A DNA stretch of 64,000 nucleotides, taken from the IMG/VR virus record IMGVR_UViG_3300049491_001058. One strand, written 5' to 3'. This document shows positions 1 through 64,000 of the stretch, in pieces. The notes under the pieces are model-generated. The model did not search any database. It saw only the letters and a list, made by a program, of their open reading frames with translations, and was not told the DNA's origin. Positions within the stretch are counted from its first letter, which is position 1, and the number at the start of each line of letters is the position of its first letter. A program made the position numbers and the translations under genes. This DNA comes from an uncultured virus (IMG/VR IMGVR_UViG_3300049491_001058) (Duplodnaviria > Heunggongvirae > Uroviricota > Caudoviricetes).

Positions 1-660
1 GAGCAGGAGCGTCGACCAAACAGAGAGTTAAGGAGAGGCGAACTGGATGCTCGAACAGTGGAACAAATAAGAACAGCGGTCGAGTCTCGGATCGCCGCGT
101 CAAACGAAGACGGCTTGCCTTATAGGAGTCTTATTGAAGAAATGGAGAGGAGAGCTGGAACACTTAGACCGGTGCCCACGCCTCAAGCCCCAGAAGACGT
201 AACTCGCGGCGCTCAGGCGGAGAGAACAAGATGGTTAAGACGTGGTGAACTAGATGCTCGAATGGCGGAGCAACTGAGTATCGCCGAGATGGATTTGACG
301 CAAGAAGAGAGGTCGCGGGCGAGAGAGTTAGGGCAGGCCCGGATAAGGTCCTTGTTCGGCACTCAAAGTGGCTCTGTGCTACTGACAGAAGCGGAATTGC
401 GCCAAGCCTATTCAGTCGCGTCTCAAATAAATGGGATAGAGGACATCTCTCTGCAGGAGGCAATGCAATCAATGAGATACTTACACGCCCCCTCTCCTTT
501 TTTTGCGGAAACTGTCTCCACTCTTTCTGTTCCGTCAGAACCAGCAAAGAGGCAAACAGAGGAAGCTTTCGAATTTCACGTTACAGCGACAGACTGTTTC
601 GTCGAAATAGACGAGAAAAACGATTTCCCGCCAGTCCTGGTTGATGGACTAGATGAATAA
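1..660 (+). CDS. Hypothetical protein, 5'-truncated by the window edge
   Basis: Frame is open from base 1 (EQERRPNRELRRGELDART...), upstream of the GTG at 58; the peptide LRRGELDAR occurs twice. Confidence 0.7.
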   Translation, partial: EQERRPNRELRRGELDARTVEQIRTAVESRIAASNEDGLPYRSLIEEMERRAGTLRPVPTPQAPEDVTRGAQAERTRWLRRGELDARMAEQLSIAEMDLTQEERSRARELGQARIRSLFGTQSGSVLLTEAELRQAYSVASQINGIEDISLQEAMQSMRYLHAPSPFFAETVSTLSVPSEPAKRQTEEAFEFHVTATDCFVEIDEKNDFPPVLVDGLDE

Positions 661-682
661 CCGTTGGGATAAATAAATTGAG

Positions 683-711
683 TTGAGAAAAGTAAAACCA
701 TTTGATAAACT
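683..711 (+). promoter_or_regulatory. Sigma70-like promoter (TTGAGA-17-TAAACT, extended -10 TG)
   Basis: Hexamers at 683-688 and 706-711; ATG lies 9 nt downstream. Confidence 0.55.
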
Positions 712-720
712 ACAAACCAC

Positions 721-1155
721 ATGATCACAATCACAGTTAAAGACGGATTGAAGCCAGTTGCCGAGATCGACTTCCGCCCACATCAACGTCGCGCCTCTCC
801 GGTCGGCGCCATTCTCTTGGAAGCGCAGGAATTCATTAACCGCAAGTTCCGAGAGTTGGCTTCGCCACCAGAACCGCTGAAGGAGCTTTCTGTTGAAGAC
901 AAGGATGAGACTCACACTCCTGTTGGTTCCGTTAAGGTTGCCGAGACAGAGATAGTCACTCAGCCAGTCGCCCCTGCTCCTGCTCCTGCTCCTGTTGAAG
1001 AGTCGGGACCTGTTGGCGCCGGATCCGAAGAAAAGAAGGACCTCTCAGCAGAGGTAACCAAGGATGAGGAAGCCAAAGAGGAGACAAAGAAAATCGAGCC
1101 AGCGAAAACTCCTTCTACGGCAAAACAAGCAAAGGTCGAGCCTCCCGCAAAGTAA
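721..1155 (+). CDS. Hypothetical protein with Pro/Ala/Glu/Lys-rich disordered C-terminus
   Basis: 144-aa ORF flanked by a promoter-like sequence and a terminator. Confidence 0.75.
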   Translation: MITITVKDGLKPVAEIDFRPHQRRASPVGAILLEAQEFINRKFRELASPPEPLKELSVEDKDETHTPVGSVKVAETEIVTQPVAPAPAPAPVEESGPVGAGSEEKKDLSAEVTKDEEAKEETKKIEPAKTPSTAKQAKVEPPAK

Positions 1156-1178
1156 GTTAATTTCCGCAACCAACAATA

Positions 1179-1214
1179 GAAGGGTAGAGGGAGGAATCCT
1201 TCTACCCTTTTTTG
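1179..1214 (+). terminator. Intrinsic terminator
   Basis: agggtagaggga-ggaa-tccttctaccct hairpin followed by a T-run. Confidence 0.8.
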
Positions 1215-1252
1215 TTGCGCGGTTTGTGTTCTTCGAGCTATATTGCTCGACT

Positions 1253-2257
1253 ATGATGGCACAACTTTTATCCTCCCCAACATTTTGGAATAAACTTGCG
1301 GAGGTAGATTCATCGCCGCCAACAAGTGAACAGAACTCTGTGGTTTTGCGAGAGTTTGTCACTCAGCTAAAAATAGCTGGCCTGTCGGATGGACAGATTT
1401 ACGGGATTGTTCTTGGAGCGGCAGAAGGTTTCGCGAAGATAGCGGACAATGAGACTGCGCCAGCTACCCCTCCAGCAGTTACCCCTCCGGCAGCTACAAA
1501 ACCAGTTACTCCTCCGGTGGATCCTGTCGCGCCAGCTCCAGCCGTATCAGCCTTCAAGGGAATAAAGGCACCAGGGCTCTTGCCTGGATTGCCTTCGTTG
1601 GCGCCTAGTGCCAGAAACGTGGATATATTAAAGGGGTTAGCCAATCCAGGAGAACAGGCCTTGTTGGCTGTTTCTCCGTTGGTTTCTGCAGCCAAGAACC
1701 TTATGCCTGACTCTGTTAAGGCGACCTATGACACGCCGGCCCTTGTCAGAACAATTAACGATACTGGAGATAAAGAGCATCCCATGATGTCCTCTATCGT
1801 GGATCAGTTTTTTGATAAAAACAAGCCTCTGGATCAGGACCAGAAAGCAGAAATGTACAAGAACTTCCATGAAGGTCACTATCTTGACGCGGCCAAGCAA
1901 TTTGGAGAGAAATTCATGGCAAATGATACAGTCAAGAGCATCAGCAATTATGCTGTTCCAGCCTTGGCTACTATAGCCGCTTCTCGTCTCGCTGGCGCTG
2001 GATGGGGAGGCTCATTGGCTGCTGGCGCAGGCGCAGGGTACGCTTATGGCAATAATGTCGGCGGACTCAAGGACTGGATGAATACACCTTCCGCTCCTCC
2101 GGTAACTCCTCCACCAACTACAACAGCAGCTCCTTCCCCCCAACAAAAAGAAGCTCCTGCCGCAGGAGCCGGTCCAGCTACTGGCGCAGAGAAGACAAAG
2201 AAGGACACGGTGGCTCACGCCAACTCAATCAGAATTCCGACAAGTAATTTTGCTTGA
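1253..2257 (+). CDS. Putative virion-internal protein (K-x-A motifs, glycine zipper, Pro-rich linkers)
   Basis: Start moved from 1064 to ATG 1253 (after the terminator and a TTGCGC-18-TATATT promoter); KLA, KIA, KIA motifs; GAGWGGSLAAGAGAGYAYG helix. Confidence 0.65.
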   Translation: MMAQLLSSPTFWNKLAEVDSSPPTSEQNSVVLREFVTQLKIAGLSDGQIYGIVLGAAEGFAKIADNETAPATPPAVTPPAATKPVTPPVDPVAPAPAVSAFKGIKAPGLLPGLPSLAPSARNVDILKGLANPGEQALLAVSPLVSAAKNLMPDSVKATYDTPALVRTINDTGDKEHPMMSSIVDQFFDKNKPLDQDQKAEMYKNFHEGHYLDAAKQFGEKFMANDTVKSISNYAVPALATIAASRLAGAGWGGSLAAGAGAGYAYGNNVGGLKDWMNTPSAPPVTPPPTTTAAPSPQQKEAPAAGAGPATGAEKTKKDTVAHANSIRIPTSNFA

Positions 2258-2264
2258 TCCCAAA

Positions 2265-3842
2265 ATGAATAAGCTCCAGAAAATCGCCGACCTTTTAGCT
2301 ATGGTCGCCCAGTCTGCTCGCCTCCCCGGAGAGGTGGGGGAGATTGCGCATGCTGCAACCGGCCTATCCGCTAACGCCGCCTCAATAAAGAGCACGACTG
2401 CTGGAGAAAGAGTGATGGATAAAGTCGTAAACACGACATCAGGAGTATCGTCCGCTGTTGATACCGCAAACGAGGGGATGACCCGGATTAAACCACTCGC
2501 TACGCTGGCTGGAAAGTTTGCCCCTAGAGCCGCTGCTGGAATAGGAATGGTTGCTGAAAAAATTTCACCGCCAGTATGGGCAGCGTCGACAGCTTATCAG
2601 GCAGGTAAGGTGCTCAAGCATCCGGGAGCAGAGGTGAATGCTTTCATTGCTGCGACAAACAATCAGCCCTGGTGGAGACGAGCAATCGAAGGGATCAGCA
2701 ATCCTCCGGCAGCGATCGCCGCGCCCATGAAAATAATCAAAGAGATGGGTCACGCCACTGACGAACACAATCGAACTGCGCCTATGCGTTATCAAGACGG
2801 AACGACGGTCGAAGGCTTTGATGCAGCCAATCGCCATGCTCGTGAAGTCGAGATAGAGCAGATGAAGACCAACGGCACGTATCCGTTTGGAAAGAAAGCC
2901 GCCTTCCCCCAAGAGCTATTCATGGGCGAGGACAAAGCTCCGACAATGGTTGAACAAAAGACTCACCGCAGTGAGTTTGGTGGAGTGCCTCTTCATCAGG
3001 GACAAAAGAACTGGAACTTTGCTTTGGTTCAAGACGGCCAAGATAAAATCCTTCGCCTGAGAAATGGATCGAGAGCCATGTCGCTTCGTTTTGATGACGA
3101 CATGACTCGGGAAGACTTCGGTTCCGGCAAACCTATCTCAATGACCCGGCTGGGCGACGTGACCGACAAGGAGTTTCTGTCTGGAGACAGCGTGTTCTCT
3201 AAAGGAGTGTTCCAAATTCACAAATCCTCTCCAGGATCTATCCATGCCACAATGCAGGATGGAAAGAATGGACTGACCATGATGTTCGAAGAGGGTAAGG
3301 GCGGGAAGTGGACAATGGTTCCAAAGCCAAAAAACAAACTTAGTCAGGTGGCTGGAAAGTTTGTTCGACAGGTGAGTGAGGGGAAGACGGCGGAGCTTGT
3401 TGCTCACATAGCTGGACCATCTGGATCAGGTAAAACAACATTACTGAATAAAATAAAAGATCGTTTTCCTAACTACGCTACGGCCGATATTGATGAGTTT
3501 GATGAAAACGCAGAAAGGAGCCTTGGATACAATAGAATAAGTAAAGATGATTATTCGGATGAGATGTTGAGCAATCTTCATAATGAAAAACAAAGACTGC
3601 TTAATGAGTTTTTAGACAAGAATTCAGGGCAAAAAGTTATACTCGCTGGCCACCATACAGAGGCTGGACATGTGCTTGATGTTCCCTCTCAATACAAATT
3701 CATGCTTTCCACAAGCCCTTCAGTAAGCGCAATGAGAGCTTTCAATAGAGAGAAGGGTATGCACCCAGGGAACGAAAGGCGGTTGAGTGAAATTCCTGGC
3801 GATATACAGCAGGGTGTAGAGGTAAAAAAAAGAGCTACTTAG
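2265..3842 (+). CDS. Polyvalent protein, N-terminal part, ending in a P-loop kinase domain
   Basis: Walker A motif HIAGPSGSGKTT directly after KTA; the ORF ends just after an A8 run that would join it to the next ORF. Confidence 0.75.
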   Translation: MNKLQKIADLLAMVAQSARLPGEVGEIAHAATGLSANAASIKSTTAGERVMDKVVNTTSGVSSAVDTANEGMTRIKPLATLAGKFAPRAAAGIGMVAEKISPPVWAASTAYQAGKVLKHPGAEVNAFIAATNNQPWWRRAIEGISNPPAAIAAPMKIIKEMGHATDEHNRTAPMRYQDGTTVEGFDAANRHAREVEIEQMKTNGTYPFGKKAAFPQELFMGEDKAPTMVEQKTHRSEFGGVPLHQGQKNWNFALVQDGQDKILRLRNGSRAMSLRFDDDMTREDFGSGKPISMTRLGDVTDKEFLSGDSVFSKGVFQIHKSSPGSIHATMQDGKNGLTMMFEEGKGGKWTMVPKPKNKLSQVAGKFVRQVSEGKTAELVAHIAGPSGSGKTTLLNKIKDRFPNYATADIDEFDENAERSLGYNRISKDDYSDEMLSNLHNEKQRLLNEFLDKNSGQKVILAGHHTEAGHVLDVPSQYKFMLSTSPSVSAMRAFNREKGMHPGNERRLSEIPGDIQQGVEVKKRAT

Positions 3843-3876
3843 TCTCGGGTATCAAAAAATTAAAGCTAAAAGCGTT

Positions 3877-6800
3877 TTGCAACAACTGATTGACCTTAAT
3901 CAGGCAAATAAAGGAAAGATGGCAGAAAAGACAAAGGTCTATGCTGTCGATCTTGATGGAACCCTCGCGCACAGCTACGAAGGAGAGTTCGACAAAAATA
4001 AGATAGGCAAACCGGTTTCATTGATGCGCAAGCTTGTTCGTCAGTGGATGCGCAAGGGACATGAGGTTCGTATTTTTACAGCTCGAGCCGCCAATCCAAA
4101 GAATATTCCACCAATCAAGGAGTGGTTGAAGGAGCACGGAATGGAAGGCCTTGAAGTGACAAACAAAAAGACTCCCGATATCACGACTTTTTACGACGAT
4201 CGGGCCGTGAGAGTGGAGAGGGATACGGGTAAACTAGCGTCGCTGTCGGATCATTATAAAGCAGCGGAATTAACCTACTCTCCAGAGAATGGGTTGATTC
4301 TTGATGTGGACGACATGTATGGAAACCCCACAGCCAATAGGGCTTTAGATATCAAAAGATTTAACGATCTATCCCCAAATCAGTTTACGGTCGACTCTCA
4401 CGGAGGGTCTGGATACACCAACGGCCGTGGCGGGGCGGTTGAAAATATGTTTTCCGGCCATAAAGAGAACGAAAGTCTTCGATTTATAGAAAGACCGTCC
4501 GATCGGTTTGGTCCAGCTCGTAGCGACGTGATCTATTCCCCATCACGCCTTGCGCCGATGCAATTCAACCCAGAGGCTATAAAAAACAGGCCAGGGATTG
4601 ATCAGGTTTTATCCTTAGCCTGTAACAGACAAGGGACTTGCACTCCTCAAGTGTTTGAGAGGATGCTTGGACATCCTTTAAAGCGCGTATCGATGGTTCC
4701 TCCAGGGCATTACGGATCAGGAGGGTCATCGCTCTCTAATTACGTAACCGCAGCAATGCACTCGGTTTTTGGCATAAAGGATACGGCTCCGATACATAAT
4801 TATGTAAAAGAAAATGGCCAATGGGGAGATACCGGACTTTACAAAACAAAAATTGATAGACGGATCGATGTGGCGCATCAAGCCGTGTCCCCCGTCACTT
4901 CAGTAATCTTAAACCCATCTGGATCTTTCAATAACGTGGCTCACATGGTTAACTCCGTGTTACCTAAAAGAATGCAGATTCCAGACATGAAGCCTAGCGC
5001 AACTCCGCTTGTCGAGCCTAAAACGTCATTGCCTGCCCCAGACAGAGGGGCATCTTATCGTCAAATTATGAACGCCCCTAAATCGGCCTCTCTTCTTAAC
5101 TCCGCACCGGCAAGGTTTGTCGCAGTAGGTGCAGGCATTCTTGGCATGAGAGCCCTCAAAGAGCTTCCAGACCCATACGCAGATATCGCTACGAGTACAG
5201 CCTTTGCTGGCCTCGGTGGATGGACCGGATACGAGGTTGGAAAAATGGTTCAGCACTTTAGACACCTAAAGGAAATGAACGCTGCCGAGAAGGAACACCA
5301 AGAGAAACAAGGCAAATTGGCCTCGCTGCTGGATCATTATAAGGTGGGCGAAGATCGGGAGAAAAAGAAAAAAAATAAATCCACAGCAAGCATCTTTAGA
5401 GACACCTTGCCCTGGGTTGCCGGTGCGAGTCTTGCTGGCGCAGGAGCCTCCGAAGCTGTTCGTCGCGGAATCTTTACTCCCGAGCTTCAGGACGACATGT
5501 CTGACTTTACTCGCAAGCGGGAGCTTGACAAAATTTTCAAGCCATACGCTGCCCTCCCAAAAGACGAACAGGCCGTACAAGGCATTGTGGATTACGCAAT
5601 TCAAGGAAACAGATTGCTAAATAAGAGAATGCTTTGGGGAGCACTTTCTCCGACTGAATTAATTAAGTCTGTTCGTAGCGCCCCGTGGTTGGCTGAAAAG
5701 GATCGATGGACTCCAAACTCTCAGCAACACTACGACGCCTTTGAGTCTGGTGCTCTTCCTGGGGTTGTTCGGGTTCTTGGAGAAATCTCTCACGGATGGG
5801 ATAAGGCTGATGGAAGCGGCAGTCTGCCACCTAGCTCTAATTCGGTTCGAGAGGCTTTGCGTCATTCCGTAAATGATCTCTCGGGAATTAATTATGTAGA
5901 TACATCTGGAGGCCACCCAGCGAGCAAGACAGACAGGGAGTGGTTGTTTCCAGCCGTAGGGATGGCTTCCCAGCTTTCTCCTGAAAAGCAGATGCAGGTA
6001 ATGAGATCTCTTGGCCCAAAACTAAAGCAGGAGATTGTCTCCTCAGGTCCTGACGGAGAAAAGCAGTGGGGTAACCTGATCGATGGTCTTCAAAACGCTC
6101 GAGAAGTTGTTTACGGCGGATACGGGAAACTGACAAGCGCTTTGCAAAAAGCGAATGAGCTGTGGGGGACAACAAATACAGGCCTTGCGGCTACAGGCCT
6201 TACGGCGCTAGGTGGATATGGTGCCTGGAAGTTCTTAGACAGCCTTGCAAAAAAGAAAAAAGAGAGGGCTCGTCAAGAAGTGACAGAAAAGACAGCCAAG
6301 GCTCCATCATATCTTTCTATTTTGCGTGACAGGTTTTCTGAGGCACGCAAGGATGTCCATCCATCTCCGACAGAGGCTCAGAAATCTAAAGGCAATTACC
6401 CAATGGCCCACGTTTGGATGCAAGGGCTCGACATCACGATCGAGACCCCAAAGGGCGGAGTGCGCTCCGGCACAAACAAAGAGGGTAAATCCTGGAAGGT
6501 AGTTTTGAAAAATGATTATGGATACATCCGCAATCACAAAAGAAGCCAAGCTGACGGTGATCACGTAGATGTGTTTGTTGGCCCTTATCCCGCGTCAGAG
6601 ATCGTTTACGTTGTAGATCAAAACGTCGGAGGAAAGTTCGACGAGCACAAATGTATGTGCGGCTTCTTCACTGAGAAAGAGGCCAAGGATGCATATCTTG
6701 CAAACTTCGATGAAAACTGGAAAGGATTCAGGTCCATCACGGCCCTCACTATGCGCCAGTTCAAAAAGTGGCTTGAGGATGGAGACACATCGAGTCCGCT

Positions 6801-7443
6801 GGCTGGCCAGAAATATTCCGACTTCCTGAAGACGGCGAACGAGATGGATCCTCATCCAATCCTTTCGTCCATTACGCATCATTATTTAAATAATAACCCA
6901 GCTATCGCCACGGCCGTCGGGGCAATTAAGGGCGGACTTGTAGGGGCGGCTATCCATTCGTTGCGAGCCACCAAGAAAGAGATCCTTGACGAAAGAAAGA
7001 AAATCCCGACGTGGGGAGATGATATTGGTAACGGCTTACTGATCGGCTCCGGCACGGGGCTGGCTACATGGGCCATCCCTCATGCTATGGAGGCTTATTA
7101 CGGATCGAAGCAGGGGCACATTATGGATACAGTTTTTGCTCCAATAAATGCTCCTGTCTCAGTTGCTCCTTTTCTTGGTGCCGGATATGGAGCCATAGCT
7201 GGCGGAGCGAAAGGTCTATTTAATAAGGTGAAGAAGAAGCTCACTGGAGAAACGGAAGAACGTTATGAGCTTGGAGACAGTATCATCGACGGAGCTGTGA
7301 ATGGAAGCCAACAAGCTTTGGTGGGATCCGTCAGTCTCAGTCAGGATCAAGCAGCTAGAAGAGCAATGAAAATGGCTCCGCCGGCTCCGCGAAAAATAAA
7401 TAATCGCCAACCATTGATTGGAAACAAAACTCACCTACGATAA
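3877..7443 (+). CDS. Polyvalent protein, C-terminal part: HAD phosphatase, possible caspase-like domain, membrane helices, InPase (inorganic pyrophosphatase-like) domain
   Basis: HAD motifs YAVDLDGTLA / IFTAR / FYDDRA; InPase signature PTEAQK-GNY...IETPKG...YGYI...DGDHVDVFVGP...VVDQ...FDEHK. Confidence 0.8.
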   Translation: MQQLIDLNQANKGKMAEKTKVYAVDLDGTLAHSYEGEFDKNKIGKPVSLMRKLVRQWMRKGHEVRIFTARAANPKNIPPIKEWLKEHGMEGLEVTNKKTPDITTFYDDRAVRVERDTGKLASLSDHYKAAELTYSPENGLILDVDDMYGNPTANRALDIKRFNDLSPNQFTVDSHGGSGYTNGRGGAVENMFSGHKENESLRFIERPSDRFGPARSDVIYSPSRLAPMQFNPEAIKNRPGIDQVLSLACNRQGTCTPQVFERMLGHPLKRVSMVPPGHYGSGGSSLSNYVTAAMHSVFGIKDTAPIHNYVKENGQWGDTGLYKTKIDRRIDVAHQAVSPVTSVILNPSGSFNNVAHMVNSVLPKRMQIPDMKPSATPLVEPKTSLPAPDRGASYRQIMNAPKSASLLNSAPARFVAVGAGILGMRALKELPDPYADIATSTAFAGLGGWTGYEVGKMVQHFRHLKEMNAAEKEHQEKQGKLASLLDHYKVGEDREKKKKNKSTASIFRDTLPWVAGASLAGAGASEAVRRGIFTPELQDDMSDFTRKRELDKIFKPYAALPKDEQAVQGIVDYAIQGNRLLNKRMLWGALSPTELIKSVRSAPWLAEKDRWTPNSQQHYDAFESGALPGVVRVLGEISHGWDKADGSGSLPPSSNSVREALRHSVNDLSGINYVDTSGGHPASKTDREWLFPAVGMASQLSPEKQMQVMRSLGPKLKQEIVSSGPDGEKQWGNLIDGLQNAREVVYGGYGKLTSALQKANELWGTTNTGLAATGLTALGGYGAWKFLDSLAKKKKERARQEVTEKTAKAPSYLSILRDRFSEARKDVHPSPTEAQKSKGNYPMAHVWMQGLDITIETPKGGVRSGTNKEGKSWKVVLKNDYGYIRNHKRSQADGDHVDVFVGPYPASEIVYVVDQNVGGKFDEHKCMCGFFTEKEAKDAYLANFDENWKGFRSITALTMRQFKKWLEDGDTSSPLAGQKYSDFLKTANEMDPHPILSSITHHYLNNNPAIATAVGAIKGGLVGAAIHSLRATKKEILDERKKIPTWGDDIGNGLLIGSGTGLATWAIPHAMEAYYGSKQGHIMDTVFAPINAPVSVAPFLGAGYGAIAGGAKGLFNKVKKKLTGETEERYELGDSIIDGAVNGSQQALVGSVSLSQDQAARRAMKMAPPAPRKINNRQPLIGNKTHLR

Positions 7444-7447
7444 GAAA

Positions 7448-7858
7448 ATGAAAAACATCCCCCAAGACATCGCACTTTCTGCTGCAGAGACCGCAGAGCT
7501 TTATGCACCCTATTCAGTTCAGGAGGAAATGTCCGCCCTAAAGTTGGGTTTTGCCCTAGCCCTCAGCGAGATCGGACTAACCCCGTCAGAGTTCGAACAG
7601 ATGGTGAAGGTGGCGGAAGGAATAAGCCTCAATCCAGTTAATGGCCTTCTTTCTACAGCAGAAGGACTCATTGGTCTAACAACAATGGCCGCTGGCGGCG
7701 GCGCTCTGGCTGGTGGCTACTCCGGCTATCTCCGCCATAAAGTAGAGAAAGACATGGAGGGCAAAGGAGATCCCGACCTCGTCTCTCTTCACGACAAGAT
7801 TAGGGCTTACAATGAACTGACGAGAGATCTGCGTCGGTCAAATGCTGTCGCTGCTTAA
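7448..7858 (+). CDS. Small glycine-zipper membrane protein, putative virion protein
   Basis: ATG 7448 just after the upstream stop; KVA motif; AAGGGALAGGYSGY helix. Confidence 0.65.
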   Translation: MKNIPQDIALSAAETAELYAPYSVQEEMSALKLGFALALSEIGLTPSEFEQMVKVAEGISLNPVNGLLSTAEGLIGLTTMAAGGGALAGGYSGYLRHKVEKDMEGKGDPDLVSLHDKIRAYNELTRDLRRSNAVAA

Positions 7859-7864
7859 TTTGTT

Positions 7865-7893
7865 TTGACAGGCGATTACTGAGCTGATAAACT
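7865..7893 (+). promoter_or_regulatory. Strong sigma70-like promoter (TTGACA-17-TAAACT)
   Basis: Consensus -35, 17-nt spacer, extended -10. Confidence 0.7.
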
Positions 7894-7899
7894 GGAAGC

Positions 7900-7978
7900 T
7901 CTGCGTAAGGTATAAGTTGTTGTCGAGCAATGCAGGCGTCCATCAATAGTCACTCGGGCTATTGGTGGACGCTTTTTT
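7900..7978 (+). ncRNA. Candidate ~80-nt small RNA
   Basis: Lies between a consensus promoter and a 16-bp terminator hairpin (7936-7972) with T6; no ORF inside. Confidence 0.5.
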
Positions 7979-8033
7979 GTAGCCTAGTGAAAAGCTCTTG
8001 CCTTTGTTTGCTTTGGCTGGATAAACTGAAGCG

Positions 8034-8462
8034 ATGACTGATGACCTTTTTCAACAACCTTCGCCCGGTATCGCTGGTGGCGATGAGCCCCCGGACATCC
8101 TGGAAGCAATGCGAGTTTTAGCTGGGGAAATGTCCCCAGAAGAGCTTATGCAGGGTGACTCGCCACAGGTTCCTCTAAATGCAAAGCAACGGTGGGAAAA
8201 CGGCATGCTGAAAAAGCATGAAGTTGAAAAAGCGCAAAGGGAGTTCTTCAATTACGAGATCCATGTTTTGGACTTGGCCAAGAACGAGGACGCTCGTTTC
8301 TTGGCTGATATTTTCGATAAAGCTTCTGCCGCCGGAAGCAATTATCAGATAGAGCAGACTCCGCCAAAGATAATGGGGAACAGCAAGTCCCCGAGAGGTT
8401 TTCAGGCGATTACGATCGTTAAGTTGTGGAGATTTAGAAAAGTTCTTCCCCCAACTTCGTAA
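8034..8462 (+). CDS. Hypothetical protein
   Basis: 142-aa ORF; TTGCCT-18-TAAACT promoter ends 6 nt before the ATG. Confidence 0.75.
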   Translation: MTDDLFQQPSPGIAGGDEPPDILEAMRVLAGEMSPEELMQGDSPQVPLNAKQRWENGMLKKHEVEKAQREFFNYEIHVLDLAKNEDARFLADIFDKASAAGSNYQIEQTPPKIMGNSKSPRGFQAITIVKLWRFRKVLPPTS

Positions 8463-8508
8463 ACTCGATAGTTGAAAGGCCATCGCAAAGCTTTACAGTT
8501 TCAGCATT

Positions 8509-9717
8509 ATGGGATTATTTTCTTTAGACGGCGACCAAGCTCTTTCATTGCTGAAAAGATATCTGCCCGGATCTCTTGCTGTCGGAGCTTCTGCTGCAGG
8601 ACTGAAGCATTTGGGCGGAATGCTCTATCAAATGGAGAAGGATAAGAAGGATAAACAGGAGAGGGGCGACGTCTTGACTGTTCAGATTCCCCAGGGATCG
8701 AAGATGGCGGCGTCTATTCCTGCTGCGGCAGCAGAGGCTCTAGAAAGAATGGCCGCCCAGGCAGCACATGCGGGCGAGAGCGGTGCGGCAACAATTATTC
8801 CAACCCCAGCCCTCTCCAGAACAGCAAAGGCAATGCAGGCGATCAAGAGTCATAAACTCATAACAGGCGGAGCTATCGCTGGCGCTGGTGCAACGGGGAT
8901 GGGGCAGGCAAAAGACTGGGACGACAATAAAGGTGCTCCGTCCGAACCGCCACCCTCTCTTTGGGATTCGGGAGGTATCGCGTCAACCATTATGCTTGGT
9001 GGCTTGGGTGGCTACAGCCTTGTTGATCACTTCATCAAAAAGAGACAAAAGAAGAATCTAGAAGAGCAGCTCGACGACTCAAAAAGAGAATACTCTCAGC
9101 TACTCGGAGCCAGCTTGGTAAAGGGGGCTTCAGTGGAGCCAAGTTTCCCTATTATTAGCGGCATCTGCTCGTATAAGGTGGAAAGGGGAGATCGTCCGCA
9201 GAAGGAAGCGGCTGCAGCGCTCACTCGCTTGATAGGAATCCCCACAGGTGCGGCGGCTGTTTCAGCTATTCTTGCTCACCGATGGATGTATGAAAGACAG
9301 AAGGAGCTTGAGAAGCTTCACACGGAGTCGAAACCTACACCACCAAAACAAATCCGGTTGGTTTCCGCACCGCCAGAAGCCCCAACTGACGACACTGATG
9401 ATGGAGAAAAACCTCTGGCGCTCGGCTTTGACAAAGGGGCCGCAGCGATGCCGGACTGGTTCGAATTCTTCAACAAGGTTCCCGCAGCTCCAGATGAGCA
9501 GGCCCTGAGGCAAACTCAGAAGCAGCAGGAGGAGGACGAGAAGAAGCAGCCCAAGATGACAAACATTGCTCCTGGTACTGTTCAGGTTTCCCTTCGCGAT
9601 GGACCGGTAGAGATTCTAGCTGAAGATCCGCGAGCAGCTAAGATCTTGAGCAAAGCTTCTCCTCGTTTGACAAAACTTCTCGCTGCTTTTCAATCCACTC
9701 CAGCAGACCTTCGATGA
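8509..9717 (+). CDS. Putative virion-internal membrane-associated protein (K-x-A segmented)
   Basis: KMA, KGA, KEA, KGA motifs; four Gly/Ala-rich hydrophobic helices, most followed by basic stretches. Confidence 0.65.
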   Translation: MGLFSLDGDQALSLLKRYLPGSLAVGASAAGLKHLGGMLYQMEKDKKDKQERGDVLTVQIPQGSKMAASIPAAAAEALERMAAQAAHAGESGAATIIPTPALSRTAKAMQAIKSHKLITGGAIAGAGATGMGQAKDWDDNKGAPSEPPPSLWDSGGIASTIMLGGLGGYSLVDHFIKKRQKKNLEEQLDDSKREYSQLLGASLVKGASVEPSFPIISGICSYKVERGDRPQKEAAAALTRLIGIPTGAAAVSAILAHRWMYERQKELEKLHTESKPTPPKQIRLVSAPPEAPTDDTDDGEKPLALGFDKGAAAMPDWFEFFNKVPAAPDEQALRQTQKQQEEDEKKQPKMTNIAPGTVQVSLRDGPVEILAEDPRAAKILSKASPRLTKLLAAFQSTPADLR

Positions 9718-9720
9718 GCT

Positions 9721-11199
9721 ATGATCACACTCCCGAGTGGCGTAAGATTGAGGGAGTTCTATAGTCCCACCGAAACTCGCGACGAGATTTTTCGCCGGGT
9801 CCAGGAGGGGTTTGAGAAACGCTTTCCGATGGAAAATGATTCCATTAGGATGGAGCTAGCGAACATTGGTTACGACGAGAAAAAGAAGAGGTTCTCGCTT
9901 GATGATCACCAGAATGCAGTTCTTTCTGGCGGTAAATTATCGACCCCTCTAAGAGCCAAAGTCAGACTGATCGACAAGAAGTTCAACGTGCCTCTGGACG
10001 AAAGGGATGTTGTTCTGGCGAATGTCCCATATATGACAGATGACGGTACCTTTGTAATCAAAGGGAACGCTTATTCTGTGAATAATCAGGCCCGCTTAAG
10101 GGCTGGAGTTTTTGCTAGAACAAAGGACTCAGGAGAGATGGAGTCCCATATCAATACGAAGTCCGGGACCGGCCCATCTATGCGTCTGTTTATGGAGCCA
10201 GAGACAGGCGTCTTTCGTGCATCAATCGACAAGTCGAATATCAAACTGTATCCAGTGCTCAGTGCCCTTGGCGTGACGGACGACCAACTGAAAGAAGCTT
10301 GGGGAGACAAAATTCTTGAGCAAAACCGCAAGGCCTGGGACAGGGGCGCTTTCAATAAGTTCTACGGCAAGATGCTTCGGCACCGAGCCAACCTGGAAGC
10401 CTCTGATGAGGAAAAGAAACAGCAGATATTGGATAGGCTCTCCATTGCACAACTCGACCCTGAAGTGACGACCCGAACCCTTGGTCGCCCCCACTCAAAC
10501 CTCTCGATGGACATGTTTCTCGATGCTTCCCGAAAGTTACTGAGAGTAAACCGAGGAGAGGAAGAGGAGGACGACCGCGATCATCCAGCCAACCGAACGG
10601 TTCACTCTGTTGACGATTTCCTTTCTGATCGTGTGTCGAAGGATGCAGGCAAACTTGGCAAGACACTTTTGTATCGAGCAACCTATGACCGATCATTGAA
10701 ACAGCTGCGCCCCGGTTATTTCACACCGCAGCTTGAAGGACTGATCATTGGTAACCAACTAAGCCAGCTTGTTTCTGGAACAAACCCTGTTGAACTGTAT
10801 GACCAACACAAGCGAGTGATCCAATTGGGTGAAGGCGGAGTTGGGTCCATGGATGGAATACCTATGTCATCTAGAAATCTTCATGCAGGTCACTTAGGTA
10901 TGATTGACCCAATCCGTTCCAGCGAATCAAAAGCTATTGGGGTTGATCAGCGCTTTACTGTCTCAGCAATGAAGGGCGATGACAATCTGGTCTACTATCC
11001 GTTGAGAAATCGGCGGACTGGACAAATTGAATACATGAACTCTGTCCAAGTAGCGGATAAGGCAGTAGCTTTTCCAAAAGCAACCTCCTTGGAGGGTTTT
11101 AAAACAATGATGCCGGCAGTACAGCCTGTGCCCCAGGCGCAAACAGGTGTAGTGCCGCCAATCGAACCGCCCAAAGCAACCGATCTTTTAAATCTATGA
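9721..11199 (+). CDS. rpoB: RNA polymerase beta subunit, N-terminal part
   Basis: VPYMTDDGTFVIKG...NQARLRAGVF, DDRDHPANR, SQLVSGTNP...KRVIQLGEGG and RNLHAGHLGMIDPIRSSE match conserved beta blocks. Confidence 0.92.
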   Translation: MITLPSGVRLREFYSPTETRDEIFRRVQEGFEKRFPMENDSIRMELANIGYDEKKKRFSLDDHQNAVLSGGKLSTPLRAKVRLIDKKFNVPLDERDVVLANVPYMTDDGTFVIKGNAYSVNNQARLRAGVFARTKDSGEMESHINTKSGTGPSMRLFMEPETGVFRASIDKSNIKLYPVLSALGVTDDQLKEAWGDKILEQNRKAWDRGAFNKFYGKMLRHRANLEASDEEKKQQILDRLSIAQLDPEVTTRTLGRPHSNLSMDMFLDASRKLLRVNRGEEEEDDRDHPANRTVHSVDDFLSDRVSKDAGKLGKTLLYRATYDRSLKQLRPGYFTPQLEGLIIGNQLSQLVSGTNPVELYDQHKRVIQLGEGGVGSMDGIPMSSRNLHAGHLGMIDPIRSSESKAIGVDQRFTVSAMKGDDNLVYYPLRNRRTGQIEYMNSVQVADKAVAFPKATSLEGFKTMMPAVQPVPQAQTGVVPPIEPPKATDLLNL

Positions 11200-11462
11200 A
11201 ACGCGCAACAATCTCTCTAGGCTATGGCAACCAAGGGGACGACTTTGCCCTTCACTTGGAAAAGTTTCCTGGATCATCCATGAACGCTATTGACTCGATG
11301 AGAAAGCAAATGGAAGGAGTCGCCAAGCATCTTGGTAAAATAGCCGAGTGCTTGTCAGGCTTTTCATGTGAAGGTGTTGAGGTAAGAGGTAGTGCTCGCT
11401 GCTTGTGGATCTCGGCCCCCGACGAAGTGATTGATGCGCTTGTGGCAAAAGACCTTGTATAA
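11196..11462 (+). CDS. Small hypothetical protein between the RNAP beta halves
   Basis: 88-aa ORF, ATGA overlap with the upstream gene. Confidence 0.6.
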   Translation: MKRATISLGYGNQGDDFALHLEKFPGSSMNAIDSMRKQMEGVAKHLGKIAECLSGFSCEGVEVRGSARCLWISAPDEVIDALVAKDLV

Positions 11463-11474
11463 TAAAAGACAGTC

Positions 11475-14400
11475 ATGCCAATCAAAAATCCAAACGCTGT
11501 CAGCCTCTTGGGTTCGAGTCCTCCTGTGGCTCGTCCACTTACTGCTGTTGTTCGTGGCGGCAAGATGACTCAGGTCGACGATGGCGAGGTGGATTATGAA
11601 TTAGTCAGCCCGAACCATCAATTCACTGAGACGTCGGCAGCCGTTCCTCTTGCCTCAACTATTAAAGGTGCTCGTCTCTTTATTGCATCCAAGTATGGCG
11701 TTCAAGCTTTGCCGCTGGTGAACCCAGACTCTCCTCTTGTTGACAATCTCGACGACGAGACTGGAGAGGGATACAATAAAACTCTTGGCCATAAGCTGGG
11801 ACTCAAGAAAGCTCATATTGGCGGGACAATTAAAAGGGTGTCCGAAAAGTTCATCGACATGGATGACGACGACGGGAAGACAACTCGCTTCGATATGAAG
11901 CAATACTTCCCGAACAATAAAAAGACTTATACTTCGGAGACACCGATGGTTGCCGTGGGTGACCGCGTAGAGATCGGCCAGCCAATCGCGAGAAATAACT
12001 TTGTCGATAAAGACGGCAGACTTGCGATGGGAAAGAATCTGACCGTCGCCTTTATGCCGGCACCTGGAGGCGATACTTTCGAAGACGCTATTGCTGTTTC
12101 CGAAAGCGCGGCAAAGAAAATGACATCGCCTCATTTGTTCGGGTTCGATATTGAACATAAGCACGGGACGAACAGTGAGAAAAATAAGTTCATTTCGTTA
12201 TTTCCGAACAAGTACACTAATGACCAGTTGGCGAAAATTGATGCGAACGGAATGATCAAGCCGGGAGTTCGAGTCAACCCAGGCGATCCGGTCCTTCTTT
12301 CGTTCGCTCCACGATCCCTCTCCTCTCGGGACGCGGCAATGGGGAACCTGTCGAAGGTGCTGAGGAATTCGTTTCAAGACCTTTCGCAGGAGTGGGACAA
12401 ATCAACAGAGGGGGTGGTCGCTCATGCAGTTGCTCATCGCTCCGGTCATGCAGTAAAGATTGCGACCAATACGCCATTACAGGCCGGGGACAAGGTCAGT
12501 GCGAGGTCGGGCGCGAAGGGGGTCATCAGCAAAATTATCCCTGATGACCAAATTATACGATCAAAGGACGGAACACCGATCGACATCTTTATTAATCCGG
12601 CTGCAATGATTGGCCGTGTTAATCCGGGAATGATTTTTGAATCCCTTCTCGGTAAGATTGCCCACAAACACAATCGTCGATACGACCTTCCTGGATTCTC
12701 CGATGACTCTTATCGTGATTACGTGGAGCACGAGCTCGCAGCTCATGGAGAATCCGATACCGAGGATCTTGACGATCCGGTCACCGGCAATACGATTCCA
12801 AAGGTCATCACTGGTCGTCAGTTCTTCATGAAGCTTGAACACGTTTCTGACTCAAAACAGTCGGGACGCGGCGATGGCGGAAGCGATATAAACGACCAAC
12901 CCACGAAAGGCGGGGAGGACGGCTGTTTCCCCGAGTGTCAAAAGATTCGGACAGCTTTTGGGACAATGGACATCGGACGCATTTGCGAGAAGAGAATAGG
13001 TGTTCCCGTCTTTACGTATTCAGAAAAACTAAATGAGTGGGTATTTAGGCCTATAACTGATTGGTTTATCAAAAGGTCTTCTGTTGACGACATATTAACG
13101 ATTGAACTGGAGGAGGCAATTCGTGACTGGAACTCCTCGGCCGAGCATCGGTCAAAAACAAATACATGCATCCATCCGACAAAAAACCACTGGATCTACA
13201 CTTTTGAAGGAGAGAAGAAGCAAGCTCAAGACCTTAAAATTGGAGACTCACTCGTATCTTGGGGGCCTAAACCAACAGATGACCAAATGTCTTTCCTTTA
13301 CGGAACAATGCTTGGAGATGGCTATTCTCACGTCGATGGCGATATCTTTGTTTGTAAGCATTCAATAAAGCAAATCACTTATTTAGACTGGAAGCAGAAG
13401 GTACTGTCTGGATTGTGCGCGACCAAGAGCGAATATAGAGAACGAACCAGCAAAAACTCAGCCACAGTAAAGCTTGGATACGCCCAGGAAGGAGACTTAT
13501 TTAATTATGGGATTGTGTCGTTCCAGGATGACGTCCTGTGCTCACACTTGAGGAGGTTTTGTTATTCAGGGCCGAGCGGCAAGAAAAAGCTGACGAAAGA
13601 GTGGTTAAGTAAGCTCGACGGACTAGCTATCGCTGCTTGGATTCTGGATGATGGATCGATCACAAATAAGTCTAAAAAGGCCGGAAAAGTGGCGCTGGGG
13701 GGCAGTGTCGCTACTCAGTGTTTTGAGAGAGAAGACGTGGAAATGCTTCGACAGTTTCTTTCTGAGAAATATGGTGCTGTATGCTGGATCTCTTCAGAAC
13801 AAGCCAAGAACGGACCGATCATTTCGTTCTCTGTTGAGATGTGCAAAGCGTTAATCCAAGAAATTGCTCAGTGGATTCCTGCTCAGTCGATACCTGGATC
13901 AAAAAGGTTCCTTGTAAAGCAGGTAGCAAAAATTCAGGAAGGCCGTTCTTTGAATTCAATAAATTCTGTCTGTGAGCTATCCAAGATACCTCTGAGAATA
14001 AAAGACATTCGAAAGTTTTCTCCAGATAAACCGAATACAACAGAGGTAAATGTTTATGACTTTACTGTTCAGGAGACTCATTCTTATGCCGCAGGCCCAG
14101 TATTGGTATCAAACAGTAAGCGTTTAGGTGGTCTTCAAAATTACGCCCTCCTGTCTCACGGTGCTGATCAAGTCCTGAAGGATGCCCATCTTTATCGCGG
14201 ATCATCGAATGTCGATATGTGGCGTCGCCTTAGGTTAGGGGAGTCACTGCCCGCGCCCAAGGTTCCGTTTGTCTATGATAAGTTTTTGAACTCGCTCAAA
14301 GGGGCCGGGATCAACACGAAGCCGGACGCAGACGGAAGACTGAAGATTCTCGCTCTCACCGACAAAGATGTGGATGAGATGGCTAAACATGAGATTCAAA

Positions 14401-15725
14401 ACTCGGAAACGATTAGCCATAAAGATGGATCGCCTATCAAGGGCGGGATGATGGATTTTTCGCTACACGGTGGACCAGCGGGACTGGGTTGGTCGAAGAT
14501 CGCTTTGGATGAGCCAATGCCTTCTCCTGTTATGGAGGAGCCAATTCGACGTCTGCTTGGGATTACCGAAAAACAAATGCGCGGCATTATTGCCGGGACT
14601 GACTCGATCGGCGGCAAAAAGGGGCCACAAGCTCTCCACGACGCACTGAAGGCGATCAATATTGACCAGATGATCGAGAGCGACAGAGAGACTATTCGCT
14701 TAGGAAGGAAGGGCAAAAGGGACGAAGCTGTTCGCCGGATGAACTATGCTCTAGGCTTGAAAAAGTCTGGACTCGAGCCGTCAGAAATGATGATCACCAA
14801 GATTCCCGTCATTCCTCCAGCATATCGCCCGGTCACGGTGATGGGTAATATGCACCTCACCTCAGACGCAAACTATCTGTATAAAGATCTGATGTCTTCC
14901 CGTGACGCTTTTCGATCAAACAGAGAAGAGCTTGGGGATGATGATCTATCTAATGAGCGTCTGGCTATCTACGATTCCATCAAAGCTATTCAAGGCCTTG
15001 GTGACCCAATTAATATCGAGACAGCAAACAAAGGAGTAAAAGGATTCATTCGTCAGATTGCTGGAGTTGGCGGTCCAAAGACGGGATTTTTTGCATCCAA
15101 AGTTATTGGTCATCCGGTCAACGCTGTTGGTCGAGCCGTTATTGTTCCAAATGCCGACCTCAATATGGATCAGGTGGGCATCCCTCATAAAATGGCTTGG
15201 AATATGTTTGGGCCATTCGTAATGCGCTCAATGGTTCGCGAGGGGATGCCCGCAACTGAGGCAGCCAAGAAGGTGGAAAAGCAGGACCCCTTTGCTTTGA
15301 AGCATCTGCAAAAAGTAATGGCGGAGCGACCAGTGATGTATAGCCGAGATCCGGCGCTTCACAGGTTCTCCATTATGGGAGGGATGCCTGTACTGTCTGC
15401 GGGGAACAATATCCAGATGTCGCCCTTGGTTGTGAAGCCTTTTGGTGCCGACTATGACGGAGACCAAATGAATATTCATGTTCCTGTGTCAGACGAGTCC
15501 GTCAAGGAGGTTAAGGAGCGGATGATGCCAAGCAAAAACCTCTTTGGTCTCAGAGGGAAGCAGGTGCATTACCTCCCCAGCCAAGAGTTTACCCTTGGTA
15601 TCTTCGGAAGCACAAAGCAGCGCCCAAAAACACAGTCAATACATTTTAAAAGCAAGGAAGAGGCTGTTGCTGCTTACAAAGCTGGCCTTATTCCTATTGA
15701 CCAACCGATTACGATTGATGATTGA
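11475..15725 (+). CDS. RNA polymerase beta C-terminal / beta' N-terminal fusion (both catalytic barrels), intein-containing
   Basis: Beta blocks GKNLTVAFM...FEDAI, GDKVSARSGAKG, NPAAMIGRVN, MKLEH; beta' blocks IPVIPPAYRP, GRAVIVP, SRDPALH, catalytic GADYDGDQM, PSQEFTLG. Confidence 0.95.
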   Translation: MPIKNPNAVSLLGSSPPVARPLTAVVRGGKMTQVDDGEVDYELVSPNHQFTETSAAVPLASTIKGARLFIASKYGVQALPLVNPDSPLVDNLDDETGEGYNKTLGHKLGLKKAHIGGTIKRVSEKFIDMDDDDGKTTRFDMKQYFPNNKKTYTSETPMVAVGDRVEIGQPIARNNFVDKDGRLAMGKNLTVAFMPAPGGDTFEDAIAVSESAAKKMTSPHLFGFDIEHKHGTNSEKNKFISLFPNKYTNDQLAKIDANGMIKPGVRVNPGDPVLLSFAPRSLSSRDAAMGNLSKVLRNSFQDLSQEWDKSTEGVVAHAVAHRSGHAVKIATNTPLQAGDKVSARSGAKGVISKIIPDDQIIRSKDGTPIDIFINPAAMIGRVNPGMIFESLLGKIAHKHNRRYDLPGFSDDSYRDYVEHELAAHGESDTEDLDDPVTGNTIPKVITGRQFFMKLEHVSDSKQSGRGDGGSDINDQPTKGGEDGCFPECQKIRTAFGTMDIGRICEKRIGVPVFTYSEKLNEWVFRPITDWFIKRSSVDDILTIELEEAIRDWNSSAEHRSKTNTCIHPTKNHWIYTFEGEKKQAQDLKIGDSLVSWGPKPTDDQMSFLYGTMLGDGYSHVDGDIFVCKHSIKQITYLDWKQKVLSGLCATKSEYRERTSKNSATVKLGYAQEGDLFNYGIVSFQDDVLCSHLRRFCYSGPSGKKKLTKEWLSKLDGLAIAAWILDDGSITNKSKKAGKVALGGSVATQCFEREDVEMLRQFLSEKYGAVCWISSEQAKNGPIISFSVEMCKALIQEIAQWIPAQSIPGSKRFLVKQVAKIQEGRSLNSINSVCELSKIPLRIKDIRKFSPDKPNTTEVNVYDFTVQETHSYAAGPVLVSNSKRLGGLQNYALLSHGADQVLKDAHLYRGSSNVDMWRRLRLGESLPAPKVPFVYDKFLNSLKGAGINTKPDADGRLKILALTDKDVDEMAKHEIQNSETISHKDGSPIKGGMMDFSLHGGPAGLGWSKIALDEPMPSPVMEEPIRRLLGITEKQMRGIIAGTDSIGGKKGPQALHDALKAINIDQMIESDRETIRLGRKGKRDEAVRRMNYALGLKKSGLEPSEMMITKIPVIPPAYRPVTVMGNMHLTSDANYLYKDLMSSRDAFRSNREELGDDDLSNERLAIYDSIKAIQGLGDPINIETANKGVKGFIRQIAGVGGPKTGFFASKVIGHPVNAVGRAVIVPNADLNMDQVGIPHKMAWNMFGPFVMRSMVREGMPATEAAKKVEKQDPFALKHLQKVMAERPVMYSRDPALHRFSIMGGMPVLSAGNNIQMSPLVVKPFGADYDGDQMNIHVPVSDESVKEVKERMMPSKNLFGLRGKQVHYLPSQEFTLGIFGSTKQRPKTQSIHFKSKEEAVAAYKAGLIPIDQPITIDD
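12924..14114 (+). mobile_element. Intein with LAGLIDADG homing endonuclease (397 aa) in RNAP
   Basis: Starts CFPECQKI, ends VYDFTVQETHSYAAGPVLVSN|S; LAGLIDADG-like blocks LYGTMLGDG and AAWILDDGS; removal restores QPTKGGEDG|SKRLG. Confidence 0.92.
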
Positions 15726-15762
15726 TTATTGCTGAGTAAGCTCAGTATCTCTTCTCAAAAAA

Positions 15763-16164
15763 ATGAACATCCCATTCCTTTCTTTTCTCGCTCAAGCCAC
15801 CTCCGAAGATCGTGTCGAATATTGGATCAGAGTGGTGCCGGCCCTGCTTGATCGGGTGGGGTTCCCGGTCATTGTTGTGGGTTTGTTGAGCTGGTTTTTC
15901 GTGATGTTTCTCAAGTGGGCAACACCCAAGCTCGATGCGTGTATCGCAGCCTGGGTTAGATCTAAGGATGCGATGACTGAGTCCTATAAGGAAACGACAA
16001 AGATCGTATCGAAGCTTTCTGAGGAAATGCAAAGGATCCAATTGGACCAGCACCATACCTTAATCGAACTCAAGAACGGCTTGATTCAGGTATGCAAACA
16101 TAGCCAGTGCAGCCTCTCTGTTGGTAATCAAATCAGTGCCGCCAGCCAAGGCAAAAAAGAATGA
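15763..16164 (+). CDS. Single-TM holin-like membrane protein with coiled coil
   Basis: VGFPVIVVGLLSWFFVMFL helix followed by a heptad-like helical tail. Confidence 0.45.
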   Translation: MNIPFLSFLAQATSEDRVEYWIRVVPALLDRVGFPVIVVGLLSWFFVMFLKWATPKLDACIAAWVRSKDAMTESYKETTKIVSKLSEEMQRIQLDQHHTLIELKNGLIQVCKHSQCSLSVGNQISAASQGKKE

Positions 16165-16925
16165 AACCTTTTATTGAGCAATTTCAGTCAGTAACAAAGA
16201 CTCTCGATGTTTTGCCGTCAGCAAACGTTAGTTCATCGACGGCTGATTTCTCAATGAGTTTCATTGGGAACGCGATGCAGACGGTATCTGTTTTCGTCAT
16301 TACATTTCTGATCATGAAGATCGTGATTCAGAATTGGTCCAGGATTGGGCATGACCTCAGGTGGTTGCTTTGTCACTTCTCTTTTTTTGTGGCATGCTTG
16401 GGAGTTGTAAAGATTTGCTATATTTGTGGATGGCTTATGTCCAGTCCGCCCCTTGGATCTTTCTTCATAATCTTTTCGGGCGTTGTTGGAGTATCTTTGG
16501 TCCGGCACCTTCATTGGTTCCAAAAGAACACGATCGAGTTCAGACGGCTGATGTCTTTAATAATGGAGGAATTTACAAAAGACATTCTTCCCCAGATCGA
16601 GGTGGGGATGTGGAAATGGACCTTTGAAACAGAAGACGCTCCAGAGAATCTTGAGTGGGACCTGATGGAGCATAAGATATTTGGAACCAATCCAGATACG
16701 TTTCAAAACACTTATGCGGAGTTTGCCTCCCTGGTTCACCCAGAAGATCGAGAAAGAATGAGCAGAGAGATTGACGAGGCTATTCAAAAAGGAACTATTT
16801 TCAGTTACGAGATGCGAATAAGCGATCAGTGCGGTGGGTGGAAAAAAGTTTACGGGCGAGGGTCGGTGTTTAAAGATTTATGTGGCAATCCGATTTATAT
16901 GGCAGGAGTTAATTTTTCGAGTTGA
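16161..16925 (+). CDS. Membrane protein (about 3 TM) with a C-terminal PAS/PAC domain and no output domain
   Basis: VGMWKW...LEWD...IFG...LVHPEDRERM...YEMRI...GWKKVYGRG...GNPIYMAGV is a PAS_3-type signature. Confidence 0.85.
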   Translation: MKPFIEQFQSVTKTLDVLPSANVSSSTADFSMSFIGNAMQTVSVFVITFLIMKIVIQNWSRIGHDLRWLLCHFSFFVACLGVVKICYICGWLMSSPPLGSFFIIFSGVVGVSLVRHLHWFQKNTIEFRRLMSLIMEEFTKDILPQIEVGMWKWTFETEDAPENLEWDLMEHKIFGTNPDTFQNTYAEFASLVHPEDRERMSREIDEAIQKGTIFSYEMRISDQCGGWKKVYGRGSVFKDLCGNPIYMAGVNFSS

Positions 16926-16934
16926 TTACCGCAA

Positions 16935-19529
16935 ATGCCCTCGCTCCTTCCCTCTCCTTCATCAGCCCCCTTGGCGCCGAGCCTTACAGCAGGGCAGCTG
17001 GTAAAAGGTTTTGCTCCGGGCGTCGCTGCTACTATTGCGTATCCTGTTGCAGCAATTGGGGCTTCAAGGTTGATGCCACAGGCAGATAAGGAGTATGTTG
17101 CTGATACAAAAGGAGCCCCCCTAAGCTCTCTGTCTGGGGTTGGCCAGAGAATGAGCGCCCTCGATGGCAGAGGGAAGTGGAAATACGAAGCCGGTGACTC
17201 TTTAATGAAGTGGCTGGACTCCGATAGTGCTTCTTGGTTTGCCAATAACCCAGCAACAGCAAAGTATTCAGTTCCGCTTATGGGGGCAATGCAGGCCGCT
17301 GGCGAAGTGTCGCTAGGGGTGCCCATTGGCCGAGCGGTTGTCGATACGACCGAGAATGTTGCATCAAACATAGGCGCTCCAGTTGCAGCAGGAGCTTTAT
17401 TGAGAAAGGCGACACCCTACTTTACCCCAGAAGGTCTCACTTCTTCCATTATTGGGGCAAAAGCGATGTCTTTGCCAAGGACGATTGGATCCGGTCTAGC
17501 GTCGGCGGCCGCGGTCAAGGCGAACCAGATAGGTCAGCACTATCTAGGGCTCGATGCAGAAGCTGGGACCCTTGGGCGGAGCAACGAATTATCTGCTCCA
17601 GCAAATACACTCAATGCCTGGAAGCCATACACTAGAGCTTTTGGCGATATCGCCTCGGGGGCAAGCGCTGGTGCTGCTACAGGTGGAGCTCCAGGAGCAA
17701 TCGGTGGAGCTGTTTACGGAGCCACGCAAGAGCCGACAGAGCAGTATCGAGCTCTTCAGAGGATAAATGAGATCAATAATCGGGCGCACCATTCCGCGAA
17801 CAATAACCTGCTTGAGTTGTTGATTAACCCGAGTGTCCCGTTAAGCCGTTTCGGCGATGGACCTGGACAGCTAAAACTAAAAGACTCTACGTCCTTCTGG
17901 GATAAGCTAAAAGCAATGAATTTTGAGGACAACAGCCTGTCCCAAGAGAATATAAATCTCGCTCTCTCTGAACGCAGAAGACTGTCTGGAGAGATGGACA
18001 AAGACAACAGGCTGTGGGCAGACCCAAAACCAAGGTCGGAAAGGGCGGCAGGGGAGGAGACGACTCTTAATCCTGACAGCGCATACTCGCCAAAAGAAAG
18101 AATAAGCAAAGAGCTCAGTAGCGGCGAATACGCTCGACTAGGTGGCGGTAATTTTGAACAAGCAATTAAGGCCGACGAGGGAAGAAAAGGCCTTTCCTCG
18201 GCGCTGAGACTTGGGGGAGGAGCTTTGGCTGCAGGAGCAGGTATATACGCCCTGAGAAAACTTTTCGCTAAGAACAAAAAGAGAAAAACTGAGGAAGAAG
18301 AAATGAGAGATAGTAATTTTGTTCCAGCTGCACCAAAGATCGCTCGATGGATGTTTAAGGGGGCGGACTTGCCCCAAGTTTCATCAATGACCTCAAGTGC
18401 CGCGACTAACATTAATCCAAGACCTGGACCTGTAGGATCAAGATTGAATCCAATAAACTTGGGCGAGACTTCTTGGACTACGGAAGATCAGGCCGCTAAA
18501 GGAGAACCCAGTAATATAGGGCCGGATCCTTTTTATCCTCAGCGTCGAGTCAGTCGTCCAGTCAGCGTTAATGCAAGCCCTCCCGACCATCCTTTAGATA
18601 GAATGGGTATCGATTGGAACCGCAAGGGTTTACGTCCTGATCCTGCTCCGCCTGCTGCAGCAACGCCACCTACTCCAGTAGTCCGCCACGCACCGATTCA
18701 GCCGACGGCTCGTCCCACGACAAGTACGCTGATGACTCCAAGACCAATCGGCTATGGAACACTTGGTGGCAGCTCCACTCCATTGACTAGTCCTGGCCCG
18801 CTAAATGGATCGACTTCTAGTATTTTTCAACCACAGCCTGTCCAGACAAAGCCTGTCCAGACAAAGTCATCTATTCCTTCGCCAATCCAGCCTGCAGCAA
18901 AGGCCCCAGCGGCTCAAGTTGAACCTCTTACTCCCGCACCCGCAGCAGGGACCTGGACCTCTCAGCCCTTGCCAAAAGACACAACGCATGACGGTGCTGG
19001 ATTCCACTCACCAGTGACCACGGCAGGCGGAACAAAAAATGTCGCGTTTACCCCGACGTCTAGACAGGCCATGGATTTCAGGGTTCCTGGCTATGGACAG
19101 ATGACGCCAGAACAAAGAGGTCAATCATTAAGCGCTCTTCCTTCTCCCGTTCGGCCAGTTGGCCAGACCATCCCAAATTATAATCCGCCATCCAACATCA
19201 AGGGCGAAAGACTCTTGATGGATGGAACAAAAGAGGTTGACCCATCAAAAGAGCTTCTTCGCCCTCATCCATATTCCACTGGCCCTGGAACTAAAAGCGT
19301 CGATGTTGCAAAGCAATATGCGGGAGGGAGCGGTGTAGGCTCGGTTACAATTGGTCGCCCGAGGATCAATAGTATTGATTTTCCTGGAGCTCGAAGCGGA
19401 GTGATTCGTGACGAGACTGGCGATGTGACGGCTAAAATCCGAGGCTCGCTGGTGGATAGATTTTATGGTAGACCGGGTCTAACGACACTAAAGAAAACTT
19501 CGGGACTTACAATTCCACGCTGGATATGA
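16935..19529 (+). CDS. Large Gly/Ala-rich putative virion protein with Pro-rich C-terminal half
   Basis: 864 aa; glycine zippers; GGGALAAGAGIYALRKLFAKNKKRK; KIA and KGA motifs. Confidence 0.65.
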   Translation: MPSLLPSPSSAPLAPSLTAGQLVKGFAPGVAATIAYPVAAIGASRLMPQADKEYVADTKGAPLSSLSGVGQRMSALDGRGKWKYEAGDSLMKWLDSDSASWFANNPATAKYSVPLMGAMQAAGEVSLGVPIGRAVVDTTENVASNIGAPVAAGALLRKATPYFTPEGLTSSIIGAKAMSLPRTIGSGLASAAAVKANQIGQHYLGLDAEAGTLGRSNELSAPANTLNAWKPYTRAFGDIASGASAGAATGGAPGAIGGAVYGATQEPTEQYRALQRINEINNRAHHSANNNLLELLINPSVPLSRFGDGPGQLKLKDSTSFWDKLKAMNFEDNSLSQENINLALSERRRLSGEMDKDNRLWADPKPRSERAAGEETTLNPDSAYSPKERISKELSSGEYARLGGGNFEQAIKADEGRKGLSSALRLGGGALAAGAGIYALRKLFAKNKKRKTEEEEMRDSNFVPAAPKIARWMFKGADLPQVSSMTSSAATNINPRPGPVGSRLNPINLGETSWTTEDQAAKGEPSNIGPDPFYPQRRVSRPVSVNASPPDHPLDRMGIDWNRKGLRPDPAPPAAATPPTPVVRHAPIQPTARPTTSTLMTPRPIGYGTLGGSSTPLTSPGPLNGSTSSIFQPQPVQTKPVQTKSSIPSPIQPAAKAPAAQVEPLTPAPAAGTWTSQPLPKDTTHDGAGFHSPVTTAGGTKNVAFTPTSRQAMDFRVPGYGQMTPEQRGQSLSALPSPVRPVGQTIPNYNPPSNIKGERLLMDGTKEVDPSKELLRPHPYSTGPGTKSVDVAKQYAGGSGVGSVTIGRPRINSIDFPGARSGVIRDETGDVTAKIRGSLVDRFYGRPGLTTLKKTSGLTIPRWI

Positions 19530-20149
19530 GCATTAAACCACGACAACAAATTTCATCCGAGCTTCTGGTAGTTCCTGACCCACAAGTTCCATCAGAAGTC
19601 TTTCTTATTGCTCGCGATTCAGCAAAAGGAGAGTCGGCGTTTTACTTTTCTAGCAACGGAGGGAAAAGTTTCAAGGCTCTTATCCCTGCTCCTACCAAAA
19701 AAAGCAGAGCCGGATCAGTACTTACTCTGGCGGACGACCTTTCTGCTGAATGGAGGTTTCAAGGGGCGGCCCGACAGTCTTCTGTGTCATCGAGCGCCGG
19801 AGGAAGTTTCTTTGTTCCGTTTCAACTAGTGGGCGATCTCTCGGAAGGAGTCGTCGTCGGATACTTCAAAGTGCCGGTAGGGAAAACAGCGCTAATGAGA
19901 GAGCTGCAGGTGTCAGTCCAGGACACGGCGGACTTGCCGATAATAATTGACGTAGTGAACGGATCAGGGGTGGCGCAAGGAAGAGCGATAACTCTTGCTT
20001 CGGGCTCTAAACATTTTACCTTCACGTTCCCGACACCACTCAGTCTTTCGTCTAAATCTATCTGGATGATGAAGGTCTTGAGTTGTGGATCAATATCGGC
20101 TCCTGGAGCCAACCTAACAATCCTGGCTGGAATAGAATACACATCATGA
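19526..20149 (+). CDS. Hypothetical beta-rich structural protein (fibre-like)
   Basis: 207 aa, ATGA overlaps at both ends, beta-strand-rich C-terminus. Confidence 0.5.
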   Translation: MSIKPRQQISSELLVVPDPQVPSEVFLIARDSAKGESAFYFSSNGGKSFKALIPAPTKKSRAGSVLTLADDLSAEWRFQGAARQSSVSSSAGGSFFVPFQLVGDLSEGVVVGYFKVPVGKTALMRELQVSVQDTADLPIIIDVVNGSGVAQGRAITLASGSKHFTFTFPTPLSLSSKSIWMMKVLSCGSISAPGANLTILAGIEYTS

Positions 20150-20685
20150 ATCGCGATCTCCTCAATCAAGCTCTCGTCGCTATCCAAGCGATGGACTCCA
20201 AGTCTGTAAAAAAGGCCTTTGTTCCTGGCCCATCTGTTCAGGGCCAGCTCCAGCAGCTTCAGGCAATGGCTGCCGAGCAAGCATCCAGTGGGCAAGCTGC
20301 GCAACAGGCGACGGAGCAGATTCAGGCTCAGGCCCAGGGAGCCCCGCCAATGATGCGGATTGAAGATATCGCTCAAATGCTGGATCAAGCAATGCAGGAA
20401 ATAACACAACTGATTAGCCAGTTGCCTCAGCAGATTTCCCAGATGATGACGCAAATGCAGCAACAGACTGCAGCCCAACAGCCAGCCGCTCAGGGAGCTA
20501 AGCCAAAGAAGGAGGATATGATTGCTCAAAAGCTCGACAATATTGCTCAGCTTTTACAGCAAGCGATGGGAGCTCCTCCTCCAGCGCCTCCGGGAGCAAT
20601 GGGGGCTCCGCCAGTTGATCCAGCCCAGCAAGATCCCGCCGCTCAGCAGCCCCAAGACCCAGCAGCACAACAACCAGCTCAGTGA
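20146..20685 (+). CDS. Gln/Ala/Pro-rich low-complexity protein
   Basis: Start at ATG 20146 (ATGA overlap); KKA|FVP motif near the N-terminus. Confidence 0.7.
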   Translation: MNRDLLNQALVAIQAMDSKSVKKAFVPGPSVQGQLQQLQAMAAEQASSGQAAQQATEQIQAQAQGAPPMMRIEDIAQMLDQAMQEITQLISQLPQQISQMMTQMQQQTAAQQPAAQGAKPKKEDMIAQKLDNIAQLLQQAMGAPPPAPPGAMGAPPVDPAQQDPAAQQPQDPAAQQPAQ

Positions 20686-20924
20686 TCACGACCGTAAGAA
20701 GTAATCCTTTCGGACCTCCATTATTGGAGACGAAGGAGGCCACTTGGATAGATATCAGGGATGATCAAGGGCACTTGATTTATATTCTGGTGTTTATGCC
20801 AGGAGGAACAGCATTCATTACGTCAAACAGGAACGATCCGGACTTCGAGGAAACGGCCAAGAATTTTCACATCCCCCTTCTAAAGACAGATGAGATCGAT
20901 CACTCCAGGCCGACTGCTATTTGA
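20682..20924 (+). CDS. Small hypothetical protein
   Basis: 80 aa, GTGA overlap with the upstream stop. Confidence 0.6.
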   Translation: MITTVRSNPFGPPLLETKEATWIDIRDDQGHLIYILVFMPGGTAFITSNRNDPDFEETAKNFHIPLLKTDEIDHSRPTAI

Positions 20925-22785
20925 GCAAATCGTTCCGCCAGAATTTATGGAGGGGATCGATGATGGTCCTATTGACTCGTCAAAAATGAAGAACATCCTT
21001 CAGTCGGTGGCTGAAAAATCCCCTGACAGGTACAGGGATATCTCCCATGCGATATTGAAGATGGGGGCAAAGACCTCCAATGAGGTCCCGACCAGCTTCA
21101 GCCTAGAGGATTTGAAGTCTCCTATAGATATGAAGTCGCACATGGGGCAGATAGCTCTAAAGGAGAATGCAATCCTTTCGGACAAAAGCTTGACCCCAAA
21201 ACAAAGGAACGGGCAACTGATCAAGCTCTACGGCGAGCAGTCCAACTCGATGCCTGATATTATTTATCGAGCGGCCCAGGCGAAGGATTCGAACCTTGCC
21301 AGGATGGTCGCCTCCGGAGCTCGAGGAAATAAAGGGCAGTTGAACAGTAATATCGGCGCTGACTGGTTGATGTTGGACGCGAACTCTGACCCTATCCCTG
21401 TTCCGATCAAACATAGCTACGCTGAAGGCCTGAGTCCTGCGGAATACTTCGCCTCGGCATACGGGACCAGACGCGGTTTACTTAGCACAAAATTTTCTGT
21501 CCAACAATCAGGGTATCTCTCAAAACAGTTAAGTGCTGCAGCTCATGACCTTGTCGTCTCCGAAAAGGATTGCGACACTCACCGCGGATACCCAACCTCA
21601 CCTGACGATAAAGATAATATCGGAGCGGTGATGGCGGTTGATGCCGGCGGATTTCCGGCTGGAACCGTCGTGACATCAAGGGTTTTGAGTCAGCTGAAAA
21701 GCAATGGCGTTTCGAAGATGACAGTCAGAAGCCCACTGACTTGCACGGCAAAGAATGGTGTTTGTGCCACTTGTGCTGGTGTGGGAGCTAGGAACAAATT
21801 CCCCGAGATCGGAGAGAGAGTTGGGCTTGCAGCAGCATCATCAGTAGGGGAGCCCCTTAGTCAGTCTACTCTAAGCGAGAAGCATAGCGGAGGAGTTGCG
21901 TCCTCATCCGGCAAGGCTGTCTCCGCTTTCAAAAGCATCGACGCCCTAGTTCAGGTCCCCGATAACTTCCCAAATGGCGCAACGGTTGCGAGTAATGATG
22001 GGAGAGTGACAAAGGTTGAGGCGGCCCCACAGGGAGGCAGCTATATTTACGTTGGCGACAAACAGCATTATGTTGCTCAAGGAATGGATCCCAAAGTAAA
22101 GATGGGAGACACTGTCGAGGCGGGCGACAGCCTTTCCTCTGGTGTCCCAAATCCGTACGACATCGTGAAACATAAGGGAGTCGGACAAGGTCGAGTTTAT
22201 TTCGTGGATGCTCTTCGCGATACGCTGAGGAGTAACAACATTTCAGCAGATCGTCGTCAGCTCGAATTTCTCGGAAGGGCTTTGGTGAATCACGTCAAGG
22301 TCACAGACCCTGAAGGATATGGATCACATCTCCCTGATGACGTTATCGAATACAGCGCCATTGAGCAGGATTTCGAACCAGAAAACTCTTTCAAGTCGGC
22401 TCCGGGAAAAGCTGAAGGCAAATATTTGGCCAGACCGACGCTCCATTATTCTCTTGGAACAAGGATCACTCCATCGGTGATCAAGGGGATTGAGGACGGT
22501 GGAGAAAAAGAAATCGACGTCATGGATTTGAGCCCAGGGTTTGAGCCAGAGATGCAACGAGTAATGGATAATCCAAGCTTCAAGCCTGACTGGTTAGCTC
22601 AGTTCGCTGGCTCGGGACTGAAAAAAAGAATGCTTCAGAACGTTCACTCCGGCGATGCCTATAGTGACCCGAACGGCGCTTCATATATTCCAAGCCTAGC
22701 GAAAGGGGTTGGGTTTGGAGATCCAGTAGTAAAGAAGCCAGTTGATTTTATAAAACCCCTAGCAAAGCCACTCCCTTTGCTATAA
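20890..22785 (+). CDS. rpoC: RNA polymerase beta' subunit, C-terminal part
   Basis: MVASGARG; bridge helix EGLSPAEYFASAYGTRRGL...SGYLSKQL; Zn site DC...RSPLTC...GVCATC; trigger loop GEPLSQSTLSEKHSGG. Confidence 0.93.
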   Translation: MRSITPGRLLFEQIVPPEFMEGIDDGPIDSSKMKNILQSVAEKSPDRYRDISHAILKMGAKTSNEVPTSFSLEDLKSPIDMKSHMGQIALKENAILSDKSLTPKQRNGQLIKLYGEQSNSMPDIIYRAAQAKDSNLARMVASGARGNKGQLNSNIGADWLMLDANSDPIPVPIKHSYAEGLSPAEYFASAYGTRRGLLSTKFSVQQSGYLSKQLSAAAHDLVVSEKDCDTHRGYPTSPDDKDNIGAVMAVDAGGFPAGTVVTSRVLSQLKSNGVSKMTVRSPLTCTAKNGVCATCAGVGARNKFPEIGERVGLAAASSVGEPLSQSTLSEKHSGGVASSSGKAVSAFKSIDALVQVPDNFPNGATVASNDGRVTKVEAAPQGGSYIYVGDKQHYVAQGMDPKVKMGDTVEAGDSLSSGVPNPYDIVKHKGVGQGRVYFVDALRDTLRSNNISADRRQLEFLGRALVNHVKVTDPEGYGSHLPDDVIEYSAIEQDFEPENSFKSAPGKAEGKYLARPTLHYSLGTRITPSVIKGIEDGGEKEIDVMDLSPGFEPEMQRVMDNPSFKPDWLAQFAGSGLKKRMLQNVHSGDAYSDPNGASYIPSLAKGVGFGDPVVKKPVDFIKPLAKPLPLL

Positions 22786-22797
22786 CTTTGGAAAATT

Positions 22798-25700
22798 ATG
22801 CCTGATAAAAAAGTCGAGACAACCCTAGCCGATTTGGCGGTCAACCTTGTTTTTGATCGGACCCCTGGTCTTGCAGATCATTACCTTGGTTTTGAAATTA
22901 TCCCTGGTTCGCAGAACGAGGAAAAAACTCGTGCAGCCGGACTACTTGGCTTTCGGGTCGGGACGGAAGAGCTTTATATCCCCATCCTTTTCCTGAACGG
23001 AAAAGTAAAAGGATCGGAAGTTATCTACTTGAGTGAAGCTGACGTCTTTACCAGCAACTCCAAACAGTGGATCGACTACCTCACCACAAAGGATACCGGC
23101 ACAATGGGAGCAGGAGCCACTCCGAAAACTCCATTGCAACAGCCATCTTCACAAGGGCTTGCTGTATTCAGTCGTAACCCTGGTAATATTGGTAAGATGG
23201 CGGTTTTAGTGGAAGATGCCGATCTCGACCTTCCTAGCGCAGAGGCTTTTCAGAAAGCTCTTGGCCGAGCTAACGCTGCTGGAATGACTCCTTCTCCAGA
23301 GACATTTAAAGCTATCCAATCTGAATACGATACAAAGAAAAAACAAAGGGACGGCAAAGCAAAAACGGCAGCCTTCTTTGAAGGAGCGGCCAGCGACTTC
23401 TGGAGTAAGGTTGCGTCGCCAGAAGGGGACTGGACCGACATCTCTCTTGGCGAAAACTTCACTTTGCCGAACGTCCTGAGGTCCTTGGGTAAGGAGGCTT
23501 ACCTGAAATTTGCCTCGATGCTGGAGCAGAACCCAGAGGTGCTGTCCAAGGTGGCTCAATATTTTGATGTCGAGAAAGATATCTTTTTTGACTGGCCTCA
23601 GGAAAAAACGGCGTCACTGGAGGATCCTGAAATGGAGGCCTTTTTCAAAAGCGCTCAGGCGGCTGCAGACGAATGCAAGCTGCTGATGATCATGCCGGAG
23701 GAGATCGAGGAGTTCTCCAAGCAGGCCCTCGATCATTCAGTCCAAGAAAACTTAAATAGACTGATCGCAAATGGTCCTGATTATCTGGACGCTGCAACCA
23801 CAAGCCCTATTATCTTAGCTGGCGCAGATGTGGGCCGTAACTTTTCTAAAACAGATCTAGCTAAAATAATAGCGCAGAGGGAGCTCCCACAGCTTTTTGG
23901 AAACGGAATGAAGGATGAGGCGGTTCATAGAATGGTCCCTGTTCTTGGAGGCAGACTCGCTGGTCTTAGTGGCTCACCTCTTGCTGGTGCTTACCTCGCA
24001 AAGAGAGCCGCCGTCGACTCCCTCACTCCAGAGCAAAAAGAGCAATGTTTCACTGATGGATATCTCGTCCTAGATAAGAGAGCTGAAAAGGAAAAGACCC
24101 TCGTCTTGAAAGAGGATTACCGTAATCGATTCAGTTCTCCGTCCGAAAGCGGCTTCTATGAAGTTCTTTGTTCGTCCGGTGATATCGAGAAGGTTTTCCT
24201 TGCCCATCAATCATTCACTATCGAACATCCCCATAAGAGGTTGTCGGGCGATCTCTTGCTTGATCCCGAAAGCGGCGTCTTTACCCTGCCAGTCATTGGT
24301 GAGCAGGTATTTGTTCGCTCTAAGCTTTCGACTGATGAGGCCGTATGGAAAGAGAAGGCTGGAAAAATGCCTTCCGTTTCAAGCATGGAGCCAAACAAAA
24401 GCTACATGCTGATTTCCTCAAAGATGGATACTTCGATTCCGTTCCGGGTAAAAGGCAAAACAAAGACCGACAGCGGCCTGTCCTTTACTTGCGAAACCTC
24501 TTGGGACTTGCGTTATCGCTGCATGTCTCCTTCGGAATCTCTCTATCCCGGATCGTGCTCTTCTGGCATGACTGGAGTTACGACGGTTAAAGTGGTTGAC
24601 CGTGAAGACGAATCTAGCGTTGCTCAGGTTGGCGATATTACTTATGTCCCATCATCGTGGAAGGTGATCGAGGTTTATGACAACTCCACCAGTCTTCAAT
24701 ACGGTCATTCCACTTACCCAACAGATAATGAGGCGGAAAAGAAGGAGCGAAAGGAAAGAGAGGAAATGGCTAAGGTCTATTTCCGGATTCTCCCTGGAAA
24801 TTCAAAGACTCTGACCTCTGTCCTTGCAAACAAAAACATCCATGAACTCTCTGTCCACAAAACGGCGTCGGATTATTCTGTCCGTCTCGACAAGGAAGTT
24901 GTCTGTCACGGAAATAAAGTTGCGGCGCTACAGACTTTGGTGTCTGGGATGGGTATTGGTCTTGACGATGCCATTGCTATTATTGATGAGTCGGTTTCGC
25001 CCACTGGAACAAAGCAATGGGTGAAGGAGGCTTATGGTCCTGAGGTCAAAGCAAAAGACATTCTTCCTATGGAAGGTTTTCTTCCAGGGGCACAAGACTT
25101 TTTGAATACATACTCTTCTAATCGGGCAGGCAGGGCCGTAGCAATGGGTCATGCTGCCGGAAAAAGCGACGAGGAGATTAGTAGCCGTCTCCGTTATCCA
25201 ATATTTTCAAGCCTAGGTGATACATTAGGAGGCGCGGCCCTTGGAGGCTTGGCGGGAGCAGCGATTGGCGGAGGCGCCTCCGTTCTTGCCGGACCTCAAA
25301 ACCCTTATTCAATAGACCAGGGTGCGACTATTGGCGGGCTTGGAGGCGTGGGTGTCGGAGCTCTTCTTGGGTCAATTCACAACTTTATTCAGAGAAGAAA
25401 GGAGATGAGAGAAATCTCGAAAGAGTTTGATGATACCTCTCCTGGCGACAGAAATAAAACGAAGAGCCCCGAGGATCCAAGAATCAGTGACTATAATCCA
25501 TACATAGGTCCCTATAACAAAGGAGAGAGAGATGCTTATCGTTTTATAAATGGAGAGCAAAAAGAAAAACCGAGCTTTGGGGGAGCCGGGCATACTCAGG
25601 TATTGAGTGGCCTTGCGGACGCTGTCGTGCCAGGAGCCGGGGTTCCTATTTTTGCGGCAGCCGGAATAGCTCAAGGAATCGGATCCTCTGGTAAAAAAGA

Positions 25701-26304
25701 AGAGGCAAAAAAAGCCTCGGAGTCTCCGAGTGACGCTTTTGAACGAATTCTCAATAAATCCGCAAGAGGTCCATCGCTCAATGGCGAAGGCCTTCTTTAC
25801 GGAGGCATGGCCTTTCCGGACAATGACCAGGAGATTGGGCAAACATCTCAGGGCGTAACTCAGCTTGGTCCAAGAGCTCAGAGAGAGCAGGTCCCCATCA
25901 ACAGCATGAGGGACGACACTCAGGACTGGAGAAACATGGATGAAGCGAATTGGGATAAGATTCAGCAGCGCGATATGGATTTCCTAATGCGGGCCGCAGA
26001 TTCCGGCTCGAAGCCGGTGTTTGAGTCGTCCATCATCAATCTCTTGCTGAAAACCAATCGAACTTCAGACCAAGTAAGTGAATGGCTCCCTGATCTGGTC
26101 AGCAGCCTTGACTCAAAGTGTCGTCTCCTCCTTCTGTTCTATTGGCATAGCTCAGACTTTGCCGAGAACTATGGGAAAGACGAGATGGCTGAATTTGAGG
26201 ATGTTCTTCTGAACTCAATCAAGGTTGATGGCCAGCTCATTCTGTTCCTGAAACAGAAAGCTAGCGAATCTTCTTCATCCAAAATTGACGCTTTCGCAGG
26301 CTAA
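22798..26304 (+). CDS. Large putative head protein with many K-x-A motifs
   Basis: 1168 aa; KMA, KTA, KVA, KFA, KSA, KQA, KRA, KEA, KKA motifs; internal glycine-zipper segment. Confidence 0.65.
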   Translation: MPDKKVETTLADLAVNLVFDRTPGLADHYLGFEIIPGSQNEEKTRAAGLLGFRVGTEELYIPILFLNGKVKGSEVIYLSEADVFTSNSKQWIDYLTTKDTGTMGAGATPKTPLQQPSSQGLAVFSRNPGNIGKMAVLVEDADLDLPSAEAFQKALGRANAAGMTPSPETFKAIQSEYDTKKKQRDGKAKTAAFFEGAASDFWSKVASPEGDWTDISLGENFTLPNVLRSLGKEAYLKFASMLEQNPEVLSKVAQYFDVEKDIFFDWPQEKTASLEDPEMEAFFKSAQAAADECKLLMIMPEEIEEFSKQALDHSVQENLNRLIANGPDYLDAATTSPIILAGADVGRNFSKTDLAKIIAQRELPQLFGNGMKDEAVHRMVPVLGGRLAGLSGSPLAGAYLAKRAAVDSLTPEQKEQCFTDGYLVLDKRAEKEKTLVLKEDYRNRFSSPSESGFYEVLCSSGDIEKVFLAHQSFTIEHPHKRLSGDLLLDPESGVFTLPVIGEQVFVRSKLSTDEAVWKEKAGKMPSVSSMEPNKSYMLISSKMDTSIPFRVKGKTKTDSGLSFTCETSWDLRYRCMSPSESLYPGSCSSGMTGVTTVKVVDREDESSVAQVGDITYVPSSWKVIEVYDNSTSLQYGHSTYPTDNEAEKKERKEREEMAKVYFRILPGNSKTLTSVLANKNIHELSVHKTASDYSVRLDKEVVCHGNKVAALQTLVSGMGIGLDDAIAIIDESVSPTGTKQWVKEAYGPEVKAKDILPMEGFLPGAQDFLNTYSSNRAGRAVAMGHAAGKSDEEISSRLRYPIFSSLGDTLGGAALGGLAGAAIGGGASVLAGPQNPYSIDQGATIGGLGGVGVGALLGSIHNFIQRRKEMREISKEFDDTSPGDRNKTKSPEDPRISDYNPYIGPYNKGERDAYRFINGEQKEKPSFGGAGHTQVLSGLADAVVPGAGVPIFAAAGIAQGIGSSGKKEEAKKASESPSDAFERILNKSARGPSLNGEGLLYGGMAFPDNDQEIGQTSQGVTQLGPRAQREQVPINSMRDDTQDWRNMDEANWDKIQQRDMDFLMRAADSGSKPVFESSIINLLLKTNRTSDQVSEWLPDLVSSLDSKCRLLLLFYWHSSDFAENYGKDEMAEFEDVLLNSIKVDGQLILFLKQKASESSSSKIDAFAG

Positions 26305-27320
26305 TGAAGCGCTTGCCGTCAAAAATCCTGGATGGGCTCAAGAGCCGGCAGGCGTCTATGGTGACGCCTGCCAGTTTTGTTGCGAGGAGTCTCAGCGAAG
26401 GCCTTGACTATGAGCCAGGGTGGAGAGCGTGGTTAGCCTCCTTCTACCATCAAGAGTTTTTTACAGCAGAGCAGAACGGAGGAGGTTTCTTATTCCCTCC
26501 CGGAGAGAAGGATGATCACGTTATCCAGTATTTCACATTTAAGACCTATGGCTCATGTAGGGAGGCAGATATTACTGAGGCAATCAGATGGAGCGAAAGA
26601 AACCATCTAAGGTCTGAAGAGAATATGGCAAAGATCAGAGCGATGGTCGTGGCTGGAGCGACAGATGACTATATCGCCGGGAAGTTTTTCACGAAACCAG
26701 AGAACGTGGCAACCTACGTGAAGCTCTTTTTTGATGTTCGTTCATGTCTTGATTCGCCTATATGGATGGACACATTCATCAAACCCGAGAAGACAGAATT
26801 AACAACGACACCGTTTGAGCTGAGAGAATTGATTTGGCTGGCGATTGGTTATCAAAAAGGATTGGCGGCACTGGAGGATTTTATCTCTGGAAAATCAGAC
26901 TACCTATCAGACAAGGAGATTGCGGCACTTTTTGAGACAACCAAGTCATCAATCACTTCTCAAGGGATGATGCATGCCATCGGCAACACCATTCTAAATA
27001 TCAATGGTCGCCCAAGCGAGCTAGATAGATCGCTAGCCATGAGACAGAATGATTCACTCAAGGCTGCGCCTCCTACTCTTTCTGGAGACATCAGTAAGAC
27101 AAAGGCCTGGATGGATGAAGCTATAGCCAACGATATTTTCTCGGAAGAGGTTGCGAGTGGAATTAAGCTTGGCGAAAAGACCTTTCTTGAGGCCTCAGCA
27201 ACTAAATCGCCCCCCGCTCTTTTGACTGAGACGAAGAACAGTAACACTATTCAGCGGTCATCTGTTGTTGGGCGCCTTACTTTTCTAAGGCAAAAAGATT
27301 GGCTTGTTTCTCCATTATAG
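26304..27320 (+). CDS. Hypothetical protein
   Basis: 338-aa ORF, TAATG overlap with the upstream stop. Confidence 0.75.
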   Translation: MKRLPSKILDGLKSRQASMVTPASFVARSLSEGLDYEPGWRAWLASFYHQEFFTAEQNGGGFLFPPGEKDDHVIQYFTFKTYGSCREADITEAIRWSERNHLRSEENMAKIRAMVVAGATDDYIAGKFFTKPENVATYVKLFFDVRSCLDSPIWMDTFIKPEKTELTTTPFELRELIWLAIGYQKGLAALEDFISGKSDYLSDKEIAALFETTKSSITSQGMMHAIGNTILNINGRPSELDRSLAMRQNDSLKAAPPTLSGDISKTKAWMDEAIANDIFSEEVASGIKLGEKTFLEASATKSPPALLTETKNSNTIQRSSVVGRLTFLRQKDWLVSPL

Positions 27321-27338
27321 AACGATACTTTAAACCAC

Positions 27339-28730
27339 ATGAACGCTGCCGAAAGCAAAATCAAAAAAGCCCTCAATCTCGCGGTCGATTACCGAAACAA
27401 GGGCTCCTCCCCGACGGAAGCGGTCATAAAGGCGGCATCTGATCAGTCCCTAAGCCCTGACATGGCGGAAAGGCTCGTGGAGTCGTTCAATATTGCCCTG
27501 ACAAATGCCACAATCAAAAACGCTTCCGATAAAACGGCAAGCTTCCTTCTTGCTGAAAAAGGGGAAGTAATGAAGGGAGTTTTTGACATCTATCGCCCGA
27601 GCGAAGGGAAGATGGCCTCAAGCTCTGAGCCGGATTCATTTTCTTGTACCCATGACGACATCGACTTGTCTTGGATGTATGGAGGTCGAAAGAGCGTTAG
27701 CTTCGATAACCCTGTTGAATTGATTCGCAAAGTAGCAGGTGTAACTCAATTAGCCGAGCATGAAATCAGCAACTACTCTCAGGACGCTCTTGCTGCATCC
27801 ATGAAAACCGAAAGGAGCTTCCTTGACGTTTGTGAGTCAGCCACGCTCTCTGATTTTAGAGGGAAGTTTGCGTCGTTCGAAATGAGAGCTCTGAGCGAGT
27901 ACGGTGAGGCCGTTCGTCCAGTCATTGACAACATTTATGAAGCAACCGGCTTAGAGGGTATTGGCGAAGCTCGGTTTGAGGGGACGGCAAAAATTGCATC
28001 AGAGTATTTTCCTCCGTGTTCGTTTTACTCAAAGTTTGAAAAACTCATGGCAGACACGACCGAGTTGTTTCAAAAGCAAGACGCTTACGACCAAAAGCTC
28101 GCAGCGCTTAATGAAGAAATCGGTGAGACTGAAACTCTTTTGCGGGAAGCTCTTTCGGATTATTCGTTTTCACCGACCATCGGGAAAAGCGCAGCAGCTA
28201 TGCTTGGGACAGCCCCATTTAGCTTCCTGCAAAAGGAGGGCGCTGACGAAAAAGAAAAAAAGCCTAGCGGCGGTGGAGGCGGTGGCTTTCTAAAGACCAT
28301 GGGTGGTGCCATGGGTGGAACCCCTTTTGATCGCAGCAAGTCATTGGTGCCTTCTTCTTGGGAAGGTACTGGAAAAAGCATTTCCGATGAATACCAACAG
28401 GCCCACACGAACGCTATTGAAAGTTACTACAAGGGGCCAAAGGACGAAGTTGACATGGAGATGTCGAATGTTCGTCGTCAAGCTATCCTGAGTGAGTTGA
28501 TGGCGAACGATGATATCATTTCGAAGATTGACCCCAAGCATATTGAACAGAGCTACAGTACCTTATTGTCGATGGCTCCAGATTTAACTTTGCAACCAGG
28601 GGTTGTTCAGAGCTGGCTGCGTCAATCTTCAGCGGCTCAATCTGTTGATCCTTATACTGCAAAACAACTTCTCGATCTCCAGCAAGGTGTTCTGAAAAAC
28701 AAAGCTATCGCCAAGGGGGAAAAAGTGTAA
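27339..28730 (+). CDS. Putative head/core protein with K-x-A motifs
   Basis: 463 aa, helical; KTA, KMA, KVA, KFA, KIA, KLA, KSA motifs. Confidence 0.6.
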   Translation: MNAAESKIKKALNLAVDYRNKGSSPTEAVIKAASDQSLSPDMAERLVESFNIALTNATIKNASDKTASFLLAEKGEVMKGVFDIYRPSEGKMASSSEPDSFSCTHDDIDLSWMYGGRKSVSFDNPVELIRKVAGVTQLAEHEISNYSQDALAASMKTERSFLDVCESATLSDFRGKFASFEMRALSEYGEAVRPVIDNIYEATGLEGIGEARFEGTAKIASEYFPPCSFYSKFEKLMADTTELFQKQDAYDQKLAALNEEIGETETLLREALSDYSFSPTIGKSAAAMLGTAPFSFLQKEGADEKEKKPSGGGGGGFLKTMGGAMGGTPFDRSKSLVPSSWEGTGKSISDEYQQAHTNAIESYYKGPKDEVDMEMSNVRRQAILSELMANDDIISKIDPKHIEQSYSTLLSMAPDLTLQPGVVQSWLRQSSAAQSVDPYTAKQLLDLQQGVLKNKAIAKGEKV

Positions 28731-29392
28731 TGAGCGAACCAGACAATTCATTTCCGTACGTCAATAGCCTTGTGTCCGCTTTGGCCTCTGGCGCAATCGG
28801 CGCAGGAGCCGCAAGAGCCATGACCCATCGAAAAGAAGATGAGTCAGATCAGCAATACGACAGACGAGTTTCTCTAAACACTTCCACTGGAGCTCTCGGT
28901 GGTGGCGCTCTGGGAGCAAGCTTACCTCTTCTATATCGGTTCGTCACTCCTGAGAAAAAGGAGCTGATCGATCGCTTCATGGATCATCCAATAGATACAG
29001 CACTCGGCACAGGGTTTGACAAAACGGTTGAGACGCTTGGGGCTGGCGGACTGATCGTTGGCGGCGCTGGCGCTGTTGCGGGAAAAGCCATTGGAGCTGC
29101 AGCAAATTCGTCTTCGGATAAAGCGATAGCAAAAACAGACGCACACAGGGCCTCAGCAGAGGCAAGCCAGATTCACGCCAATGCTCACGGGACTCCTGCT
29201 GATATAACAAAAGCGAATGCTCTTTTTAATGAATCGGTAAAAGCTCAACAAGCGGCCATAGAGCACTCCAATAACTTGAAGACCAAATGGAGATACGGAG
29301 CACATGGGGGTAAGCAGTATCATGGCACAGCAGGAGCCGTCCTCGGGACCGCATTGGGGATAGTTGGAGAAAAATACATGGATAAGCTTTAA
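28730..29392 (+). CDS. Glycine-zipper membrane protein
   Basis: Several GxxxG hydrophobic helices. Confidence 0.65.
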   Translation: MSEPDNSFPYVNSLVSALASGAIGAGAARAMTHRKEDESDQQYDRRVSLNTSTGALGGGALGASLPLLYRFVTPEKKELIDRFMDHPIDTALGTGFDKTVETLGAGGLIVGGAGAVAGKAIGAAANSSSDKAIAKTDAHRASAEASQIHANAHGTPADITKANALFNESVKAQQAAIEHSNNLKTKWRYGAHGGKQYHGTAGAVLGTALGIVGEKYMDKL

Positions 29393-29395
29393 TTT

Positions 29396-31876
29396 ATGTA
29401 CCAGTTCAGATACATGCCCAAGCTGATCCTTGCCGGATCATTCAATCACGATGACGAGTGGGGGGTCGCCACAATTGTTGACGATCCTGACGTTCTCAAG
29501 AAGTCTGCGTCATCAAAGGTTGTGGACGAGTGGGGCGAAATTGAACCAAAGAAAAACGCTTCACTCATTCATCTAGTCGCTCTTGGAGCGCATGAGGCTA
29601 CAGGCACGAACCAAAATGGCGACTCTTTTACCGAGGAGTTCTTGAAAAAAGCTCACCCAACATTCAAGAAGCATGGTGCTCTTTTTCGCGACCACAAAGC
29701 GAAGGACTTTCGAAAGAAAGAAGGAGACGTAGAGAAGACGGCCTACAACGACGACATGCGCAGAGCTGAACTTCTTGTGTCAGCAGATCACGATAAATGT
29801 GCCGATTGGCTTGGCGAAATAGAGAAAGGGAAGCGTGTAGATTTTTCGATGGGCTTCGACTGCGTGGCCGACCACTGTAGTATCTGTGATAACAGAGCAC
29901 CAACAAGAAAAGATTACTGTTTTGTCCCAGGCACAGAGATAACGATTGGCGATGGATCAGTTAAACCTATTGAGCTGATTGAAGTAGGGGACGCTGTAAT
30001 GGACGCAGGAGGCAATCCAACGAAAGTTGTTCAGCTCTTTAAGCATAATGTTGATGAGGACTTGGTGGTGCTTAAAGGATCCTTGTTTCAGCAGGAGCTG
30101 ATTGTAACGGACAACCATCCAGTGTTGGCTCTTCCTGCTGAAATGGGCAGATTTTACAATATAGATAACGCCCTTTATGGCACAAAGATAAATAAAGACC
30201 CTCTTTGCGAGGTGGAGGGCTTTGAGTCTTTTCTTTGTCCACCGGCTTTCGTTGATGCTGGCAAGATGAGGCAAAAGGACTTTATTTTCGCCCCTGTCTT
30301 ACAGATTGATGACTCCGTTTGGGACGGATTTTGTGACGAAGAGGAGGCGTGGATTTACGGGCTCTTTACTGCTGAAGGATCTTTTGCCAAAGATAAGGAT
30401 GGCGCTCGTGTATCGATTCAGTTCTCTCTTCATCAAAAAGAGACATGGATTATCGAGAGGCTTCAGTCTTACTTTAAAAAAAGATATGATCGAGATGTTA
30501 AAACCTACAGCAGAGAAACCTCAAAAGGCATAAGTGTCCGAATTCATAGCCGAGAGGCCGCCCTTGTGTTTTTTGAGGTGTGTGGTGAATACGCCACCCA
30601 AAAGACAATAGATGAGAGGTTTTTCCATGCACCTGAAGCAATAAGGAGAAGCTTACTGGAAGGTATTTATGCTGGCGATGGCCATATTTACTTTGAGAGA
30701 GGCTCTGACAAGCTGCCTTACTCTAGGATCAATTCTGCGTCTAAAAACCTAATTCGTCAACTTTGGCACCTAACTTCTCAAATGGGGTGCTTTAACTATG
30801 TGGGTCATGCTGTCCAGGTTGGAGGTCCTACAAACAGAACAAATAAGAGTGACTCGTGGTATTTGGCTTCCAGTTTTCTTGGAGACGACAAAGCTCAATC
30901 AGGAGGCAAAGGGTGGTTTGGCGGTATGGCTGTCGGGCATCTTCGAGAGGTGTCTCGAGTTCGGCATTGTGGACCTGTGTTTAATTTTGAAACAGAGTCT
31001 CACACTTATGTGGCTAACGGTATAGCTGTTCATAATTGCGACCATGTCAAAAAAGGAGCTAAGGCTCCATACGGCATGGGCAAGATCCTTCCTGATGGAA
31101 GAAAGTGTTTTGTGTTCAACCCGGAAGGGGTTTTCAATGACATCTCCAAAGTCGGCACAGGCGCTGACATGATTGCTCAGAACCTACGCAAGGTCGCTGG
31201 CGTCGATGGCGAAGAACTGATTGGCGGAGCGGAGTTAATGGAAATCGTTTTTCCTGACGTCCTGCTTGAGAAGTTTGCAGCTAAGATGGCCCTGGCTCAG
31301 AAGATGTCGCGGATGGAAAAGATTATTCCAGTGACGACAATTCGGAATAATAAGACTGAAAAACTGATCAGCAGTAAAACAGCAAACAAGCTCCGAGCAA
31401 TGCCCGCAGGAATGATGTTTGGCGAATTGGCTAAAGCTGGTTGTCTTCTTCCGTTGAGAGATTTCTTTTCCTTGGTCATGGGGGATATCTCTCCCGAAAT
31501 GGAGTCAATTATTGATGAGTCCGAAAAGGTCGCGAGCCTTGCCCTTACTCATGCAGTTTCATCCGATAAGGTGCTGCAGGATGTATGTTCGAATAAGAGT
31601 TACGAATGCTCCAAGGTAGCGTTGTCGTCTCTAAATTCGGATGAATTCGGTGATCTATCATTTAACTTTGGACTCGACGAGGACTTGGTTAACGAGAGGC
31701 TTTTGAAACAAGCCATGACAGGCAGCCGGTCTATTGCTCCGTGCTCGTTATCCGAAGTCTCTCTTCCGGCGCTTAAAATGCTGGAAGAGTATGCAGCATA
31801 TAAACTTGCTGTTTTGGAAACAGGTGTAATTAGCTCTGAGGAAAACTCAGCTAGACTTGTTGCCCGTATCAGCTAA
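29396..31876 (+). CDS. Prohead (capsid maturation) protease, intein-containing
   Basis: NQNGDSF...LFRDH...FSMGFDC...CSIC...C-D-H...FNDISKV...GAD pattern typical of phage prohead proteases; lies upstream of scaffold-like genes and the MCP. Confidence 0.75.
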   Translation: MYQFRYMPKLILAGSFNHDDEWGVATIVDDPDVLKKSASSKVVDEWGEIEPKKNASLIHLVALGAHEATGTNQNGDSFTEEFLKKAHPTFKKHGALFRDHKAKDFRKKEGDVEKTAYNDDMRRAELLVSADHDKCADWLGEIEKGKRVDFSMGFDCVADHCSICDNRAPTRKDYCFVPGTEITIGDGSVKPIELIEVGDAVMDAGGNPTKVVQLFKHNVDEDLVVLKGSLFQQELIVTDNHPVLALPAEMGRFYNIDNALYGTKINKDPLCEVEGFESFLCPPAFVDAGKMRQKDFIFAPVLQIDDSVWDGFCDEEEAWIYGLFTAEGSFAKDKDGARVSIQFSLHQKETWIIERLQSYFKKRYDRDVKTYSRETSKGISVRIHSREAALVFFEVCGEYATQKTIDERFFHAPEAIRRSLLEGIYAGDGHIYFERGSDKLPYSRINSASKNLIRQLWHLTSQMGCFNYVGHAVQVGGPTNRTNKSDSWYLASSFLGDDKAQSGGKGWFGGMAVGHLREVSRVRHCGPVFNFETESHTYVANGIAVHNCDHVKKGAKAPYGMGKILPDGRKCFVFNPEGVFNDISKVGTGADMIAQNLRKVAGVDGEELIGGAELMEIVFPDVLLEKFAAKMALAQKMSRMEKIIPVTTIRNNKTEKLISSKTANKLRAMPAGMMFGELAKAGCLLPLRDFFSLVMGDISPEMESIIDESEKVASLALTHAVSSDKVLQDVCSNKSYECSKVALSSLNSDEFGDLSFNFGLDEDLVNERLLKQAMTGSRSIAPCSLSEVSLPALKMLEEYAAYKLAVLETGVISSEENSARLVARIS
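29918..31036 (+). mobile_element. Intein with LAGLIDADG homing endonuclease (373 aa) in the protease
   Basis: Starts CFVPGTEI, block B VTDNHP, endonuclease blocks YGLFTAEGS and LEGIYAGDG, ends HTYVANGIAVHN|C. Confidence 0.93.
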
Positions 31877-31921
31877 AAAAAGATTGTCTTTCCACCCACC
31901 CGCACTTAATTACAATTACCC

Positions 31922-33859
31922 ATGAAGAAAACATCCAGCTTCGGCGACCTGCAAGATCGCCTCAGAAAACACGTTGAATCGGTCAAGAAGGCTTCCGCAA
32001 GTCTGGAAGAAGGTCAGATCATCGAAAAAGAAAAGAGTGTCTCTCTTCCATCCAGCGACAGCGAAGTGAAGGATATTCTTCCGAGCGCTGGCGTTCCCGC
32101 TGAGCCCAAAAAAGATCTAACTAATACCGGCGTCGCCTCTGGCGAATCAATGCCGGGAGTTTCTCTCAATCCTCCTCAAAAAGAGAAGGAGCGGAAGGAG
32201 GTTTCTCCAGAAGCAAAACTCGCCGGAGTTAATTCCACTGTCACGGAACTACAAAACCGATTGAGTCAAACCCTCAAGCAGGCGGCAGAAGCTATGATGG
32301 CTGAAGACGAAGGTCTTCCTGTCGAAGGCGCAAAGGCAGACACTACCGGAGCGACCCCCTCAATTCAAGGAGCTCAGGGCGTTTCTCAAACAGAAATTGC
32401 TGCAACTGGCGAACCCCCAGCTTCACAAGGCCCCAAGGAAGTTTCGCCTGAGGTAAAACTCGCTGCGGCTGATATCGATTTGATGAGCCAGAAAATGGCT
32501 CAATACACTCAGGACGTGATGACTGGTCGAGCCATGGCGCACGAAATGATTGCTCGCCTGGAAGAAATGACTTCGCCACAAGATCCAGCAAAACTGGCCG
32601 CAGCTGTGAGAGACAATACAATTGTCACCACAATTCGAGCTATGGTTGACTCCAGCCTTGAGGCAGGAATCATTTCCCACAAACAGGCCGACGCTATGTT
32701 TGCGATGGCCGGTTTCCAGCTGAACCCCTTGCACGCGGCAATCAATGAGGTGCAGCAAAAAATCGCAGCACTTGACCAAAGCGAACTGACCCTGAAACAA
32801 AAGGTCGCGTTCGTCACCAAATGTGCGGAGCCCGAAGAGGCAATGGCTGCCGCTGGTGGTCAAGCCCCTATTGATCCCGCTCAGTTGCAGGCCGCAATCG
32901 GCGAACTCTTGAGTCAACTTCAGGCGGCCGTTGAGTCCGGCCAGATTACTGAGGAGCAAGCTTTGCAAATTCTCGAAGAGCAAGGCATTCCTGTCAACGA
33001 GTTGATTGGTGGTGATGGCGTGGTTGATGGTGCTCAAGCCCCTGAAGGCGGCGGCGCTCCTCCTTCTATTGGCGGCCAGCAAGCTGAAATTGGTGAAGCC
33101 GCTCCGACCCCTCCTGAGGCTCCATCGCCGGAAACGGCTCCAGAAACACCAGCGGAAGAAGCTGCTGAAAAACACGCAGCTCGATTGGTTGGCAAGGTGG
33201 CCGCGCTGCTAGGCGTGAAGATTGCTGCCGGCCTAGAATTTTCTGCAGAGCAAAAGGGTGATTACAACAAGGCTCTCGCCCAGAGCAATGTGAATAAGGA
33301 AACAATTGGAATGCCTTCTGCAGAAAAAGGGCCAACCATTGGGCCTGTTCCTAAGACAGTCGAGGCTCCAAGCCTTAAGGGTGACGGTGTCCGGTCGAAC
33401 GCTCCCTTGTCTCCCGGTGCCCAAGGAACCCTCGATTCCTTAAGTAGCCTAACTCCAAAGCCCGATCTTGGCGGAAAGGGTGTGATGAAACCGACTCCAA
33501 CCCCTGGCTTCCTTGAGTCGCTCGGGATCAGCCCCGCAGCTCTGGGTCTTGGTCTAGGAGGTCTCGGCCTCGCTGGCTACGCAGCTCATAGCGCAATGTC
33601 TGATGACGAAGAAGAGGATCGACGCAAGCGCAAACACGCCGAAGTAGATCCTGCCGCAATGGCCGCTGATCCAGCCATGGCAGCTGGCGGAGATCCAGCG
33701 ATGATGGCTGAAGCTCCTGCTGGTGCCGAACAAGCCCCATCACTTGAAGAAGTTTTGGCAGAAATCGAGCAAGCGGTTCAAGCTGGCTTGATTACAATGG
33801 AACAGGCGCAGCAAATCGTCCAGGTCCTTTCGTCCGGAGGAGCGGCCCCAGCCCAGTAA
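31922..33859 (+). CDS. Putative scaffold/core protein
   Basis: Acidic, Ala/Pro/Glu-rich, about 14 K-x-A motifs, between protease and MCP. Confidence 0.6.
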   Translation: MKKTSSFGDLQDRLRKHVESVKKASASLEEGQIIEKEKSVSLPSSDSEVKDILPSAGVPAEPKKDLTNTGVASGESMPGVSLNPPQKEKERKEVSPEAKLAGVNSTVTELQNRLSQTLKQAAEAMMAEDEGLPVEGAKADTTGATPSIQGAQGVSQTEIAATGEPPASQGPKEVSPEVKLAAADIDLMSQKMAQYTQDVMTGRAMAHEMIARLEEMTSPQDPAKLAAAVRDNTIVTTIRAMVDSSLEAGIISHKQADAMFAMAGFQLNPLHAAINEVQQKIAALDQSELTLKQKVAFVTKCAEPEEAMAAAGGQAPIDPAQLQAAIGELLSQLQAAVESGQITEEQALQILEEQGIPVNELIGGDGVVDGAQAPEGGGAPPSIGGQQAEIGEAAPTPPEAPSPETAPETPAEEAAEKHAARLVGKVAALLGVKIAAGLEFSAEQKGDYNKALAQSNVNKETIGMPSAEKGPTIGPVPKTVEAPSLKGDGVRSNAPLSPGAQGTLDSLSSLTPKPDLGGKGVMKPTPTPGFLESLGISPAALGLGLGGLGLAGYAAHSAMSDDEEEDRRKRKHAEVDPAAMAADPAMAAGGDPAMMAEAPAGAEQAPSLEEVLAEIEQAVQAGLITMEQAQQIVQVLSSGGAAPAQ

Positions 33860-33868
33860 TACCCCATC

Positions 33869-34270
33869 ATGAAACCTGAAATCGTAAAACAAATCATTCG
33901 CGACTCCGCCGCCTTGCTGGAAAAAACAGCAGAGCTTTCGGAACAAGCTGAGCAGGTCCCCGAGCTCAAGCAAAAGGTGGCAACTCTTGCTTCCCAAAAC
34001 GCCTCGATGCTGAAAAGCGCAAATGATCTATCAAGTTCGCTTGCGGCTAGAGTTGAGAAGTTTGCGGACCGTCTTGTTGAGCACGGAACCTTAAACAAGG
34101 AACACAAGACCGCCTTTGTTGAAGCCGTGCGACAAGATCCAACTCAGATCGTCGATGTAATGGAGAAACTGGCAAGCCAGTCATCCATTCAGGAAATCGG
34201 TCAAGGAGGTAAAGCGGCTAGCTCAGAGAAAACTACCGATCCTATTGTTCAGTTCGCAATGGGTGAGTAA
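33869..34270 (+). CDS. Small scaffold-like coiled-coil protein
   Basis: 133 aa; 7 of 12 lysines fall in K-x-A motifs. Confidence 0.6.
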   Translation: MKPEIVKQIIRDSAALLEKTAELSEQAEQVPELKQKVATLASQNASMLKSANDLSSSLAARVEKFADRLVEHGTLNKEHKTAFVEAVRQDPTQIVDVMEKLASQSSIQEIGQGGKAASSEKTTDPIVQFAMGE

Positions 34271-34286
34271 GCTTAGTCAGCAATCG

Positions 34287-34320
34287 AAGGGCAGGTGGAG
34301 AAATCCGCCTGCCCTTTTTT
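34287..34320 (+). terminator. Intrinsic terminator
   Basis: aagggcaggtgga-gaaa-tccgcctgccctt plus T-run. Confidence 0.85.
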
Positions 34321-34506
34321 ATTTTGATTATTAACAAATAAACCATTTGATTTTTATAGCAAATTCAGGACATTTTTTTGCGGGTTATGAATAGTAGCCT
34401 TCGTTATTAGTCCGATGGGCTGATGATGAATCACAAATGCTTTAGGTGACACCAAAATAATGGTGAGAAAAAAGTAAACTCAGTAACCAACAAGGATAAA
34501 AATCAA

Positions 34507-35031
34507 ATGGCCTCTCTAGCCTTAAAACTTAACTTCATCCGTGGGTGGCCAAACCCCCACATCGATGAGTTCGTGAGCAATAACACGCCCACTTCCGTTG
34601 CCGTTGACGAAGGTAAAATCGCTCATCGTGATTCTACTGGCGCATGGGCGCTCGGCATTTCAACTGTCGGACAAACACCCTATGTGCTTTGGAATGGCGC
34701 TGCCTCAAATGGTGACCAAGGCGTAGCCTTCTCGTCTTCCGCCAACTTTGCTCAAGCCCGATACGGCGGCATTCAGGGTGTCTCGCTCAATAACCCGATT
34801 GAGTTCGAAACTGCTCAATACGGCGGCACCCCCACCTTCGGTCAGGGCCTCTACGCCCACACTGACGGCAAACTCTATCCTGCTGTTGAAGCGGATGGTT
34901 CGTTCATTACTGGTGCAGCCAGCAAGCCGATCGTTGCTTATGTCACTCAGGGAGTTCACTCCTCTCCTGGCGGCCAGAGCTTCATCACTGTGGTTCCCGA
35001 CAATAGTCGTCGCCTCAGCCCTGCTTCGTAA
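34507..35031 (+). CDS. Head decoration/cement protein (putative)
   Basis: 174 aa, Gly/beta-rich, immediately upstream of the MCP. Confidence 0.55.
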   Translation: MASLALKLNFIRGWPNPHIDEFVSNNTPTSVAVDEGKIAHRDSTGAWALGISTVGQTPYVLWNGAASNGDQGVAFSSSANFAQARYGGIQGVSLNNPIEFETAQYGGTPTFGQGLYAHTDGKLYPAVEADGSFITGAASKPIVAYVTQGVHSSPGGQSFITVVPDNSRRLSPAS

Positions 35032-35067
35032 TTCTGAACAACAAACCTAGAAAACGAAAACAGAATT

Positions 35068-36060
35068 ATGAAAGTTGATCCATCCACGCTGAATAAGCAA
35101 TTCATGTCCAAGATCGCTTCTGGCGACAAGCAAGGAGCTATGGACGCCGCCACCGAGTTTACTCGTCTGACTCTTCGTGAAGAAGGCCTTCTCCGTAAGG
35201 TGCTTCCTCCAAAGCCGATCAGTTACTCGGACCTTGACAAGCAGATCGACAGCGATCACCCCGTCAAGATCATGGACAAGGAAGTGAGCCAGCCTCTTTC
35301 CGTGTCCGTGCCGTTTGGCTCGCTCCCTGCGAACCAATACATCAAGGGCGCTCGTTACCGTGTTGATTTTGCTCGTCTCGTGAGCAAAAACTACACCAAG
35401 GACACAGCCGAGCTGAATGCCTATGACTATGATATCCGCGAAGTCTTCAAGGACAACGCCATCAAGGATCACATGACGGGCGAAGATGTTCCCTTCTTCC
35501 AGCTCGTCAACAGCCTCATTCAGTCCGATCCCGACAACGGCATCGCTGTAGGTAACGTTGCGTCCGCCATGACCGGCAAGGTGCAGTTCCATGACTATAC
35601 TGACTCGACCAAGAACCCTCGTGGCTACACGGGCTTCAGTCGTGACAGTGTTGTTGATGCGTTCACTATCATGACCAAGGGCTTCGGCAGCGGCGCCAAC
35701 TCCACTCCTATTCGTCTCCAGACGGATCTCTGTGTGATGAATGCCAATACTGGCCTCGAATTTGTCAAACTGCTGCCCACCGAAATTGGTGAGCGCATTG
35801 CTGACAAGCTAGCGACAGATGGTTTGGTTGAGGACACATTCTTTGGTCGTCGTTTCTTGTTTACCATCAAGGACGACATCATTGAGGACGGCGCCATGTA
35901 TATGTTCGCCAAGCCCCAGTTCCTTGGCGTACTGCTGGAACTGGAACAACCCGTTCTTTTCCTCGAGAACCGAGCATACATGATGGAGTTCTTCATCTAC
36001 AGCATGCTTGGCTCATCGATCGGAAATGCGTTCGGTCTTGCCAAGGCAAAGTACTTCTAA
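35068..36060 (+). CDS. Major capsid protein (HK97 fold, putative)
   Basis: 330 aa; FTRLTLREEGLLRKVLPP N-terminal block; strong codon bias; position after protease/scaffold/decoration genes; followed by a terminator. Confidence 0.8.
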   Translation: MKVDPSTLNKQFMSKIASGDKQGAMDAATEFTRLTLREEGLLRKVLPPKPISYSDLDKQIDSDHPVKIMDKEVSQPLSVSVPFGSLPANQYIKGARYRVDFARLVSKNYTKDTAELNAYDYDIREVFKDNAIKDHMTGEDVPFFQLVNSLIQSDPDNGIAVGNVASAMTGKVQFHDYTDSTKNPRGYTGFSRDSVVDAFTIMTKGFGSGANSTPIRLQTDLCVMNANTGLEFVKLLPTEIGERIADKLATDGLVEDTFFGRRFLFTIKDDIIEDGAMYMFAKPQFLGVLLELEQPVLFLENRAYMMEFFIYSMLGSSIGNAFGLAKAKYF

Positions 36061-36097
36061 GATCATGGGCACCTAGCCCTCATCTATCAAGGACTTC

Positions 36098-36135
36098 AGG
36101 GGGTCGGCAGAGAAATCTGTCGGCCCTTTCTTTTT
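36098..36135 (+). terminator. Intrinsic terminator
   Basis: gggtcggcaga-gaaa-tctgtcggccc plus T-rich tail. Confidence 0.8.
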
Positions 36136-36173
36136 ATATTTGATTTTGTCGCCTTTGTTACACAAGTAGGAAA

Positions 36174-36575
36174 ATGAAGCCTGCCACATTCGCCCCCGCT
36201 TTCGCTTGTCTATATCCCGGCCTTTGTGATGTCGCTCAAAAACTAGGCTATGCTCTATCCATCCATGGCTCAGTTTCTCGTGATCTTGATCTTGTCGCTA
36301 TCCCTTGGATAAATGAAGCCGTCGACGAGGAGGTTTTGGTGAAGGCAATTATTGATCACACTCATGCCTGCTTATATCCAGACCTCCTTCGCCGAAATGG
36401 CAGACTATCAGAGGATCAGATCAAACAAGTATGCAGCAGGGCCGAAAACGTAAGTCCTCAAGAAAAACCTCATGGCCGTCGATCGTGGAGCTTGCATCTG
36501 GATTTCTCCGCCTATATCGACTTGAGTGTAATGCCGAAACAAGAAAACACAAACATAGGAGCTAGAACCCAATGA
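36174..36575 (+). CDS. Hypothetical protein with minimal nucleotidyltransferase-like motif
   Basis: GYALSIHGSVSRDLDLVAIPW fits hGS-x-DxD; a further YIDLSV strand near the C-terminus. Confidence 0.5.
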   Translation: MKPATFAPAFACLYPGLCDVAQKLGYALSIHGSVSRDLDLVAIPWINEAVDEEVLVKAIIDHTHACLYPDLLRRNGRLSEDQIKQVCSRAENVSPQEKPHGRRSWSLHLDFSAYIDLSVMPKQENTNIGARTQ

Positions 36576-36841
36576 ATGAGAAACTGAAAGAAAAGCTAGA
36601 AGCCGCAATCGCCGCCTGTGCCGAGAAGGTGACCAAGAAAGAGGTTTCCGCACTTGAGGCGATGCAGTATACACAGGCAGCCATGAATGCCTCAAATATA
36701 ATCATCGGCTTGTCTCGCCAGTTCGATCAAGAAGGGATCAAGGGCGAAGATGAAACGACGCTCATTATTGAGGACAGTCATGGCTCCCGGATAGAGATGA
36801 AAAGTGGAGATATAAAAATCAAGCCAGAGTCATCCTCTTAA
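36572..36841 (+). CDS. Small hypothetical protein
   Basis: 89 aa, ATGA overlap. Confidence 0.6.
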   Translation: MNEKLKEKLEAAIAACAEKVTKKEVSALEAMQYTQAAMNASNIIIGLSRQFDQEGIKGEDETTLIIEDSHGSRIEMKSGDIKIKPESSS

Positions 36842-36888
36842 TTCCTTTTGACTCTTTCTCGCCATTTGATACCTTTACTCCTACCATA

Positions 36889-37614
36889 ATGAAAACAATC
36901 CTCTCTTTGCTCGCTGTCATCGCTCTCGCAAGCTCCGCCCTCGCTGTTAACCCGTTGCCTCCGGACACAAAGTTTCAGGGCAAAAATAACACTCTGCCCT
37001 CTGGCGCAACACTCACTTTCCAAAGCGGCTCGACCGTGACCATTGCGAACGGCGCTTCCGCTGTTGGCCTTGTTCGCAAAATTGATCTCGGCACCCCCAT
37101 CCTGGCTGCTGTGAACACCATCGTAACAAGCGCGAACTGCAAAGTGACGGCCCATACTTTGGTCGGCGCAGTCAGCGGTGTAAAAACTCTTGATGTCCCT
37201 CGCAATGTTACAGTCACTGTCACTGATGCTGGTACTCACGATGTCGCCCATGCTTATGTTATTACCGGCACGGACAGTAGCGATGCGGCCCTGACTGAGA
37301 CGATTACTTCGAGCACTTCGACAACCACTGTCGCCGGCACGAAAATTTTCAAAACAGTCTCAAGAGTTATTTCCGCTGGTTGGGTAATCAATGCCGCTTC
37401 CACTTCAACAGCGGATACGGTGACTGTTGGCGTAGGTAATTTGATTGGAACCAAGGTTGTGCTTCCTGATGCAACTGGCACTACTCTAACGACTCTTGGC
37501 ACTACAGTTGCTGCTTCAGCGACTACGGGCGGTTCGCTTGCAACTTCTTCGGTCAATGCTTCCGGTGGGACGTACGACGGCAGTAAACGTTTGTATATCT
37601 ACGTGGATCGTTAA
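36889..37614 (+). CDS. Thr-rich beta protein with Sec signal peptide
   Basis: MKTILSLLAVIALASSALA (A-x-A cleavage site); DVPRNVTVT segment; own promoter-like sequence and terminator. Confidence 0.7.
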   Translation: MKTILSLLAVIALASSALAVNPLPPDTKFQGKNNTLPSGATLTFQSGSTVTIANGASAVGLVRKIDLGTPILAAVNTIVTSANCKVTAHTLVGAVSGVKTLDVPRNVTVTVTDAGTHDVAHAYVITGTDSSDAALTETITSSTSTTTVAGTKIFKTVSRVISAGWVINAASTSTADTVTVGVGNLIGTKVVLPDATGTTLTTLGTTVAASATTGGSLATSSVNASGGTYDGSKRLYIYVDR

Positions 37615-37645
37615 TTTCGGTGGTGTAGTTTGATGATGTGATGAG

Positions 37646-37684
37646 TGGGGCAGTGGAGGAAACTCCACTGCCCCATCTTGTTTT
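37646..37684 (+). terminator. Intrinsic terminator
   Basis: tggggcagtggag-gaaa-ctccactgcccca followed by tcttgtttt. Confidence 0.8.
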
Positions 37685-37725
37685 AGCTGGCGTTCGCAAT
37701 TGATCAGTCTATGTTTTGAAACAGT

Positions 37726-39492
37726 ATGAGCCCTCTTTTTATTAAACACTTTGTGAAGTCTGCCGGGTTGATGAGTTCAATAGGGAAGAGCTTGATAACT
37801 CCAAGTGCGTGGAGTCCAAGAGCTCAGGCGGTCGGTAGCTATGCCCTTAGTTCTGGAATTGCTGAAGGCGGAAACTACATGATGGAAGAAATGGGGTCAG
37901 ATGCAGGAACCCCAGGCAGAATTTTGGCCCATGTCGCAGCACACGCATTAATTGGCGGTCCGTTGAGTACTTTAAGAGGCAGACAGCAAGCTTTTTATGC
38001 GCGTAATCCGGTAACCAGGGCTCAAGAGTGGTCGTCCCCAAAATTTTTTAAGAACGTAGCTCTAAAATCAACACTTATACCTGCCGGAGACATTCTTATT
38101 AATGCGGCAAAAGGCTCTAGTTCAGCCAAGGATATGCTTGGCACCTCATCTCAAGCAGTATCCACTCTTTCTGAGAACATCACGGGAATGAAGCCAGGAG
38201 AGACCCCTTATGATGCCGCAGCAAGGAGAATTGTTAATTCAATTTTTATGCCAGAAGCTGGGTCATCTGTTGGCGCTACGACACCTGGGTCTGGCAATAT
38301 TGTTCCAGAAGCTGATTTAGCTTCTCAGAAAGCTATTCAAGACTTTATAACAAAACATCCAGAACAAAAAGACAAGGTTCTTTCGTTTAAATTTTTGAAT
38401 GATATTCCTGCCTCAGTTGCCAAGCAGGTCTCTGAAAGAGACATTGGAAACTCAGTGGGCGCCTTCGGCAAGGTGATGAAAAATACGGAAGATGCATCCA
38501 AGAATGTAGCAAATGCCTCGGGAAACGTAGCAGACACCTCGTCTCCTCTTGGTGGTCTAGGGCAAAGATTGGACTCGATGGCCGATTTAATGAAGCCAAT
38601 CAGCAACTCATTCAAGATGGTGCAGGACAACGCCAAGCCTATTGCAATCGGCCTGGGAACTACTGCTGCCGCTGTTGGTGGATACAATCTCCTTCGCGAT
38701 TATCTAAACTACAATCGAATCAAGGCTGAGCGCGAAGCAAAGGATAAGAGTCGGAAGGTTGGCGCAAATGTGTGGGGGAACATCATCGGCACTCTTGCTG
38801 GCGGCGGTCTTGCCTACAATAATGCAGTCAACACTGGGCTCTCAGGAAGTGAGGCCATTTTGCCTGTGCTGATTGGGGGTATAAGCGGCGGAGCTGCGGG
38901 AGGCGGTTATGTAAAAGGCCGCGCCAACGGTATGTCTAAGTGGGAAGCGACCAAAGCAATGAAGGGACCTATTGCCATGACTCTCGCGAATGACATGTAT
39001 GGAGCTCCATTATGGGCAAACATGAAGGGAAATATTCAGGCACAAAAAGATAACCACTTGGCTGCCATCAAATCAAATTCTCCTGCTGGCGAATGGTCCA
39101 ACAAAGATATCGCCCTCGGCGTCGGCGGCGGAGCCCTCACTCTCGGAGCCCTGGCGGCACTATATCAAGGGACTCGTGCCGCAAAAAGCGTTGCCGATGG
39201 ACAGCCATTAGTGAATGCGACAACTACAAACTCTGTCTTCACTGGCGCTGGTGGTCCAGAGAATCCAAACGTTGGCGGCAAAATGTATGTCACCCTCCCA
39301 ACAAAGAACCCTGGCGACAAAGAAACAACAATCGAGCTTCCGCTTGAAAATATGCCACTTTCTAGCGCCCTGGTAAACAAACTGCGCCGAGATACAAAGC
39401 GTCGCCTTCGCACGGAAAGCGATTACCGCACTGTGAGAAAAGACGCTCCAGAAAATTCCGATCGGATCAAACAACTGATGGCTGTTCGATAG
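37726..39492 (+). CDS. Gly/Ala-rich putative virion protein with membrane helices
   Basis: 588 aa; VKSA|G near the N-terminus; several glycine zippers. Confidence 0.6.
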   Translation: MSPLFIKHFVKSAGLMSSIGKSLITPSAWSPRAQAVGSYALSSGIAEGGNYMMEEMGSDAGTPGRILAHVAAHALIGGPLSTLRGRQQAFYARNPVTRAQEWSSPKFFKNVALKSTLIPAGDILINAAKGSSSAKDMLGTSSQAVSTLSENITGMKPGETPYDAAARRIVNSIFMPEAGSSVGATTPGSGNIVPEADLASQKAIQDFITKHPEQKDKVLSFKFLNDIPASVAKQVSERDIGNSVGAFGKVMKNTEDASKNVANASGNVADTSSPLGGLGQRLDSMADLMKPISNSFKMVQDNAKPIAIGLGTTAAAVGGYNLLRDYLNYNRIKAEREAKDKSRKVGANVWGNIIGTLAGGGLAYNNAVNTGLSGSEAILPVLIGGISGGAAGGGYVKGRANGMSKWEATKAMKGPIAMTLANDMYGAPLWANMKGNIQAQKDNHLAAIKSNSPAGEWSNKDIALGVGGGALTLGALAALYQGTRAAKSVADGQPLVNATTTNSVFTGAGGPENPNVGGKMYVTLPTKNPGDKETTIELPLENMPLSSALVNKLRRDTKRRLRTESDYRTVRKDAPENSDRIKQLMAVR

Positions 39493-39493
39493 T

Positions 39494-39946
39494 ATGTCTA
39501 CAAACGCCTATATCACCCCGGACAAAGTCAGGCTATTTATGCTTGATCGAAATGCTGGGGACAATTTTCTATTGGATGATGTCGACATGTCGACAGAACT
39601 CATAGAGCTATCAATGGAGCTCACCGTTGATGCCTTCAACACGATGTCTCCAATCCTGGGATCAAAGTGGTCGGTGCTGGACTTTCCCTACAAGCTGGAG
39701 TTTTTGCTTGGCGTGACCGGACGACTGCTCCGAAGTAAAGGGATGAACCTAATGAGAAATGCGCTGGACTATCAGAGCACCAGCGGAACGGCAGTTAATG
39801 ATAAAACAAAGGCCGCCAGCTATCTTGCTCTTGGCCAAGAGTTTTTGGCTGAGTTTGAGGCTCGGTCCAGAACAATAAAGCAAGCGACTAATATCGAAGA
39901 GGGGTTCGGCTACACGGGAGGGTTCTATGGCCGTTTCCGTTTCTAG
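39494..39946 (+). CDS. Head-tail adaptor (neck) protein, putative
   Basis: 150-aa helical protein in neck position. Confidence 0.5.
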   Translation: MSTNAYITPDKVRLFMLDRNAGDNFLLDDVDMSTELIELSMELTVDAFNTMSPILGSKWSVLDFPYKLEFLLGVTGRLLRSKGMNLMRNALDYQSTSGTAVNDKTKAASYLALGQEFLAEFEARSRTIKQATNIEEGFGYTGGFYGRFRF

Positions 39947-40727
39947 TTTTAAAGTCTGCCCAAAGTTTGGCCAGGAATCTTCTGGAGGATTTGATCTGTA
40001 CTGGACGATCAATGGGGCGACGTTTCCCCCAACGTTTCAAGTATCCATTGCCGACACAGAGTCTGGGCCGTGGACACCATTACTTGTAACAAAAACGACT
40101 GATCTTTTTCTGCTAGGAGCTGGCACGCAAAGGCTCAACATGCAGCCAGCTTTGACATGGTTCAAGCTTGGGGTCTATGATGGCGCGACATTGAAGATCG
40201 AGAGTCGAGCGATGGATTCTCGCAATGGAATGAGTCGCCAGCAGTATCTTCGTTATCGAGAGATTCTTCGAAGACATAGATTGTATTTTGACAAGGGGCC
40301 TGTGAATCCAGGGTTTTTGGTCAGAAGAAAAATCTACGGCACCAAATGCAATGTTTGCATGGATCCTATTCTGTCCTCACCAGCATCGAGTGAGTGCGGA
40401 ACTTGTTACGGCACAGGGATCATTGGGGGATATTTTACCCCAGTCAGAATGACTGCGGATTGGGCAGCCGGTGTTGTGCCAAGAGTATCAAACACTTCAA
40501 AGGAAAGTCCTGGCCCGCAGCAAATCCAAAAAACATCCATAAGGATATTTGGATACCCTGACGCAAAAAGCGAGGACCTGTGGTTTGATCTCGGGACTCG
40601 ATTTTTTTATCTCGTCGAAACAGTGACGCCAGAACAGTGGGTTGGATCAGTATTGACCCAGTCACTTGCGATATCAAAGCTGCCGTCTCACCATCAGGTG
40701 TATAAACTTTCAGTCCCACTTTCATGA
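39927..40727 (+). CDS. Neck/head-closure protein with Zn-finger, putative
   Basis: CNVC...CGTCYGTGIIGGY motif; position between adaptor and tail terminator. Confidence 0.5.
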   Translation: MAVSVSSFKVCPKFGQESSGGFDLYWTINGATFPPTFQVSIADTESGPWTPLLVTKTTDLFLLGAGTQRLNMQPALTWFKLGVYDGATLKIESRAMDSRNGMSRQQYLRYREILRRHRLYFDKGPVNPGFLVRRKIYGTKCNVCMDPILSSPASSECGTCYGTGIIGGYFTPVRMTADWAAGVVPRVSNTSKESPGPQQIQKTSIRIFGYPDAKSEDLWFDLGTRFFYLVETVTPEQWVGSVLTQSLAISKLPSHHQVYKLSVPLS

Positions 40728-41347
40728 TTCAAAACATCTATCCAACAGGGGCGGGGACTTGCCGAATTGGTGATCAATTCCGGACAGCGAACTGGTTGAC
40801 GGGATCAATGGTCTCGATTCTTCGTCAATATTTTGGATCAGAAGATCGTATTACGATGGAGAAGGCTCGTCTCTTGTGGAGCCCAGCGATTGAAGAGAGT
40901 CAGGTCCATATTGATGCTGTTGATAATATCAAGTTTCAGGAAGGGGTGAAGTTCCCGAAAATCCTTGTCGACCAAGAGGATCAATCATTCCCTAAGAATG
41001 TCGTAGGTGACCTAGATAATGTCGAACCGGAGCCGGGACAAAGTAACTACACTGTCCAAACAACCAGCGCATTCTCAATCGAGTGCTGGGGGCTTAAGAA
41101 GCTAGAGTCATGGGCGATCTGCGATGAAGTTCGTTTTTTTATCACCACCTATCGACAGGTAATTGCTAACGCCTATTGCTTTAATTCCATCAGACCTATC
41201 AAGGCGATGAAGCCAGTAAAATCCAAGCTATACGACGACTACTGGATTTGCCGACTGATTGTTGAGTATGACCTTGAGGAAACATGGGGGGTCAGCCGAG
41301 AGGATCTGGCTGTGTCAGGGTTCAGTCTTTCTGTAACTGCCCAGTAA
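40724..41347 (+). CDS. Tail terminator/completion protein, putative
   Basis: 207 aa immediately before the sheath gene. Confidence 0.5.
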   Translation: MIQNIYPTGAGTCRIGDQFRTANWLTGSMVSILRQYFGSEDRITMEKARLLWSPAIEESQVHIDAVDNIKFQEGVKFPKILVDQEDQSFPKNVVGDLDNVEPEPGQSNYTVQTTSAFSIECWGLKKLESWAICDEVRFFITTYRQVIANAYCFNSIRPIKAMKPVKSKLYDDYWICRLIVEYDLEETWGVSREDLAVSGFSLSVTAQ

Positions 41348-41424
41348 ATTCTTCTTGTTATAGATCAACTTGCAGGAACATTAGTTACTGTATCAGGTTC
41401 TGGTTCCTCTAACACCATCTAGTC

Positions 41425-44400
41425 ATGTCCGCCACCTACTTCCGCCCCGCCGCTACTGTTCAGCAGGAATTTGCCGCTGCCGCAACGAGTGATCTCACTC
41501 CTCAACACTCATGCATTATCGGACCGATGGTTAAGGTCTTCGATCCGGATGATCTTGAGGATCGTGCAATCATTAATTTTGGAGCTTACGATCCTGACGC
41601 CGATACTGACTACAGCTATCGGTCACTTCCCGCCGGTGCGAGAGTCAAACTCGATACCGTAGCTCTTCGTTTCGAAGATTTGCTGGCAAAGTTCGCAACC
41701 CTCTCGGGCTCGAATGTTATTGAGCGTGGATCCCAAGCAAACTACATCAATATTCCATCTGGAGCTGGGTTCAAGGCCTATACTAATGACGCCGGCACTT
41801 CCTATTTGCGGAACTCTGTTTTCAAGCAGCGTGACGTGAAGATTGGTGACCGAGTAAAAGTTGTATCGGGCTCGACAACTCTAAAGAGCCGTATCACTGG
41901 CTTTATCAATGACGTGGTCGCTGCGAGTGTCGCTGCTCCAGTCGCTACCGCAAATCCAGACACTCAAGCATACTCTGGCAGCGCAGCAAATACCGAAGTC
42001 GAAGGAACCGATCATCTCGCTTCGATTGATGTTGCCACAACATCATACATCGGCAACATCGCCAAAGGGGAGCTTGATGATATTTATGTCCTCGAGTGCA
42101 TTACGGCTGGCTCTCCAGGGACCAAGCAGGTTGAAACTGCAACTGTGCTCGGAACCATCGGAGCGTCTGGCGCTGGCAACGCAACTGTGATTGTTACTTC
42201 GGCAATCCTCACGGGTAGTCCCCTTACCACTTCCGTTGCCGTCGCGAACGATGACACTGCCGCTCAAGTTGCTGGCAAGATTCGTACTGCCCTCAATCTG
42301 GTCAGCGCAATCACCACAAAATACACCGTGGGAGGTTCGTCCGCCACTGTGACCTTGACTGCAAAGGCAGCAGCGGCAAACGATACAACCCTTAATATTT
42401 CCGTGGCGAACGGAACTTGCACTGGCCTCACGACCGCTGCGACCTCCGCAAACACTACCGCTGGCGTTGCCGGTGTAGCGGTGTTCAAGGTTACCTCAGA
42501 TAATGGCGACAACGTCCTGTCTGTTCCTTCCGTCGGATTCGATAGCCCCTTTGATGTCGGTACTCGTGGTCTTCGTGCCTCAATCGCTTCTAGCGGAAGC
42601 GCAGCTTTCATTGTTGGCGAGCAGTTCACATTTACTGTTGTCGCTGCATACACTCAGGGCGCTCCAACATTGATGTCTGGATCGACTACCTACACTGGTG
42701 CCTACGCTACCACCTACAAGATCGAAGTGGTTAAAGGCGGCACCTGGGCAGAAAGCCCACAGGTGGTTGTTACGACCACAACCGGCATTGACTCTAGCGG
42801 CCCAACGGTGGTTGATTTTGACACAACTTTCTCCGTCGGTCGATACGGCCTCACGGTTAAGTTTGCGAGTGAGTTCGCAGCAACCCAGGACGGCCTCGTT
42901 CTCGGCGACATCTACACGATCGCAGTGACCGCCGCAACAAAAGGCGCTGTTCGAACAGCTGTCCTGGCTAACCCCATTGATGCGACGATCACCTCCGGCA
43001 CCGATTTGGTTGTTGATTTTTACATCTACAAGCAGTCAATGGATATTCCTGCTCGCGGCTACCCAGAGTTCTCTTCGGAAACTATTGTTGCTGGTGCGGA
43101 TGAATTCACTGTGTCAGGCAACATTGTAATCCAGGACTCGTCTTGGCTCGAAAACGACAACGTCACGCTCGGCGACCTTGAAGTCAAAGAGGCAACTGTG
43201 ATCGTTTCTTACCAAGCCCTTCTGACTGCTGAGGCCGGAATCCTTCGTTCACTTTCCGACCTGAGCTCGGTCAGCGCGATCATGGGCAAGGTTACCTCAA
43301 GCAACCCTCTCGGGCTTGGTGTCCAAAAAGCTCTTGAGAACTCTGGCGGCCAGCCAGTTTACTTCATCTCTATCGCCTCTGACGATCTGGAGGGGTATCA
43401 AGACGCCCTAGAGGCTTTGGAAAGTGACTCTCGTCCATACTTCAGAGTTGTGCTTACTCATGACGAGGCGATCCAGGACCTGTTGGCTAGCCACGTAACC
43501 GCCGAATCAAGCGAAGAAAAAAGTAACCACTTCTGCGTGGGTATGGTTTCCTCGCTCATCCCTTCCGTTGTCACGAAATACGGCGCGAAGACGAACGGTG
43601 ATAACTGGACTGGCTACGTTGCGGTCGAGCCAGGAAGTAGTCCTGCGATCTATACTCGAGTGAATATCGCTGGAGCCGATTTCATTGAGGACAGTATTCG
43701 CCCTGGCGATGAGGTTCGAACAAACTTTGGGGCAGATGCTTTCGGCAACGCCACCTATGACTCCGCCCTTGTTGATCTCGTGATTGACGCCGAGAATCTG
43801 ATTCTCGCTGGCTCAGGTTTCGCGGCTGCCGTTGGAGCTTCGGATGACCTTCAGCAAATCCAAGTTGTTCGGCTCTTGACTCGTGATGAGCAAGCTGATC
43901 TTGCAATGGCGAAGCCTGAAGCTTTCTCGAATCGTCGAGTGGTGAATGTTCTTTGTGACATGCCTCTGGACGTTCCTGGTTACTTCATGGCCGCCGCTGT
44001 TGCGGGCTTGGCAAGCTCAGTTGCTCCTCATCAGCCTATCACAAACTACACTGTGGCCGGCTTCAATGATCAGACTGGCGCTTATCGCCGCTACACCCCC
44101 ACACAGCAAGATCGCATTGCTTCTGGCGGGACACTGATTGTGACCCAGTCTGTTGTTGAGGGTCAGGTGTATATCCGCCATCAAATCACTACCGACAGGA
44201 CCGATGATCGTCGAGCAGAATTGTCGATCACTCGCAATATCGACTCGGTATCGGCTCAGCTGCTGGACGGGATCAAGGACTTTGTTGGAAAGTACAATAT
44301 TTCCGATCACTTCGTCCAGATCCTGGACGTCTCAATGCGCTCTAGGCTTAACCGCTTGGCGGCCGTCAAGGTCACTGAGAGCGCAGGCGCTCAGCTCAAT

Positions 44401-44529
44401 TCTTGGGATGAAAAATCCTTGCTTATTGAGCAAAACCCCGTCTCAAGAACTGAAGTCACCATTGGCGTCGATGCCGACTTCCCTACTCCAGGAAACAGAC
44501 TAAAGCTGAAGCTTCGCGTTCTGGGCTAA
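41425..44529 (+). CDS. Contractile tail sheath protein
   Basis: 1034 aa; N-terminal YFRPAATVQQEF; C-terminal sheath-like block AAVAGL...YIRHQITTD...ELSITRNID...FVGKYNI; followed by tube. Confidence 0.85.
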   Translation: MSATYFRPAATVQQEFAAAATSDLTPQHSCIIGPMVKVFDPDDLEDRAIINFGAYDPDADTDYSYRSLPAGARVKLDTVALRFEDLLAKFATLSGSNVIERGSQANYINIPSGAGFKAYTNDAGTSYLRNSVFKQRDVKIGDRVKVVSGSTTLKSRITGFINDVVAASVAAPVATANPDTQAYSGSAANTEVEGTDHLASIDVATTSYIGNIAKGELDDIYVLECITAGSPGTKQVETATVLGTIGASGAGNATVIVTSAILTGSPLTTSVAVANDDTAAQVAGKIRTALNLVSAITTKYTVGGSSATVTLTAKAAAANDTTLNISVANGTCTGLTTAATSANTTAGVAGVAVFKVTSDNGDNVLSVPSVGFDSPFDVGTRGLRASIASSGSAAFIVGEQFTFTVVAAYTQGAPTLMSGSTTYTGAYATTYKIEVVKGGTWAESPQVVVTTTTGIDSSGPTVVDFDTTFSVGRYGLTVKFASEFAATQDGLVLGDIYTIAVTAATKGAVRTAVLANPIDATITSGTDLVVDFYIYKQSMDIPARGYPEFSSETIVAGADEFTVSGNIVIQDSSWLENDNVTLGDLEVKEATVIVSYQALLTAEAGILRSLSDLSSVSAIMGKVTSSNPLGLGVQKALENSGGQPVYFISIASDDLEGYQDALEALESDSRPYFRVVLTHDEAIQDLLASHVTAESSEEKSNHFCVGMVSSLIPSVVTKYGAKTNGDNWTGYVAVEPGSSPAIYTRVNIAGADFIEDSIRPGDEVRTNFGADAFGNATYDSALVDLVIDAENLILAGSGFAAAVGASDDLQQIQVVRLLTRDEQADLAMAKPEAFSNRRVVNVLCDMPLDVPGYFMAAAVAGLASSVAPHQPITNYTVAGFNDQTGAYRRYTPTQQDRIASGGTLIVTQSVVEGQVYIRHQITTDRTDDRRAELSITRNIDSVSAQLLDGIKDFVGKYNISDHFVQILDVSMRSRLNRLAAVKVTESAGAQLNSWDEKSLLIEQNPVSRTEVTIGVDADFPTPGNRLKLKLRVLG

Positions 44530-44559
44530 TACTGTCAAAAAATCAACACTCAATAAATC

Positions 44560-45018
44560 ATGGACATTTTTCACAGGCAACAGAAGGCAGCGGGCGGAGT
44601 TTTCACAACAGATCGCGCCGTTGCGGCAATCTCTGCTGGCGGAGGCTCATGGGTCGCAGCTCTGGTTCAGAATATTCAGGCCGATTACGGCCAGGACTTC
44701 CAAGAGCTTTACGAGCTAGGTTCGAACGATGTGTATCGCGTCCTTGGTCGTCCCAAGGGTCGAATGACTATTCAACGGATCATTGGTAAGGCCGGGACGT
44801 CGTCTGTCGAAGACACCCTCTATGACGCTTGTTCAACTGGCGGCACCATGACAATCCAGGCGAACGCAGGTCTCTGTGGCGCTCAAGCTGGCGGAGTAAC
44901 GATGGTGTTTAACGACATCTTCGTGATTAATTATGGCATTCAAATCGCCGTTGAATCGCAACTCATTCGCGAAAATGTTGTCCTGGCTTTCACTAGCTTC
45001 AGCCGCATCGTCAAATAA
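44560..45018 (+). CDS. Tail tube protein
   Basis: 152 aa after the sheath; QELYELGS...GRPKGRMTIQRI tube-like pattern. Confidence 0.75.
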   Translation: MDIFHRQQKAAGGVFTTDRAVAAISAGGGSWVAALVQNIQADYGQDFQELYELGSNDVYRVLGRPKGRMTIQRIIGKAGTSSVEDTLYDACSTGGTMTIQANAGLCGAQAGGVTMVFNDIFVINYGIQIAVESQLIRENVVLAFTSFSRIVK

Positions 45019-45067
45019 TTTCCTGACCGTTGGTTAGGTTCTGAAAACTCAGGAGGGGGATCGGAAA

Positions 45068-45106
45068 GAAGGGGGAGAGATCGAAAGGTCTCTCCCTCTT
45101 CGCTTT
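45068..45106 (+). terminator. Intrinsic terminator
   Basis: gaagggggagagatc-gaaa-ggtctctccctcttc followed by gcttt. Confidence 0.7.
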
Positions 45107-45136
45107 ACTTGAGCCTCCGCTCAGGCATTATAAAGA

Positions 45137-47500
45137 ATGATTGATCGTAACCCAGCTCCTGCAGATACCGTAAACAACATTGAGGGGTCGTCATCGACAA
45201 GTCCATCGCAAGGAATGGGCTTGATGCACTCCCTTCTCGATCCGTCGATCAATGTTTTTCGAAAGGGCCGTGTCGAAGACATCTACATGGACAAAAACTG
45301 TGCCGTAGTATCTCTCTATGGATACAGACGAAGCATGCCTTGCTTGGCCCTTTCGGACTTTTTCAACCGATGGTTCGGAGCAAAGAAGGTGTCGCCCCTC
45401 TCTATTGGGACAGAGGTGATAGTTATTTGCTCCAATGACCACAAATATGGAATCATTCTTGGGGCTGTAAATGCGGCCGGTGAATGGGCAGACAAACCCT
45501 CCACGAATCTATTTGGAACCATTGTTGATCGAGGGGAGGACACGGAGGCACATAAGGCTAAGGATTGGGGGTTCGAAGACTTCCTCATCAACGTAGCCGA
45601 TGGAATCCCGACAGACGTCTTTCCGGGCGATGATGTGACCGTTAACGCTCAGGGGGCTCTTTTTGCCATCCTAGAGCTCATGGCTACCGTGAGAGGGGGG
45701 AGCGCTGCATCCCTTGAGACTTTTGTTTTTGACCAGCTCGTTCGACTGACCGGGTATAATTTCCAGGAGCGAACCTCTCTCTATGACAAGAATGTCATGG
45801 AGGACCATGGGTTTGTAACAGAGGAAGAGTCTGGCTCGCCATACGCAAAAGATCTCTCCGGTTTTGATGATACAGATGAGACCGATCCGGAGGAGATGGC
45901 TTCCTTTAGACGGTATCAGAATTTTCAAGGATGGCTTGGTGGGCTCCTGCAGAGATTTATCCTCAGGCCAAACACGGACGGCAAGAAGAAGGAGGACGCC
46001 GAAAGTAAAAAAGATCTCGGGCTTTACCAGAGATATGAGCACCTTTCTGGGTTGGTGCTGGAGAGAAGTCTTACTGGCGGCGGAACAATAAAAGGAATGT
46101 CTATTCCTGTGCCCAAGAAGAAGAAAGAGGCTGATGACCCTTCCGGCAATAGCGGTGAAATTGATGATTCGCCCTTGGAGCCCTTTTCATTTAGTGAAAC
46201 GCCGGGGACCCCAGCCGGTGCTGGATGTCAGATCAGGGACTATCTTGCTTATCATTTCAATAAGCTGGCCGCAGCGAAGCTAGGGGAAATGGATAAGGAT
46301 TGGGCGATGCCTGACGAAACGGATTGTCCAGCCCTATCGGATGAGACTGAGCCTCCCGGAGTGGGAGATTTTTATCGAGACTTTCCGGCAGAAGTGGATG
46401 CCATGTCTTCTCAAGTTAATGGAGACGGAGTTGAGGCGGACGGGTCGTCAGGAGTGAAGACTCGACAGGGGACGGCGTGGTGCCTCGTTCTGCCGGATGG
46501 ATCAGTTTCCATTCGAGATATCTGGGGCTCTCAGATAGAAATGCGAGGAGGTCACATTGATATATCTGCATCAAAGGATATTCGGCTTTCTGCTGGTGGC
46601 TCCGTGGTGCTGTTAGGGGGCGATGACTGTATTATTAAGGGACGCAAGTCTATTGATATTACAGCAACCGAAGGAGAGGTTAGGGTTAAGGCACAGCAAG
46701 AGATGTATCTTCACGCTGAGCAAGGTGGTATGTTAATTAGCCTTGGAAATACCGGCGGAAAATTTACAAAGAAGGACGGCGAGGATCGTGTTCTGCCGGG
46801 AATCTGTATCAAGGTTCCCAACAATGGAGGGGTCACAATTAATGCAGGCCAACTTACGTGTAATTTGGCTAATGCCCTTTTTATAAATGAGGACGGAGAG
46901 GGACATTTCCCATCTATTATCGGAAAGATAAATGGGTGCTACCTAAAGTTTGAACAAGGAAGCAGCATTGGTTATTTGTTTGAAAATGGCGCTCTCGGAA
47001 TATCAAACAGTGGCGGCATTTTCATGTCCGGAGATATCTTGTCAGAAGGCGCTATAACGACAAAAGGTTCGGCCGCTTTTGGAAGTGAGCCGGCGTACCC
47101 AACTGACTGGAGCGATGTTGAGCCCGTTGTCTCTCAGTTTGGAAGCATCTTTGCTGATATAGATAAATATCAGTGGCAGTTCCAGCTCACAGAACTGAAA
47201 GAGAACTATTTTGTATTCAGAACGACAGAGAACTACGCTACCGAAAAAGGGGTGTGGTTCGAATCTTTCTGGCAAAGAGAGATGTCGTCCACTGAAGGTT
47301 GGCAAGAAAAGCCGGACAAGGATGGTCAGTTCCCCTATCCTGGCAAAAAACATTACGAGGGCGGCGATTCTTTCTGGAAATACAAAGAGAGTAATGTTGA
47401 CAATGTAGGTAAATCAAAGAAGAGAGAGAGCCTTGAGTCAGCCCCTGACGGATTCTCCGCTTCGAGCTGGCATGATTTTCCAGTCCATCCAAGCAGATAA
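45137..47500 (+). CDS. Baseplate spike protein (gp5/VgrG-like), putative
   Basis: N-terminal OB-fold-like block (GRVEDI...GTEVIVIC...GIILG) and beta-helix repeats (DGSVSIRD..GSQIEMRGGHIDISASKDIRLSAG). Confidence 0.6.
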   Translation: MIDRNPAPADTVNNIEGSSSTSPSQGMGLMHSLLDPSINVFRKGRVEDIYMDKNCAVVSLYGYRRSMPCLALSDFFNRWFGAKKVSPLSIGTEVIVICSNDHKYGIILGAVNAAGEWADKPSTNLFGTIVDRGEDTEAHKAKDWGFEDFLINVADGIPTDVFPGDDVTVNAQGALFAILELMATVRGGSAASLETFVFDQLVRLTGYNFQERTSLYDKNVMEDHGFVTEEESGSPYAKDLSGFDDTDETDPEEMASFRRYQNFQGWLGGLLQRFILRPNTDGKKKEDAESKKDLGLYQRYEHLSGLVLERSLTGGGTIKGMSIPVPKKKKEADDPSGNSGEIDDSPLEPFSFSETPGTPAGAGCQIRDYLAYHFNKLAAAKLGEMDKDWAMPDETDCPALSDETEPPGVGDFYRDFPAEVDAMSSQVNGDGVEADGSSGVKTRQGTAWCLVLPDGSVSIRDIWGSQIEMRGGHIDISASKDIRLSAGGSVVLLGGDDCIIKGRKSIDITATEGEVRVKAQQEMYLHAEQGGMLISLGNTGGKFTKKDGEDRVLPGICIKVPNNGGVTINAGQLTCNLANALFINEDGEGHFPSIIGKINGCYLKFEQGSSIGYLFENGALGISNSGGIFMSGDILSEGAITTKGSAAFGSEPAYPTDWSDVEPVVSQFGSIFADIDKYQWQFQLTELKENYFVFRTTENYATEKGVWFESFWQREMSSTEGWQEKPDKDGQFPYPGKKHYEGGDSFWKYKESNVDNVGKSKKRESLESAPDGFSASSWHDFPVHPSR

Positions 47501-47501
47501 T

Positions 47502-48161
47502 ATGAACTCAGTCCCCGCAGCAAATACAGAGGCGCTAGCCGCAATGGCTAGCCTGATGAACGAGATGTCCCCAACAACACCTTCCGATGTGATGCCAAAA
47601 CCTGCTCCGTTGGAGGTGGCCCTCACTCCGGACGAAATCCAAATCCTGAAGGAGATGGTTGTGGTAAGGAGTCGACAGAAGACAATGGAGTATGTCCTTC
47701 CGGATAAGCCAGTAAACAAAGATGATGAGGATCGATTCGCGGAGTCGGTCTTAAATCGCAAGACTTACTCAGAAAAGATGATCCTGATTCCCGGTAAGAT
47801 GGAGGTCGTTTTTCGAAGCAAGACGAGAAGAGAGCAAGAGGCAATCGAGAAACAGCTCGACGAGGACTATGCAAATGGAGCCATTAAGACCGAGCGAGCG
47901 AATGCGTTTGCGCTTAATAACTACAACTTGATGATCCAGATGGTGAGTCAAAATGGAGCTGCAGTGCAGTCGCCAGTATCGAGACTGATCGACCCAACTT
48001 TCTCCCTGAGGGGTTTTATCGAAAGCCATATCATCGGGTCAATGCCGGAGCCGATCATGTTTATTTTGTCGGGAGCTTTGGCTCAGTTTGAGAATCGAGT
48101 TGCCTTTATGTCCCGCAAGATCCTTGAAGGAAATTTTTCTCAACCCGCAGACGCTTCCTAG
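47502..48161 (+). CDS. Tail assembly chaperone (G-like)
   Basis: ATG 47502; ends just after slippery heptamer A AAT TTT; upstream of the tape measure gene. Confidence 0.65.
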   Translation: MNSVPAANTEALAAMASLMNEMSPTTPSDVMPKPAPLEVALTPDEIQILKEMVVVRSRQKTMEYVLPDKPVNKDDEDRFAESVLNRKTYSEKMILIPGKMEVVFRSKTRREQEAIEKQLDEDYANGAIKTERANAFALNNYNLMIQMVSQNGAAVQSPVSRLIDPTFSLRGFIESHIIGSMPEPIMFILSGALAQFENRVAFMSRKILEGNFSQPADAS

Positions 48162-48565
48162 TTCGTCAGCTCGCTTTGCGGGGTTTAATCGGCTGTCAGT
48201 CATCCGGCGAGGAAATGGAGCCCTCCATGGAAGAGCTGCGCATCAGTATCTTGGTCGATGGGCTCGACCACGAAAACCAAGTCGATATTGCTGATGTTTC
48301 GATGAGACTTTTCGGCTCGCTAGAGCAGGCCACTGGAGGAAAGATAAGGGCTGGAAGCCTTACTGACTCAAGAAGAAGCGCCTACATCGATTTGATCAAA
48401 GCCAAGAGACCCTATTACGACTGGGAATCCATTGAGATGGAAACAAAAGAAGCTGCGCCCTTGCCTGAGGAAGAGGACCGAAAGCAGTTCCTGAAGGATT
48501 ATGAAAAATGGGCAAATACCGGTGGTCCAGTCGTTGCAACCAAACTAGATTACAGCGATGGCTAA
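48131..48565 (+). CDS. Tail chaperone -1 frameshift extension (GT-like)
   Basis: The -1 frame is open from the heptamer at 48131-48137 into the 48176-48565 ORF. Confidence 0.65.
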   Translation, partial: KFFSTRRRFLVRQLALRGLIGCQSSGEEMEPSMEELRISILVDGLDHENQVDIADVSMRLFGSLEQATGGKIRAGSLTDSRRSAYIDLIKAKRPYYDWESIEMETKEAAPLPEEEDRKQFLKDYEKWANTGGPVVATKLDYSDG

Positions 48566-51092
48566 TGATCCCCCTCCTCCCTCTGACGCGTTTCATTATT
48601 ACGCCCAACAGGCGCAGATAGCTGCTGGGCAGGTGTCGCCATACTCTAGTCAGTATCAGAGGCCAGGGTTCTCGCCAAGAGACTATATGCCTCCGCGGAT
48701 AGATTACATGTCGAGGGATAATCGCTCCTGGGGTAACAGTAACTTTACTCCTCCGGGTGGAATCACTTCTTCCAATCCTTTGGTTTCGTTGATAGGGAAT
48801 ATGGTCGGTCAGGCAATCATTCCTGACTTCATGAATAACATGCGACCGATGTCGCAGCCGCAAGTATCCAATTTTGACTTCCTTCGTGGGAAGCAGCGAA
48901 TGCAGGAGTTTCAGCGGCAGTCAAGTCCAGGTGGATACATGGAGTCGACCGCTGATTACTTGAGGCCCAAGCTTGGAAAAGGAGCCGACAATCCCTATGT
49001 TCGTCAGGTTTATGACGCTCTCGATCCAAGAGGTAGTCAGGCCGGAGCCTTTCAGATGGCGTATGCTAATTTTGGGAACAAACTTACTTCTAACTTAGGG
49101 GGGCAAGGGGAGGCATCAAAAAAACTACTCGACCAAGTGAATAAGGCGTTTACTGAGAACGGAAAGCGCAGTGCCATGAAATCCTTTGGTATGGATGATG
49201 CCGAGACGATGGACGCTCTTGACGCTGGACTGCGCTACGGCATAGGGGGATTATCGAACAAGAAGCTGGCTGATGCCGTAAAGAACAAGAAGGCTGGAGG
49301 ATTGGCTGCTGCGAACAACGAGATTTTTGCAGCGGCTTCGGACACCTTTGGCAAAGACAAGACAAAAGAAGAGCTGGCTCAATTGATGAACCAGACCTCT
49401 GATGATTTCCGAGGTCTTGACCCAAATCAAGCAACTCAACTGCTGACAAAAATAAGCGCAACGTCCAGAGCTATCGGGATCTCATCGGAAGCTTTTGTCA
49501 AATATAGCGACATGCTCAAGCAGATGTATGAGTCTGTAGGGGTTTCAGGCTCACAAGCTCTTCGTAATGCCCCCCAGCTCGGATTCAACGCAAAAAGAAT
49601 CGCTGAGGTTGGGGCGGCCACCGGAGACACCTCGCTGACCGATGTGACTAAAAACATGGACACCCAGGCTCAGCTTTCTGCTAAATTCAATTCAAGCCAA
49701 GAAGCGAAAATGGTTGTTGCTGTTGGGTCTCTTATTCAACAGACGACAGCAGAAGAAGGCGCTAATCTTGATCTTGGCGGCGACTACGGGACCCTGGCTC
49801 AACAAAGAGCAATAGGTGAGGACGGGAAAAGCTCTATTCAGAGACGTCTCGATAGTGGCGACGCTGACGAGATCATGAAATTTAACCGGGCTCTAGATAA
49901 AGCAATGAACGGTGCTGTTTCTAGTAAGGCTACTCATTTAGTTGACTCAGATTACAAAGATGCAAACAAAGCCCAGGACATGTCAAAGATGTCTAGAGCT
50001 ATTCAAGGGAATGAAGAGGCTAAGAGGATTGCTGGTTTGATCAGTAAGTCTGGCGATATTGATGATGGAATCATGGCCAAAATTGGCAAGACGGGCGTCG
50101 ATAAAATCATGGGCGATGTCCAGTCCATTGGGCAAGGGAGAGACGCTGGAGCTGTTCGAAAAATCATTGAAGCCAATCTCAAGGAAAGTAATCTCAGTGA
50201 GGAAGAAAAGGATAAACTGTCTGGACAGTTTGCCCGTTCATTTGGTGATGCATCCGCCCTTGGCTCCGGAACAGAGGCGGAAAGAAACGCTAAGCTTGCT
50301 GGAAGAAAAATAAATACAAAGGAGGACGAAAAGCAGGCTCAGCAAAGCGCGGACATGGAAACATATCTTCGCAAGATAGCGGGAGACTCAATGACTCCAC
50401 TCAAGCTAAAGGAGATCGTGGACATGGGTCTATCCCTTACTGAGGATATAAACAAAGGGAACGGGGTCATTAATGGGGCGCAGGTCAAAGATAAAAATGG
50501 TAAAATCGATTTCGAGGCTCTCAAAAAAGTTGGAGGTAAATATCTTGGCATAGCGACAAGGGTTGAGGAGAACAAAAAGCTGATGGAAGCTATGTCTCCA
50601 GAGGAGACAGAGAGAATTAGCAAAGTGGCCGACAAGGCCTATAACAAAACTCTCAAAGAAACAGGGGACATGGGGAAGGCCTCTAGCGCCAGAGCTGAAG
50701 CCATCAAAGGCGAGGCTAATAAATTTAGAAAGGCGAACGAGGGACAGAAAGGGGTTGGAGCCAGTACTGAGGGAATGAGTGATCAGGAAAAAGAGGCATT
50801 TGCCAACAAAGAGGCGGAAAAAGCCCACAAAGAAACTCTTGACGCAACCCAGGACAAAAACAATGCTGCTGAGGCGTCGGAGGCCGCATATAAAAAAGCT
50901 CTGGATGGATCCGGCGATCAAGAAGGTGCTGCCAAGGCCCCAGGGCAATCTTCTGGAGGAGAAAAGAGTGATGGAATAATGTCCAAGGGTCTTGAAGCGA
51001 TAGGGACAACGATCGCAAAGATCCTGGACTTAATGGTGGAGCAGGTGCAAAAACCAAAACAGGTAAGTTCAGAGAGAGCAACTTCAAAGTAG
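48558..51092 (+). CDS. Tape measure protein, putative
   Basis: 844 aa, helical Ala/Lys/Gln-rich, follows the frameshifted chaperone pair. Confidence 0.65.
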   Translation: MANDPPPPSDAFHYYAQQAQIAAGQVSPYSSQYQRPGFSPRDYMPPRIDYMSRDNRSWGNSNFTPPGGITSSNPLVSLIGNMVGQAIIPDFMNNMRPMSQPQVSNFDFLRGKQRMQEFQRQSSPGGYMESTADYLRPKLGKGADNPYVRQVYDALDPRGSQAGAFQMAYANFGNKLTSNLGGQGEASKKLLDQVNKAFTENGKRSAMKSFGMDDAETMDALDAGLRYGIGGLSNKKLADAVKNKKAGGLAAANNEIFAAASDTFGKDKTKEELAQLMNQTSDDFRGLDPNQATQLLTKISATSRAIGISSEAFVKYSDMLKQMYESVGVSGSQALRNAPQLGFNAKRIAEVGAATGDTSLTDVTKNMDTQAQLSAKFNSSQEAKMVVAVGSLIQQTTAEEGANLDLGGDYGTLAQQRAIGEDGKSSIQRRLDSGDADEIMKFNRALDKAMNGAVSSKATHLVDSDYKDANKAQDMSKMSRAIQGNEEAKRIAGLISKSGDIDDGIMAKIGKTGVDKIMGDVQSIGQGRDAGAVRKIIEANLKESNLSEEEKDKLSGQFARSFGDASALGSGTEAERNAKLAGRKINTKEDEKQAQQSADMETYLRKIAGDSMTPLKLKEIVDMGLSLTEDINKGNGVINGAQVKDKNGKIDFEALKKVGGKYLGIATRVEENKKLMEAMSPEETERISKVADKAYNKTLKETGDMGKASSARAEAIKGEANKFRKANEGQKGVGASTEGMSDQEKEAFANKEAEKAHKETLDATQDKNNAAEASEAAYKKALDGSGDQEGAAKAPGQSSGGEKSDGIMSKGLEAIGTTIAKILDLMVEQVQKPKQVSSERATSK

Positions 51093-51099
51093 CAATTGT

Positions 51100-51561
51100 A
51101 TGGCAGACCTATTCCAGTCAGTGTCAGGGGCAGTCATAAAATCAAAGACGAACAGCCCCACCTTTCTCTCTGTTGACGGCCTTGATCAGCTACTCAAAGG
51201 AGGGAAATTGCTTTTGACCTCTATCCGAATTACTCGAGCTCAAGATGTGCAGTTTCTGAAGACACTGAGTAACCTCTATTATATCTATGCCTTTGGCGAA
51301 TCTCCTGGTACGATCCAGGTTGGCGGCCTTGTTTTCTTTTCGGACTGTAATTCTAAATCAATAAGCGGAGATTCGATCGGGGAGATAAATAAGTTTTACG
51401 ACGATAACAATGCATACGAAAAGAAGGGGACGACACGGATTTCAGGCGGGAACGGAATGTCCTTTAATACGATCCTGACGGGGGTCTCCATCTCGGGCGA
51501 CATGACCCCATACAACTACGCTTCGTTCAGCTTGTCGTTCACTCTCATTCCTCCAAAATGA
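51100..51561 (+). CDS. Tube-like baseplate initiator protein, putative
   Basis: 153 aa; YIYAFGESPGTIQVGG resembles the tube protein pattern. Confidence 0.5.
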   Translation: MADLFQSVSGAVIKSKTNSPTFLSVDGLDQLLKGGKLLLTSIRITRAQDVQFLKTLSNLYYIYAFGESPGTIQVGGLVFFSDCNSKSISGDSIGEINKFYDDNNAYEKKGTTRISGGNGMSFNTILTGVSISGDMTPYNYASFSLSFTLIPPK

Positions 51562-52322
51562 TCAACCATCTCAGAACGCTTCTGATTAATACTGAGAGCT
51601 TCCCGGACGCAGACCTGGAGGAGTTTATTCCCATGGACTTCCGAGGAGTCCCACTCAAAACAGAAGAGCTCGCTGCCCAAAGACACTTGGTTCCGATGTC
51701 GTTTCCTCGCAGAACGAGAAACTTCATTGCGTCTGTGCTGGACAATATAGCAAGAAGCCACTCTCGCTACGACGCCATCTTGTCTCTGGATCCAAGAATC
51801 CTTGGGATCAACTCGCTCGACCTCATTTCTTTGTATCCAAAAATAGAGGTCACAGGGATTGGTGAATTCTCCAAGATAGAGATATTTGGACAGATATTTC
51901 CTCGACCAAGCATTGGCCTCTTTTCAGCCAGTTGGAGGTTGCTCAAAAATAGCGACTCGTCTATTGCGGCCGTTAATAAAGATACAGCCATAAGGGAAGT
52001 CCTATCTTTAACCTTTAACGATGACTCATCTGATATCGTCGCCCTGGGGGATAGCGGAATCAGTCTTCGAGTTATTGGGTCGACGACCGTCCCTGATTTT
52101 GAAACGACCATCAAGGCAACTTCTCCGATCCAGTTTGACGCAGGTTTTGTGTTGCAGCGATTGAGAGCTGATCAATGGGTGCCACAACTATTCGAGATAA
52201 AAGACAGAGAGCTGGCCAGTGAGCTTCAAAAAGACTTCTTTTTCGGAGACAAACCGGCTACGGCGATTGGTGCCGTTTTGATCGCGTATGCAGTGCATAT
52301 TTCTGAGAGGATCTACCAATGA
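51558..52322 (+). CDS. Hypothetical baseplate-region protein
   Basis: 254 aa, coupled to neighbours by ATGA overlaps. Confidence 0.6.
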   Translation: MINHLRTLLINTESFPDADLEEFIPMDFRGVPLKTEELAAQRHLVPMSFPRRTRNFIASVLDNIARSHSRYDAILSLDPRILGINSLDLISLYPKIEVTGIGEFSKIEIFGQIFPRPSIGLFSASWRLLKNSDSSIAAVNKDTAIREVLSLTFNDDSSDIVALGDSGISLRVIGSTTVPDFETTIKATSPIQFDAGFVLQRLRADQWVPQLFEIKDRELASELQKDFFFGDKPATAIGAVLIAYAVHISERIYQ

Positions 52323-53704
52323 CTATTGTCGGAAAGGAAGGAGAGCCGTGCAAAGTAAAGGCCTATCTGACAGGTCCGGGAGGCGAAATACCCATCTCTG
52401 GAGCTAATGCGCTTTTCTCTGTTGGATCGATTCCTGTTTGTCGAGTCTTTATTCCTCCTGAGTTTTTGTCTCAAATCCCGGACGAGCAGACGCCCGACCT
52501 CTATAGGGTCAAGGTTTCAGGAGAAGATTCCGAGTATACCTTGTTTACAGGCTATGTGGCCGGCGATAGCGGAAGAATTGGGGACGGCAAGGTGTCCGCT
52601 GGTGTCGATCTTGTTCATCCGGCAAGAGACTTAGATGAAACTCGCTTGTCGGGTCCTGACCTTCATCCGTCCAGTGTTTCGGATTACTCATCTGTCTGGT
52701 CAGGAGGTTTTACTGAAGCTGGACAGGCGTACGAAGGCAAGCCGGAATTCTTCAAGGCTGGAGGGGGTAAGCTTCCAGAGCAAATAGTTGCAGCGATGAA
52801 GAAGCATCTAACTGGACTATCTAGCTCACTGACAGAGAAGGCGGGCGGAGCTGTTAAAAAGGATACCCTACAAAAGGGCATAGATTTGCTTGGGAAGATC
52901 AAGTTTTTAGACGGGCAGATAAAGGGAGAGCTTGAAGCGCCACTAGCTTCTGGCGAGGGGCATTGCATTAACGAGTGGGCCAGATCTCGGGTCACAGGTT
53001 CCTTTAATACGGCGAGAAGTGCATGGGATACCCTGGTCGCTGTTTTTTCTGAATTCGGTATCTATCTGGTCTGCGATAACGAGGGTGGAATATTTACTTC
53101 GGTTGACTGTTCGGGGATGAAATCGTCTGCCAATGAGATGGGAGGGAACTACATCTCCACTTGGGACAAAAACTCCGCTATGTTTAGGAACATTGGCGAA
53201 GTTTTGATTGCCGGAGATAACGTGAGGCTGGTCAACTTTAGTGCCGAGGGTAAACCTGGGGGGTTTGTTACTTACTCTGGTGGCAAAGGAGGAGCCACTC
53301 TTGTTCTGCAGGTTCCCGGATGGCTAAATCCGATCGCAAAAACAAATGACGACGGGGACGGGATCGTTGAGGCTCAGAAGCTATATGCCAAAATGGTCTA
53401 TGGGTTGGAGAGAAATAAGTTTCGAACGATGTGTGTCACTGGCCCACTGGCTCCTCTTACTGTTCCTGGAACGGTTGTCCAGGTGTCTCCGTTTTCAAAA
53501 ATGAAACCGAAATCCGGCCAAGGCATTGAGGATCTTGGTCGAAAATACAGTGCCTATTGTCATCAAATATCCCATGAAATAGATATGCCAGGACAAGTAA
53601 TGAGAACTACATTCCAGTTCAAAAATGTCTCGATCATGGGCAGCGGCGAAGAGATAGACTCGCATCCCGTCTTTGGTGACGTAACCCCTTTTGCCTGGAA
53701 ATGA
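52319..53704 (+). CDS. Baseplate hub protein, putative
   Basis: 461 aa, hub-like size and position; C-terminal PGTVV...YCHQISHEI...TTFQF beta pattern. Confidence 0.5.
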   Translation: MTIVGKEGEPCKVKAYLTGPGGEIPISGANALFSVGSIPVCRVFIPPEFLSQIPDEQTPDLYRVKVSGEDSEYTLFTGYVAGDSGRIGDGKVSAGVDLVHPARDLDETRLSGPDLHPSSVSDYSSVWSGGFTEAGQAYEGKPEFFKAGGGKLPEQIVAAMKKHLTGLSSSLTEKAGGAVKKDTLQKGIDLLGKIKFLDGQIKGELEAPLASGEGHCINEWARSRVTGSFNTARSAWDTLVAVFSEFGIYLVCDNEGGIFTSVDCSGMKSSANEMGGNYISTWDKNSAMFRNIGEVLIAGDNVRLVNFSAEGKPGGFVTYSGGKGGATLVLQVPGWLNPIAKTNDDGDGIVEAQKLYAKMVYGLERNKFRTMCVTGPLAPLTVPGTVVQVSPFSKMKPKSGQGIEDLGRKYSAYCHQISHEIDMPGQVMRTTFQFKNVSIMGSGEEIDSHPVFGDVTPFAWK

Positions 53705-54456
53705 ACGAAGCTCCAATACCTACCCCAATAGAAGAGGATCCAGTGATTGAGGTTCCTATGTCGTCATGGGAATCCTGGAAAAAGGCTCCGTCACCGGCAG
53801 CCATGTCAACAGCTATCAAAAGCATTGATCCGGTCATAAGCTCTGCGGTTCGCCGTCACCCTGGAATTAACGAGAACCTCCTGATGGGCGAGGCAAAGCG
53901 CCTTGCCGTTCAGGCGATAAAAAGTTTCGATCCGGTCCAGGGGACTTCGCTCTCTACTCATGTCTTTAATCACCTCCGCCCATTGTCCCGCTTTGCCGAG
54001 AGGGCGACAAAAGCTGTTTCTGTCCCTCGCGATTTCAAGGCTGAGGTTGGCGGCTTTGTCAAGGCTCGGCGAGATTTCGAAGAGGAGAATGGCAGAGAGG
54101 CTTCGGATGGAGAAATGCGAGACATCCTTGGCATCAACGCCAAAAGGCTGGCCAAACTGAACGCGGGGACTTTCTATGAAATGCCGGAAGGACAAATAGA
54201 GGGCGCGGTCGAACAGGAGGATGATGAAAGTCCAAAGTTGAACCTTTGGGCTGACTACGTTTATCATGACCTATCCCCGAGAGATAAACTGATAATGGAC
54301 TATCGAATGGGGAGAAACGGCAAGCCGATAAAAGAGCCCCAAGAAATAGCAGCAATACTAAAGATGGATCCCTCTCACGTCAGAAAGAGGACGAAGTCTA
54401 TTGCACAACAGATCCTTGATGGATTAGACTCCAGTTCACTAAACGGAAATGCCTGA
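53701..54456 (+). CDS. Sigma-70 family RNA polymerase sigma factor (regions 2-3-4)
   Basis: QAIKSFDPVQGTSLSTH (region 2), FEEENGREASDGEMRDILGI (region 3), LSPRDKLIMDYRMG...QEIAAILKMDPSHVR (region 4 HTH). Confidence 0.85.
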   Translation: MNEAPIPTPIEEDPVIEVPMSSWESWKKAPSPAAMSTAIKSIDPVISSAVRRHPGINENLLMGEAKRLAVQAIKSFDPVQGTSLSTHVFNHLRPLSRFAERATKAVSVPRDFKAEVGGFVKARRDFEEENGREASDGEMRDILGINAKRLAKLNAGTFYEMPEGQIEGAVEQEDDESPKLNLWADYVYHDLSPRDKLIMDYRMGRNGKPIKEPQEIAAILKMDPSHVRKRTKSIAQQILDGLDSSSLNGNA

Positions 54457-54811
54457 ATCAGCGTACAGCGATGTAACGAAACTTTACTCAAAGGCCCTTG
54501 AAAAAAGTGTCTCGGGCAAGGGCTTTGCCTTTGATGAAGAGGTGAAAGATTTTGATGAGCTATGGAATCTTCATGCAAAAAGAAGCGAAATCATCAACTC
54601 TCTGAAGGGCAAGATCGGAACAAGTATCAAGACAAGAGATTGGTGCCCTTCGATGGCTCAGGTTGATTTCCTGTCCAGGTGTGAAAGAGACCTGAGGCTA
54701 AGGTTCAGGTCAAGAGTTGCGTGTTTTAGAAAGCGTAGCGAATCTCACAAGTTAGGGCTCGCATCAATCGAAGCTGCAGACAGAATCATTTCACAAAACG
54801 AATCCGAATGA
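54449..54811 (+). CDS. Hypothetical protein
   Basis: 120 aa, overlaps both neighbours. Confidence 0.6.
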   Translation: MPESAYSDVTKLYSKALEKSVSGKGFAFDEEVKDFDELWNLHAKRSEIINSLKGKIGTSIKTRDWCPSMAQVDFLSRCERDLRLRFRSRVACFRKRSESHKLGLASIEAADRIISQNESE

Positions 54812-55272
54812 TCGCCAGCATATCAACTAACTACTCTGGCAGAAAAGCTGACCTTTGTCTGTTTCCGCGCCTCATGGAACCAAACACCCCTGTTGACATG
54901 GAGGTGTCTAGACAGCCAATGTCCATTGCCGGAGCATCAAAGGCGGCACAGGGGTTTATTTATCATCTGTTTGTCGCTGCCGGAGAAATAGCTGGAGACC
55001 CTGACATGGGGACAAACTTCTTTGCCAAGATGTCGAACCGAGGAGCTATTCGGTATCCGAGCGACATCAACCAAGCTTTTTTAATCGAGTCGTCGAAAGC
55101 GATTGATGCTTGGAACGAAAGATCAAAGTCACGTCCTGCTGATGAGCAGATAAAGAGAGTGGCTGTTGTGGATACAGAAATCAATAGGAACGAGGTCTCT
55201 CTTTCTCTTGAGCTAACCACGAAAAGCAACGACGTTATAGCCTTCCTTCTTCCCGTAAACTGGAGCAATTAA
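54808..55272 (+). CDS. Baseplate wedge / sheath initiator (gp25-like), putative
   Basis: KAAQGFIYHL...GE...PDMGT...PADEQIKRV pattern; precedes the baseplate J-like gene. Confidence 0.6.
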   Translation: MIASISTNYSGRKADLCLFPRLMEPNTPVDMEVSRQPMSIAGASKAAQGFIYHLFVAAGEIAGDPDMGTNFFAKMSNRGAIRYPSDINQAFLIESSKAIDAWNERSKSRPADEQIKRVAVVDTEINRNEVSLSLELTTKSNDVIAFLLPVNWSN

Positions 55273-55273
55273 A

Positions 55274-56926
55274 ATGGCGGCACCTATAACATCACTCGGG
55301 TTTGTCCCCGGACAGAACATTCTTCCTTCTAGGTTCTCCGACGCGGAGATCCAAGCGGCAGAACTCTTCGTGTCGCAGTATTTGACCGATCTGTTTCCGA
55401 CGATGGACTTCGTCAAAGGTTCTGTCCTCTACAATATGGTCGTCAGGCCGACGGCAATGATCTATCTGATTTGTCGCTCCGGATGGGACACGCTACGGAT
55501 CACCCAGTCACTTGCTGCGGTAATCAAGAATCCAGAACTTGCGTCCGATGAGATCGTTAACGCCATTCTGTCCAATTTCCAAATAACGAGACGTATCGGC
55601 TCGCTCTCGACAGGACGAGTGAAGATGGTTTTTTCCAAAGAAACCACCCAGACAATATCAACCTCTGTTGTCTTCAAGACCTCGGAGGGGCTAGAGTTCA
55701 AACCCTCATCGACATTTAGAATTATCTCAGAGCCAAAGGACCCAATGGACCTGAAGCTCGTTAACTCTGGTGTTGGGCAATACTACGCCATCGTTCCGGT
55801 TGTAGCGTCGAGCAGAGGTGCGGATTACCAAATTCGCGACGGCATCCCGCTTTTTACTTCTCTTTCTTCATCGTTCTTCGTTGCCGCCTCTTCCTTTGGG
55901 AATTTTGTTGGCGGCAGCGAAGACGAAACAAACGAGGCCCTGATCGCTAGATTGCCCGAGGCGATGGCTGTTAAAAATCTGTCATCACGCCTCTCAATCT
56001 CTTCTACCCTCAAGAGCGCCTTCAGTGACATCCTTGACGTAAGCACTCAAGGGGCAAGCTCTCCTGTTATGGCCAGGAACTCACATAACCTATTTGGGGT
56101 AAAAATGGGTGGATTTGCAGACATCTACATAAAGTCTGCCTCAGGCATACTGAATGGACAGGTGTCCCTAGCGGCCTCCTTGGTCGAGATTGTCGGAACA
56201 ACCAAGGCTGTTTATTTAGTGACCGTCGGCAAGGATCTTTTTCCTGGCCATTACTTCATCAACTCTGTCAAGTCGTCCGCAGAATCCATCAGCAGTTACT
56301 TTATCCAGTCTCAAGTAAAGAGCCTGGATGCCACGGACGGCTGGGGCAATATCATTCCAGAGAGCGAGGAGGGGGCTTATTCAGTTTACCAGGAATCAGC
56401 TGTCTACTTTGAGATCGACTACGATAGCTCCCTCGGAACCTCCCCAGGTGATCAATTCGAAAGCTCTATTACTGTCGCGGTAGAAGTGAGCTATGTTCAG
56501 GGGATCGGAGACATCCAAGCTCTGGTCTCTGACAGAGAGGAGGGGATTATCCTTGCTGACTACTTGGTGAAGGCGGCTGTGCCGTGCTTTATTACCCTTC
56601 CGACCATAACTGTCGAAGCCTCCTCCTATAGCAAGGCTGTTGAGGTAAGGCGGGCGATATACAACTACATCACAGGCTTGAGTATCGGTGACCAACTGAG
56701 ACTCGACGAAATGATTGTGAAAATAAAGTCGGTCGGAGAGGTAAAGTCGGTAAAACTTCCAATCTCTATCCGTGGCACCATTTTTTGTCCAAAAGGTGGA
56801 ACTCTGGATATTAGCAGCAATGGAGACCTGTCTGTTCCCTATCGTCCAGACCTTTTGGTGGTGGCTCAAAACACCACATTTTTCATCGAGCTTTCTGATA
56901 TAAATGTGGCAGTAATCCTTTCATGA
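55274..56926 (+). CDS. Baseplate J-like wedge protein
   Basis: DF.KGSVLY...TRRIGSLSTGRV...FKTSEGLEF...VPVVASSRG...GGSEDETNEALIAR. Confidence 0.75.
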   Translation: MAAPITSLGFVPGQNILPSRFSDAEIQAAELFVSQYLTDLFPTMDFVKGSVLYNMVVRPTAMIYLICRSGWDTLRITQSLAAVIKNPELASDEIVNAILSNFQITRRIGSLSTGRVKMVFSKETTQTISTSVVFKTSEGLEFKPSSTFRIISEPKDPMDLKLVNSGVGQYYAIVPVVASSRGADYQIRDGIPLFTSLSSSFFVAASSFGNFVGGSEDETNEALIARLPEAMAVKNLSSRLSISSTLKSAFSDILDVSTQGASSPVMARNSHNLFGVKMGGFADIYIKSASGILNGQVSLAASLVEIVGTTKAVYLVTVGKDLFPGHYFINSVKSSAESISSYFIQSQVKSLDATDGWGNIIPESEEGAYSVYQESAVYFEIDYDSSLGTSPGDQFESSITVAVEVSYVQGIGDIQALVSDREEGIILADYLVKAAVPCFITLPTITVEASSYSKAVEVRRAIYNYITGLSIGDQLRLDEMIVKIKSVGEVKSVKLPISIRGTIFCPKGGTLDISSNGDLSVPYRPDLLVVAQNTTFFIELSDINVAVILS

Positions 56927-58659
56927 CCGACCTGACAGACAAAGACTTCTTTGCCAACTTCCTTGGATCCTTTTGGACCCGCATCTTTGCGGACAAGGGG
57001 TTTACGGAAGGGATTGCATCCGTTTCTGTGTCAGAGATCGTTCAGTCATACCAGTCATTAGTGGAAGCGGTAAATCGCCTCTCGATAGATTCAATCAGAG
57101 CAACGTCTTCGAATCTTTTTCAACCAATCATCATAAGAAAAAGTCAATTCTCTACTGGCCCAGACGTCATGAAATATGGCAACGGGGCCGTGTTCGGTCC
57201 GCAGTTGGCCGGAGGAGCACTGAGAGAAGGAGTGACCTTTGCCTATGGTGGTCTAGAAAGAAGAACCGGAAATTTCTATACCGGACTGGAAAAAGAGGTT
57301 GTCGATATTGGTGAATCAATCACGAATGGACTTGTGGCTCCTTCTGTGACGATGATCCGCGGGATAGACTTTACTTTCAGCGATGGAATCCTGACCTTCA
57401 GAGATGACCCCTTCTTGAACCCGTTGATCTCATCCAGAAGTGTTTTCTCTGAGTCGTCCGGCGAAGACCTGGAGATTGTCTTATGGACGTCATCAGAAAG
57501 AAACAATGCGGAATTTGAAGACCAATTCGGGTTTGCTTCTGCAGGCGTCAGTCTGGGCAGCCCAAACTACTTCGAATCAACCAGATCATCCTTGAGAGCT
57601 ATCTCGGGAGGGCCAACCATTTCCTTGATTGATCATTTTATCGCCTCACTCATTGGGCTTCCATGCATAAGGTCAGACAAAGAAACCGTTCTCTCGATCG
57701 CGACGTTTGGATCTTGGACGATCGTAGCCACCGACCTTGACGTCTATAAAATCGATCAATCGCTCGAACTGAGAGACGTTGTCGTAGAGGGTACAACTCT
57801 AGAACTTGGGCACCCATTGACGACAGGAAGCGTCGTATTCAATCACCAAGAAAACCCTTCATGGTGGACGGCAATCGAGGGCTTGGTTCTGAGTGAGACT
57901 TTTTTCAATATCGACTTCAAGTCCGCTCTTGGATTCATGAATACATCCTCGGAGGTGACCCTTTCATCTCCTGAGCAGTCGCCGGACGACACAGAATGGA
58001 GATCGGCAAAATTCTTCATCGCTGGACAAGAAGGCGACGTAGATTTGTTCTGGTCAAAAGCCAGAAGCTTTGGATTGAGCAATGGACTGCCTATTGGAAA
58101 CGCTATCTATAAATACCTCGGCGTCGTAGATGAGAACGGAGACGCGGATTTCACCAAAACAGTCATCCTGAATCCTTTGCAGTTTATTGCGGAGAATGTG
58201 TTCAACTCTGGAGCCATAATTGTTAAAGTTCAGTCGTCGACAGCTCTATCCCTTGAAAACTTCTTCCGTGGAGTAGGAATACTGGAGAAGATCATTCCGG
58301 CCTATCTAGGTTTGATTGTGATCATAGATGTCTCAGTCAACGATGAGGTCTTTTTCCAAAGAGCGGACGGGCAAGGGGCGGAGCCGCTAGAGATGGATCT
58401 TGCTTCCACCAGAGATGTTTTCAGAGGCAGCACTGAGTCGTTTCCATCGGATGTTTCTGGCTTATGGACAGAGACGAGTGATGATGGTGAGCCGCTGACA
58501 AAGTGCCCAGAGGCGATTTCGATGGACTGGTCACCGGATGCAGGAAAAGAAACCATTTCCTTTGGAAGTAGTTCGGAAAATGCGCTAGCCTATGGGGCAT
58601 CAACTAAAGTGTGTGTCGAGTTTATAGAATCAGCCAACATCATAACATGCAAGCAATAG
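56923..58659 (+). CDS. Baseplate wedge protein, putative
   Basis: 578 aa after the J-like gene; LGSFW, GGPT...I...IGLP and IIPAY motifs. Confidence 0.5.
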   Translation: MTDLTDKDFFANFLGSFWTRIFADKGFTEGIASVSVSEIVQSYQSLVEAVNRLSIDSIRATSSNLFQPIIIRKSQFSTGPDVMKYGNGAVFGPQLAGGALREGVTFAYGGLERRTGNFYTGLEKEVVDIGESITNGLVAPSVTMIRGIDFTFSDGILTFRDDPFLNPLISSRSVFSESSGEDLEIVLWTSSERNNAEFEDQFGFASAGVSLGSPNYFESTRSSLRAISGGPTISLIDHFIASLIGLPCIRSDKETVLSIATFGSWTIVATDLDVYKIDQSLELRDVVVEGTTLELGHPLTTGSVVFNHQENPSWWTAIEGLVLSETFFNIDFKSALGFMNTSSEVTLSSPEQSPDDTEWRSAKFFIAGQEGDVDLFWSKARSFGLSNGLPIGNAIYKYLGVVDENGDADFTKTVILNPLQFIAENVFNSGAIIVKVQSSTALSLENFFRGVGILEKIIPAYLGLIVIIDVSVNDEVFFQRADGQGAEPLEMDLASTRDVFRGSTESFPSDVSGLWTETSDDGEPLTKCPEAISMDWSPDAGKETISFGSSSENALAYGASTKVCVEFIESANIITCKQ

Positions 58660-59225
58660 GAGAAGTCGTTGGTTGCTATACCAATATAAAGACAGGCAAG
58701 GAGATTCAGTTCTTCAGGCAGAAGAACCTCATTATGTATGAGGCCGCCGATATCATGGCTGGCCTGCTTTCGGGAGATAGCCGATTCTTCCCCTCCCACA
58801 TGTATTTCGTTTACGAGAATACGGATGGGGGAATTACCTCTCCACCAGCCATCACAAGAGCTGACGGCAAGAGTTATTTCTCCTCCATCTCCGGATCAGA
58901 CCCCGCTCAAGATTGGCTTCGGGTACCTATCACTACTCGCCCAAGAGTTTCTGTGATCGGAGAGGATTACTCAGGTAACGCGGTGACCTTCGCCGCATCT
59001 AGCGCTTCAAGCGATTCGCTGGCAGGAGAGTCTCCAGAAAAAAACTACTTTTCAGCAAGTGGCGACAACGGCCCTTCGAAAGTTTTTTCTCTTGCCCTCG
59101 TGGCGGCTACGAATCCCAACACAAAAGCGGAAGACAAAATCTTTAGCCGACTCAGCTTGTCGACTCCAATGACAATCCTTGCAGGACATCACCTAACCTT
59201 TTACTGGATAATCAAATTTAACTAA
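58647..59225 (+). CDS. Baseplate/fibre-attachment protein, putative
   Basis: ATG 58647; KNLIM...IFSRL...LTFYWIIKF pattern. Confidence 0.5.
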   Translation: MQAIGEVVGCYTNIKTGKEIQFFRQKNLIMYEAADIMAGLLSGDSRFFPSHMYFVYENTDGGITSPPAITRADGKSYFSSISGSDPAQDWLRVPITTRPRVSVIGEDYSGNAVTFAASSASSDSLAGESPEKNYFSASGDNGPSKVFSLALVAATNPNTKAEDKIFSRLSLSTPMTILAGHHLTFYWIIKFN

Positions 59226-61477
59226 TGAGCAACCCATGGAATAGCACAGTCACCCCTGTCGCCGATGGGGAGCTTGTAAATGCCGAAGTTTCTGGACGCC
59301 CGATTTATCAGTTGGCTCGGCAAGCCAGAAACCTGAAGGATCGTGTCGAAGAGTTGTCAACGGGCTCCGGACGGCTTGTTTATGAGAACGCCCCCCTAGG
59401 CGAGGGAGTTATCGTCCTGGATGTGGTCTATTTTGACACCAGCGAAGGGAAATTTCTTCCAGCGCTCGCTGAAGTGGTTTTGGATGCAAACGGCAAAACG
59501 GTTTGCGGTCCAAGATCGCTCGCTGTTGGGGTCGTGATTTCGAAAGAGTCGGCCGTGGTTGGCTCAATACTCCAGCTTGGCAGACTTGATTTTGCTGACG
59601 AGGGGTTTGATCCGGCCGATATGATTGCTGACCCAATCACAGAAGGCTTTACGCCGGGTAAGTTTTACCTTTCACAGAAGGTTCCTGGTAAGATAACTGC
59701 AGCACCAGTTATGCCAGCTATTCAGGTTGGGTTCTTCACGGACACAGAATGCAGTGTCTCTGTTGTCCATAAGGACATCTTCGAGTCTCATCACCACTAT
59801 CGCTACTCGCTCGACGCAAAGCCTTCTGCTAGTCAGAACTATGCCGGCACCGGGTGGACCACTTTCGGCCTCTCTTCCGAAGGAGACATAAAGGCTGTGG
59901 ATTATTATAGCGAAGGGGCGGAGGTGACTCCTCCTCAAATCATTATGTGTATCCGTCACCCTGGCGGGAACCAAATTTTCGAAGACGAGCCTGCGAGATT
60001 TGAAATCTACAACGATGACCTCGGAAATTTGGCTATCGACAGAGTGAGTGGCGGGATTGACATCACTGATCCGGAAAGCGCCGGGACCGAAACCTTGACC
60101 GGCTCCATTGTTTGGCCGGAATATGGTGAGTGGGTGAGCGCGGGCTTCGATTCAGGACTCGAGATCGCCTTTATCAGAGCTGATGCTGATTACACAAACT
60201 CTCTTGCGGATGATGCCGCAACGCTCTTGGACAGCGAGGATAAAAAGTTTCGAGTTTTCCTGCCAAACGATCTGACTGGGTGGACAAACGCAAATACCTT
60301 TGATCTCACTTATTCAAGTGGTGCCATCTACAAGTATCTGATGGCAGAAAACCTGGAACTGTTTTCGGTCTTTCCTCCCTTACCTCTGTCATCAGCAATT
60401 ATCGAGCTCAATGGATCATCCATGGTTCCTGGTATTGATTTTGACGTAACTCTTTCTGGAGTTTTTTGGAGACTCGGGACATTCACTCCTGTCGATTACG
60501 CGCCATGGCCGTCTGACTATAGCGTCGTCTCTCCTTCAGAAATGACGCCGGAAAACGCCAAAAATCTCACGCTCTATTTTATCAAGAGTGGAATGGAAGC
60601 GCTGAACTCTGTGGTCTTTAGTCTGACAGGGATTAGCCCGATCAAAATTACTCGATGCCCATCCGGAGAAGATGCGTCCACTGGTCACCTGCAGATCTCA
60701 ATTGACTTGGGTCTGCTCATGTCGACCGCTACTCCACTGAACTCAGAGACTGCGATCTCGTCTGTCTCTGGGGTAAGTTTCATAAAAAGCCTTTCCGTTT
60801 CAGAGCTTGTGGAGGGCGCTGGCATAAAGATCGACAACATCACTGATGGGGCAACCATTCCTGGCAAAAAGGTTGGCAAGGTTAGAATCTCTTCGAGACC
60901 GTCAAGGTTCGAGGGAGAGGTTTACTCAATTGCATTGAGAAATGCAAAAGAGATGATCTCTTCGTTTGCCACCTATATCGACTTCATCCCGACGGCGGAA
61001 GGTTCATCAGGGATAACGGCTCAGTTTAAGCTTCCAAACCTAGACATCAGTTTAGCTCAAATTAAACTGCGAGTATTGTCAAGAATGAGGGGGAGCGTCG
61101 CTGTAGCTGAAGCTTCGGCTGTCCAGACAGGTATCTTCAAGGTTACTTACCACGCGATGAGGCCATCCTTCAGGATGTCTGAAATGAACGAAGGTAACGC
61201 TATTGCTGTTCAGTATTGGACAGCAAGCTTCCCGGCTGGGTATTTGCCGTCAACAATCTTGTCGGGAGAGATCCCTATCGACTCGAACGACGACACTGCT
61301 TTCGAGATAAACTCGACAACAATAAACACAGACTCCTTGGTCTTTCTGAGCGGCGGCTTTGTTCCTGGTGACCAGATCGTTATGGTCATTGATCGAGTAA
61401 ATGAAGACGGAGACGGCAATATCGCTAGCTATCCAGGCAGAATTGGAATGACAGGACTGAGATGGGAGCTTCGCTAA
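59225..61477 (+). CDS. Tail fibre/baseplate structural protein, putative
   Basis: 750 aa; DGELVNAEVSGRPIYQLA N-terminus; VYF...ALA...AVGVV...G.FYLSQ..PGKIT domain. Confidence 0.5.
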   Translation: MSNPWNSTVTPVADGELVNAEVSGRPIYQLARQARNLKDRVEELSTGSGRLVYENAPLGEGVIVLDVVYFDTSEGKFLPALAEVVLDANGKTVCGPRSLAVGVVISKESAVVGSILQLGRLDFADEGFDPADMIADPITEGFTPGKFYLSQKVPGKITAAPVMPAIQVGFFTDTECSVSVVHKDIFESHHHYRYSLDAKPSASQNYAGTGWTTFGLSSEGDIKAVDYYSEGAEVTPPQIIMCIRHPGGNQIFEDEPARFEIYNDDLGNLAIDRVSGGIDITDPESAGTETLTGSIVWPEYGEWVSAGFDSGLEIAFIRADADYTNSLADDAATLLDSEDKKFRVFLPNDLTGWTNANTFDLTYSSGAIYKYLMAENLELFSVFPPLPLSSAIIELNGSSMVPGIDFDVTLSGVFWRLGTFTPVDYAPWPSDYSVVSPSEMTPENAKNLTLYFIKSGMEALNSVVFSLTGISPIKITRCPSGEDASTGHLQISIDLGLLMSTATPLNSETAISSVSGVSFIKSLSVSELVEGAGIKIDNITDGATIPGKKVGKVRISSRPSRFEGEVYSIALRNAKEMISSFATYIDFIPTAEGSSGITAQFKLPNLDISLAQIKLRVLSRMRGSVAVAEASAVQTGIFKVTYHAMRPSFRMSEMNEGNAIAVQYWTASFPAGYLPSTILSGEIPIDSNDDTAFEINSTTINTDSLVFLSGGFVPGDQIVMVIDRVNEDGDGNIASYPGRIGMTGLRWELR

Positions 61478-61480
61478 AAA

Positions 61481-62389
61481 ATGAATTCTGTTTTCCCTGA
61501 TTGGCTAAATGCGAATTCCGGCAGAGCTTATCCTCTGTCGGAAAGCGGATCTTTGACGGACACGACGGGCGGAATAAAGATCCCCAACTCGCTGATTGTT
61601 GCTGCACAGATAAACATGCTGCCTTCTTATGCTGAGGGAACCTTCTTTATTCGGTCGATCGAGGCTTCCTTAACTCTTGTAGGTATTACGGTTGGATACG
61701 TCACTGGAGCTACCGAAAGAAACGTTGCGACAGTTTCTGTGCCCGTCAGCACTCATTCCGAAAACACAACCTATCCGTTTGTGGGAGCAGGAGACGACTC
61801 GACAGTTCTTGGCTCTATCACAATCGGAAGGCTTGAGGACACAATCGCCTCTGTTCCGGGTGCGATCTTTTTTTCTCCGTTGGCTACAAGTTTTGAAGTA
61901 AGTGCTCTGTTTGTTTCGTCTCCAGCACTTGAGGCGGTGGAGATATATAATGGCAGCTCCTTATTCAAGCGGTTCGAGTCAATCCTAAAGCTCAGGGCTG
62001 GAGAAAATCTTCGAATCAGCTACGTGGATGGAGACGTGAACACCATCAGGATTGATGCGATCTCTGGGGAGAATTTAGTAAAGCCGTCTGATTGTGAAAA
62101 TGCGACACCCTTGCCGGAATGTATTCGGACAATCAATGGCCAGTCGGCTGACGAAGATGGGAACTTTGAGATAGACGGAGGCAAATGTATTGAACTTAAA
62201 ACAGAGCCGGGACTGATTACGCTAAAGGATATGTGTTCGCAGTCGTGCTGCGGATGCACAGAGCTTGAGGCACTTCTGTCTAGCCTTAGTCAAGTTGAGT
62301 CACAGATCCTCCAGCTTAGATCGCAAATAAGCACAACCGTCACTCAGCAAAACCTGATGATCACGAACTTGGTTTCTAACCTTCAGTGA
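61481..62389 (+). CDS. Structural protein with WLxxN-R-YP and CCGC motifs
   Basis: DWLNANSGRAYPL; TINGQSADEDGNF; CSQSCCGC followed by a coiled coil. Confidence 0.6.
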   Translation: MNSVFPDWLNANSGRAYPLSESGSLTDTTGGIKIPNSLIVAAQINMLPSYAEGTFFIRSIEASLTLVGITVGYVTGATERNVATVSVPVSTHSENTTYPFVGAGDDSTVLGSITIGRLEDTIASVPGAIFFSPLATSFEVSALFVSSPALEAVEIYNGSSLFKRFESILKLRAGENLRISYVDGDVNTIRIDAISGENLVKPSDCENATPLPECIRTINGQSADEDGNFEIDGGKCIELKTEPGLITLKDMCSQSCCGCTELEALLSSLSQVESQILQLRSQISTTVTQQNLMITNLVSNLQ

Positions 62390-63939
62390 ACACTTTTCAA
62401 CAAGAATGGCAAACAGGAAACTCGACCACCGGTTTTCCCTTTTTGGATAGATCCGCGGAGTCTTCGTTACCAAAAGACTTCATCGTTGATCTGCGTCTAT
62501 TTCTGACCGGCACTCAGGTTGTTCAAGCTTACTTGTCGGGACTCTCCTATGATGACTCTCTCGACAACTATGTATTGCAGTTCTCGGAGCTTGTAGGGCA
62601 TAGTGTTGTTTTATCTGGAACAGTATCCAGACTTAGCGGGTCAGACACAAGAGTTGGATCAAAATCGAGCATATCGAGCGGTCCGAAGGTTTGCCTTTTT
62701 ACCCCAGGGGCCTCGTGGGATAACCCCACATGGGGTGGGGTGGGGTCGTGGTCTCTGAGTTTTCTCCCAACAGAAACAGAGCTGTCATCGGAGGTTGTTA
62801 ATCCTGGACCTTCGACCTTTCGTCGAATATTTATTGATGGTCAGGTCCCCAGCGAAGAGGAGTGGCCAAGAGGTGGCACTCAAAAGATCGTCGCAGGGTA
62901 CAACATCAATTTCGGAAACAGCAAAGGTCGAACAGTTAACTCCGCTTCTGGAGTGGTTGATATAGAAGCCTTCGGCGGTGCCGGAGAAGGGTATCCACCA
63001 GAAGTTAAGGTGGAGGTCAATTATTTAACCTCTATTGGTGGGGTCAAGCCAAGTAAAAACGGCAACGTCACAATTGACGGCTTTGACTGTTTAAGAGTTT
63101 CACAGCCAAAGTCTGATATCGGGCCGATTCCGCACACGCTTCAAATCGTCAGCGACTGCCTGCCTTGTTGCGGGTGCTCTGATTATTTAAACACATCCAG
63201 GGCTATCGGGCGTAGATCAGCAAAACTCAAAGATCTTTGTGATACGCTTCAGGCAATCCTGAGTAGCTCTGCGCTGGCCTACAATATTGGGGTGGAAGAG
63301 ATCAACAAAAGAAGGAAGCCTCTTGTTATTGTAAGAAACGTCAGGGCTCTAGGATCAAGCATCGCCTTTTCTGTGCAAAACATGACCGATATCCCGGTTT
63401 TTGCGTACGTAGCTTTTAGGGTGAGTCGCACTGAATACGCTCTTGGTCCGGCAGAGTCAGACATGTCAAATATCGTAGCCATCGGGTCGAGCCCTTTTGT
63501 CGGAACTCTTTCTGATGCTATTATAGCTCACAAAGAAACATTGATGGATCTTCCTTTTGATATCTCGGAGAGACCGCTTGCCGGGATTCCATCAACCAAT
63601 TTCGAAGATGAGGATGCCTACTTTCTGTTCTGTGTCGGGGAGAAAAAGAACTCTGTTGAGTTTTATCCAATATCCCCAGGAACCCTCGTAGAGTGTCGGA
63701 TTGTTTTCCCAGAGAGGGCTGCGGCAATGGCTCTTGCTACAGGAACAAGCGGATCTGTTGCGGCGGCCCTTCCAGAGGTGTCGTTTTCGTCCATAGCTGT
63801 GTATGGGGCATCAAAGTCGTTTCCGTGTTCAGCAGACAAGCATGAGGTGAAGGTTGTTGAAAACGACGACACCCCAGACGAGTTTGAGGACTGTGACCGT
63901 CCATTTGCGAATGACTTCAAAACGGTTCTTGTTGTATGA
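62386..63939 (+). CDS. Paralogous structural protein with CCGC motif
   Basis: EWQTGNSTTGFPF; SIGGVKPSKNGNV; CLPCCGC. Confidence 0.6.
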   Translation: MNTFQQEWQTGNSTTGFPFLDRSAESSLPKDFIVDLRLFLTGTQVVQAYLSGLSYDDSLDNYVLQFSELVGHSVVLSGTVSRLSGSDTRVGSKSSISSGPKVCLFTPGASWDNPTWGGVGSWSLSFLPTETELSSEVVNPGPSTFRRIFIDGQVPSEEEWPRGGTQKIVAGYNINFGNSKGRTVNSASGVVDIEAFGGAGEGYPPEVKVEVNYLTSIGGVKPSKNGNVTIDGFDCLRVSQPKSDIGPIPHTLQIVSDCLPCCGCSDYLNTSRAIGRRSAKLKDLCDTLQAILSSSALAYNIGVEEINKRRKPLVIVRNVRALGSSIAFSVQNMTDIPVFAYVAFRVSRTEYALGPAESDMSNIVAIGSSPFVGTLSDAIIAHKETLMDLPFDISERPLAGIPSTNFEDEDAYFLFCVGEKKNSVEFYPISPGTLVECRIVFPERAAAMALATGTSGSVAAALPEVSFSSIAVYGASKSFPCSADKHEVKVVENDDTPDEFEDCDRPFANDFKTVLVV

Positions 63940-64000
63940 GCACCACAAACCATGGATGGCTAACCAGAAATTCTTTGAGAAGCTTCCCGGTCAGAGAGGG
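63936..64000 (+). CDS. Start of a further paralogue (3'-truncated)
   Basis: ATGA overlap; MSTTNHGWLTRNSLRSFPVRE repeats the WLxxNxxRxFP motif. Confidence 0.55.
   Translation, partial: MSTTNHGWLTRNSLRSFPVRE

Follow-up and report, generated by a model that had tools for sequence, protein, structure and literature searches.

The window, a 64,000-nucleotide stretch of DNA from an uncultured Caudoviricetes virus (IMG/VR IMGVR_UViG_3300049491_001058), carries a run of plus-strand head-assembly genes that includes predicted internal head and scaffold-like proteins, an intein-containing candidate capsid-maturation serine protease (ORF 29396-31876) and a major capsid protein (MCP) (Table 1).

Table 1. 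Features of the window with their positions, strand and K-x-A content or other evidence
Feature	Position (nt)	Strand	Residues	Evidence
Polyvalent protein	3877..7443	+		N-terminal domain and InPase domain (HMM)
1168-aa internal head protein, predicted substrate	22798..26304	+		16 K-x-A vs 7.1 expected, p 0.002
Gly-rich insert of 1168-aa protein, membrane-helix-like stretches	25033..25764	+	~746-989	
463-aa predicted substrate	27339..28730	+		10 K-x-A vs 3.7 expected, p 0.006
220-aa ORF directly upstream of protease	28730..29392	+		0 K-x-A vs 2.3 expected
Protease N-extein	29396..29917	+	1-174	phrog_18299 match via intein-free homologue
Predicted N-terminal propeptide site KSA/S, cut after Ala	29501-29509	+	36-38	
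Intein (373 aa)	29918..31036	+	175-547	Cys1, Hint and LAGLIDADG, C-terminal His-Asn then Cys+1
Protease C-extein	31037..31876	+		Fold end, LRKVA/G site, helical tail with 7 further K-x-A
Candidate release-type site LRKVA/G	31190-31198	+	599-601	
645-aa Ala-rich scaffold-like protein	31922..33859	+		14 K-x-A vs 6.2 expected, p 0.002
133-aa core or scaffold-like protein	33869..34270	+		7 K-x-A vs 1.5 expected, p 0.002
MCP	35068..36060	+		29.9% identity to Arash gp226, annotated major capsid protein
Candidate MCP N-terminal site SKIA/S	35110-35118	+	15-17	
K-S-A (VKSA/G) of ORF 37726-39492	37756..37764	+	11-13	

K-x-A is enriched in five plus-strand ORFs only, all between 22798 and 34270. Tested against 500 composition-keeping shuffles for each of the 52 plus-strand ORFs, these five give p <= 0.006 each (14 versus 5.2 expected for the protease ORF) and the remaining 47 give p >= 0.086. 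A sequence-only reading of this DNA had described dense K-x-A in head-region proteins over positions 1253-39492, to be checked by comparing observed with expected counts per ORF; the excess is real in the five head ORFs, whereas most of that range is at background, with 84 sites observed versus 88.2 expected over 39 ORFs outside the head block. Its counts for 33869-34270, 31922-33859, 22798-26304, the protease tail, the MCP and ORF 37726 were each correct. When 1600 gapped dipeptides were screened blind over the seven-ORF head block, K-x-A came first (62 versus 28.1 expected, P 2.4e-8), and the control patterns R-x-A, A-x-K, K-A, K-x-S, K-x-G and E-x-A showed no enrichment in this block. The signal resides at the protein level rather than in the DNA: the pattern AAR-NNN-GCN occurs 61 times in the coding frame of these genes, compared with 11 and 6 in the two alternative frames and 5-12 on the complementary strand, and Lys and Ala codon use at K-x-A sites equals that in the rest of the genes (p 0.61 for Lys, 0.20 for Ala).

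The syntenic blocks of Salmonella phage Arash (gp218-225) and Vibrio phage D69, at ~30% identity to the window, carry 44 K-x-A versus 19.7 expected and 50 versus 20.7, respectively, and the pattern again ranked 1 of 1600 in both. Ranking of whole genomes placed the top three and four of the top five of 189 Arash ORFs, and four of the top five of 201 D69 ORFs, within the head block. Syntenic ORFs are also enriched in six metagenome loci, and the pooled head block of phage G is weakly so (20 versus 11.0, P 0.009, rank 7 of 1600). Two homologues fell short of significance, that of the 1168-aa protein in L005 (8 versus 6.1) and that of the 645-aa protein in L004 (14 versus 9.6, p 0.086). Overall, five adjoining head-assembly proteins carry K-x-A at two to five times chance, in relatives as in the window. 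The same screen applied to T4 gp67, gp68, gp21 and gp22 returned I-x-E first and L-x-E second; these are T4's known prohead cleavage motifs, so the method control works.

Within the protease ORF, the intein matches Pfam LAGLIDADG_3 at 36.5 bits (cut-off 22.5), scores under the cut-offs of the Pfam Hint families and is absent from twelve 454-462-aa homologues that align straight over its junction. It holds no K-x-A (1.4 expected) and the exteins hold all 14: 5 versus 1.7 expected in the N-extein and 9 versus 2.2 (p 0.001) in the C-extein, with the tail motifs KVA, KFA, KMA, KTA, KVA, KVA, KQA and KLA at residues 599-803. The N-extein also contains a candidate catalytic His in RDHK, a candidate catalytic Ser in FSMGF and a Cys-rich CxxxxCxxC motif. 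The intein-free homologue P0002 matches phrog_18299 'head maturation protease' (E 1e-7), and hhalign aligned the protease with phage G gp19 at 99.1% probability, pairing RDH with VDH, both SMG motifs, the CSICGN motif and LRKVA with LEKVA-S; sequence-level searches of Pfam, NCBIfam and PDB did not return a protease. In an AF2 model with a folded core at residues 51-221, the intein-free homologue is predicted to fold into the T4 gp21/herpes assemblin fold. Its best structural match is T4 gp21 (5jbl_B; rmsd 3.1 over 125 aligned residues) at Z 8.1, which the structural tool's own note places at the edge of the unrelated-fold range, and further matches include the proteases of VZV (Z 7.5), PrV, HSV-1, EBV, KSHV and HCMV; all of the top 16 matches are capsid proteases, and Foldseek with the model returned nothing at E <= 0.001.

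We surveyed 143 protease representatives at pairwise identity <= 50%. They contain 1713 K-x-A versus 527.7 expected, with 142 of 143 above expectation, family counts that are not phylogenetically independent. His98 is kept in 141/141 and Ser149 in 142/142. Two K-x-A sites are family-wide, site 34 (123/137) and P0002 site 225, the counterpart of the window's LRKVA/G (113/141), and in the AF2 model both lie in disordered segments (1-37 and 222-253) flanking the fold, the structural match to capsid proteases ending at residue 227. The reference homologue has nine other post-fold sites, two of them kept in 74/135 and 67/139 and seven in 0-12 of 27-131, and 130 of 141 tails have at least twice the expected K-x-A; the alignments indicate that the number of tail sites is kept across relatives and that their positions shift. 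Ala at conserved sites is swapped mainly for Ser or Gly, which would fit a small S1 pocket. Some sites lie inside the folded core (window protein residues 84-136) and others in predicted tail helices, where access is not obvious from the model.

Site context sets the head block apart. At block sites of the window, Arash and D69, P5 is enriched in L/M/I and P1′ in S/A, as is P4 in Glu, chiefly in Arash and D69; the window's non-block K-x-A sites show no enrichment for any of these preferences. A flank matrix trained on the relatives only gave a median score of 0.30 for block versus -2.0 for non-block sites (P 2.6e-6), and K-x-A-[SA] reaches a density of 9.27 per 1000 aa within the block versus 0.86 outside. 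In pairwise comparisons, which are not phylogenetically independent, Lys is retained at 53% within K-x-A versus 29% elsewhere (Fisher 6e-6), and Ala at 59% versus 33% (4e-8). These alignments support selection on K-x-A sites.

Among the predicted substrates, the 133-aa protein has 7 of its 12 Lys in K-x-A, and full cutting would yield peptides of 21, 17, 13, 15, 16, 20, 15 and 16 residues. Its spacing is more even (CV 0.15 versus 0.81 at random) than any of 20,000 random placements, and its homologues keep site number (7, 7 and 4) with only 4 of 21 positions kept. In the 645-aa protein, K224/A226, K280/A282 and K300/A302 are invariant in a five-sequence alignment with 41% mean column identity, and its homologues in L005, L006 and L011 are enriched. 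The 463-aa protein, absent from the proteins listed in the sequence-only reading, has an N-terminus homologous to Arash gp220 (BLAST E 8e-8). All 10 of its sites fall in residues 9-285, leaving the C-terminal 178 residues site-free, and its homologues are enriched in L005 (13 versus 5.0), L011 (14 versus 3.9) and L010 (14 versus 3.8). The 1168-aa protein, homologous to Arash gp218 by BLAST at its ends only (residues 22-126 and 1061-1123), has sites at residues 133-427 (11), 688-743 (3) and 971-987 (2), with a median position of 0.25 of its length versus 0.46 for all Lys. Its Gly-rich insert starts directly after WVKEA/Y and ends at KKA/S and KSA/R. In the L011 homologue lacking the insert, a three-way alignment shows WVKMA running into the C-terminal domain, and BLAST matches window residues 412-745 and 1000-1167 to L011 271-605 and 607-772. 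The proposal that K-x-A-bracketed domains are loadable plug-ins draws on this one bracketed insert and confuses cutting with loading, because in T4, by the excerpted account in PMC9026906, loading is done by a separate N-terminal targeting sequence; it is among the weaker extensions of the idea. In Arash virion mass spectrometry, gp220-gp225 have 80-100% coverage, which does not suggest complete removal and is barely informative either way because 116 of 272 proteins, helicases and reductases among them, were present in the preparation.

Outside these genes the motif behaves differently. The polyvalent protein, with domains at residues 9-115 and 833-967 and N-terminal HMM matches annotated phosphoheptose isomerase and polynucleotide kinase, has background density (10 K-x-A versus 8.6 expected; residues 14, 119, 128, 402, 480, 805, 934, 937, 985 and 1165). 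The claim that these fall exactly at domain boundaries was overstated: four (119, 128, 805, 985) lie 4-28 residues beyond HMM domain edges, but three (14, 934, 937) are within domains and three in unannotated sequence. The MCP has 3 K-x-A versus 1.7 expected; its N-terminal SKIA/S, a possible cleavage site, is kept in 4/4 closer relatives and reads K-I-D or K-L-D in Arash and D69, and its structure model is unusable (mean pLDDT 33.6). ORF 37726-39492 has 2 versus 5.1 expected, with a similar N-terminal site (SKIA/G) in the L006 homologue only. The MCP and 37726 sites do not stand out as a class, as K-x-A occurs in the first 40 residues of 10 of 46 ORFs outside the block versus 9.0 expected, and cleavage at the 37726 K-S-A is unsupported, N-terminal sites outside the block being at chance level.

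In the excerpted accounts, the rules for proteases of the gp21/assemblin fold (A-x-E, S/A-x-E and V/L-Q-A) share a P3-x-P1 layout with K-x-A (PMC10052503, PMC4498786, PMC9026906). SPN3US gp245, which cuts after A-x-E, is described there as preferring Ser at P1′, cleaving off N-terminal propeptides through several copies of the motif and shortening its own C-terminus (PMC10052503), a precedent for each of these features, and pseudorabies assemblin sites YLQA-T and VQA-S, predicted by alignment with other herpesviruses, offer a precedent for predicted cuts after Ala (PMC4498786). We found no published account of a K-x-A cleavage rule in the literature.

One reading gives K-x-A no specific role and derives it from composition or from the helical, Ala/Lys-rich build of scaffolds; it is disfavoured and in our judgement very unlikely. 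Ala makes up as much as 16% of the enriched proteins, the sole model is mostly helical, and amphipathic helices could yield an i/i+2 pattern, but composition-keeping shuffles fail to reproduce the excess, neither the chemically similar R-x-A nor the reversed A-x-K nor the other controls are enriched, flanks are specific and the best-kept sites are in disordered linkers. The neighbouring 220-aa ORF is itself rich in Ala and Lys (16.8% and 6.4%) yet free of the motif, and pooled with its L005, L011 and L006 homologues has 4 versus 11.3 expected (Poisson P 0.012). Another alternative is a docking or targeting signal, in which [L/M]-x-K-x-A units would attach to the inside of the capsid, the portal or the protease, much like scaffold or capsid-targeting peptides, and selection keeps their number without proteolysis there. 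The even spacing in the 133-aa protein, the recurrence of sites about every 20-47 residues in the D69 0296/Arash 174466 protein, the many tail sites within predicted helices and, in the excerpted T4 account, the separateness of propeptide targeting and cutting (PMC9026906) would all suit docking. We nonetheless think it improbable: the two family-wide sites occupy disordered linkers that border the protease fold on either side, as propeptide or release sites do, the P1′ Ser/Ala preference and Ala-to-Ser/Gly swaps are typical of a scissile bond and a small S1 pocket, and the same screen picks out true T4 cut sites.

The motif might instead be cut at another bond, for instance after Lys, or by a host or different phage protease. 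The HK97 capsid protein is cut after Lys; the scissile bond is placed here by analogy and flank pattern, Lys is with Ala the most constrained residue, and the protease was assigned by fold and profile similarity. Against this, enrichment follows the protease family, including 130/141 of its own tails, and spans Salmonella, Vibrio and Bacillus-group hosts, which makes a host enzyme unlikely, and the documented same-fold rules, in the excerpts cited above, share the P3-x-P1 layout; we regard this alternative too as having little chance of being correct.

Our favoured reading is that K-x-A is probably the core sequence recognised by the serine protease encoded by ORF 29396-31876, and that the fuller form of the site is likely [L/M/I/V/F]-x-K-x-A with Ser or Ala next. 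By analogy and from the P1/P1′ pattern, the scissile bond would follow Ala, with Lys at P3, Ala at P1 and Ser/Ala at P1′. The earlier proposal that this protease cuts K-x-A to process scaffold and internal head proteins agrees with every comparative test run, and the cleavage itself we infer. The protease would become whole only after the intein splices out, and cutting would take place inside the assembled prohead. It may then free itself at KSA/S (residue 38) and LRKVA/G (residue 601) and chop its own helical tail. The 133-aa and 645-aa proteins would next be cut to short peptides able to exit the shell, and long, multiply cut N-terminal propeptides would be removed from the products of 27339-28730 and 22798-26304, whose C-terminal domains would stay in the head. 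The phage thus most plausibly uses its own capsid-maturation protease, cutting after the Ala of K-x-A, to shed propeptides and shred scaffolds into small peptides.

Translating 52 + strand ORFs of the window and setting the K-x-A count of each protein against 500 shuffled versions of its sequence revealed five enriched ORFs (each p ≤ 0.006), with the remaining 47 of 52 at p ≥ 0.086. The enriched ORFs all fall in the head block, a seven-ORF region, and outside the block K-x-A occurs at background level (84 observed versus 88.2 composition-expected, 39 ORFs). The sequence-only reading had proposed K-x-A as a maturation-protease cleavage code throughout 1253-39492; its counts and listed tripeptides were all correct on recount, and enrichment holds for the five block ORFs, including 27339-28730, which it overlooked, and not for the rest of that range.

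Features of the window, with observed and shuffle-expected K-x-A counts for the enriched ORFs
Feature	Coordinates	Strand	K-x-A observed	K-x-A expected
Polyvalent protein with InPase domain	3877-7443	+		
Split multisubunit RNA polymerase gene	9721-11199	+		
Split multisubunit RNA polymerase gene	11475-15725	+		
Split multisubunit RNA polymerase gene	20890-22785	+		
1168-aa protein	22798-26304	+	16	7.1
Enriched block ORF	27339-28730	+	10	3.7
Protease ORF	29396-31876	+	14	5.2
Predicted intein in protease ORF, residues 175-547, CFVPGTE...VHN↓C (Cys1 ... His-Asn, Cys+1)	29918-31036	+		
645-aa scaffold-like protein	31922-33859	+	14	6.2
133-aa protein	33869-34270	+	7	1.5

Scoring 1600 residue pairs (gaps 0-3) against composition placed K-x-A first of 1600 in the seven-ORF block (62 versus 28.1, P 2.4e-8). 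The control patterns R-x-A, A-x-K, K-A, K-x-S, K-x-G and E-x-A occur there at expectation or lower, and together with the shuffle test they lead us to reject composition or helix bias as the source of the signal. Among Glu-type motifs in the block, L-x-E reached 34 versus 24.7 (P 0.04, uncorrected) and I-x-E 18 versus 14.5, with no enrichment of A-x-E (19 versus 32.2), S-x-E (32 versus 26.0) or G-x-E (12 versus 24.0); the herpes-type motifs V-x-A (17 versus 22.8), L-x-A (25 versus 33.3) and I-x-A (17 versus 19.4) are likewise not enriched in the block. As a positive control, the same screen on T4 gp67, gp68, gp21 and gp22 ranked I-x-E first and L-x-E second, the cleavage motifs of T4 gp21; the screen can thus find a prohead protease rule from sequence alone. 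A DNA-level motif is rejected as well: outside the reading frame, where it occurs 61 times, the DNA pattern is infrequent (11 and 6 occurrences in the two shifted frames, 5-12 on the opposite strand), and codon choice at the block sites is ordinary, which together place the signal in the protein.

The block sites also share flanking preferences. L/M/I/V is favored at P5, and P1′ is preferentially Ser or Ala (Ser 17 versus 5.4 and Ala 13 versus 6.6 after K-x-A), with Glu at P4 and Gly at P6 additionally favored at the block sites of Salmonella phage Arash and Vibrio phage D69, two cultured relatives; none of these preferences appears at non-block K-x-A sites of the window. The density of K-x-A-[S/A] is about eleven times higher in the block (9.27 versus 0.86 per 1000 residues outside), and a matrix built from the flanks alone, for which 196 sites of relatives served as training set, separated window block sites (n=61, median 0.30) from non-block sites (n=91, median -2.0; Mann-Whitney P 2.6e-6).

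All long ORFs of the window lie on the + strand, and a head module and tail genes are encoded alongside the polymerase and polyvalent genes. The capsid protein (MCP, 35068-36060) shares 29.9% identity with the annotated Arash major capsid protein and 28.5% with a protein of Vibrio phages D69, D181 and D148. In Arash virions, RNA polymerase subunits rank with the proteins detected in greatest abundance (PMC10585845, in excerpt), and this together with the MCP likeness points to a large phage of the Arash/D69 kind that packages its polymerase in the virion. The 254-aa ORF 16161-16925, which is surrounded by virion and polymerase genes, has a PAS_3 domain (E 8e-16).

K-x-A ranks 1 of 1600 in the syntenic blocks of both cultured relatives, with 44 versus 19.7 in Arash (carried by gp220, gp222, gp223 and gp225) and 50 versus 20.7 in D69 (ORFs 268, 270, 271 and 273). 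Genome-wide, block ORFs account for the top three and four of the top five among 189 Arash ORFs and for four of the top five among 201 D69 ORFs, and the remainder of both genomes does not exceed expectation. The syntenic pattern is repeated in six metagenome loci that contain protease homologues, with L009, L010 and L011 giving the same counts and effectively representing one phage; three of nine loci (L003, L007 and L008, at most 4.1 kb) were left out of the analysis. Two metagenome homologues, L004 1159-3306 and L005 2987-6460, lack significant K-x-A enrichment. Across four substrate-family alignments the K-x-A residues are kept about twice as often as residues elsewhere (Lys 53% versus 29%, Ala 59% versus 33%) in counts that are not independent of phylogeny. 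A viral-contig scan with the protease alignment returned 111 pattern matches, none confirmed. Some 13-25 kb from the block, D69 and Arash encode a K-x-A-rich protein of ~285 aa (D69 0296, L002 40873-41724; Arash 174466-175335, L021 10466-11335; 44.6% identity between the copies) with 8-10 [L/M/F]-x-K-x-A sites spaced roughly 20-47 residues apart; D69 0296 is the most enriched ORF of its genome, and the protein has no tblastn match in the window.

We characterized the candidate protease largely through P0002, an intein-free homologue of the window ORF. The PHROG profile phrog_18299 'head maturation protease' matches P0002 (E 1e-7), Arash gp222 (E 2e-6) and D69 270 (E 7e-7). No Pfam match (E ≤ 1) was obtained for Arash gp222, D69 270 or either window extein, no NCBIfam protease family for P0002, Arash gp222 or phage G gp19, and no protease family in a PDB sequence search with the protease-family alignment; protein-atlas neighbors include Peptidase_S77, S78 and S80 clusters at 0.90-0.92, as a lead only. 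In an AlphaFold2 model of P0002 (mean pLDDT 72.5), the core at ~51-221 is confident (pLDDT 64-88) and its predicted fold is that of the assemblin/gp21 capsid serine proteases. The best VIA-align match is T4 gp21 (5jbl_B, Z 8.1, rmsd 3.1, 125 of 164 residues aligned), where a Z near 8 is borderline by the program's own note, followed by seven herpesvirus proteases at Z 7.5-5.2 (VZV 1vzv, Z 7.5, rmsd 3.1, 113 aligned), and the top 16 rows are capsid proteases only, over model residues 51-227. Foldseek found nothing in the PDB at E ≤ 0.001, with gp21 and herpesvirus proteases among its top weak rows. The candidate catalytic residues His98 (141/141 representatives) and Ser149 (142/142) lie ~51 residues apart, His first. 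The window's gene order of protease, Ala-rich scaffold-like ORF, 133-aa ORF and MCP recurs from protease to MCP in Arash, D69 and metagenome loci. We assign 29396-31876 as a probable capsid-maturation protease because the fold, the profile match, the place of the gene in the head module and two invariant residues, His98 and Ser149, all agree.

The insert in this ORF appears to be an intein with a homing endonuclease. Its sequence matches LAGLIDADG_3 (36.5 bits, cut-off 22.5) and Hom_end_hint (30.5 bits, just below the 32.1 cut-off), and twelve homologues of 454-462 aa without the intein align across the junction Y↓C. All 14 K-x-A sites of the ORF lie in the exteins and none in the intein. With the intein interrupting the head protease, maturation is predicted to depend on protein splicing. 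The RNA polymerase beta/beta′ ORF 11475-15725 also carries a LAGLIDADG element (Pfam LAGLIDADG_2, E 1e-19), at about residues 599-799 between its Rpb2-like and Rpb1-like parts, which is probably another intein. In the wider family, 32 of 143 representatives are at least 700 aa long, and their profile matches break near positions 73-74, 156-163 and 177, which suggests that insertions occur at three or more different points close to the catalytic motifs. The candidate catalytic Ser is followed by a zinc-ribbon-like insert (C154, C159, C162 and C173 of the intein-free form; window 29840-29917 plus 31037-31045), three of whose four Cys are kept in 141-142 of 142-143 representatives and which phage G gp19 also has; the intein sits directly before the fourth Cys.

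The protease family comprises 3753 matching clusters (50% identity) at E ≤ 1e-3. K-x-A is 3.25-fold enriched in 143 representatives (150 listed minus seven already in an earlier homologue set), 142 of which exceed expectation, and Ser after K-x-A is 3.1-fold enriched across the family. Two sites are positionally kept, an N-terminal K-x-A followed by S/A/G (123/137 representatives) and the fold-end site LRKVA followed by S/G/A (113/141). Both fall in disordered segments of the model (1-37 and 222-253) and so flank the catalytic domain on both sides, one resembling a propeptide site and the other a release site of the herpes type. Nine other post-fold sites of the reference homologue are less fixed, two being kept in 74/135 and 67/139 representatives and seven in 0-12 of 27-131, while the tails of 130/141 representatives carry at least twice the expected K-x-A number. 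Such a constant count with shifting positions is what would be expected of redundant cut sites, not of a structural motif. Homologues of the 133-aa protein similarly have 7, 7 and 4 K-x-A sites with only 4/21 positions in common. At the conserved sites of the protease family, Ala is replaced mostly by Ser or Gly.

T4 gp21 (PDB 5jbl) is the closest structural match, and both systems have a single short P3-x-P1 motif that is very frequent in core or scaffold proteins and protease-gene neighbors; in T4, L/I-x-E sites occur in gp22, gp67, gp68 and internal proteins, in addition to a capsid targeting sequence. Membership in the T4 gp21 family proper (Peptidase_S77) is rejected, since no homology is detectable (hhalign of the protease-family alignment against gp21, probability 0.2%, E 0.37; no Pfam S77) and Glu-type motifs are not clearly enriched. 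T4 places Glu at P1 and Leu/Ile at P3, whereas here P1 is Ala and P3 Lys, and the window protease further differs from gp21 in its four-Cys insert, ~230-residue tail and intein. In T4 the prohead protease cuts after Glu, scaffold proteins are cut to peptides and N-terminal propeptides are removed (PMC9026906, in excerpt); we propose the last two steps here as well. Phages phiKZ (protease gp175) and SPN3US (gp245) resemble the window phage in being large and in packaging many internal proteins along with a multisubunit RNA polymerase. Excerpts of PMC10052503 and PMC9026906 describe long N-terminal propeptides with multiple cleaved copies of the motif, a protease that shortens its own C-terminus and a preference for Ser at P1′. 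These proteases (S/A-x-E) cut after Glu, whereas Glu motifs are not enriched in the window block, and the phiKZ/SPN3US MCP and portal lose long propeptides where the window MCP has at most a 17-residue candidate.

Herpesvirus assemblins (VZV, PrV, HSV-1, EBV, KSHV and HCMV) match the fold over residues 51-227 at Z 7.5 to 5.2, and share a scaffold-like tail fused to the protease, a candidate release site directly after the fold and another candidate site near the C-terminal end (431 of 454, some 20 residues short of it, present in 67/139 representatives). The PrV sites YLQA-T and VQA-S, predicted by alignment, are cut after Ala before Ser/Thr (PMC4498786, in excerpt). The window family has no sequence similarity to the assemblins and differs from them in having Lys and not Val/Leu/Ile at P3, with the hydrophobic preference at P5 instead, dozens of sites per protein set against two or three in herpesviruses, and a candidate His/Ser active site. 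Bacillus phage G gp19, by contrast, is truly homologous (hhalign probability 99.1%, E 4e-19, 160 columns), with aligned VDH His, Ser-Met-Gly (SMG) and CSICGN motifs, K-V-A-S at the same domain end, 8 K-x-A versus 2.6 expected and a gene between portal and MCP; it is shorter (300 aa) and without intein, and the phage G head block is weakly enriched (20 versus 11.0, rank 7/1600). The available text of PMC12484599 names gp19 a head maturation protease and states no cleavage rule for it.

We propose that the intein would splice out, the protease would co-assemble into the prohead, and it would then cut [hydrophobic]-x-K-x-A↓S/A after Ala. We infer cleavage after Ala from the P1′ Ser/Ala preference, the Ala-to-Ser/Gly substitutions and the P3-x-P1 layout of other proteases, including A-x-E in SPN3US (PMC10052503), S/A-x-E in phiKZ (PMC9026906) and the alignment-predicted Q-A↓S/T of pseudorabies assemblin (PMC4498786), all three sources in excerpt. 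The protease would release and then degrade itself. The 133-aa protein, whose site spacing is matched in evenness by 0 of 20,000 random placements, would be reduced to peptides of 13-21 residues, and the 645-aa scaffold-like protein would be fragmented. Multiply cut N-terminal regions would be removed from 27339-28730, which has all 10 K-x-A sites within residues 9-285, and from 22798-26304, which has 11 of 16 within residues 133-427. Pfam returned nothing meaningful for the predicted mature fragments of these two proteins or for ORFs 26304-27320 and 28730-29392. The Ala/Lys-rich ORF 28730-29392, which directly precedes the protease gene, is depleted of K-x-A (0 versus 2.3; 4 versus 11.3 pooled with three homologues, P 0.012), as one would predict if it encoded a head protein that had to withstand the protease. 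Gly-rich hydrophobic stretches resembling glycine-zipper membrane helices occur at 25033-25764, in a variable insert of the 1168-aa protein, and at 33500-33560, close to the last third of the 645-aa protein, and may be membrane-active parts of ejected proteins. A helical unit, ...AVESGQITEEQALQILEE..., occurs twice in the 645-aa protein and seems to recur up to three times in its L006 homologue, and may be a capsid-binding module.

Several wider claims of the sequence-only reading fared less well. N-terminal K-x-A sites outside the block, claimed for the MCP and for 37726, occur at chance level (10 versus 9.0), which rejects a general N-terminal tag on other virion proteins; the MCP site is kept in four closer relatives and replaced by K-I-D/K-L-D in Arash and D69, and an MCP structure model from 5 sequences was too poor to use (mean pLDDT 33.6). 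Placement of K-x-A exactly at the domain boundaries of the polyvalent protein is not supported either, as the motif is not enriched there and only 4/10 sites lie near HMM-defined edges. For the idea that any domain bracketed by K-x-A can be plugged into the capsid, a single case is suggestive: within the 1168-aa protein, residues 746-989 start right after WVKEA, end at KKA↓S / KSA↓R and are absent from the L011 homologue; the corresponding cassette in the L005 homologue has no downstream K-x-A.

We consider it rather unlikely that K-x-A serves across the family as a modular 'cut here' punctuation by which these phages exchange cargo domains of head proteins or add new ones. Under such punctuation, a module between two K-x-A sites of a prohead-entering protein would travel in with that protein and be released by cleavage. 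The 746-989 cassette would be one example, and its Gly-rich segments, which resemble membrane helices, could reach the host in this way; the proteins D69 0296 and Arash 174466-175335, encoded far from the head block, would be further clients, and the polyvalent protein might be another. Since the protease has to lose its intein first, protein splicing would also set the moment at which maturation starts.

In the literature surveyed, partly at the level of titles and abstract openings, we found no report of a K-x-A cleavage rule; the wider prohead-protease literature found concerns T4, phiKZ/SPN3US and P1 only, and the terms protease and cleavage do not occur in the available text of the Arash paper (PMC10585845). 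The experimentally mapped multi-substrate prohead proteases of the large phages T4, phiKZ, 201phi2-1 and SPN3US all cut after Glu, as far as the source excerpts go. The capsid protease type and strategy are known; what would be new is the substrate rule across a large, mostly uncultured phage family. If true, this is a different rule, with cleavage after Ala and Lys at P3, which resembles the herpesvirus rule at P1/P1′. With a protease fold between T4 gp21 and the assemblins, K-x-A would connect the substrate rules of both lineages, and the prediction is directly testable because the family includes the cultured phages Arash, D69, D181, D148 and G. K-x-A is also a candidate cut site for protein-delivery designs like those built on the T4 targeting sequence. 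For uncultured members of the family, the motif would predict from sequence the processed head proteins, their mature ends and the disposable scaffold.

What the first reader, a model, noticed from the sequence alone, without database searches (positions are those of the whole stretch)
2265..7443. Polyvalent cargo polyprotein: kinase, HAD phosphatase, caspase-like, membrane and InPase modules, each delimited by K-x-A
Seen: module order is Ala-rich region / KKA / beta domain / KTA / P-loop kinase (3393-) / KMA / HAD phosphatase (3919-4239) / KLA...KAA / unknown domain / KSA / TM pair / KLA / helical-TM domain / KTA / InPase (6298-6828) / KTA / glycine zippers. Known: InPase domains are typical of phage and plasmid polyvalent proteins thought to be delivered with the DNA, and a P-loop kinase followed by a HAD phosphatase mirrors T4 polynucleotide kinase-phosphatase. 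Inference: this is a packaged toolkit released as separate enzymes at infection. The pyrophosphatase could support a co-injected RNAP, and the kinase/phosphatase pair could heal RNA ends.
Basis: partly seen in the sequence, partly recalled or inferred. Interest (0 to 1): 0.78.

Follow-up and report, generated by a model that had tools for sequence, protein, structure and literature searches.

The report
Phage cargo polyprotein with K-x-A joints
This is a large modular phage gene, broken by a one-base frame change, whose enzyme modules are joined by a short K-x-A peptide signal that also marks the phage's head proteins, which suggests the head-maturation protease cuts a packaged precursor into separate tools.

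Summary
The modules are real, but 2265-7443 is not one open frame. ORF1 (2250-3842) and ORF2 (3877/3919-7443) differ by +1, and the switch lies at an A8 run (3824-3831) inside the P-loop kinase. The kinase's conserved last ~25 residues are encoded in the +1 frame.

Bare K-x-A is not enriched (15 observed, 13.2 expected), and two copies lie inside the InPase fold. The boundary copies are genuine. In library homologues K-x-A sits at the kinase N-edge in 31 of 80, at its C-edge in 18 of 38, and after the "beta domain" in 26 of 33, against backgrounds of 7-11%. Different cassettes occupy the same K-x-A-flanked slot: Zn-ribbon, kinase or long inserts.

K-x-A-[ASEG] is also concentrated in the head-gene block of this phage (34 observed, 9.5 expected), of a complete 194-kb relative, and of Salmonella phage Arash. 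It also lies near all three capsid-protein N-termini.

Best reading: this is a head-packaged polyvalent cargo precursor cut by the clade's maturation protease. That step is inferred, and no protease was identified.

The "beta domain" has a LigD 3'-phosphoesterase-like fold. The caspase-like and transmembrane labels remain untested or weak.

The parts
2265..2288 (+). Probable start (ATG 2265) and an 8-residue N-terminal leader, MNKLQKIA, that ends in K-I-A.
   Evidence: P0013, the collection's own call of this protein, starts here. Translation. Comparable short K-x-A leaders occur in homologues.
2274..2759 (+). N-terminal helical, Ala-rich module (PPVWAAS..NPPAAI). It is a mobile module of unknown function.
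   Evidence: It is stand-alone in P0023, P0088, P0141 and P0157, and internal (after the HAD) in P0003, P0004, P0005 and P0007. The AF2 model is helical, with pLDDT mostly below 60 and 73-88 only at aa 110-150.
2892..2900 (+). K-K-A joint (FGKKAAF) in a disordered linker.
   Evidence: The model has pLDDT below 50 at aa 214-225.
2982..3377 (+). The 'beta domain': an eight-strand barrel plus a C-terminal helix, with a LigD 3'-phosphoesterase-like fold. The LigD catalytic His/His/Asp/Arg residues are not evident.
3384..3392 (+). K-T-A joint (EGKTAEL) between the beta domain and the kinase.
   Evidence: K-x-A follows the beta domain in 26 of 33 homologues (background 0.107, p 1e-19). K lies at -4 from the first kinase residue in 21 of 80.
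3396..3906 (+). P-loop kinase module of the AAA_18 class. It is read in frame 0 to 3830 and in frame +1 from 3832.
   Evidence: With the +1 continuation supplied, 73 of 117 homologous matches extend at least 9 aa past the shift. The +1 tail scores 32.0 against 19.0 +/- 1.7 for shuffled tails, and the -1 tail does not score above its shuffles.
3824..3831 (+). A8 run where the reading frame changes (GAGGT AAAAAAAA GAGC). Continuity needs a +1 ribosomal slip or an mRNA carrying A7 or A10.
   Evidence: An independently built contig from the probable source run, at 13x depth, carries the same A8.
3916..3924 (+). K-M-A joint before the HAD. Its ATG (3919) is a possible internal start, preceded by AAAGGAAAG.
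   Evidence: P0002 has KTAE at the same place.
3919..4239 (+). Small capless HAD phosphatase module.
   Evidence: DLDGT, T54, K84 and D93-D94 are invariant in 7 sequences. phrog_1238 E 1.6e-12 and phrog_415 (polynucleotide kinase) E 1.6e-6. HAD_PNKP scores 18.5 bits, below its 27.6 cut-off.
4228..4259 (+). Linker repeat copy 1, encoding GKLASLSDHYK. It is followed by K-A-A at 4258-4266.
   Evidence: A 32-nt direct repeat, 81% identical, whose differences are synonymous except one Ser/Leu codon. K/R-[LI]-A is aligned here in P0002, P0003, P0004 and P0020.
4267..5079 (+). Conserved motifs are SHG, LACN(R/K)xG, ERxLGHPLKRV and GxWxDxGxY.
   Evidence: Residues 41-202 of the segment 4240-5088 (nt 4360-4845) align to P0008 aa 465-610 at 32% identity, E 3e-15. 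No match in Pfam, NCBIfam or PDB sequences. Fold not tested.
5080..5088 (+). K-S-A joint (APKSASL).
   Evidence: No homologue covers this region.
5089..5313 (+). Pair of glycine-zipper-like segments (FVAVGAGILGM and AFAGLGGWTGY).
   Evidence: Kyte-Doolittle maximum 1.29. Only weak Pfam hints.
5311..5342 (+). Linker repeat copy 2, encoding GKLASLLDHYK, with K-L-A at 5314-5322.
5343..6288 (+). Unknown, mostly polar region that ends in another Gly-zipper. It contains a second, in-frame A8 run at 5368-5375.
   Evidence: No family or PDB sequence match. A-runs.
6289..6297 (+). K-T-A joint before the InPase module.
   Evidence: The K is at least 90% conserved in the 12-sequence alignment. K-x-[AG] is aligned here in 10 of 11 rows (9 of the 9 InPase-bearing homologues).
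6298..6828 (+). InPase (type I inorganic pyrophosphatase-like) module. The Pfam envelope is about 6373-6777.
   Evidence: PF18823, 168.8 bits. Acidic residues are invariant.
6829..6837 (+). K-T-A joint after the InPase module.
   Evidence: K-[TQIHK]-A is aligned here in 9 of 9 InPase-bearing homologues. It is absent from most unrelated InPase loci.
6838..7443 (+). Conserved C-terminal glycine-zipper module (GAGYGAIAGGAKG and others), including the stop codon.
   Evidence: Many invariant Gly residues across 7 sequences. Weak Gly-zipper Pfam hits. Kyte-Doolittle maximum 1.5.
22798..33859 (+). Context: a head-module block of six ORFs that is rich in K-x-A-[ASEG].
   Evidence: 34 observed against 9.5 expected, with 0 of 1000 shuffles reaching the observed count. 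The 24-32 kb bin has 25 against 6.9. Synteny with Arash gp218-gp225 and with G001.
35068..36060 (+). Context: the major capsid protein, with K-I-A-S and K-Q-G near its N-terminus.
   Evidence: 30% identity over 99% of its length to the Arash MCP, E 2e-23. E 3e-47 to the G001 MCP. N-termini compared.

Best explanation
The locus is one ancestral gene of about 1730 codons for a modular head-cargo ('polyvalent') precursor of a divergent freshwater myophage that carries its own multisubunit RNA polymerase.

Module order: short leader / helical module / LigD-PE-like barrel / P-loop kinase / HAD phosphatase / unknown H..C domain / Gly-zippers / unknown region / InPase / Gly-zipper tail.

The modules are joined by K-x-A-[A/S/E/G] peptides. 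These are most likely the recognition sites of the clade's head-maturation protease. On this reading the precursor is taken into the prohead and cut there into separate enzymes and membrane-active pieces, which leave the head with the DNA and, probably, the virion RNAP (inferred).

Because cleavage sites flank every module, cassettes can be swapped between them. This swapping is shown by comparison of homologues.

In this genome the frame is broken by +1 at an A8 run inside the kinase. The full precursor can therefore be made only by slippage (mRNA with A7 or A10, or a ribosomal +1 slip). Otherwise the products are a truncated ORF1 and perhaps an ORF2 started at ATG 3919.

The enzymes probably act on phosphate ends of RNA or on nucleotides early in infection (inferred).
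For: **One ancestral gene.** Homologues P0002-P0007 and L019 carry the beta domain, HAD, InPase and Gly-zipper tail in one ORF. The kinase's conserved C-terminus (..ELxxxGYxK..) is encoded in frame +1 directly after the A8 run.

**The joints are real.**
- K-x-A lies at the kinase N-edge in 31 of 80 N-extended homologues against 6.7% background (p 2e-16), with K at -4 in 21 of 80.
- It lies at the kinase C-edge in 18 of 38 (p 4e-9) and after the beta domain in 26 of 33 (p 1e-19).
- It is aligned after the InPase in 9 of 9 InPase-bearing homologues.
- Stand-alone kinases begin where a cut would leave them, and 13 of 64 have a short leader ending in K-x-A.
- The slot between the beta domain and the HAD holds a Zn-ribbon, a kinase or long inserts, each flanked by K-x-A.
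- The GKLASLxDHYK linker is duplicated, and all but one of the nucleotide differences are synonymous.

**The motif belongs to the head module.**
- Window 22798-33859: 34 observed against 9.5 expected (0 of 1000 shuffles reach it).
- Unbiased bins: window 24-32 kb, 25 against 6.9. G001 40-60 kb, 42 against 15.8. Arash 140-150 kb, 32 against 7.8, with the other 17 populated Arash bins all at 9 or fewer.
- K-x-[AG] lies at the same aligned place (aa 21-28) in the capsid proteins of all three phages.
- The motif-rich Arash proteins are virion proteins by mass spectrometry (PMC10585845, Table 2 passages).

**Packaging context.** Kinase homologues are fused to Portal_Mu, Phage_Mu_F, ART-PolyVal and RNAP beta/beta'. 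InPase is described as specific to phage-type polyvalent proteins that are likely packaged (PMC5512222, passages). RNAP subunits are among the most abundant particle proteins of Arash.
Against: - No protease gene was identified. Pfam and PHROGs gave nothing in the window, and S77 and S78 gave nothing in G001.
- No proteomic or N-terminal data exist for this phage.
- Within the polyprotein itself the K-x-A-[ASEG] count is not above chance (7 against 4.1; 115 of 1000 shuffles reach it).
- Its sites mostly have Gly at -1, whereas head-block sites favour a hydrophobic residue at -2.
- Two K-x-A copies lie inside the InPase fold.
- The helical N-module has no K-x-A at its C-edge in 0 of 9 homologues.
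- Arash mass spectrometry reports 80-100% coverage of the motif-rich proteins, so they are not simply degraded away.
- The block groupings were chosen after seeing the hits. The binned scans are the unbiased versions.
- The frame break means the single precursor may not be made in this genome.
- AGA, the 0-frame codon after the run, is the commonest Arg codon here (13.3 per 1000), so a rare-codon pause cannot be claimed.
Confidence: 0.5

Rival explanations
1. The frame change is a plain inactivating mutation, or a phase-variable state, in a dispensable cargo gene. The phage then makes a truncated ORF1 whose kinase lacks its invariant GY tail, and at most a separate ORF2 from ATG 3919. No full precursor exists in this population.
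For: - A8 is a mutable homopolymer.
- The same A8 is seen in a second assembly at 13x depth.
- The ATG at 3919 follows an SD-like AAGGA.
- No relative with the same junction was found to show that the shift site is conserved.
- AGA is not rare here.
Against: - The 25 codons after the shift are still open and still resemble homologues (32.0 against 19.0 +/- 1.7 for shuffles). Any break is therefore recent, or is read through.
- ORF2 alone would lack the N-terminal leader and barrel that start nearly every family member.
- The spacing between the SD-like sequence and the ATG is only 3 nt.
Confidence: 0.3
2. K-x-A is a passive linker or module cap that travels with the cassettes and is never cut. 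The polyprotein would work as one chain, like polyvalent proteins that are delivered whole.
For: - Some polyvalent proteins are transferred unprocessed, for example N4 vRNAP, ArdC and TraC1 (PMC5512222, passages).
- The motif lies at a fixed distance from the first kinase strand, as a structural cap would.
- The count within the polyprotein is not above chance.
Against: - A passive cap does not explain the 3- to 4-fold excess of the same tetrapeptide in unrelated head-module proteins of three phages, nor its position near the capsid-protein N-termini.
- It also does not explain the short N-terminal leaders that end in K-x-A.
Confidence: 0.17
3. The precursor cuts itself. The unknown domain (4267-5079), with conserved His-Gly and Ala-Cys motifs, would be a caspase-like (clan CD) or other cysteine peptidase that cleaves at K-x-A, with Lys at P1.
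For: - SHG and LACN are conserved in the one homologue, P0008.
- The His-then-Cys order fits clan CD (recalled).
- Other family members carry peptidase modules: Peptidase_C39-like in 3 of 38, and HExxH in P0008 and P0009.
Against: - The motif is used in G001, in Arash and in most homologues that lack this domain.
- No peptidase profile matches at E up to 1.
- The conserved C-x5-C and His residues could equally bind metal.
- The fold is untested.
Confidence: 0.06
4. The A8 run is an assembly or sequencing error for A7, and the gene is a plain single ORF.
For: Homopolymers are error-prone. Restoring A7 gives a perfect kinase continuation.
Against: An independently built contig of the probable source run shows the identical sequence with 0 differences over 5194 bases at about 13x word depth. 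This is the same sample, so it is not independent data. The two runs of another sample do not cover 3468-4163.
Confidence: 0.1

Closest known systems
Phage-type polyvalent proteins (Iyer, Burroughs, Anand, de Souza, Aravind 2017, PMC5512222; passages read)
   Same: Many unrelated enzymatic domains in one phage polypeptide. The InPase domain is described as specific to phage-type polyvalent proteins. The gene sits in a virion-gene neighbourhood. The paper also proposes cassette-like recombination and PPi clearance for early transcription.
   Different: That work proposes an embedded zincin (MPTase) as the processing enzyme, and none is found here. The passages I read did not mention a short inter-module K-x-A signal shared with head proteins, a LigD-PE-like N-terminal barrel, or repeated Gly-zipper spacers.
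Head ejection and internal proteins of giant phages (SPN3US, phiKZ) cut by the prohead protease (PMC10052503, passages read)
   Same: A myophage with a virion multisubunit RNAP. Many head proteins carry several copies of a three-residue protease motif. N-terminal propeptides of 20 to 254 residues are removed. The proteins are ejected with the DNA.
   Different: The motif there ends in Glu (A/S/G-x-E; recalled, because the letters were cut from the passage I saw). Here it is K-x-A-[ASEG]. There the substrates are separate proteins rather than a chain of enzymes. The protease (gp245/gp175 type) is known there and unidentified here.
T4 internal proteins with a capsid-targeting leader cut by gp21 (recalled; touched on in PMC10052503)
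   Same: A short N-terminal leader that ends in the protease motif, followed by a cargo protein that is injected. Leaders such as MLLTGLEKLA|G, and MNKLQKIA|D of the window, look analogous.
   Different: The T4 motif is L/I-x-E (recalled). In T4 each gene carries a single cargo.
T4 polynucleotide kinase-phosphatase (Pnkp)
   Same: A P-loop kinase followed by a DxDxT HAD phosphatase. phrog_415 'polynucleotide kinase' matches the HAD part (E 1.6e-6).
   Different: Here the two parts are separable cassettes with a K-M-A joint and a frame break between them. In homologues they occur independently. HAD_PNKP scores below its cut-off. The kinase is of the AAA_18 type. Activity is unknown.
LigD 3'-phosphoesterase domain (PDB 3p4h, 3n9b)
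   Different: No sequence-profile similarity. The His/His/Asp/Arg metal site seen in P0009 is not evident in the family motifs (QxNWxY and QxHxSxPxxI[YH]xTxQDGK). It may be non-catalytic.

Membership tests
Phage-type polyvalent protein | Several unrelated effector or enzyme domains in one phage polypeptide. | tested here: met
   Kinase, HAD, InPase and a LigD-PE-like barrel, plus unknown modules. Caveat: a +1 frame break lies between ORF1 and ORF2.
Phage-type polyvalent protein | Carries a domain diagnostic of the class (InPase, PF18823). | tested here: met
   E 2e-48, 164 bits against a cut-off of 26.8.
Phage-type polyvalent protein | Lies among virion or head genes. | tested here: met
   Same strand as, and upstream of, the RNAP genes, the head block, the MCP (35068-36060) and the sheath.
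Phage-type polyvalent protein | Embedded MPTase-type processing peptidase (frequent in the class, not obligatory). | tested here: not met
   No peptidase profile and no HExxH in the window protein. HExxH is present in relatives P0008 and P0009.
Phage-type polyvalent protein | Packaged and delivered with the DNA. | not testable with these tools
   Needs virion proteomics.
T4 Pnkp-type kinase-phosphatase | The HAD belongs to the PNKP phosphatase family. | tested here: inconclusive
   PF25109 scores 18.5 bits against a cut-off of 27.6, E 0.002. phrog_415 E 1.6e-6. No PDB sequence hit.
T4 Pnkp-type kinase-phosphatase | Kinase and phosphatase form a fixed two-domain unit. | tested here: not met
   The kinase is absent from P0002-P0007 and L019, which have the HAD. 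The kinase occurs alone or with other partners in most of the 117 matches.
T4 Pnkp-type kinase-phosphatase | 5'-kinase and 3'-phosphatase activity on polynucleotides. | not testable with these tools
   Needs an enzyme assay.
Caspase-like (clan CD) peptidase | A His-Gly ... Ala-Cys dyad, each after a hydrophobic strand. | tested here: inconclusive
   TVDSHG and VLSLAC are present and are conserved in P0008. Only one homologue is known.
Caspase-like (clan CD) peptidase | Recognised by a family profile. | tested here: not met
   No Pfam or NCBIfam hit at E up to 1. No PDB sequence hit at E up to 5.
Caspase-like (clan CD) peptidase | Caspase/hemoglobinase fold. | not tested
   The second structure job was not accepted.
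LigD 3'-phosphoesterase | PE barrel fold. | tested here: met
LigD 3'-phosphoesterase | Sequence family PF13298 and its catalytic His/His/Asp/Arg residues. | tested here: not met
   No PF13298 hit. hhalign probability 0.6. The catalytic residues are not evident by eye. No residue-level structural alignment was available.
Substrates of a prohead maturation protease | A short motif shared by several head-module proteins and the MCP N-terminal region. | tested here: met
Substrates of a prohead maturation protease | A prohead protease gene is present. | tested here: inconclusive
   None was recognised in the 64-kb window or in G001. The proteins of this clade are very divergent.
Substrates of a prohead maturation protease | Cleavage demonstrated. 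| not testable with these tools
   Needs mass spectrometry or N-terminal sequencing.
Programmed frameshift or transcriptional slippage site | A slippery run in the zone where both frames are open, with a conserved domain continuing in the new frame. | tested here: met
Programmed frameshift or transcriptional slippage site | The shift site is conserved in relatives, or mRNA or reads are heterogeneous. | not testable with these tools
   No relative has this junction. Only contigs were available, not raw reads or RNA.

The most novel reading that the evidence does not exclude
A clade of RNAP-carrying myophages (the window's phage, the 194-kb G001, the Arash-like phages and many metagenomic relatives) uses a head-maturation protease with a previously undescribed K-x-A specificity. 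It has built a 'plug-and-play' cargo polyprotein on that specificity. Enzyme cassettes are inserted between cleavage sites, taken into the prohead through one N-terminal leader and barrel, and diced into individual injected enzymes. The cassettes include kinase, HAD, InPase, 2H, LigD-PE, NUDIX, helicases, ART and even RNAP subunits. Slippage at an A8 run would set how much full-length precursor is made.
Probability: 0.35. Interest if true: 0.82.

Novelty: new variant of a known kind. Interest (0 to 1): 0.66.

Why it matters
If K-x-A is the cleavage code, the mature injected proteome of a large and almost unannotated group of phages can be read straight from sequence. That group includes a cultivable Salmonella phage with existing virion mass-spectrometry data.

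It would also show a DNA phage using the polyprotein strategy of RNA viruses to pack a changeable set of early-acting enzymes. The cleavage sites would double as the seams along which evolution swaps cassettes.

The cargo list points to early counter-defence at RNA ends or nucleotide signals, delivered before any phage gene is expressed. It includes kinase, HAD, pyrophosphatase, 2H, LigD-PE, NUDIX and Acb1-like modules.

Tried and rejected
**Searches that found nothing useful**
- No DNA relative among 50,697 phage records. tblastn of ORF2 found only the InPase part (at most 19% coverage) in 474 records.
- IMG/VR and metagenome scans with ORF1, with seg5-seg7 and with seg5+P0008, and a degenerate DNA pattern for ERxLGHPLKRV, found no relatives.
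- The metagenome scan with A1 gave only two short contigs.
- Word search for the beta domain in longer proteins found only P0002. Word search for seg5 found none.
- No whole genome is held for the window. Earlier scan notes: nothing.

**Leads not followed further**
- Atlas lead for seg5 (DUF5899 of giant viruses) had low recognition and is treated as a lead only. The Atlas gave nothing usable for 26304-27317.
- The BFVD fold search was uninformative.
- In the VIA and Foldseek lists, only LigD PE stood out for the barrel. The helical N-module gave only generic helix matches.

**Tests not possible**
- No RNA holder is listed for this stretch. The runs are contigs only, so slippage could not be measured. 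Two runs of another sample hold 100%-identical pieces but do not cover the A8 site.

**Literature**
- A search for 'K-X-A' or 'KXA' with 'phage' and 'protease' returned 2 irrelevant papers. The Arash paper contains no occurrence of cleav-, protease or proteoly-.

**Ideas rejected**
- A rare-AGA pause at the shift site, because AGA is the commonest Arg codon here.
- Signal-peptidase A-x-A sites, because Lys at -3 breaks the -3/-1 rule (recalled).
- K-x-A as a general feature of the InPase domain. Among 16 other IMG/VR InPase loci, only 1 has it upstream and 2 (an identical pair) have it downstream.

Full report
**What is in the DNA**

Under table 11 the stretch 2265-7443 is two ORFs. The first runs 2250 (TTG; ATG at 2265) to 3842, 530 aa. 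The second runs 3877 (TTG; ATG at 3919) to 7443. They lie in frames 0 and +1. Both frames are open only over 3826-3839, and this zone holds an A8 run at 3824-3831, in the context GAGGT-A8-GAGC.

Only two A8 runs occur in the 64-kb window. The other one (5368) lies in frame in the same gene. A contig built independently from the probable source run, at about 13x depth, matches all 5194 bases with no difference, A8 included. Two runs from another sample hold identical pieces but do not cover the site.

**The two ORFs are one ancestral gene, and the break lies inside a domain**

An exhaustive profile search with ORF1 found 192 representative proteins at E up to 0.001. Three parts of ORF1 behave as independent modules: aa 9-170, aa 228-385 and aa 378-528.

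Stand-alone kinases of 170-200 aa (for example P0014, 63% identical) continue after '..SEIPxDI..' with '..V(K/N)EL(R/L)G(F/L)GY(K)..L..L'. In the window that segment (KKELLSLGYQKIKAKSVLQQLIDL) is encoded in frame +1, directly after the A8 run.

With the +1 continuation supplied, 73 of 117 kinase matches extend at least 9 residues beyond the shift. The +1 tail scores 32.0 against 12 homologues, compared with 19.0 +/- 1.7 for shuffled tails (maximum 24.6). The -1 tail scores 16.1 against 16.8.

Homologues P0002-P0007 and L019 carry the beta domain, HAD, InPase and Gly-zipper tail in a single ORF.

In this DNA it requires a +1 slip or an mRNA with A7 or A10. Four observations bear on how that might happen:
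- AGA, the 0-frame codon after the run, is the commonest Arg codon here, so a hungry-codon argument fails.
- An SD-like GAGG lies just 5' of the run.
- The 25 post-shift codons are intact, so either the break is recent or it is read through.
- The ATG at 3919 is the 'x' of a K-M-A joint. It follows AAGGA with only 3 nt of spacing, so it is a possible but poor internal start.

**The modules**

| Module | Evidence |
|---|---|
| InPase | Certain: PF18823, E 2e-48. |
| HAD | Minimal capless form with all four motifs invariant. Related to heptose and PNK-type phosphatases by PHROGs, but below Pfam's HAD_PNKP cut-off. |
| P-loop domain | AAA_18 kinase class, with Walker A, a DxD after strand 2 and two lid arginines invariant. 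Substrate unknown. |
| N-terminal helical module | Poorly modelled. |
| 4267-5079 | One homologous stretch, in P0008 (32% identity, E 3e-15), with conserved SHG, LACN, ERxLGHPLKRV and GxWxDxGxY. No profile or PDB sequence match. The 'caspase-like' label is unproven. |
| 'TM' parts | Weakly hydrophobic glycine-zipper-like stretches. |
| 5343-6288 | Matches nothing. |

**K-x-A**

The bare tripeptide is not enriched: 15 observed against 13.2 expected. Two copies lie inside the InPase fold. The boundary copies are another matter.
- K-x-A-[SE]-L occurs 5 times against 0.13 expected.
- The linker GKLASL[S/L]DHYK occurs twice, 1083 nt apart. Its two copies are 81% identical at the DNA level, and all differences but one (a Ser/Leu codon) are synonymous.

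Across library homologues, which are clustered at 50% identity:

| Position | Homologues with K-x-A | Background | p |
|---|---|---|---|
| 12-aa window at the kinase N-edge | 31 of 80 | 6.7% | 2e-16 |
| Kinase C-edge | 18 of 38 | 10% | 4e-9 |
| After the barrel | 26 of 33 | 10.7% | 1e-19 |
| Within 12 aa before the barrel | 1 of 29 | 7.8% | 0.9 (not enriched) |
| After the helical module | 0 of 9 | 8.3% | 1.0 (not enriched) |

At the kinase N-edge, K sits at -4 from the first kinase residue in 21 of 80.

After the InPase, K-[TQIHK]-A is aligned in 9 of 9 InPase-bearing homologues. The K before the InPase is at least 90% conserved.

A logo of 91 boundary sites gives [L/M]-[E/K/T]-K-[T/Q]-A-[A/S/E/G].

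Thirteen of 64 near-stand-alone kinases have a short N-terminal leader that ends in K-x-A, for example MLLTGLEKLAG|VLAH. The window protein itself starts MNKLQKIAD.

The slot between the barrel and the HAD holds a Zn-ribbon (P0003, P0004, L019), the kinase (window) or long inserts (P0002, P0007), each flanked by K-x-A. The helical module is N-terminal in the window but internal in P0003, P0004, P0005 and P0007.

The motif is lineage-specific. Among 17 IMG/VR InPase loci, only L010 has it on both sides of the InPase (LAKTAAE / InPase / LAKQAE). Of the other 16, one has it upstream and an identical pair has it downstream.

**The motif belongs to the head module of the clade**

This is the result that changes the reading.

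In the window, K-x-A-[ASEG] is concentrated in six ORFs at 22798-33859. There are 34 copies against 9.5 expected from composition-preserving shuffles, and 0 of 1000 shuffles reach the observed count. Individual ORFs include 27339-28730 with 9 sites in 463 aa and 31922-33859 with 11 in 645 aa. The RNAP ORFs (4 against 6.7) and the 51-64 kb ORFs (1 against 4.2) are not enriched. Those groups were chosen after seeing the hits. In unbiased 8-kb bins only the 24-32 kb bin stands out, with 25 against 6.9.

Window 35068-36060 is the major capsid protein. It is 30% identical over 99% of its length to the MCP of Salmonella phage Arash (E 2e-23). It matches the MCP of G001 at E 3e-47. G001 is the complete 194,576-bp IMG/VR genome that holds L010.

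The head blocks of the three phages are syntenic.
- In G001, 10-kb bins give 20 against 6.5 and 22 against 9.3 at 40-60 kb, which is the stretch between the RNAP genes and the MCP. The bin at 100-110 kb, which holds its polyprotein and neighbours, gives 16 against 8.0. The other bins are near expectation.
- In Arash, a cultured phage, a single bin (140-150 kb, directly upstream of the MCP) has 32 against 7.8. The other 17 populated bins all have 9 or fewer. Its gp220, gp223 and gp225 carry 9, 7 and 6 sites in 307, 255 and 200 aa.

All three capsid proteins have K-x-[AG] at the same aligned place, about aa 21-28.

The Arash paper (PMC10585845; passages and Table 2 rows read) lists these proteins, and the RNAP beta and beta' subunits, among particle proteins by mass spectrometry. 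It says nothing about cleavage.

**Mechanism proposed**

By analogy with T4 and with phiKZ/SPN3US heads, I read K-x-A-[ASEG] as the cleavage motif of this clade's head-maturation protease. In those phages a prohead protease cuts many head and ejection proteins at a three-residue motif and removes N-terminal propeptides. A virion RNAP is among the internal proteins (PMC10052503, passages). I read the polyprotein as a head-packaged precursor that is diced into its modules.

What is shown:
- module boundaries;
- motif conservation;
- cassette exchange;
- enrichment of the motif in the head module.

What is inferred:
- cleavage itself;
- which bond is cut (after Ala, as in herpesvirus assemblin V/L-x-A|S sites, which I recall from memory, or after Lys);
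- packaging and ejection;
- every enzymatic role.

No protease was recognised.

**What the cargo may do**

In 38 long homologues scanned with Pfam, these partner families appeared:

| Partner family | Homologues |
|---|---|
| InPase | 11 |
| 2H phosphoesterases (LigT, 2H-SAK, Acb1-like) | 10 |
| SNF2 helicases | 5 |
| NUDIX | 3 |
| Peptidase_C39-like | 3 |
| LigD_N | 2 |
| PI3/PI4-kinase-like | 2 |
| His_Phos_1 | 1 |
| ART-PolyVal | 1 |
| Portal_Mu | 1 |
| Phage_Mu_F | 1 |
| RNAP beta/beta' (P0027) | 1 |

HAD relatives are also fused to RNAP plus an intein, to a CCA-type nucleotidyltransferase plus HD, and to LigD_N.

The fusions to portal, MuF and RNAP support a head location and a link to the phage RNAP. 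The enzyme set fits RNA-end healing. It fits equally well the destruction of nucleotide immune signals. I cannot separate the two.

PPi removal for early transcription is the function proposed for InPase by Iyer et al. (PMC5512222, passages).

**Novelty**

Polyvalent proteins, InPase and protease-processed head cargo are all known. In my limited searches I did not find any of the following:
- a K-x-A inter-module code shared with head proteins;
- cassette exchange at those sites;
- the PE-like N-terminal barrel;
- a slippery-run break inside such a gene.

I rate it a new variant of a known kind.

**Limits**
- No proteomics are available for this phage.
- No protease was identified.
- Only one structure job ran. 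The second was not accepted, so the caspase-like claim and the folds of two regions are untested.
- Run data were contigs only.

Noticed in passing
window 11475-15725: One 1416-aa ORF joins the RNAP beta C-terminal part (Rpb2_6) to the beta' N-terminal part (Rpb1_1/2), with a LAGLIDADG_2 endonuclease domain (aa 606-791) between them. This is either a beta-beta' fusion interrupted by an intein or homing element, or a read-through of three genes. G001 has a similar 1452-aa beta-beta' ORF without a LAGLIDADG hit.
   Followed up: partly
window 29396-31876: An 826-aa head-module protein contains an intein (Hint plus LAGLIDADG_3, aa ~169-400). Its exteins match Arash gp222 (491 aa) and G001 g49268-50710 (480 aa).
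   Followed up: partly
window 1064-2257 and L019 798-1778: The upstream Ala/Pro-rich, Gly-zipper protein is conserved in synteny. If it starts at the internal Met-Met (about nt 1253), it begins MMAQLLSSPTFWNKLA|E. The L019 orthologue begins MTRFTLPSSLWAKTA|Q. Both would be a leader of about 15 aa that ends in K-x-A.
   Followed up: partly
window 16161-16925: A PAS_3 domain protein (E 8e-16) lies among the phage RNAP subunit genes.
   Followed up: no
window 53701-54456: Weak match to an RNA polymerase sigma factor PHROG (E 5e-7). Arash packages a sigma-like protein, gp10, according to its paper.
   Followed up: no
window 41425-44529: A 1034-aa ORF whose C-terminal part matches a tail sheath PHROG (E 2e-9). 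The phage is therefore a myovirus.
   Followed up: no
proteins P0046, P0063, P0068: Some stand-alone kinases carry a different N-terminal leader that ends ..PLP(Q/K)(T/S)K directly before the first kinase strand. This may be another lineage's processing signal.
   Followed up: no
window 5368-5375: A second A8 run lies in frame (E-K-K-K-K-N-K) in the same gene. Slippage there would truncate the product.
   Followed up: no
L010 / G001 104741-107566 and 108679-109695: The G001 polyprotein has the order 2H phosphoesterase / InPase / small domains / Gly-zipper / HAD, each separated by L-x-K-[TQ]-A. A separate MazG-like pyrophosphatase gene lies next to it.
   Followed up: partly

Follow-up and report, generated by a model that had tools for sequence, protein, structure and literature searches.

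The window, a stretch of 64,000 nucleotides from an uncultured virus (IMGVR_UViG_3300049491_001058), carries a multisubunit RNA polymerase whose beta and beta' sequences are distributed over three genes. The features of the locus, with a sigma-like gene further downstream, are as follows.

9721..11199, plus strand: beta-N chain, 492 aa (Pfam Rpb2_2 and Rpb2_3)
11173..11196, plus strand: motif formed by the last 8 residues of beta-N (pattern shared with stand-alone beta-N proteins)
11196..11462, plus strand: 88-aa gene in the beta cut, not part of the polymerase (homologues, AF2)
11475..15725, plus strand: middle chain, beta-C::intein::beta'-N, 1416 aa (Pfam scan, single ORF)
11475..12923, plus strand: beta-C part, forming the N-extein (residues 1-483) and holding the beta double-psi barrel (Rpb2_6)
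11496-11516, plus strand: degenerate motif copy at the head of beta-C, residues 8-14
12924..14114, plus strand: predicted 397-aa intein with LAGLIDADG homing endonuclease, residues 484-880 (LAGLIDADG_2, splice residues)
14115..14321, plus strand: last part of beta, residues 881-949 (matching Arash gp206 from its residue 939 on)
14322..15725, plus strand: beta'-N part, an in-frame fusion with clamp, lid and beta' barrel (Rpb1_1, Rpb1_2)
15763..20924, plus strand: six variable cargo ORFs of 133, 254, 864, 207, 200 and 80 aa (ORF calls)
20890..22785, plus strand: beta'-C chain, 631 aa (Pfam Rpb1_5, E 2e-24)
53701..54456, plus strand: phage sigma-like factor, 251 aa, without cysteine (phrog_351 "RNA polymerase sigma factor", E 5e-7)

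Jointly, beta-N, beta-C::beta'-N and beta'-C span beta and then beta' in order, and Pfam matches and alignments confirmed the assignment of the three ORFs made in an earlier note on this DNA. The beta-N chain lacks cysteine and consists of the beta lobes and the Rif-pocket/fork region, followed by a disordered Pro/Ala-rich tail. Its aligned segments correspond to residues 48-231 and 420-617 of E. coli beta, the Rif-pocket block included, and the chain is 29% identical to residues 12-507 of gp206 from Salmonella phage Arash; its AF2 model had a mean pLDDT of 77.9, with values below 50 in the tail (460-492). In the middle chain, Pfam matched Rpb2_6 at residues 138-479 (E 4e-46), LAGLIDADG_2 at 606-791 (E 1e-19), Rpb1_1 at 1067-1153 and Rpb1_2 at 1278-1350 (E 1e-24). 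The N-extein aligns to E. coli beta 643-891, with the chain starting at about residue 643, and PDB beta chains matched at E 9e-39. The beta C-terminal block (residues 931-949, nt 14265-14321) is followed, with no stop, by the beta' N-terminal block (residues 955-961, nt 14337-14357), at the point where the earlier note had placed the run-through (about 14300-14360). Alignment places the beta'-N part on residues 160-544 of E. coli beta' and on residues 189-548 of cyanobacterial gamma. Both double-psi barrels are on the middle chain, marked by the conserved beta lysine block G-x-K-G-V-I-S-K (residues 346-353) and the catalytic D-x-D-x-D of beta' (D-Y-D-G-D; residues 1326-1330, nt 15450-15464), in which D1326, D1328 and D1330 are each at least 90% conserved. 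Without the intein this chain is 1019 aa long, the length the earlier note had given for a spliced two-barrel chain. The bridge helix (residues 142-161) and trigger loop (317-338), located by aligned blocks, are on beta'-C, again as first read, together with the sole zinc site; beta'-C aligns to 8i23_D residues 580-1110 and is 29% identical to Arash gp216.

From its sequence features, the insertion in the middle chain is a class 1 intein with a LAGLIDADG endonuclease and is predicted to splice. It interrupts a conserved beta block just ahead of the beta C-terminus, where relatives without the intein read uninterrupted through the insertion site. It has Cys1, block B T-x-x-H at residues 564-567, two LAGLIDADG-type motifs, a terminal Asn and a +1 Ser; the penultimate residue is Ser in place of the usual His, and the other usual splicing residues are all present. 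All 12 cysteines of the middle-chain ORF fall within the intein.

The polymerase exteins have only four cysteines in 2142 aa, all of them zinc ligands, while cysteine makes up 0.70% of the other window ORFs. These four (C228, C285, C292 and C295) are the only cysteines of beta'-C and represent zinc site II, which is kept. The N-terminal zinc site is absent, the beta'-N extein being free of cysteine. The earlier note had recognized no alpha or omega subunit, and none of the 51 window ORFs matched an alpha or omega family in Pfam at E <= 0.01; for the window's phage this screen covers 64 kb of probably 180-230 kb. In five complete or nearly complete relatives, all with the two-chain layout described below, PF01000, PF01193 and PF01192 had no matches (0/5; controls 14/14), and there was one beta' barrel locus per genome in each (5/5).

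The genes between beta'-N and beta'-C are variable cargo. The 254-aa ORF has a PAS fold (PAS_3, E 8e-16) and the 864-aa ORF lacks cysteine. Only the 207-aa ORF (one locus) and the 80-aa ORF (four loci) have homologues in 81 related loci, and the gap separating the two beta' genes ranges from 457 to 6363 nt across 56 relatives.

The window's phage, an uncultured tailed phage on a 78-kb contig, groups with Salmonella phage Arash (OQ632216; PMC10585845), whose polymerase is gp206 plus gp216, with gp10 as sigma. The window shares several features with Arash and with Vibrio phages D69, D148 and D181: beta continues in frame from its C-terminus into beta'-N, beta'-C has its own gene a few kb downstream, the polymerase is encoded in a structural module, a gp10-type sigma is present, and beta'-C has no cysteines besides its four zinc-site II ligands. 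Over its whole length, Arash gp206 (1525 aa) aligns first with beta-N and then with both exteins, and gp216 with beta'-C. The Arash beta, however, is whole on its 1525-aa chain, without an intein and with a short loop at the position of the window's cut, whereas beta-N is a separate ORF in the window, and the chains of the two phages are only 29-35% identical. The sigma-like factor is 31% identical to gp10 over 202 residues, and gene order along the window follows that of the Arash structural module (gp218, 220, 222, 226 (capsid), 233, 234, 236, 10 (sigma), 13 and 14). This collinearity and the PDB alignments bear out the original description of an enzyme that aligns easily to bacterial RNA polymerase and is encoded among head genes. 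The Arash paper labels gp206 "subunit beta" and nowhere uses "fused" or "fusion" (PMC10585845). We found no description of the beta::beta' fusion of the Arash-like family in the literature searched.

Virion packaging of the window's enzyme is plausible because Arash gp206, gp216 and sigma gp10 are among the most-detected proteins in purified virions. According to the available text, Gp206 had the top spectral count in virion mass spectrometry (3516), Gp216 had a count of 1210 and Gp10 had 100% coverage (PMC10585845). The possibility of packaging raised in the earlier note thus gains plausibility, by analogy with a relative that is about 30% identical. A polymerase with cysteine only as four zinc ligands would also fit packaging in the virion and entry with the DNA. 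The three-chain enzyme could instead be made after infection for the middle and late genes, with the host polymerase reading the early ones. In favor of such a non-packaged enzyme, the genes sit in a late-type structural module, and putative sigma-70-like features and terminators can be seen in several intergenic regions; the Arash authors also allow, in the available text, that abundant enzymes might merely co-purify with virions (PMC10585845). Yet it is the fused chain that tops the Arash spectral counts, with sigma and beta'-C also detected, and the relatives have one polymerase set per genome. In addition, the polymerase and sigma are nearly free of cysteine, whereas the adjoining inserted non-polymerase genes are cysteine-rich. 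We regard a non-packaged enzyme as rather unlikely.

Beta was cut secondarily, by gene fission within a surface loop at about residues 617-643 of E. coli beta. In the window's clade this loop has grown into a long disordered Pro/Ala-rich linker; whole forms within the clade have linkers of 40-120 aa with two copies of a short motif, which in one of them (P0005) are six residues apart. There were 56 beta-N-length matches at E <= 1e-10. The motif, A-x-x-[LYFM]-[LI]-x-[LFIV], is at the very C-terminus of 33 of 47 stand-alone beta-N proteins, compared with 0.3% at random truncation points, and A486 and L490 of beta-N are at least 90% conserved (31 sequences). A similar motif occurs within the first 14 residues of 16 of 37 beta-C::beta'-N proteins. 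With a short motif conserved at both, the cut ends are best read as real protein termini; the terminal motif was not confidently positioned in the beta-N AF2 model.

In the window's phage, an unrelated small gene has been inserted into the cut. Its fit to the gap is exact: its start overlaps the upstream stop (ATGA), and a tandem stop precedes beta-C. The 88-aa product matched no family in Pfam or PHROGs, and its AF2 model had a pLDDT of 96.7. Its homologues (26 representatives at E <= 1e-3) are all small proteins of 88-139 aa, with one exception, and none of eight IMG/VR loci with such a gene was near RNA polymerase genes. It has three cysteines, unlike the cysteine-free polymerase around it. 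This gene was absent from the earlier reading.

Two other explanations of the beta cut were considered. In one, the break is not biological: either assembly or sequencing went wrong, or the gene is a pseudogene, recently broken, of a polymerase that otherwise has two chains. Close relatives with a whole beta do exist (P0005 and P0011, 65-76% identity), and full-length support for the break is limited to the probable source sample. From the probable source run, a 17,037-nt Logan contig, the work of a second assembler, spans 9739-23100 with 0 differences and 0 gaps, at a depth of about 17 and with no variant; being from the same sample as the window, it is not independent biological support. Since it is identical to the window, neither the breaks nor the fusion can be put down to a single assembler. 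DNA of the phage occurs in runs from freshwater sediment and fresh water; the other two runs do not reach the beta cut. Stand-alone beta-N (47) and beta-C::beta'-N (41) proteins are common in the clade, the conserved motif is kept at both ends, and the gap is exactly filled by a well-folded, conserved foreign gene. An artefact is very improbable on these grounds.

In the other explanation, the beta halves are joined after all, by a self-splicing intron carrying the 88-aa ORF or by a split intein, and the mature enzyme has two chains as in Arash. Introns are known in phage polymerase genes, the same gene already hosts an intein, and the available text of a review (Sokolova 2020) cites intron mobility as a proposed origin of split RNA polymerase genes. 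However, no Rfam family matched nucleotides 9000-24000 at E <= 1, and the tails have no Hint or intein signature in Pfam. Neither Pfam nor PHROGs identifies the 88-aa protein as a homing endonuclease, and its relatives occur in unrelated phage contexts. The cut ends are also conserved as true termini over dozens of relatives. We therefore consider joining by splicing highly doubtful and retain gene fission as the explanation.

The wider family supports this reading of the cut as secondary. Of 593 IMG/VR stretches with the pattern, 415 were confirmed as relatives. Among the protein matches listed, all 120 carry Rpb2_6 and Rpb1_2 and are beta/beta' fusions, 46 without a beta-N part and 74 with one. 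At 81 loci, a two-chain layout (whole beta::beta'-N plus beta'-C) was found in 56; the remainder were fused chains with beta'-C outside the fetched stretch (12), complete one-chain fusions (6), beta and beta'-N in separate ORFs (4) and beta-C::beta'-N alone (3). Beta is fused to beta'-N at 77 of the 81. Two three-chain relatives in IMG/VR (L002 and L003) had no beta-N in the upstream flanks fetched (about 3.5 kb and 9.9 kb).

A phylogenetic tree of 68 rows (quick search, LG+G4, SH-aLRT only) contained a clade of 50 rows (SH-aLRT 100), of which 41 were split, 6 whole and 3 partial, with 18 whole forms beside it; "split" was scored from protein content, with genomic context seen for a minority of those proteins. 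The beta cut is confined to this one clade, where the state changed at least five times (starred branches), and the window pairs with one split and one whole form. Within a large phage family, the three-chain layout is a derived form and not a class of its own. The earlier proposal of a distinct phage polymerase class holds insofar as there is a real phage lineage with split-plus-fusion genes; the three-chain cut does not define it, since 56 of 81 loci have two chains. The family's traits are the in-frame link of beta to beta' and the cut in beta' after the barrel. Recent capture of a host rpoBC, rearranged in one phage, would explain why the chains align easily to their bacterial counterparts (E-values as low as 1e-50 in the PDB), but is very improbable, given that the best 120 matches are without exception fusions of this type, from contigs as long as about 210 kb, 415 relatives are on IMG/VR viral contigs, phage relatives match at down to 1e-281 while the PDB alignments match residues only partially, and the N-terminal zinc-site cysteines of bacterial beta' chains are missing.

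Parts of this architecture recur in other polymerases. The beta' of cyanobacteria and plastids is cut in the same region past the catalytic barrel (RpoC1/RpoC2, or gamma/beta'), with the window's beta'-C starting about 14 aligned residues ahead of the cyanobacterial beta' (8gzg_Z). The residue at the cut differs, in that gamma extends to 625 and the window's chain stops near gamma 560; cyanobacteria also have a separate beta and retain alpha and omega, unlike the window. In Helicobacter beta::beta' and in the single-chain RNA polymerase of crAss-like phages, the large subunits are tethered in the order beta then beta', as in the Arash-like family. The Helicobacter enzyme consists of two whole subunits fused in a cell with alpha, and Wolbachia also has a full-length beta::beta' fusion. 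The crAss-like enzyme, in the descriptions available, is too divergent to align to beta/beta', unlike that of the window. Archaeal RpoB is split into B''/B', giving an N half and a barrel-bearing C half, as in the window's beta.

The jumbo-phage polymerases of phiKZ and AR9, as described in the sources available, are likewise two-barrel enzymes without alpha or omega, with beta' cut just past the barrel and beta cut into N and C pieces. One of their two polymerase sets is virion-packaged. They are far more divergent (for AR9 chain 7s00_C the match is limited to the barrel, E 8e-16), and the same sources give two sets per genome, no beta-beta' fusion and no recognizable sigma; the Arash-like family, in contrast, has one set in 5/5 genomes, a sigma, and strong alignment to bacterial chains. 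The mReC phages (Weinheimer & Aylward 2020, PMC7481178) are uncultured tailed phages whose polymerase, like that of the window, can be aligned to cellular beta/beta'. Their selection required two distinct proteins, each 800 aa or longer, and the listed pairs are neighboring genes for about 1000 and 900 aa or about 1360 and 1005 aa (PMC7481178). With chains of 492, 1416 (1019 spliced) and 631 aa and both barrels on one, the window falls outside that selection. In the available main text, "fused", "fusion", "split", "sigma", "virion" and "intein" are not applied to mReC (PMC7481178).

We propose that the intein splices out, leaving the 1019-aa two-barrel chain as the catalytic center, on which beta-N and beta'-C would dock as in the uncut enzyme. 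The covalent beta-beta' tether may replace the assembly role of the missing alpha dimer, and the phage sigma (53701-54456) would steer the enzyme to phage promoters. Packed in the virion as in Arash, the polymerase would enter the host with the DNA and start transcription. The family to which it belongs is large and barely described, and a three-chain, sigma-using, virion-packed enzyme is probably the best explanation of the locus as a whole.

The three chains of the polymerase lie within 9721-22785, where every long ORF is on the + strand.

9721-11199, +: beta-N, 492 aa, with Pfam Rpb2 domains 2 and 3
11475-15725, +: middle ORF (beta-C::intein::beta'-N), 1416 aa, with Pfam Rpb2_6 at residues 138-479 (E 4e-46), LAGLIDADG_2 at 606-791, Rpb1_1 at 1067-1153 and Rpb1_2 at 1278-1350
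12924-14114, +: intein, middle-ORF residues 484-880
20890-22785, +: beta'-C, 631 aa, with Rpb1_5

The beta-N protein aligns with E. coli beta residues 48-231 and 420-617, including the Rif-pocket block. At the N-terminus of the middle ORF the alignment to E. coli beta begins at residue 643, and the C-terminus of this ORF aligns with E. coli beta' 160-544. The C-terminal block of beta occupies middle-ORF residues 931-949 (nt 14265-14321), and the N-terminal block of beta' follows right after it in frame, at residues 955-961. Alignment of beta'-C with a Firmicute beta' (8i23_D) runs over residues 580-1110 and covers the bridge helix and trigger loop. An earlier note had read this region as three ORFs combining splits in beta and beta' with a beta-C::beta'-N fusion on a spliced chain of 1019 aa; the Pfam matches, alignments and block positions bear this reading out in every detail, the figure of 1019 aa included.

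The public gene call for beta-N (P0123 in the protein collection) starts 43 codons downstream and gives 449 aa, leaving out 9721-9849. We prefer the 492-aa reading because the alignment with gp206, a polymerase chain of Salmonella phage Arash, starts at residue 13 of the longer ORF. Within the Rif-pocket block (beta-N residues 346-373, window 10756-10839), Ser and Gln occupy the positions aligned with E. coli 516 and 531, and the His at 526 is retained. Positions 516 and 531 of E. coli beta are classical rifampicin-resistance hot spots, and from these residues the window polymerase may be rifampicin-insensitive.

The earlier note had named assembly error as one way in which the breaks and the fusion could be spurious. 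A 17,037-nt Logan contig from sequencing run X1 spans 9739-23100 with no differences and no gaps, at a depth of about 17. Because this contig is identical, an assembler-specific error is excluded; X1 is the probable source sample, and the contig that reproduces the layout is not independent of the window. Two runs from another study (X2 and X3) hold short identical pieces only, none of which crosses the beta cut, the break between the beta-N and beta-C genes. An Rfam search over 9000-24000 at E <= 1 gave zero matches.

The intein begins with Cys, contains a T-x-x-H block and two LAGLIDADG-type motifs, and ends with Asn, followed by Ser. Its penultimate residue is Ser, where His is usual. Intein-free relatives read without interruption over the insertion site, with Ala or Ser at position +1. 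All 12 cysteines of the middle ORF are within the intein. Among the matches listed, four relatives have an intein at the identical site and others have one elsewhere in the gene. Another intein, with Hint plus LAGLIDADG_3 at about residues 169-397, interrupts the ORF at 29396-31876, which is homologous to the structural protein gp222 of Arash. This ORF has 17 cysteines; the large proteins of the phage mostly have few.

The best matches among deposited phages are Arash and the Vibrio phages D69, D181 and D148. Arash gp206 (1525 aa), annotated as 'RNA polymerase subunit beta', aligns with beta-N (29% identity) and after that with the two exteins of the middle ORF (at 35% and 31%), and gp216 aligns with beta'-C. 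Arash therefore has a whole beta fused to beta'-N, and a separate beta'-C. A search of the protein collection returned 1651 proteins at E <= 0.001 among 8000 candidates. Rpb2_6 and Rpb1_2 occur together in 120 of the 120 matches listed, and by BLAST the beta-N part is present in 74 of these and absent from 46. An alignment-based scan of IMG/VR confirmed at least 415 relatives out of 593 pattern stretches, the best 80 being on contigs no longer than about 235 kb; an IMG/VR scan with the single intein-bearing chain as query gave 14 pattern stretches, none of them confirmed. Layouts were read from the ORFs of 81 loci, namely the best 80 IMG/VR relatives and Arash.

Chain layouts in the 81 loci
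Two chains, beta::beta'-N and beta'-C: 56
Fused chain, with beta'-C beyond the fetched stretch: 12
Single ORF of about 1975-2400 aa with everything: 6
Separate ORFs for beta and beta'-N: 4 (one due to an in-frame stop, its twin locus being intact)
beta-C::beta'-N, ORF without beta-N: 3 (one partial)

From these counts, the beta-to-beta' fusion and the cut in beta' are family traits. The three-chain layout, which the earlier note had offered as a possible distinct class of phage RNAP, is instead a minority variant within this fused family. The six distant relatives with one ORF (loci L068, L070, L071, L078, L079 and L080) have a complete natural phage fusion of whole beta and beta'. In many two-chain forms among relatives P0053-P0119, added Pfam domains lie within the beta-N portion of the fused chain, namely PF22547 (in many), SET (PF00856), GNAT acetyltransferase domains and a LigT-like domain (PF02834), and these chains reach 1650-2300 aa.

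In the accessible portions of the literature on phage RNAP fusions, including the Arash paper (PMC10585845), the survey of multimeric-RNAP-encoding Caudovirales (mReC; PMC7481178), a comparative jumbo-phage study and the 2020 and 2026 jumbo-phage reviews, we found no description of a phage beta::beta'-N fusion of this kind. Assignment of the window family to the mReC was rejected on layout. According to the available text of the survey, mReC selection called for a pair of separate proteins, each 800 aa or longer, and the pairs listed are of about 1000 and 900 aa or about 1360 and 1005 aa (PMC7481178); the chain here is fused. The phiKZ and AR9 enzymes are similar in that beta' is cut after the barrel, a cut that coincides with the cyanobacterial one in the accessible part of the 2020 jumbo-phage RNAP review. 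They differ in being far more divergent and in having two sets and no sigma, whereas the window family has one set and a sigma. The cyanobacterial beta' cut and that of the window are close in aligned positions but not identical: RpoC2 residue 14 is matched by residue 28 of beta'-C, and the end of the middle chain corresponds to about residue 560 of the 625 in gamma. Among cellular enzymes, a beta/beta' fusion occurs in Helicobacter and a split RpoB in archaea.

The history of the beta cut was followed in a quick maximum-likelihood tree built on the common region, beta-C plus beta'-N (68 rows, 996 columns, LG+G4, SH-aLRT support). An 18-row group, in which every beta is whole, stood apart from a 50-row clade (support 100) with 41 split, 6 whole and 3 partial members. 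The neighbors of the window in the tree are P0004 and P0005, relatives from the protein collection that are split and whole, respectively. At least five changes between the split and whole states are forced by well-supported branches, and the beta cut has therefore been repeatedly made or undone. The loop at the cut site has a few residues in Arash, compared with a Pro/Ala-rich linker of 40-120 aa in the whole forms of the 50-row clade. These linkers contain a short A-A-D-L-L-type motif twice, and in some of them a conserved insert of about 60 aa separates the two copies. In P0005 the spacing of the copies is six residues, the remnant that would be expected if a beta-N gene ending in the motif were joined to a beta-C gene beginning with it. 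The three-chain variant is derived and evolutionarily labile.

A motif also marks the ends of the separated chains. Among 47 stand-alone beta-N proteins (440-560 aa) of the collection, 33 have A-x-x-[LYFM]-[LI]-x-[LFIV] at the C-terminus, followed by no more than two residues; when truncation points were chosen at random as a control, 0.3% fitted the pattern. Across 31 aligned beta-N proteins the tail is variable apart from A486 and L490 (window numbering), each conserved at 90% or more. The beta-C::beta'-N proteins have a similar motif within their first 14 residues in 16 of 37 cases. In the window, the head of beta-C has a degenerate copy at residues 8-14, and the motif at the other cut end forms the last residues of beta-N.

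11173-11196, +: C-terminal motif of beta-N

The pattern has only five occurrences in the 51 window ORFs, two of which are the two cut ends. AlphaFold2 modelled beta-N at a mean pLDDT of 77.9; residues 460-492, which form the tail, score below 50, and the tail is for this reason predicted not to be docked on beta-N itself. A function as a sliding-clamp binder was rejected, the Arash annotation being without a clamp. A D-[LM]-[LFA] word, acidic-hydrophobic and resembling the cut-end motif, is present within the first 22 residues of four ORFs (2250-3842, 8034-8462, 22798-26304 and 51100-51561). With 1.1 expected among the 51 ORFs, these four cases (post hoc P about 0.025) are a weak hint that the words could be a shared N-terminal signal.

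Additional genes lie in the beta cut and between the two beta' genes.

11196-11462, +: 88-aa gene in the beta cut, its start overlapping the beta-N stop (ATGA)
16161-16925, +: PAS-fold protein (PAS_3, E 8e-16), 6 Cys, between both beta' genes
16935-19529, +: 864-aa protein, 0 Cys, between both beta' genes

The 88-aa gene ends 12 nt before the beta-C start and shares the beta-C frame, with two stop codons between them. It is not a piece of beta. At E <= 1e-3 its protein family comprises 26 representatives, which with a single exception are 88-139 aa long; long acidic tails are frequent among the relatives, and in a 757-aa relative the N-terminal half is repeated nine times. No family was found for it in Pfam or PHROG, and its model (pLDDT 96.7, beta-alpha-alpha-beta-beta-alpha) gave no usable fold match in a Foldseek search of the PDB (best E 0.19). 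The protein has 3 Cys in 88 residues. Homologues of the gene were near polymerase genes in none of eight IMG/VR loci. Homology with the linker inserts of whole-beta relatives was rejected (best BLASTP E 0.21).

The 5.1 kb from beta'-N to beta'-C contain six ORFs and are variable cargo as well. The gap is from 457 to 6363 nt in relatives, and homologues in related loci exist only for the 207-aa ORF (at 1 locus) and the 80-aa ORF (at 4). For the 864-aa protein we found no family, and no homologue among the 81 related loci; this Cys-free protein may be another ejected protein. Upstream, a 1188-aa multidomain protein (3877-7443) has an N-terminus like phosphoheptose isomerase / polynucleotide kinase and, at residues 833-967, an InPase domain (PF18823, E 2e-48) also present in giant polyvalent phage proteins.

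The earlier note had recognized no alpha or omega subunit in the window, and indeed no such family was matched in its 51 ORFs. The same was true of Arash and four IMG/VR genomes (estimated 92-100% complete; controls 14 of 14). Each of these five genomes has one beta' barrel locus, and therefore the family has a single polymerase set, unlike phiKZ-type phages. A candidate sigma is encoded farther downstream.

53701-54456, +: sigma-like protein (phrog_351, E 5e-7), 31% identical to Arash gp10

The polymerase exteins and the two other chains together have 4 Cys in 2142 residues, and all four serve beta' zinc site II as ligands. No N-terminal zinc site is present and the sigma is Cys-free; the remaining window ORFs average 0.70% cysteine. 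Among 68 beta'-C sequences, the four zinc site II ligands are kept in 32 (including the window and Arash) and replaced in 34, the columns being missing in 2 truncated rows.

With one mismatch allowed, CCATTTGAT has 21 matches against 20.7 expected and TGATAAACT has 17 against 12.9, so that neither has window-wide enrichment. Exact + strand copies of CCATTTGAT number three, at 698, 34343 and 36862, each of them intergenic and 5' of genes; this was noticed after the fact, and CCATTTGAT is a possible promoter element. GC-rich hairpins with a GAAA-type loop and a following T run, which look like terminators, are present in the gaps 7859-8033, 34271-34506, 36061-36173, 37615-37725 and 45019-45136.

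In the accessible part of the Arash study, Gp206 has the highest spectrum count of all virion proteins (3516), Gp216 has 1210 spectra and the sigma Gp10 has 100% coverage, and its authors noted that abundant enzymes might merely co-purify with virions (PMC10585845). Gene order in the window follows that of the structural module of Arash. Homologues of gp218, gp220, gp222, gp226 (the major capsid protein), gp233, gp234 and gp236 (sheath-like) follow 3' of beta'-C, and then those of gp10 (sigma), gp13 and gp14. The Arash virion data, this collinearity and the cysteine depletion together suggest that the window polymerase would be packaged in the virion.

The window enzyme is a real and probably functional three-chain variant of a large, essentially undescribed fused phage RNAP family. 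Members of the family are numerous, with hundreds of contigs, the longest about 235 kb, and its architecture is not described in those parts of the literature that were searched. The family seems to retain the use of sigma, and in the one cultured case, Arash, which grows on a laboratory Salmonella strain, the enzyme was detected in the virion. Cellular RNA polymerases require an alpha-type platform to join the two large subunits, and the fused family appears to dispense with this platform by welding beta to beta'. We infer, on good grounds, both virion delivery and alpha-independent assembly.

The three-chain form has both barrels on the 1019-aa chain and a conserved motif at the cut ends. 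It is tempting, if rather unlikely, that the A-x-D-L-L-type motif is a purpose-built signal, either a docking pair for reassembly or a tag for packaging or processing, with which fission and re-fusion of beta could be reversed freely. In that case the 1019-aa two-barrel chain would represent a naturally occurring minimal catalytic core for an RNAP that lacks alpha, depends on sigma, is delivered by the virion in pieces and is rebuilt in the host. Across the family this one enzyme has four or more layouts: as a single chain, as two, and as three in two different ways. The layouts map where cuts and tethers are tolerated in a two-barrel polymerase, which is of use in designing split or minimal polymerases and in considering the evolutionary assembly of the large subunits.
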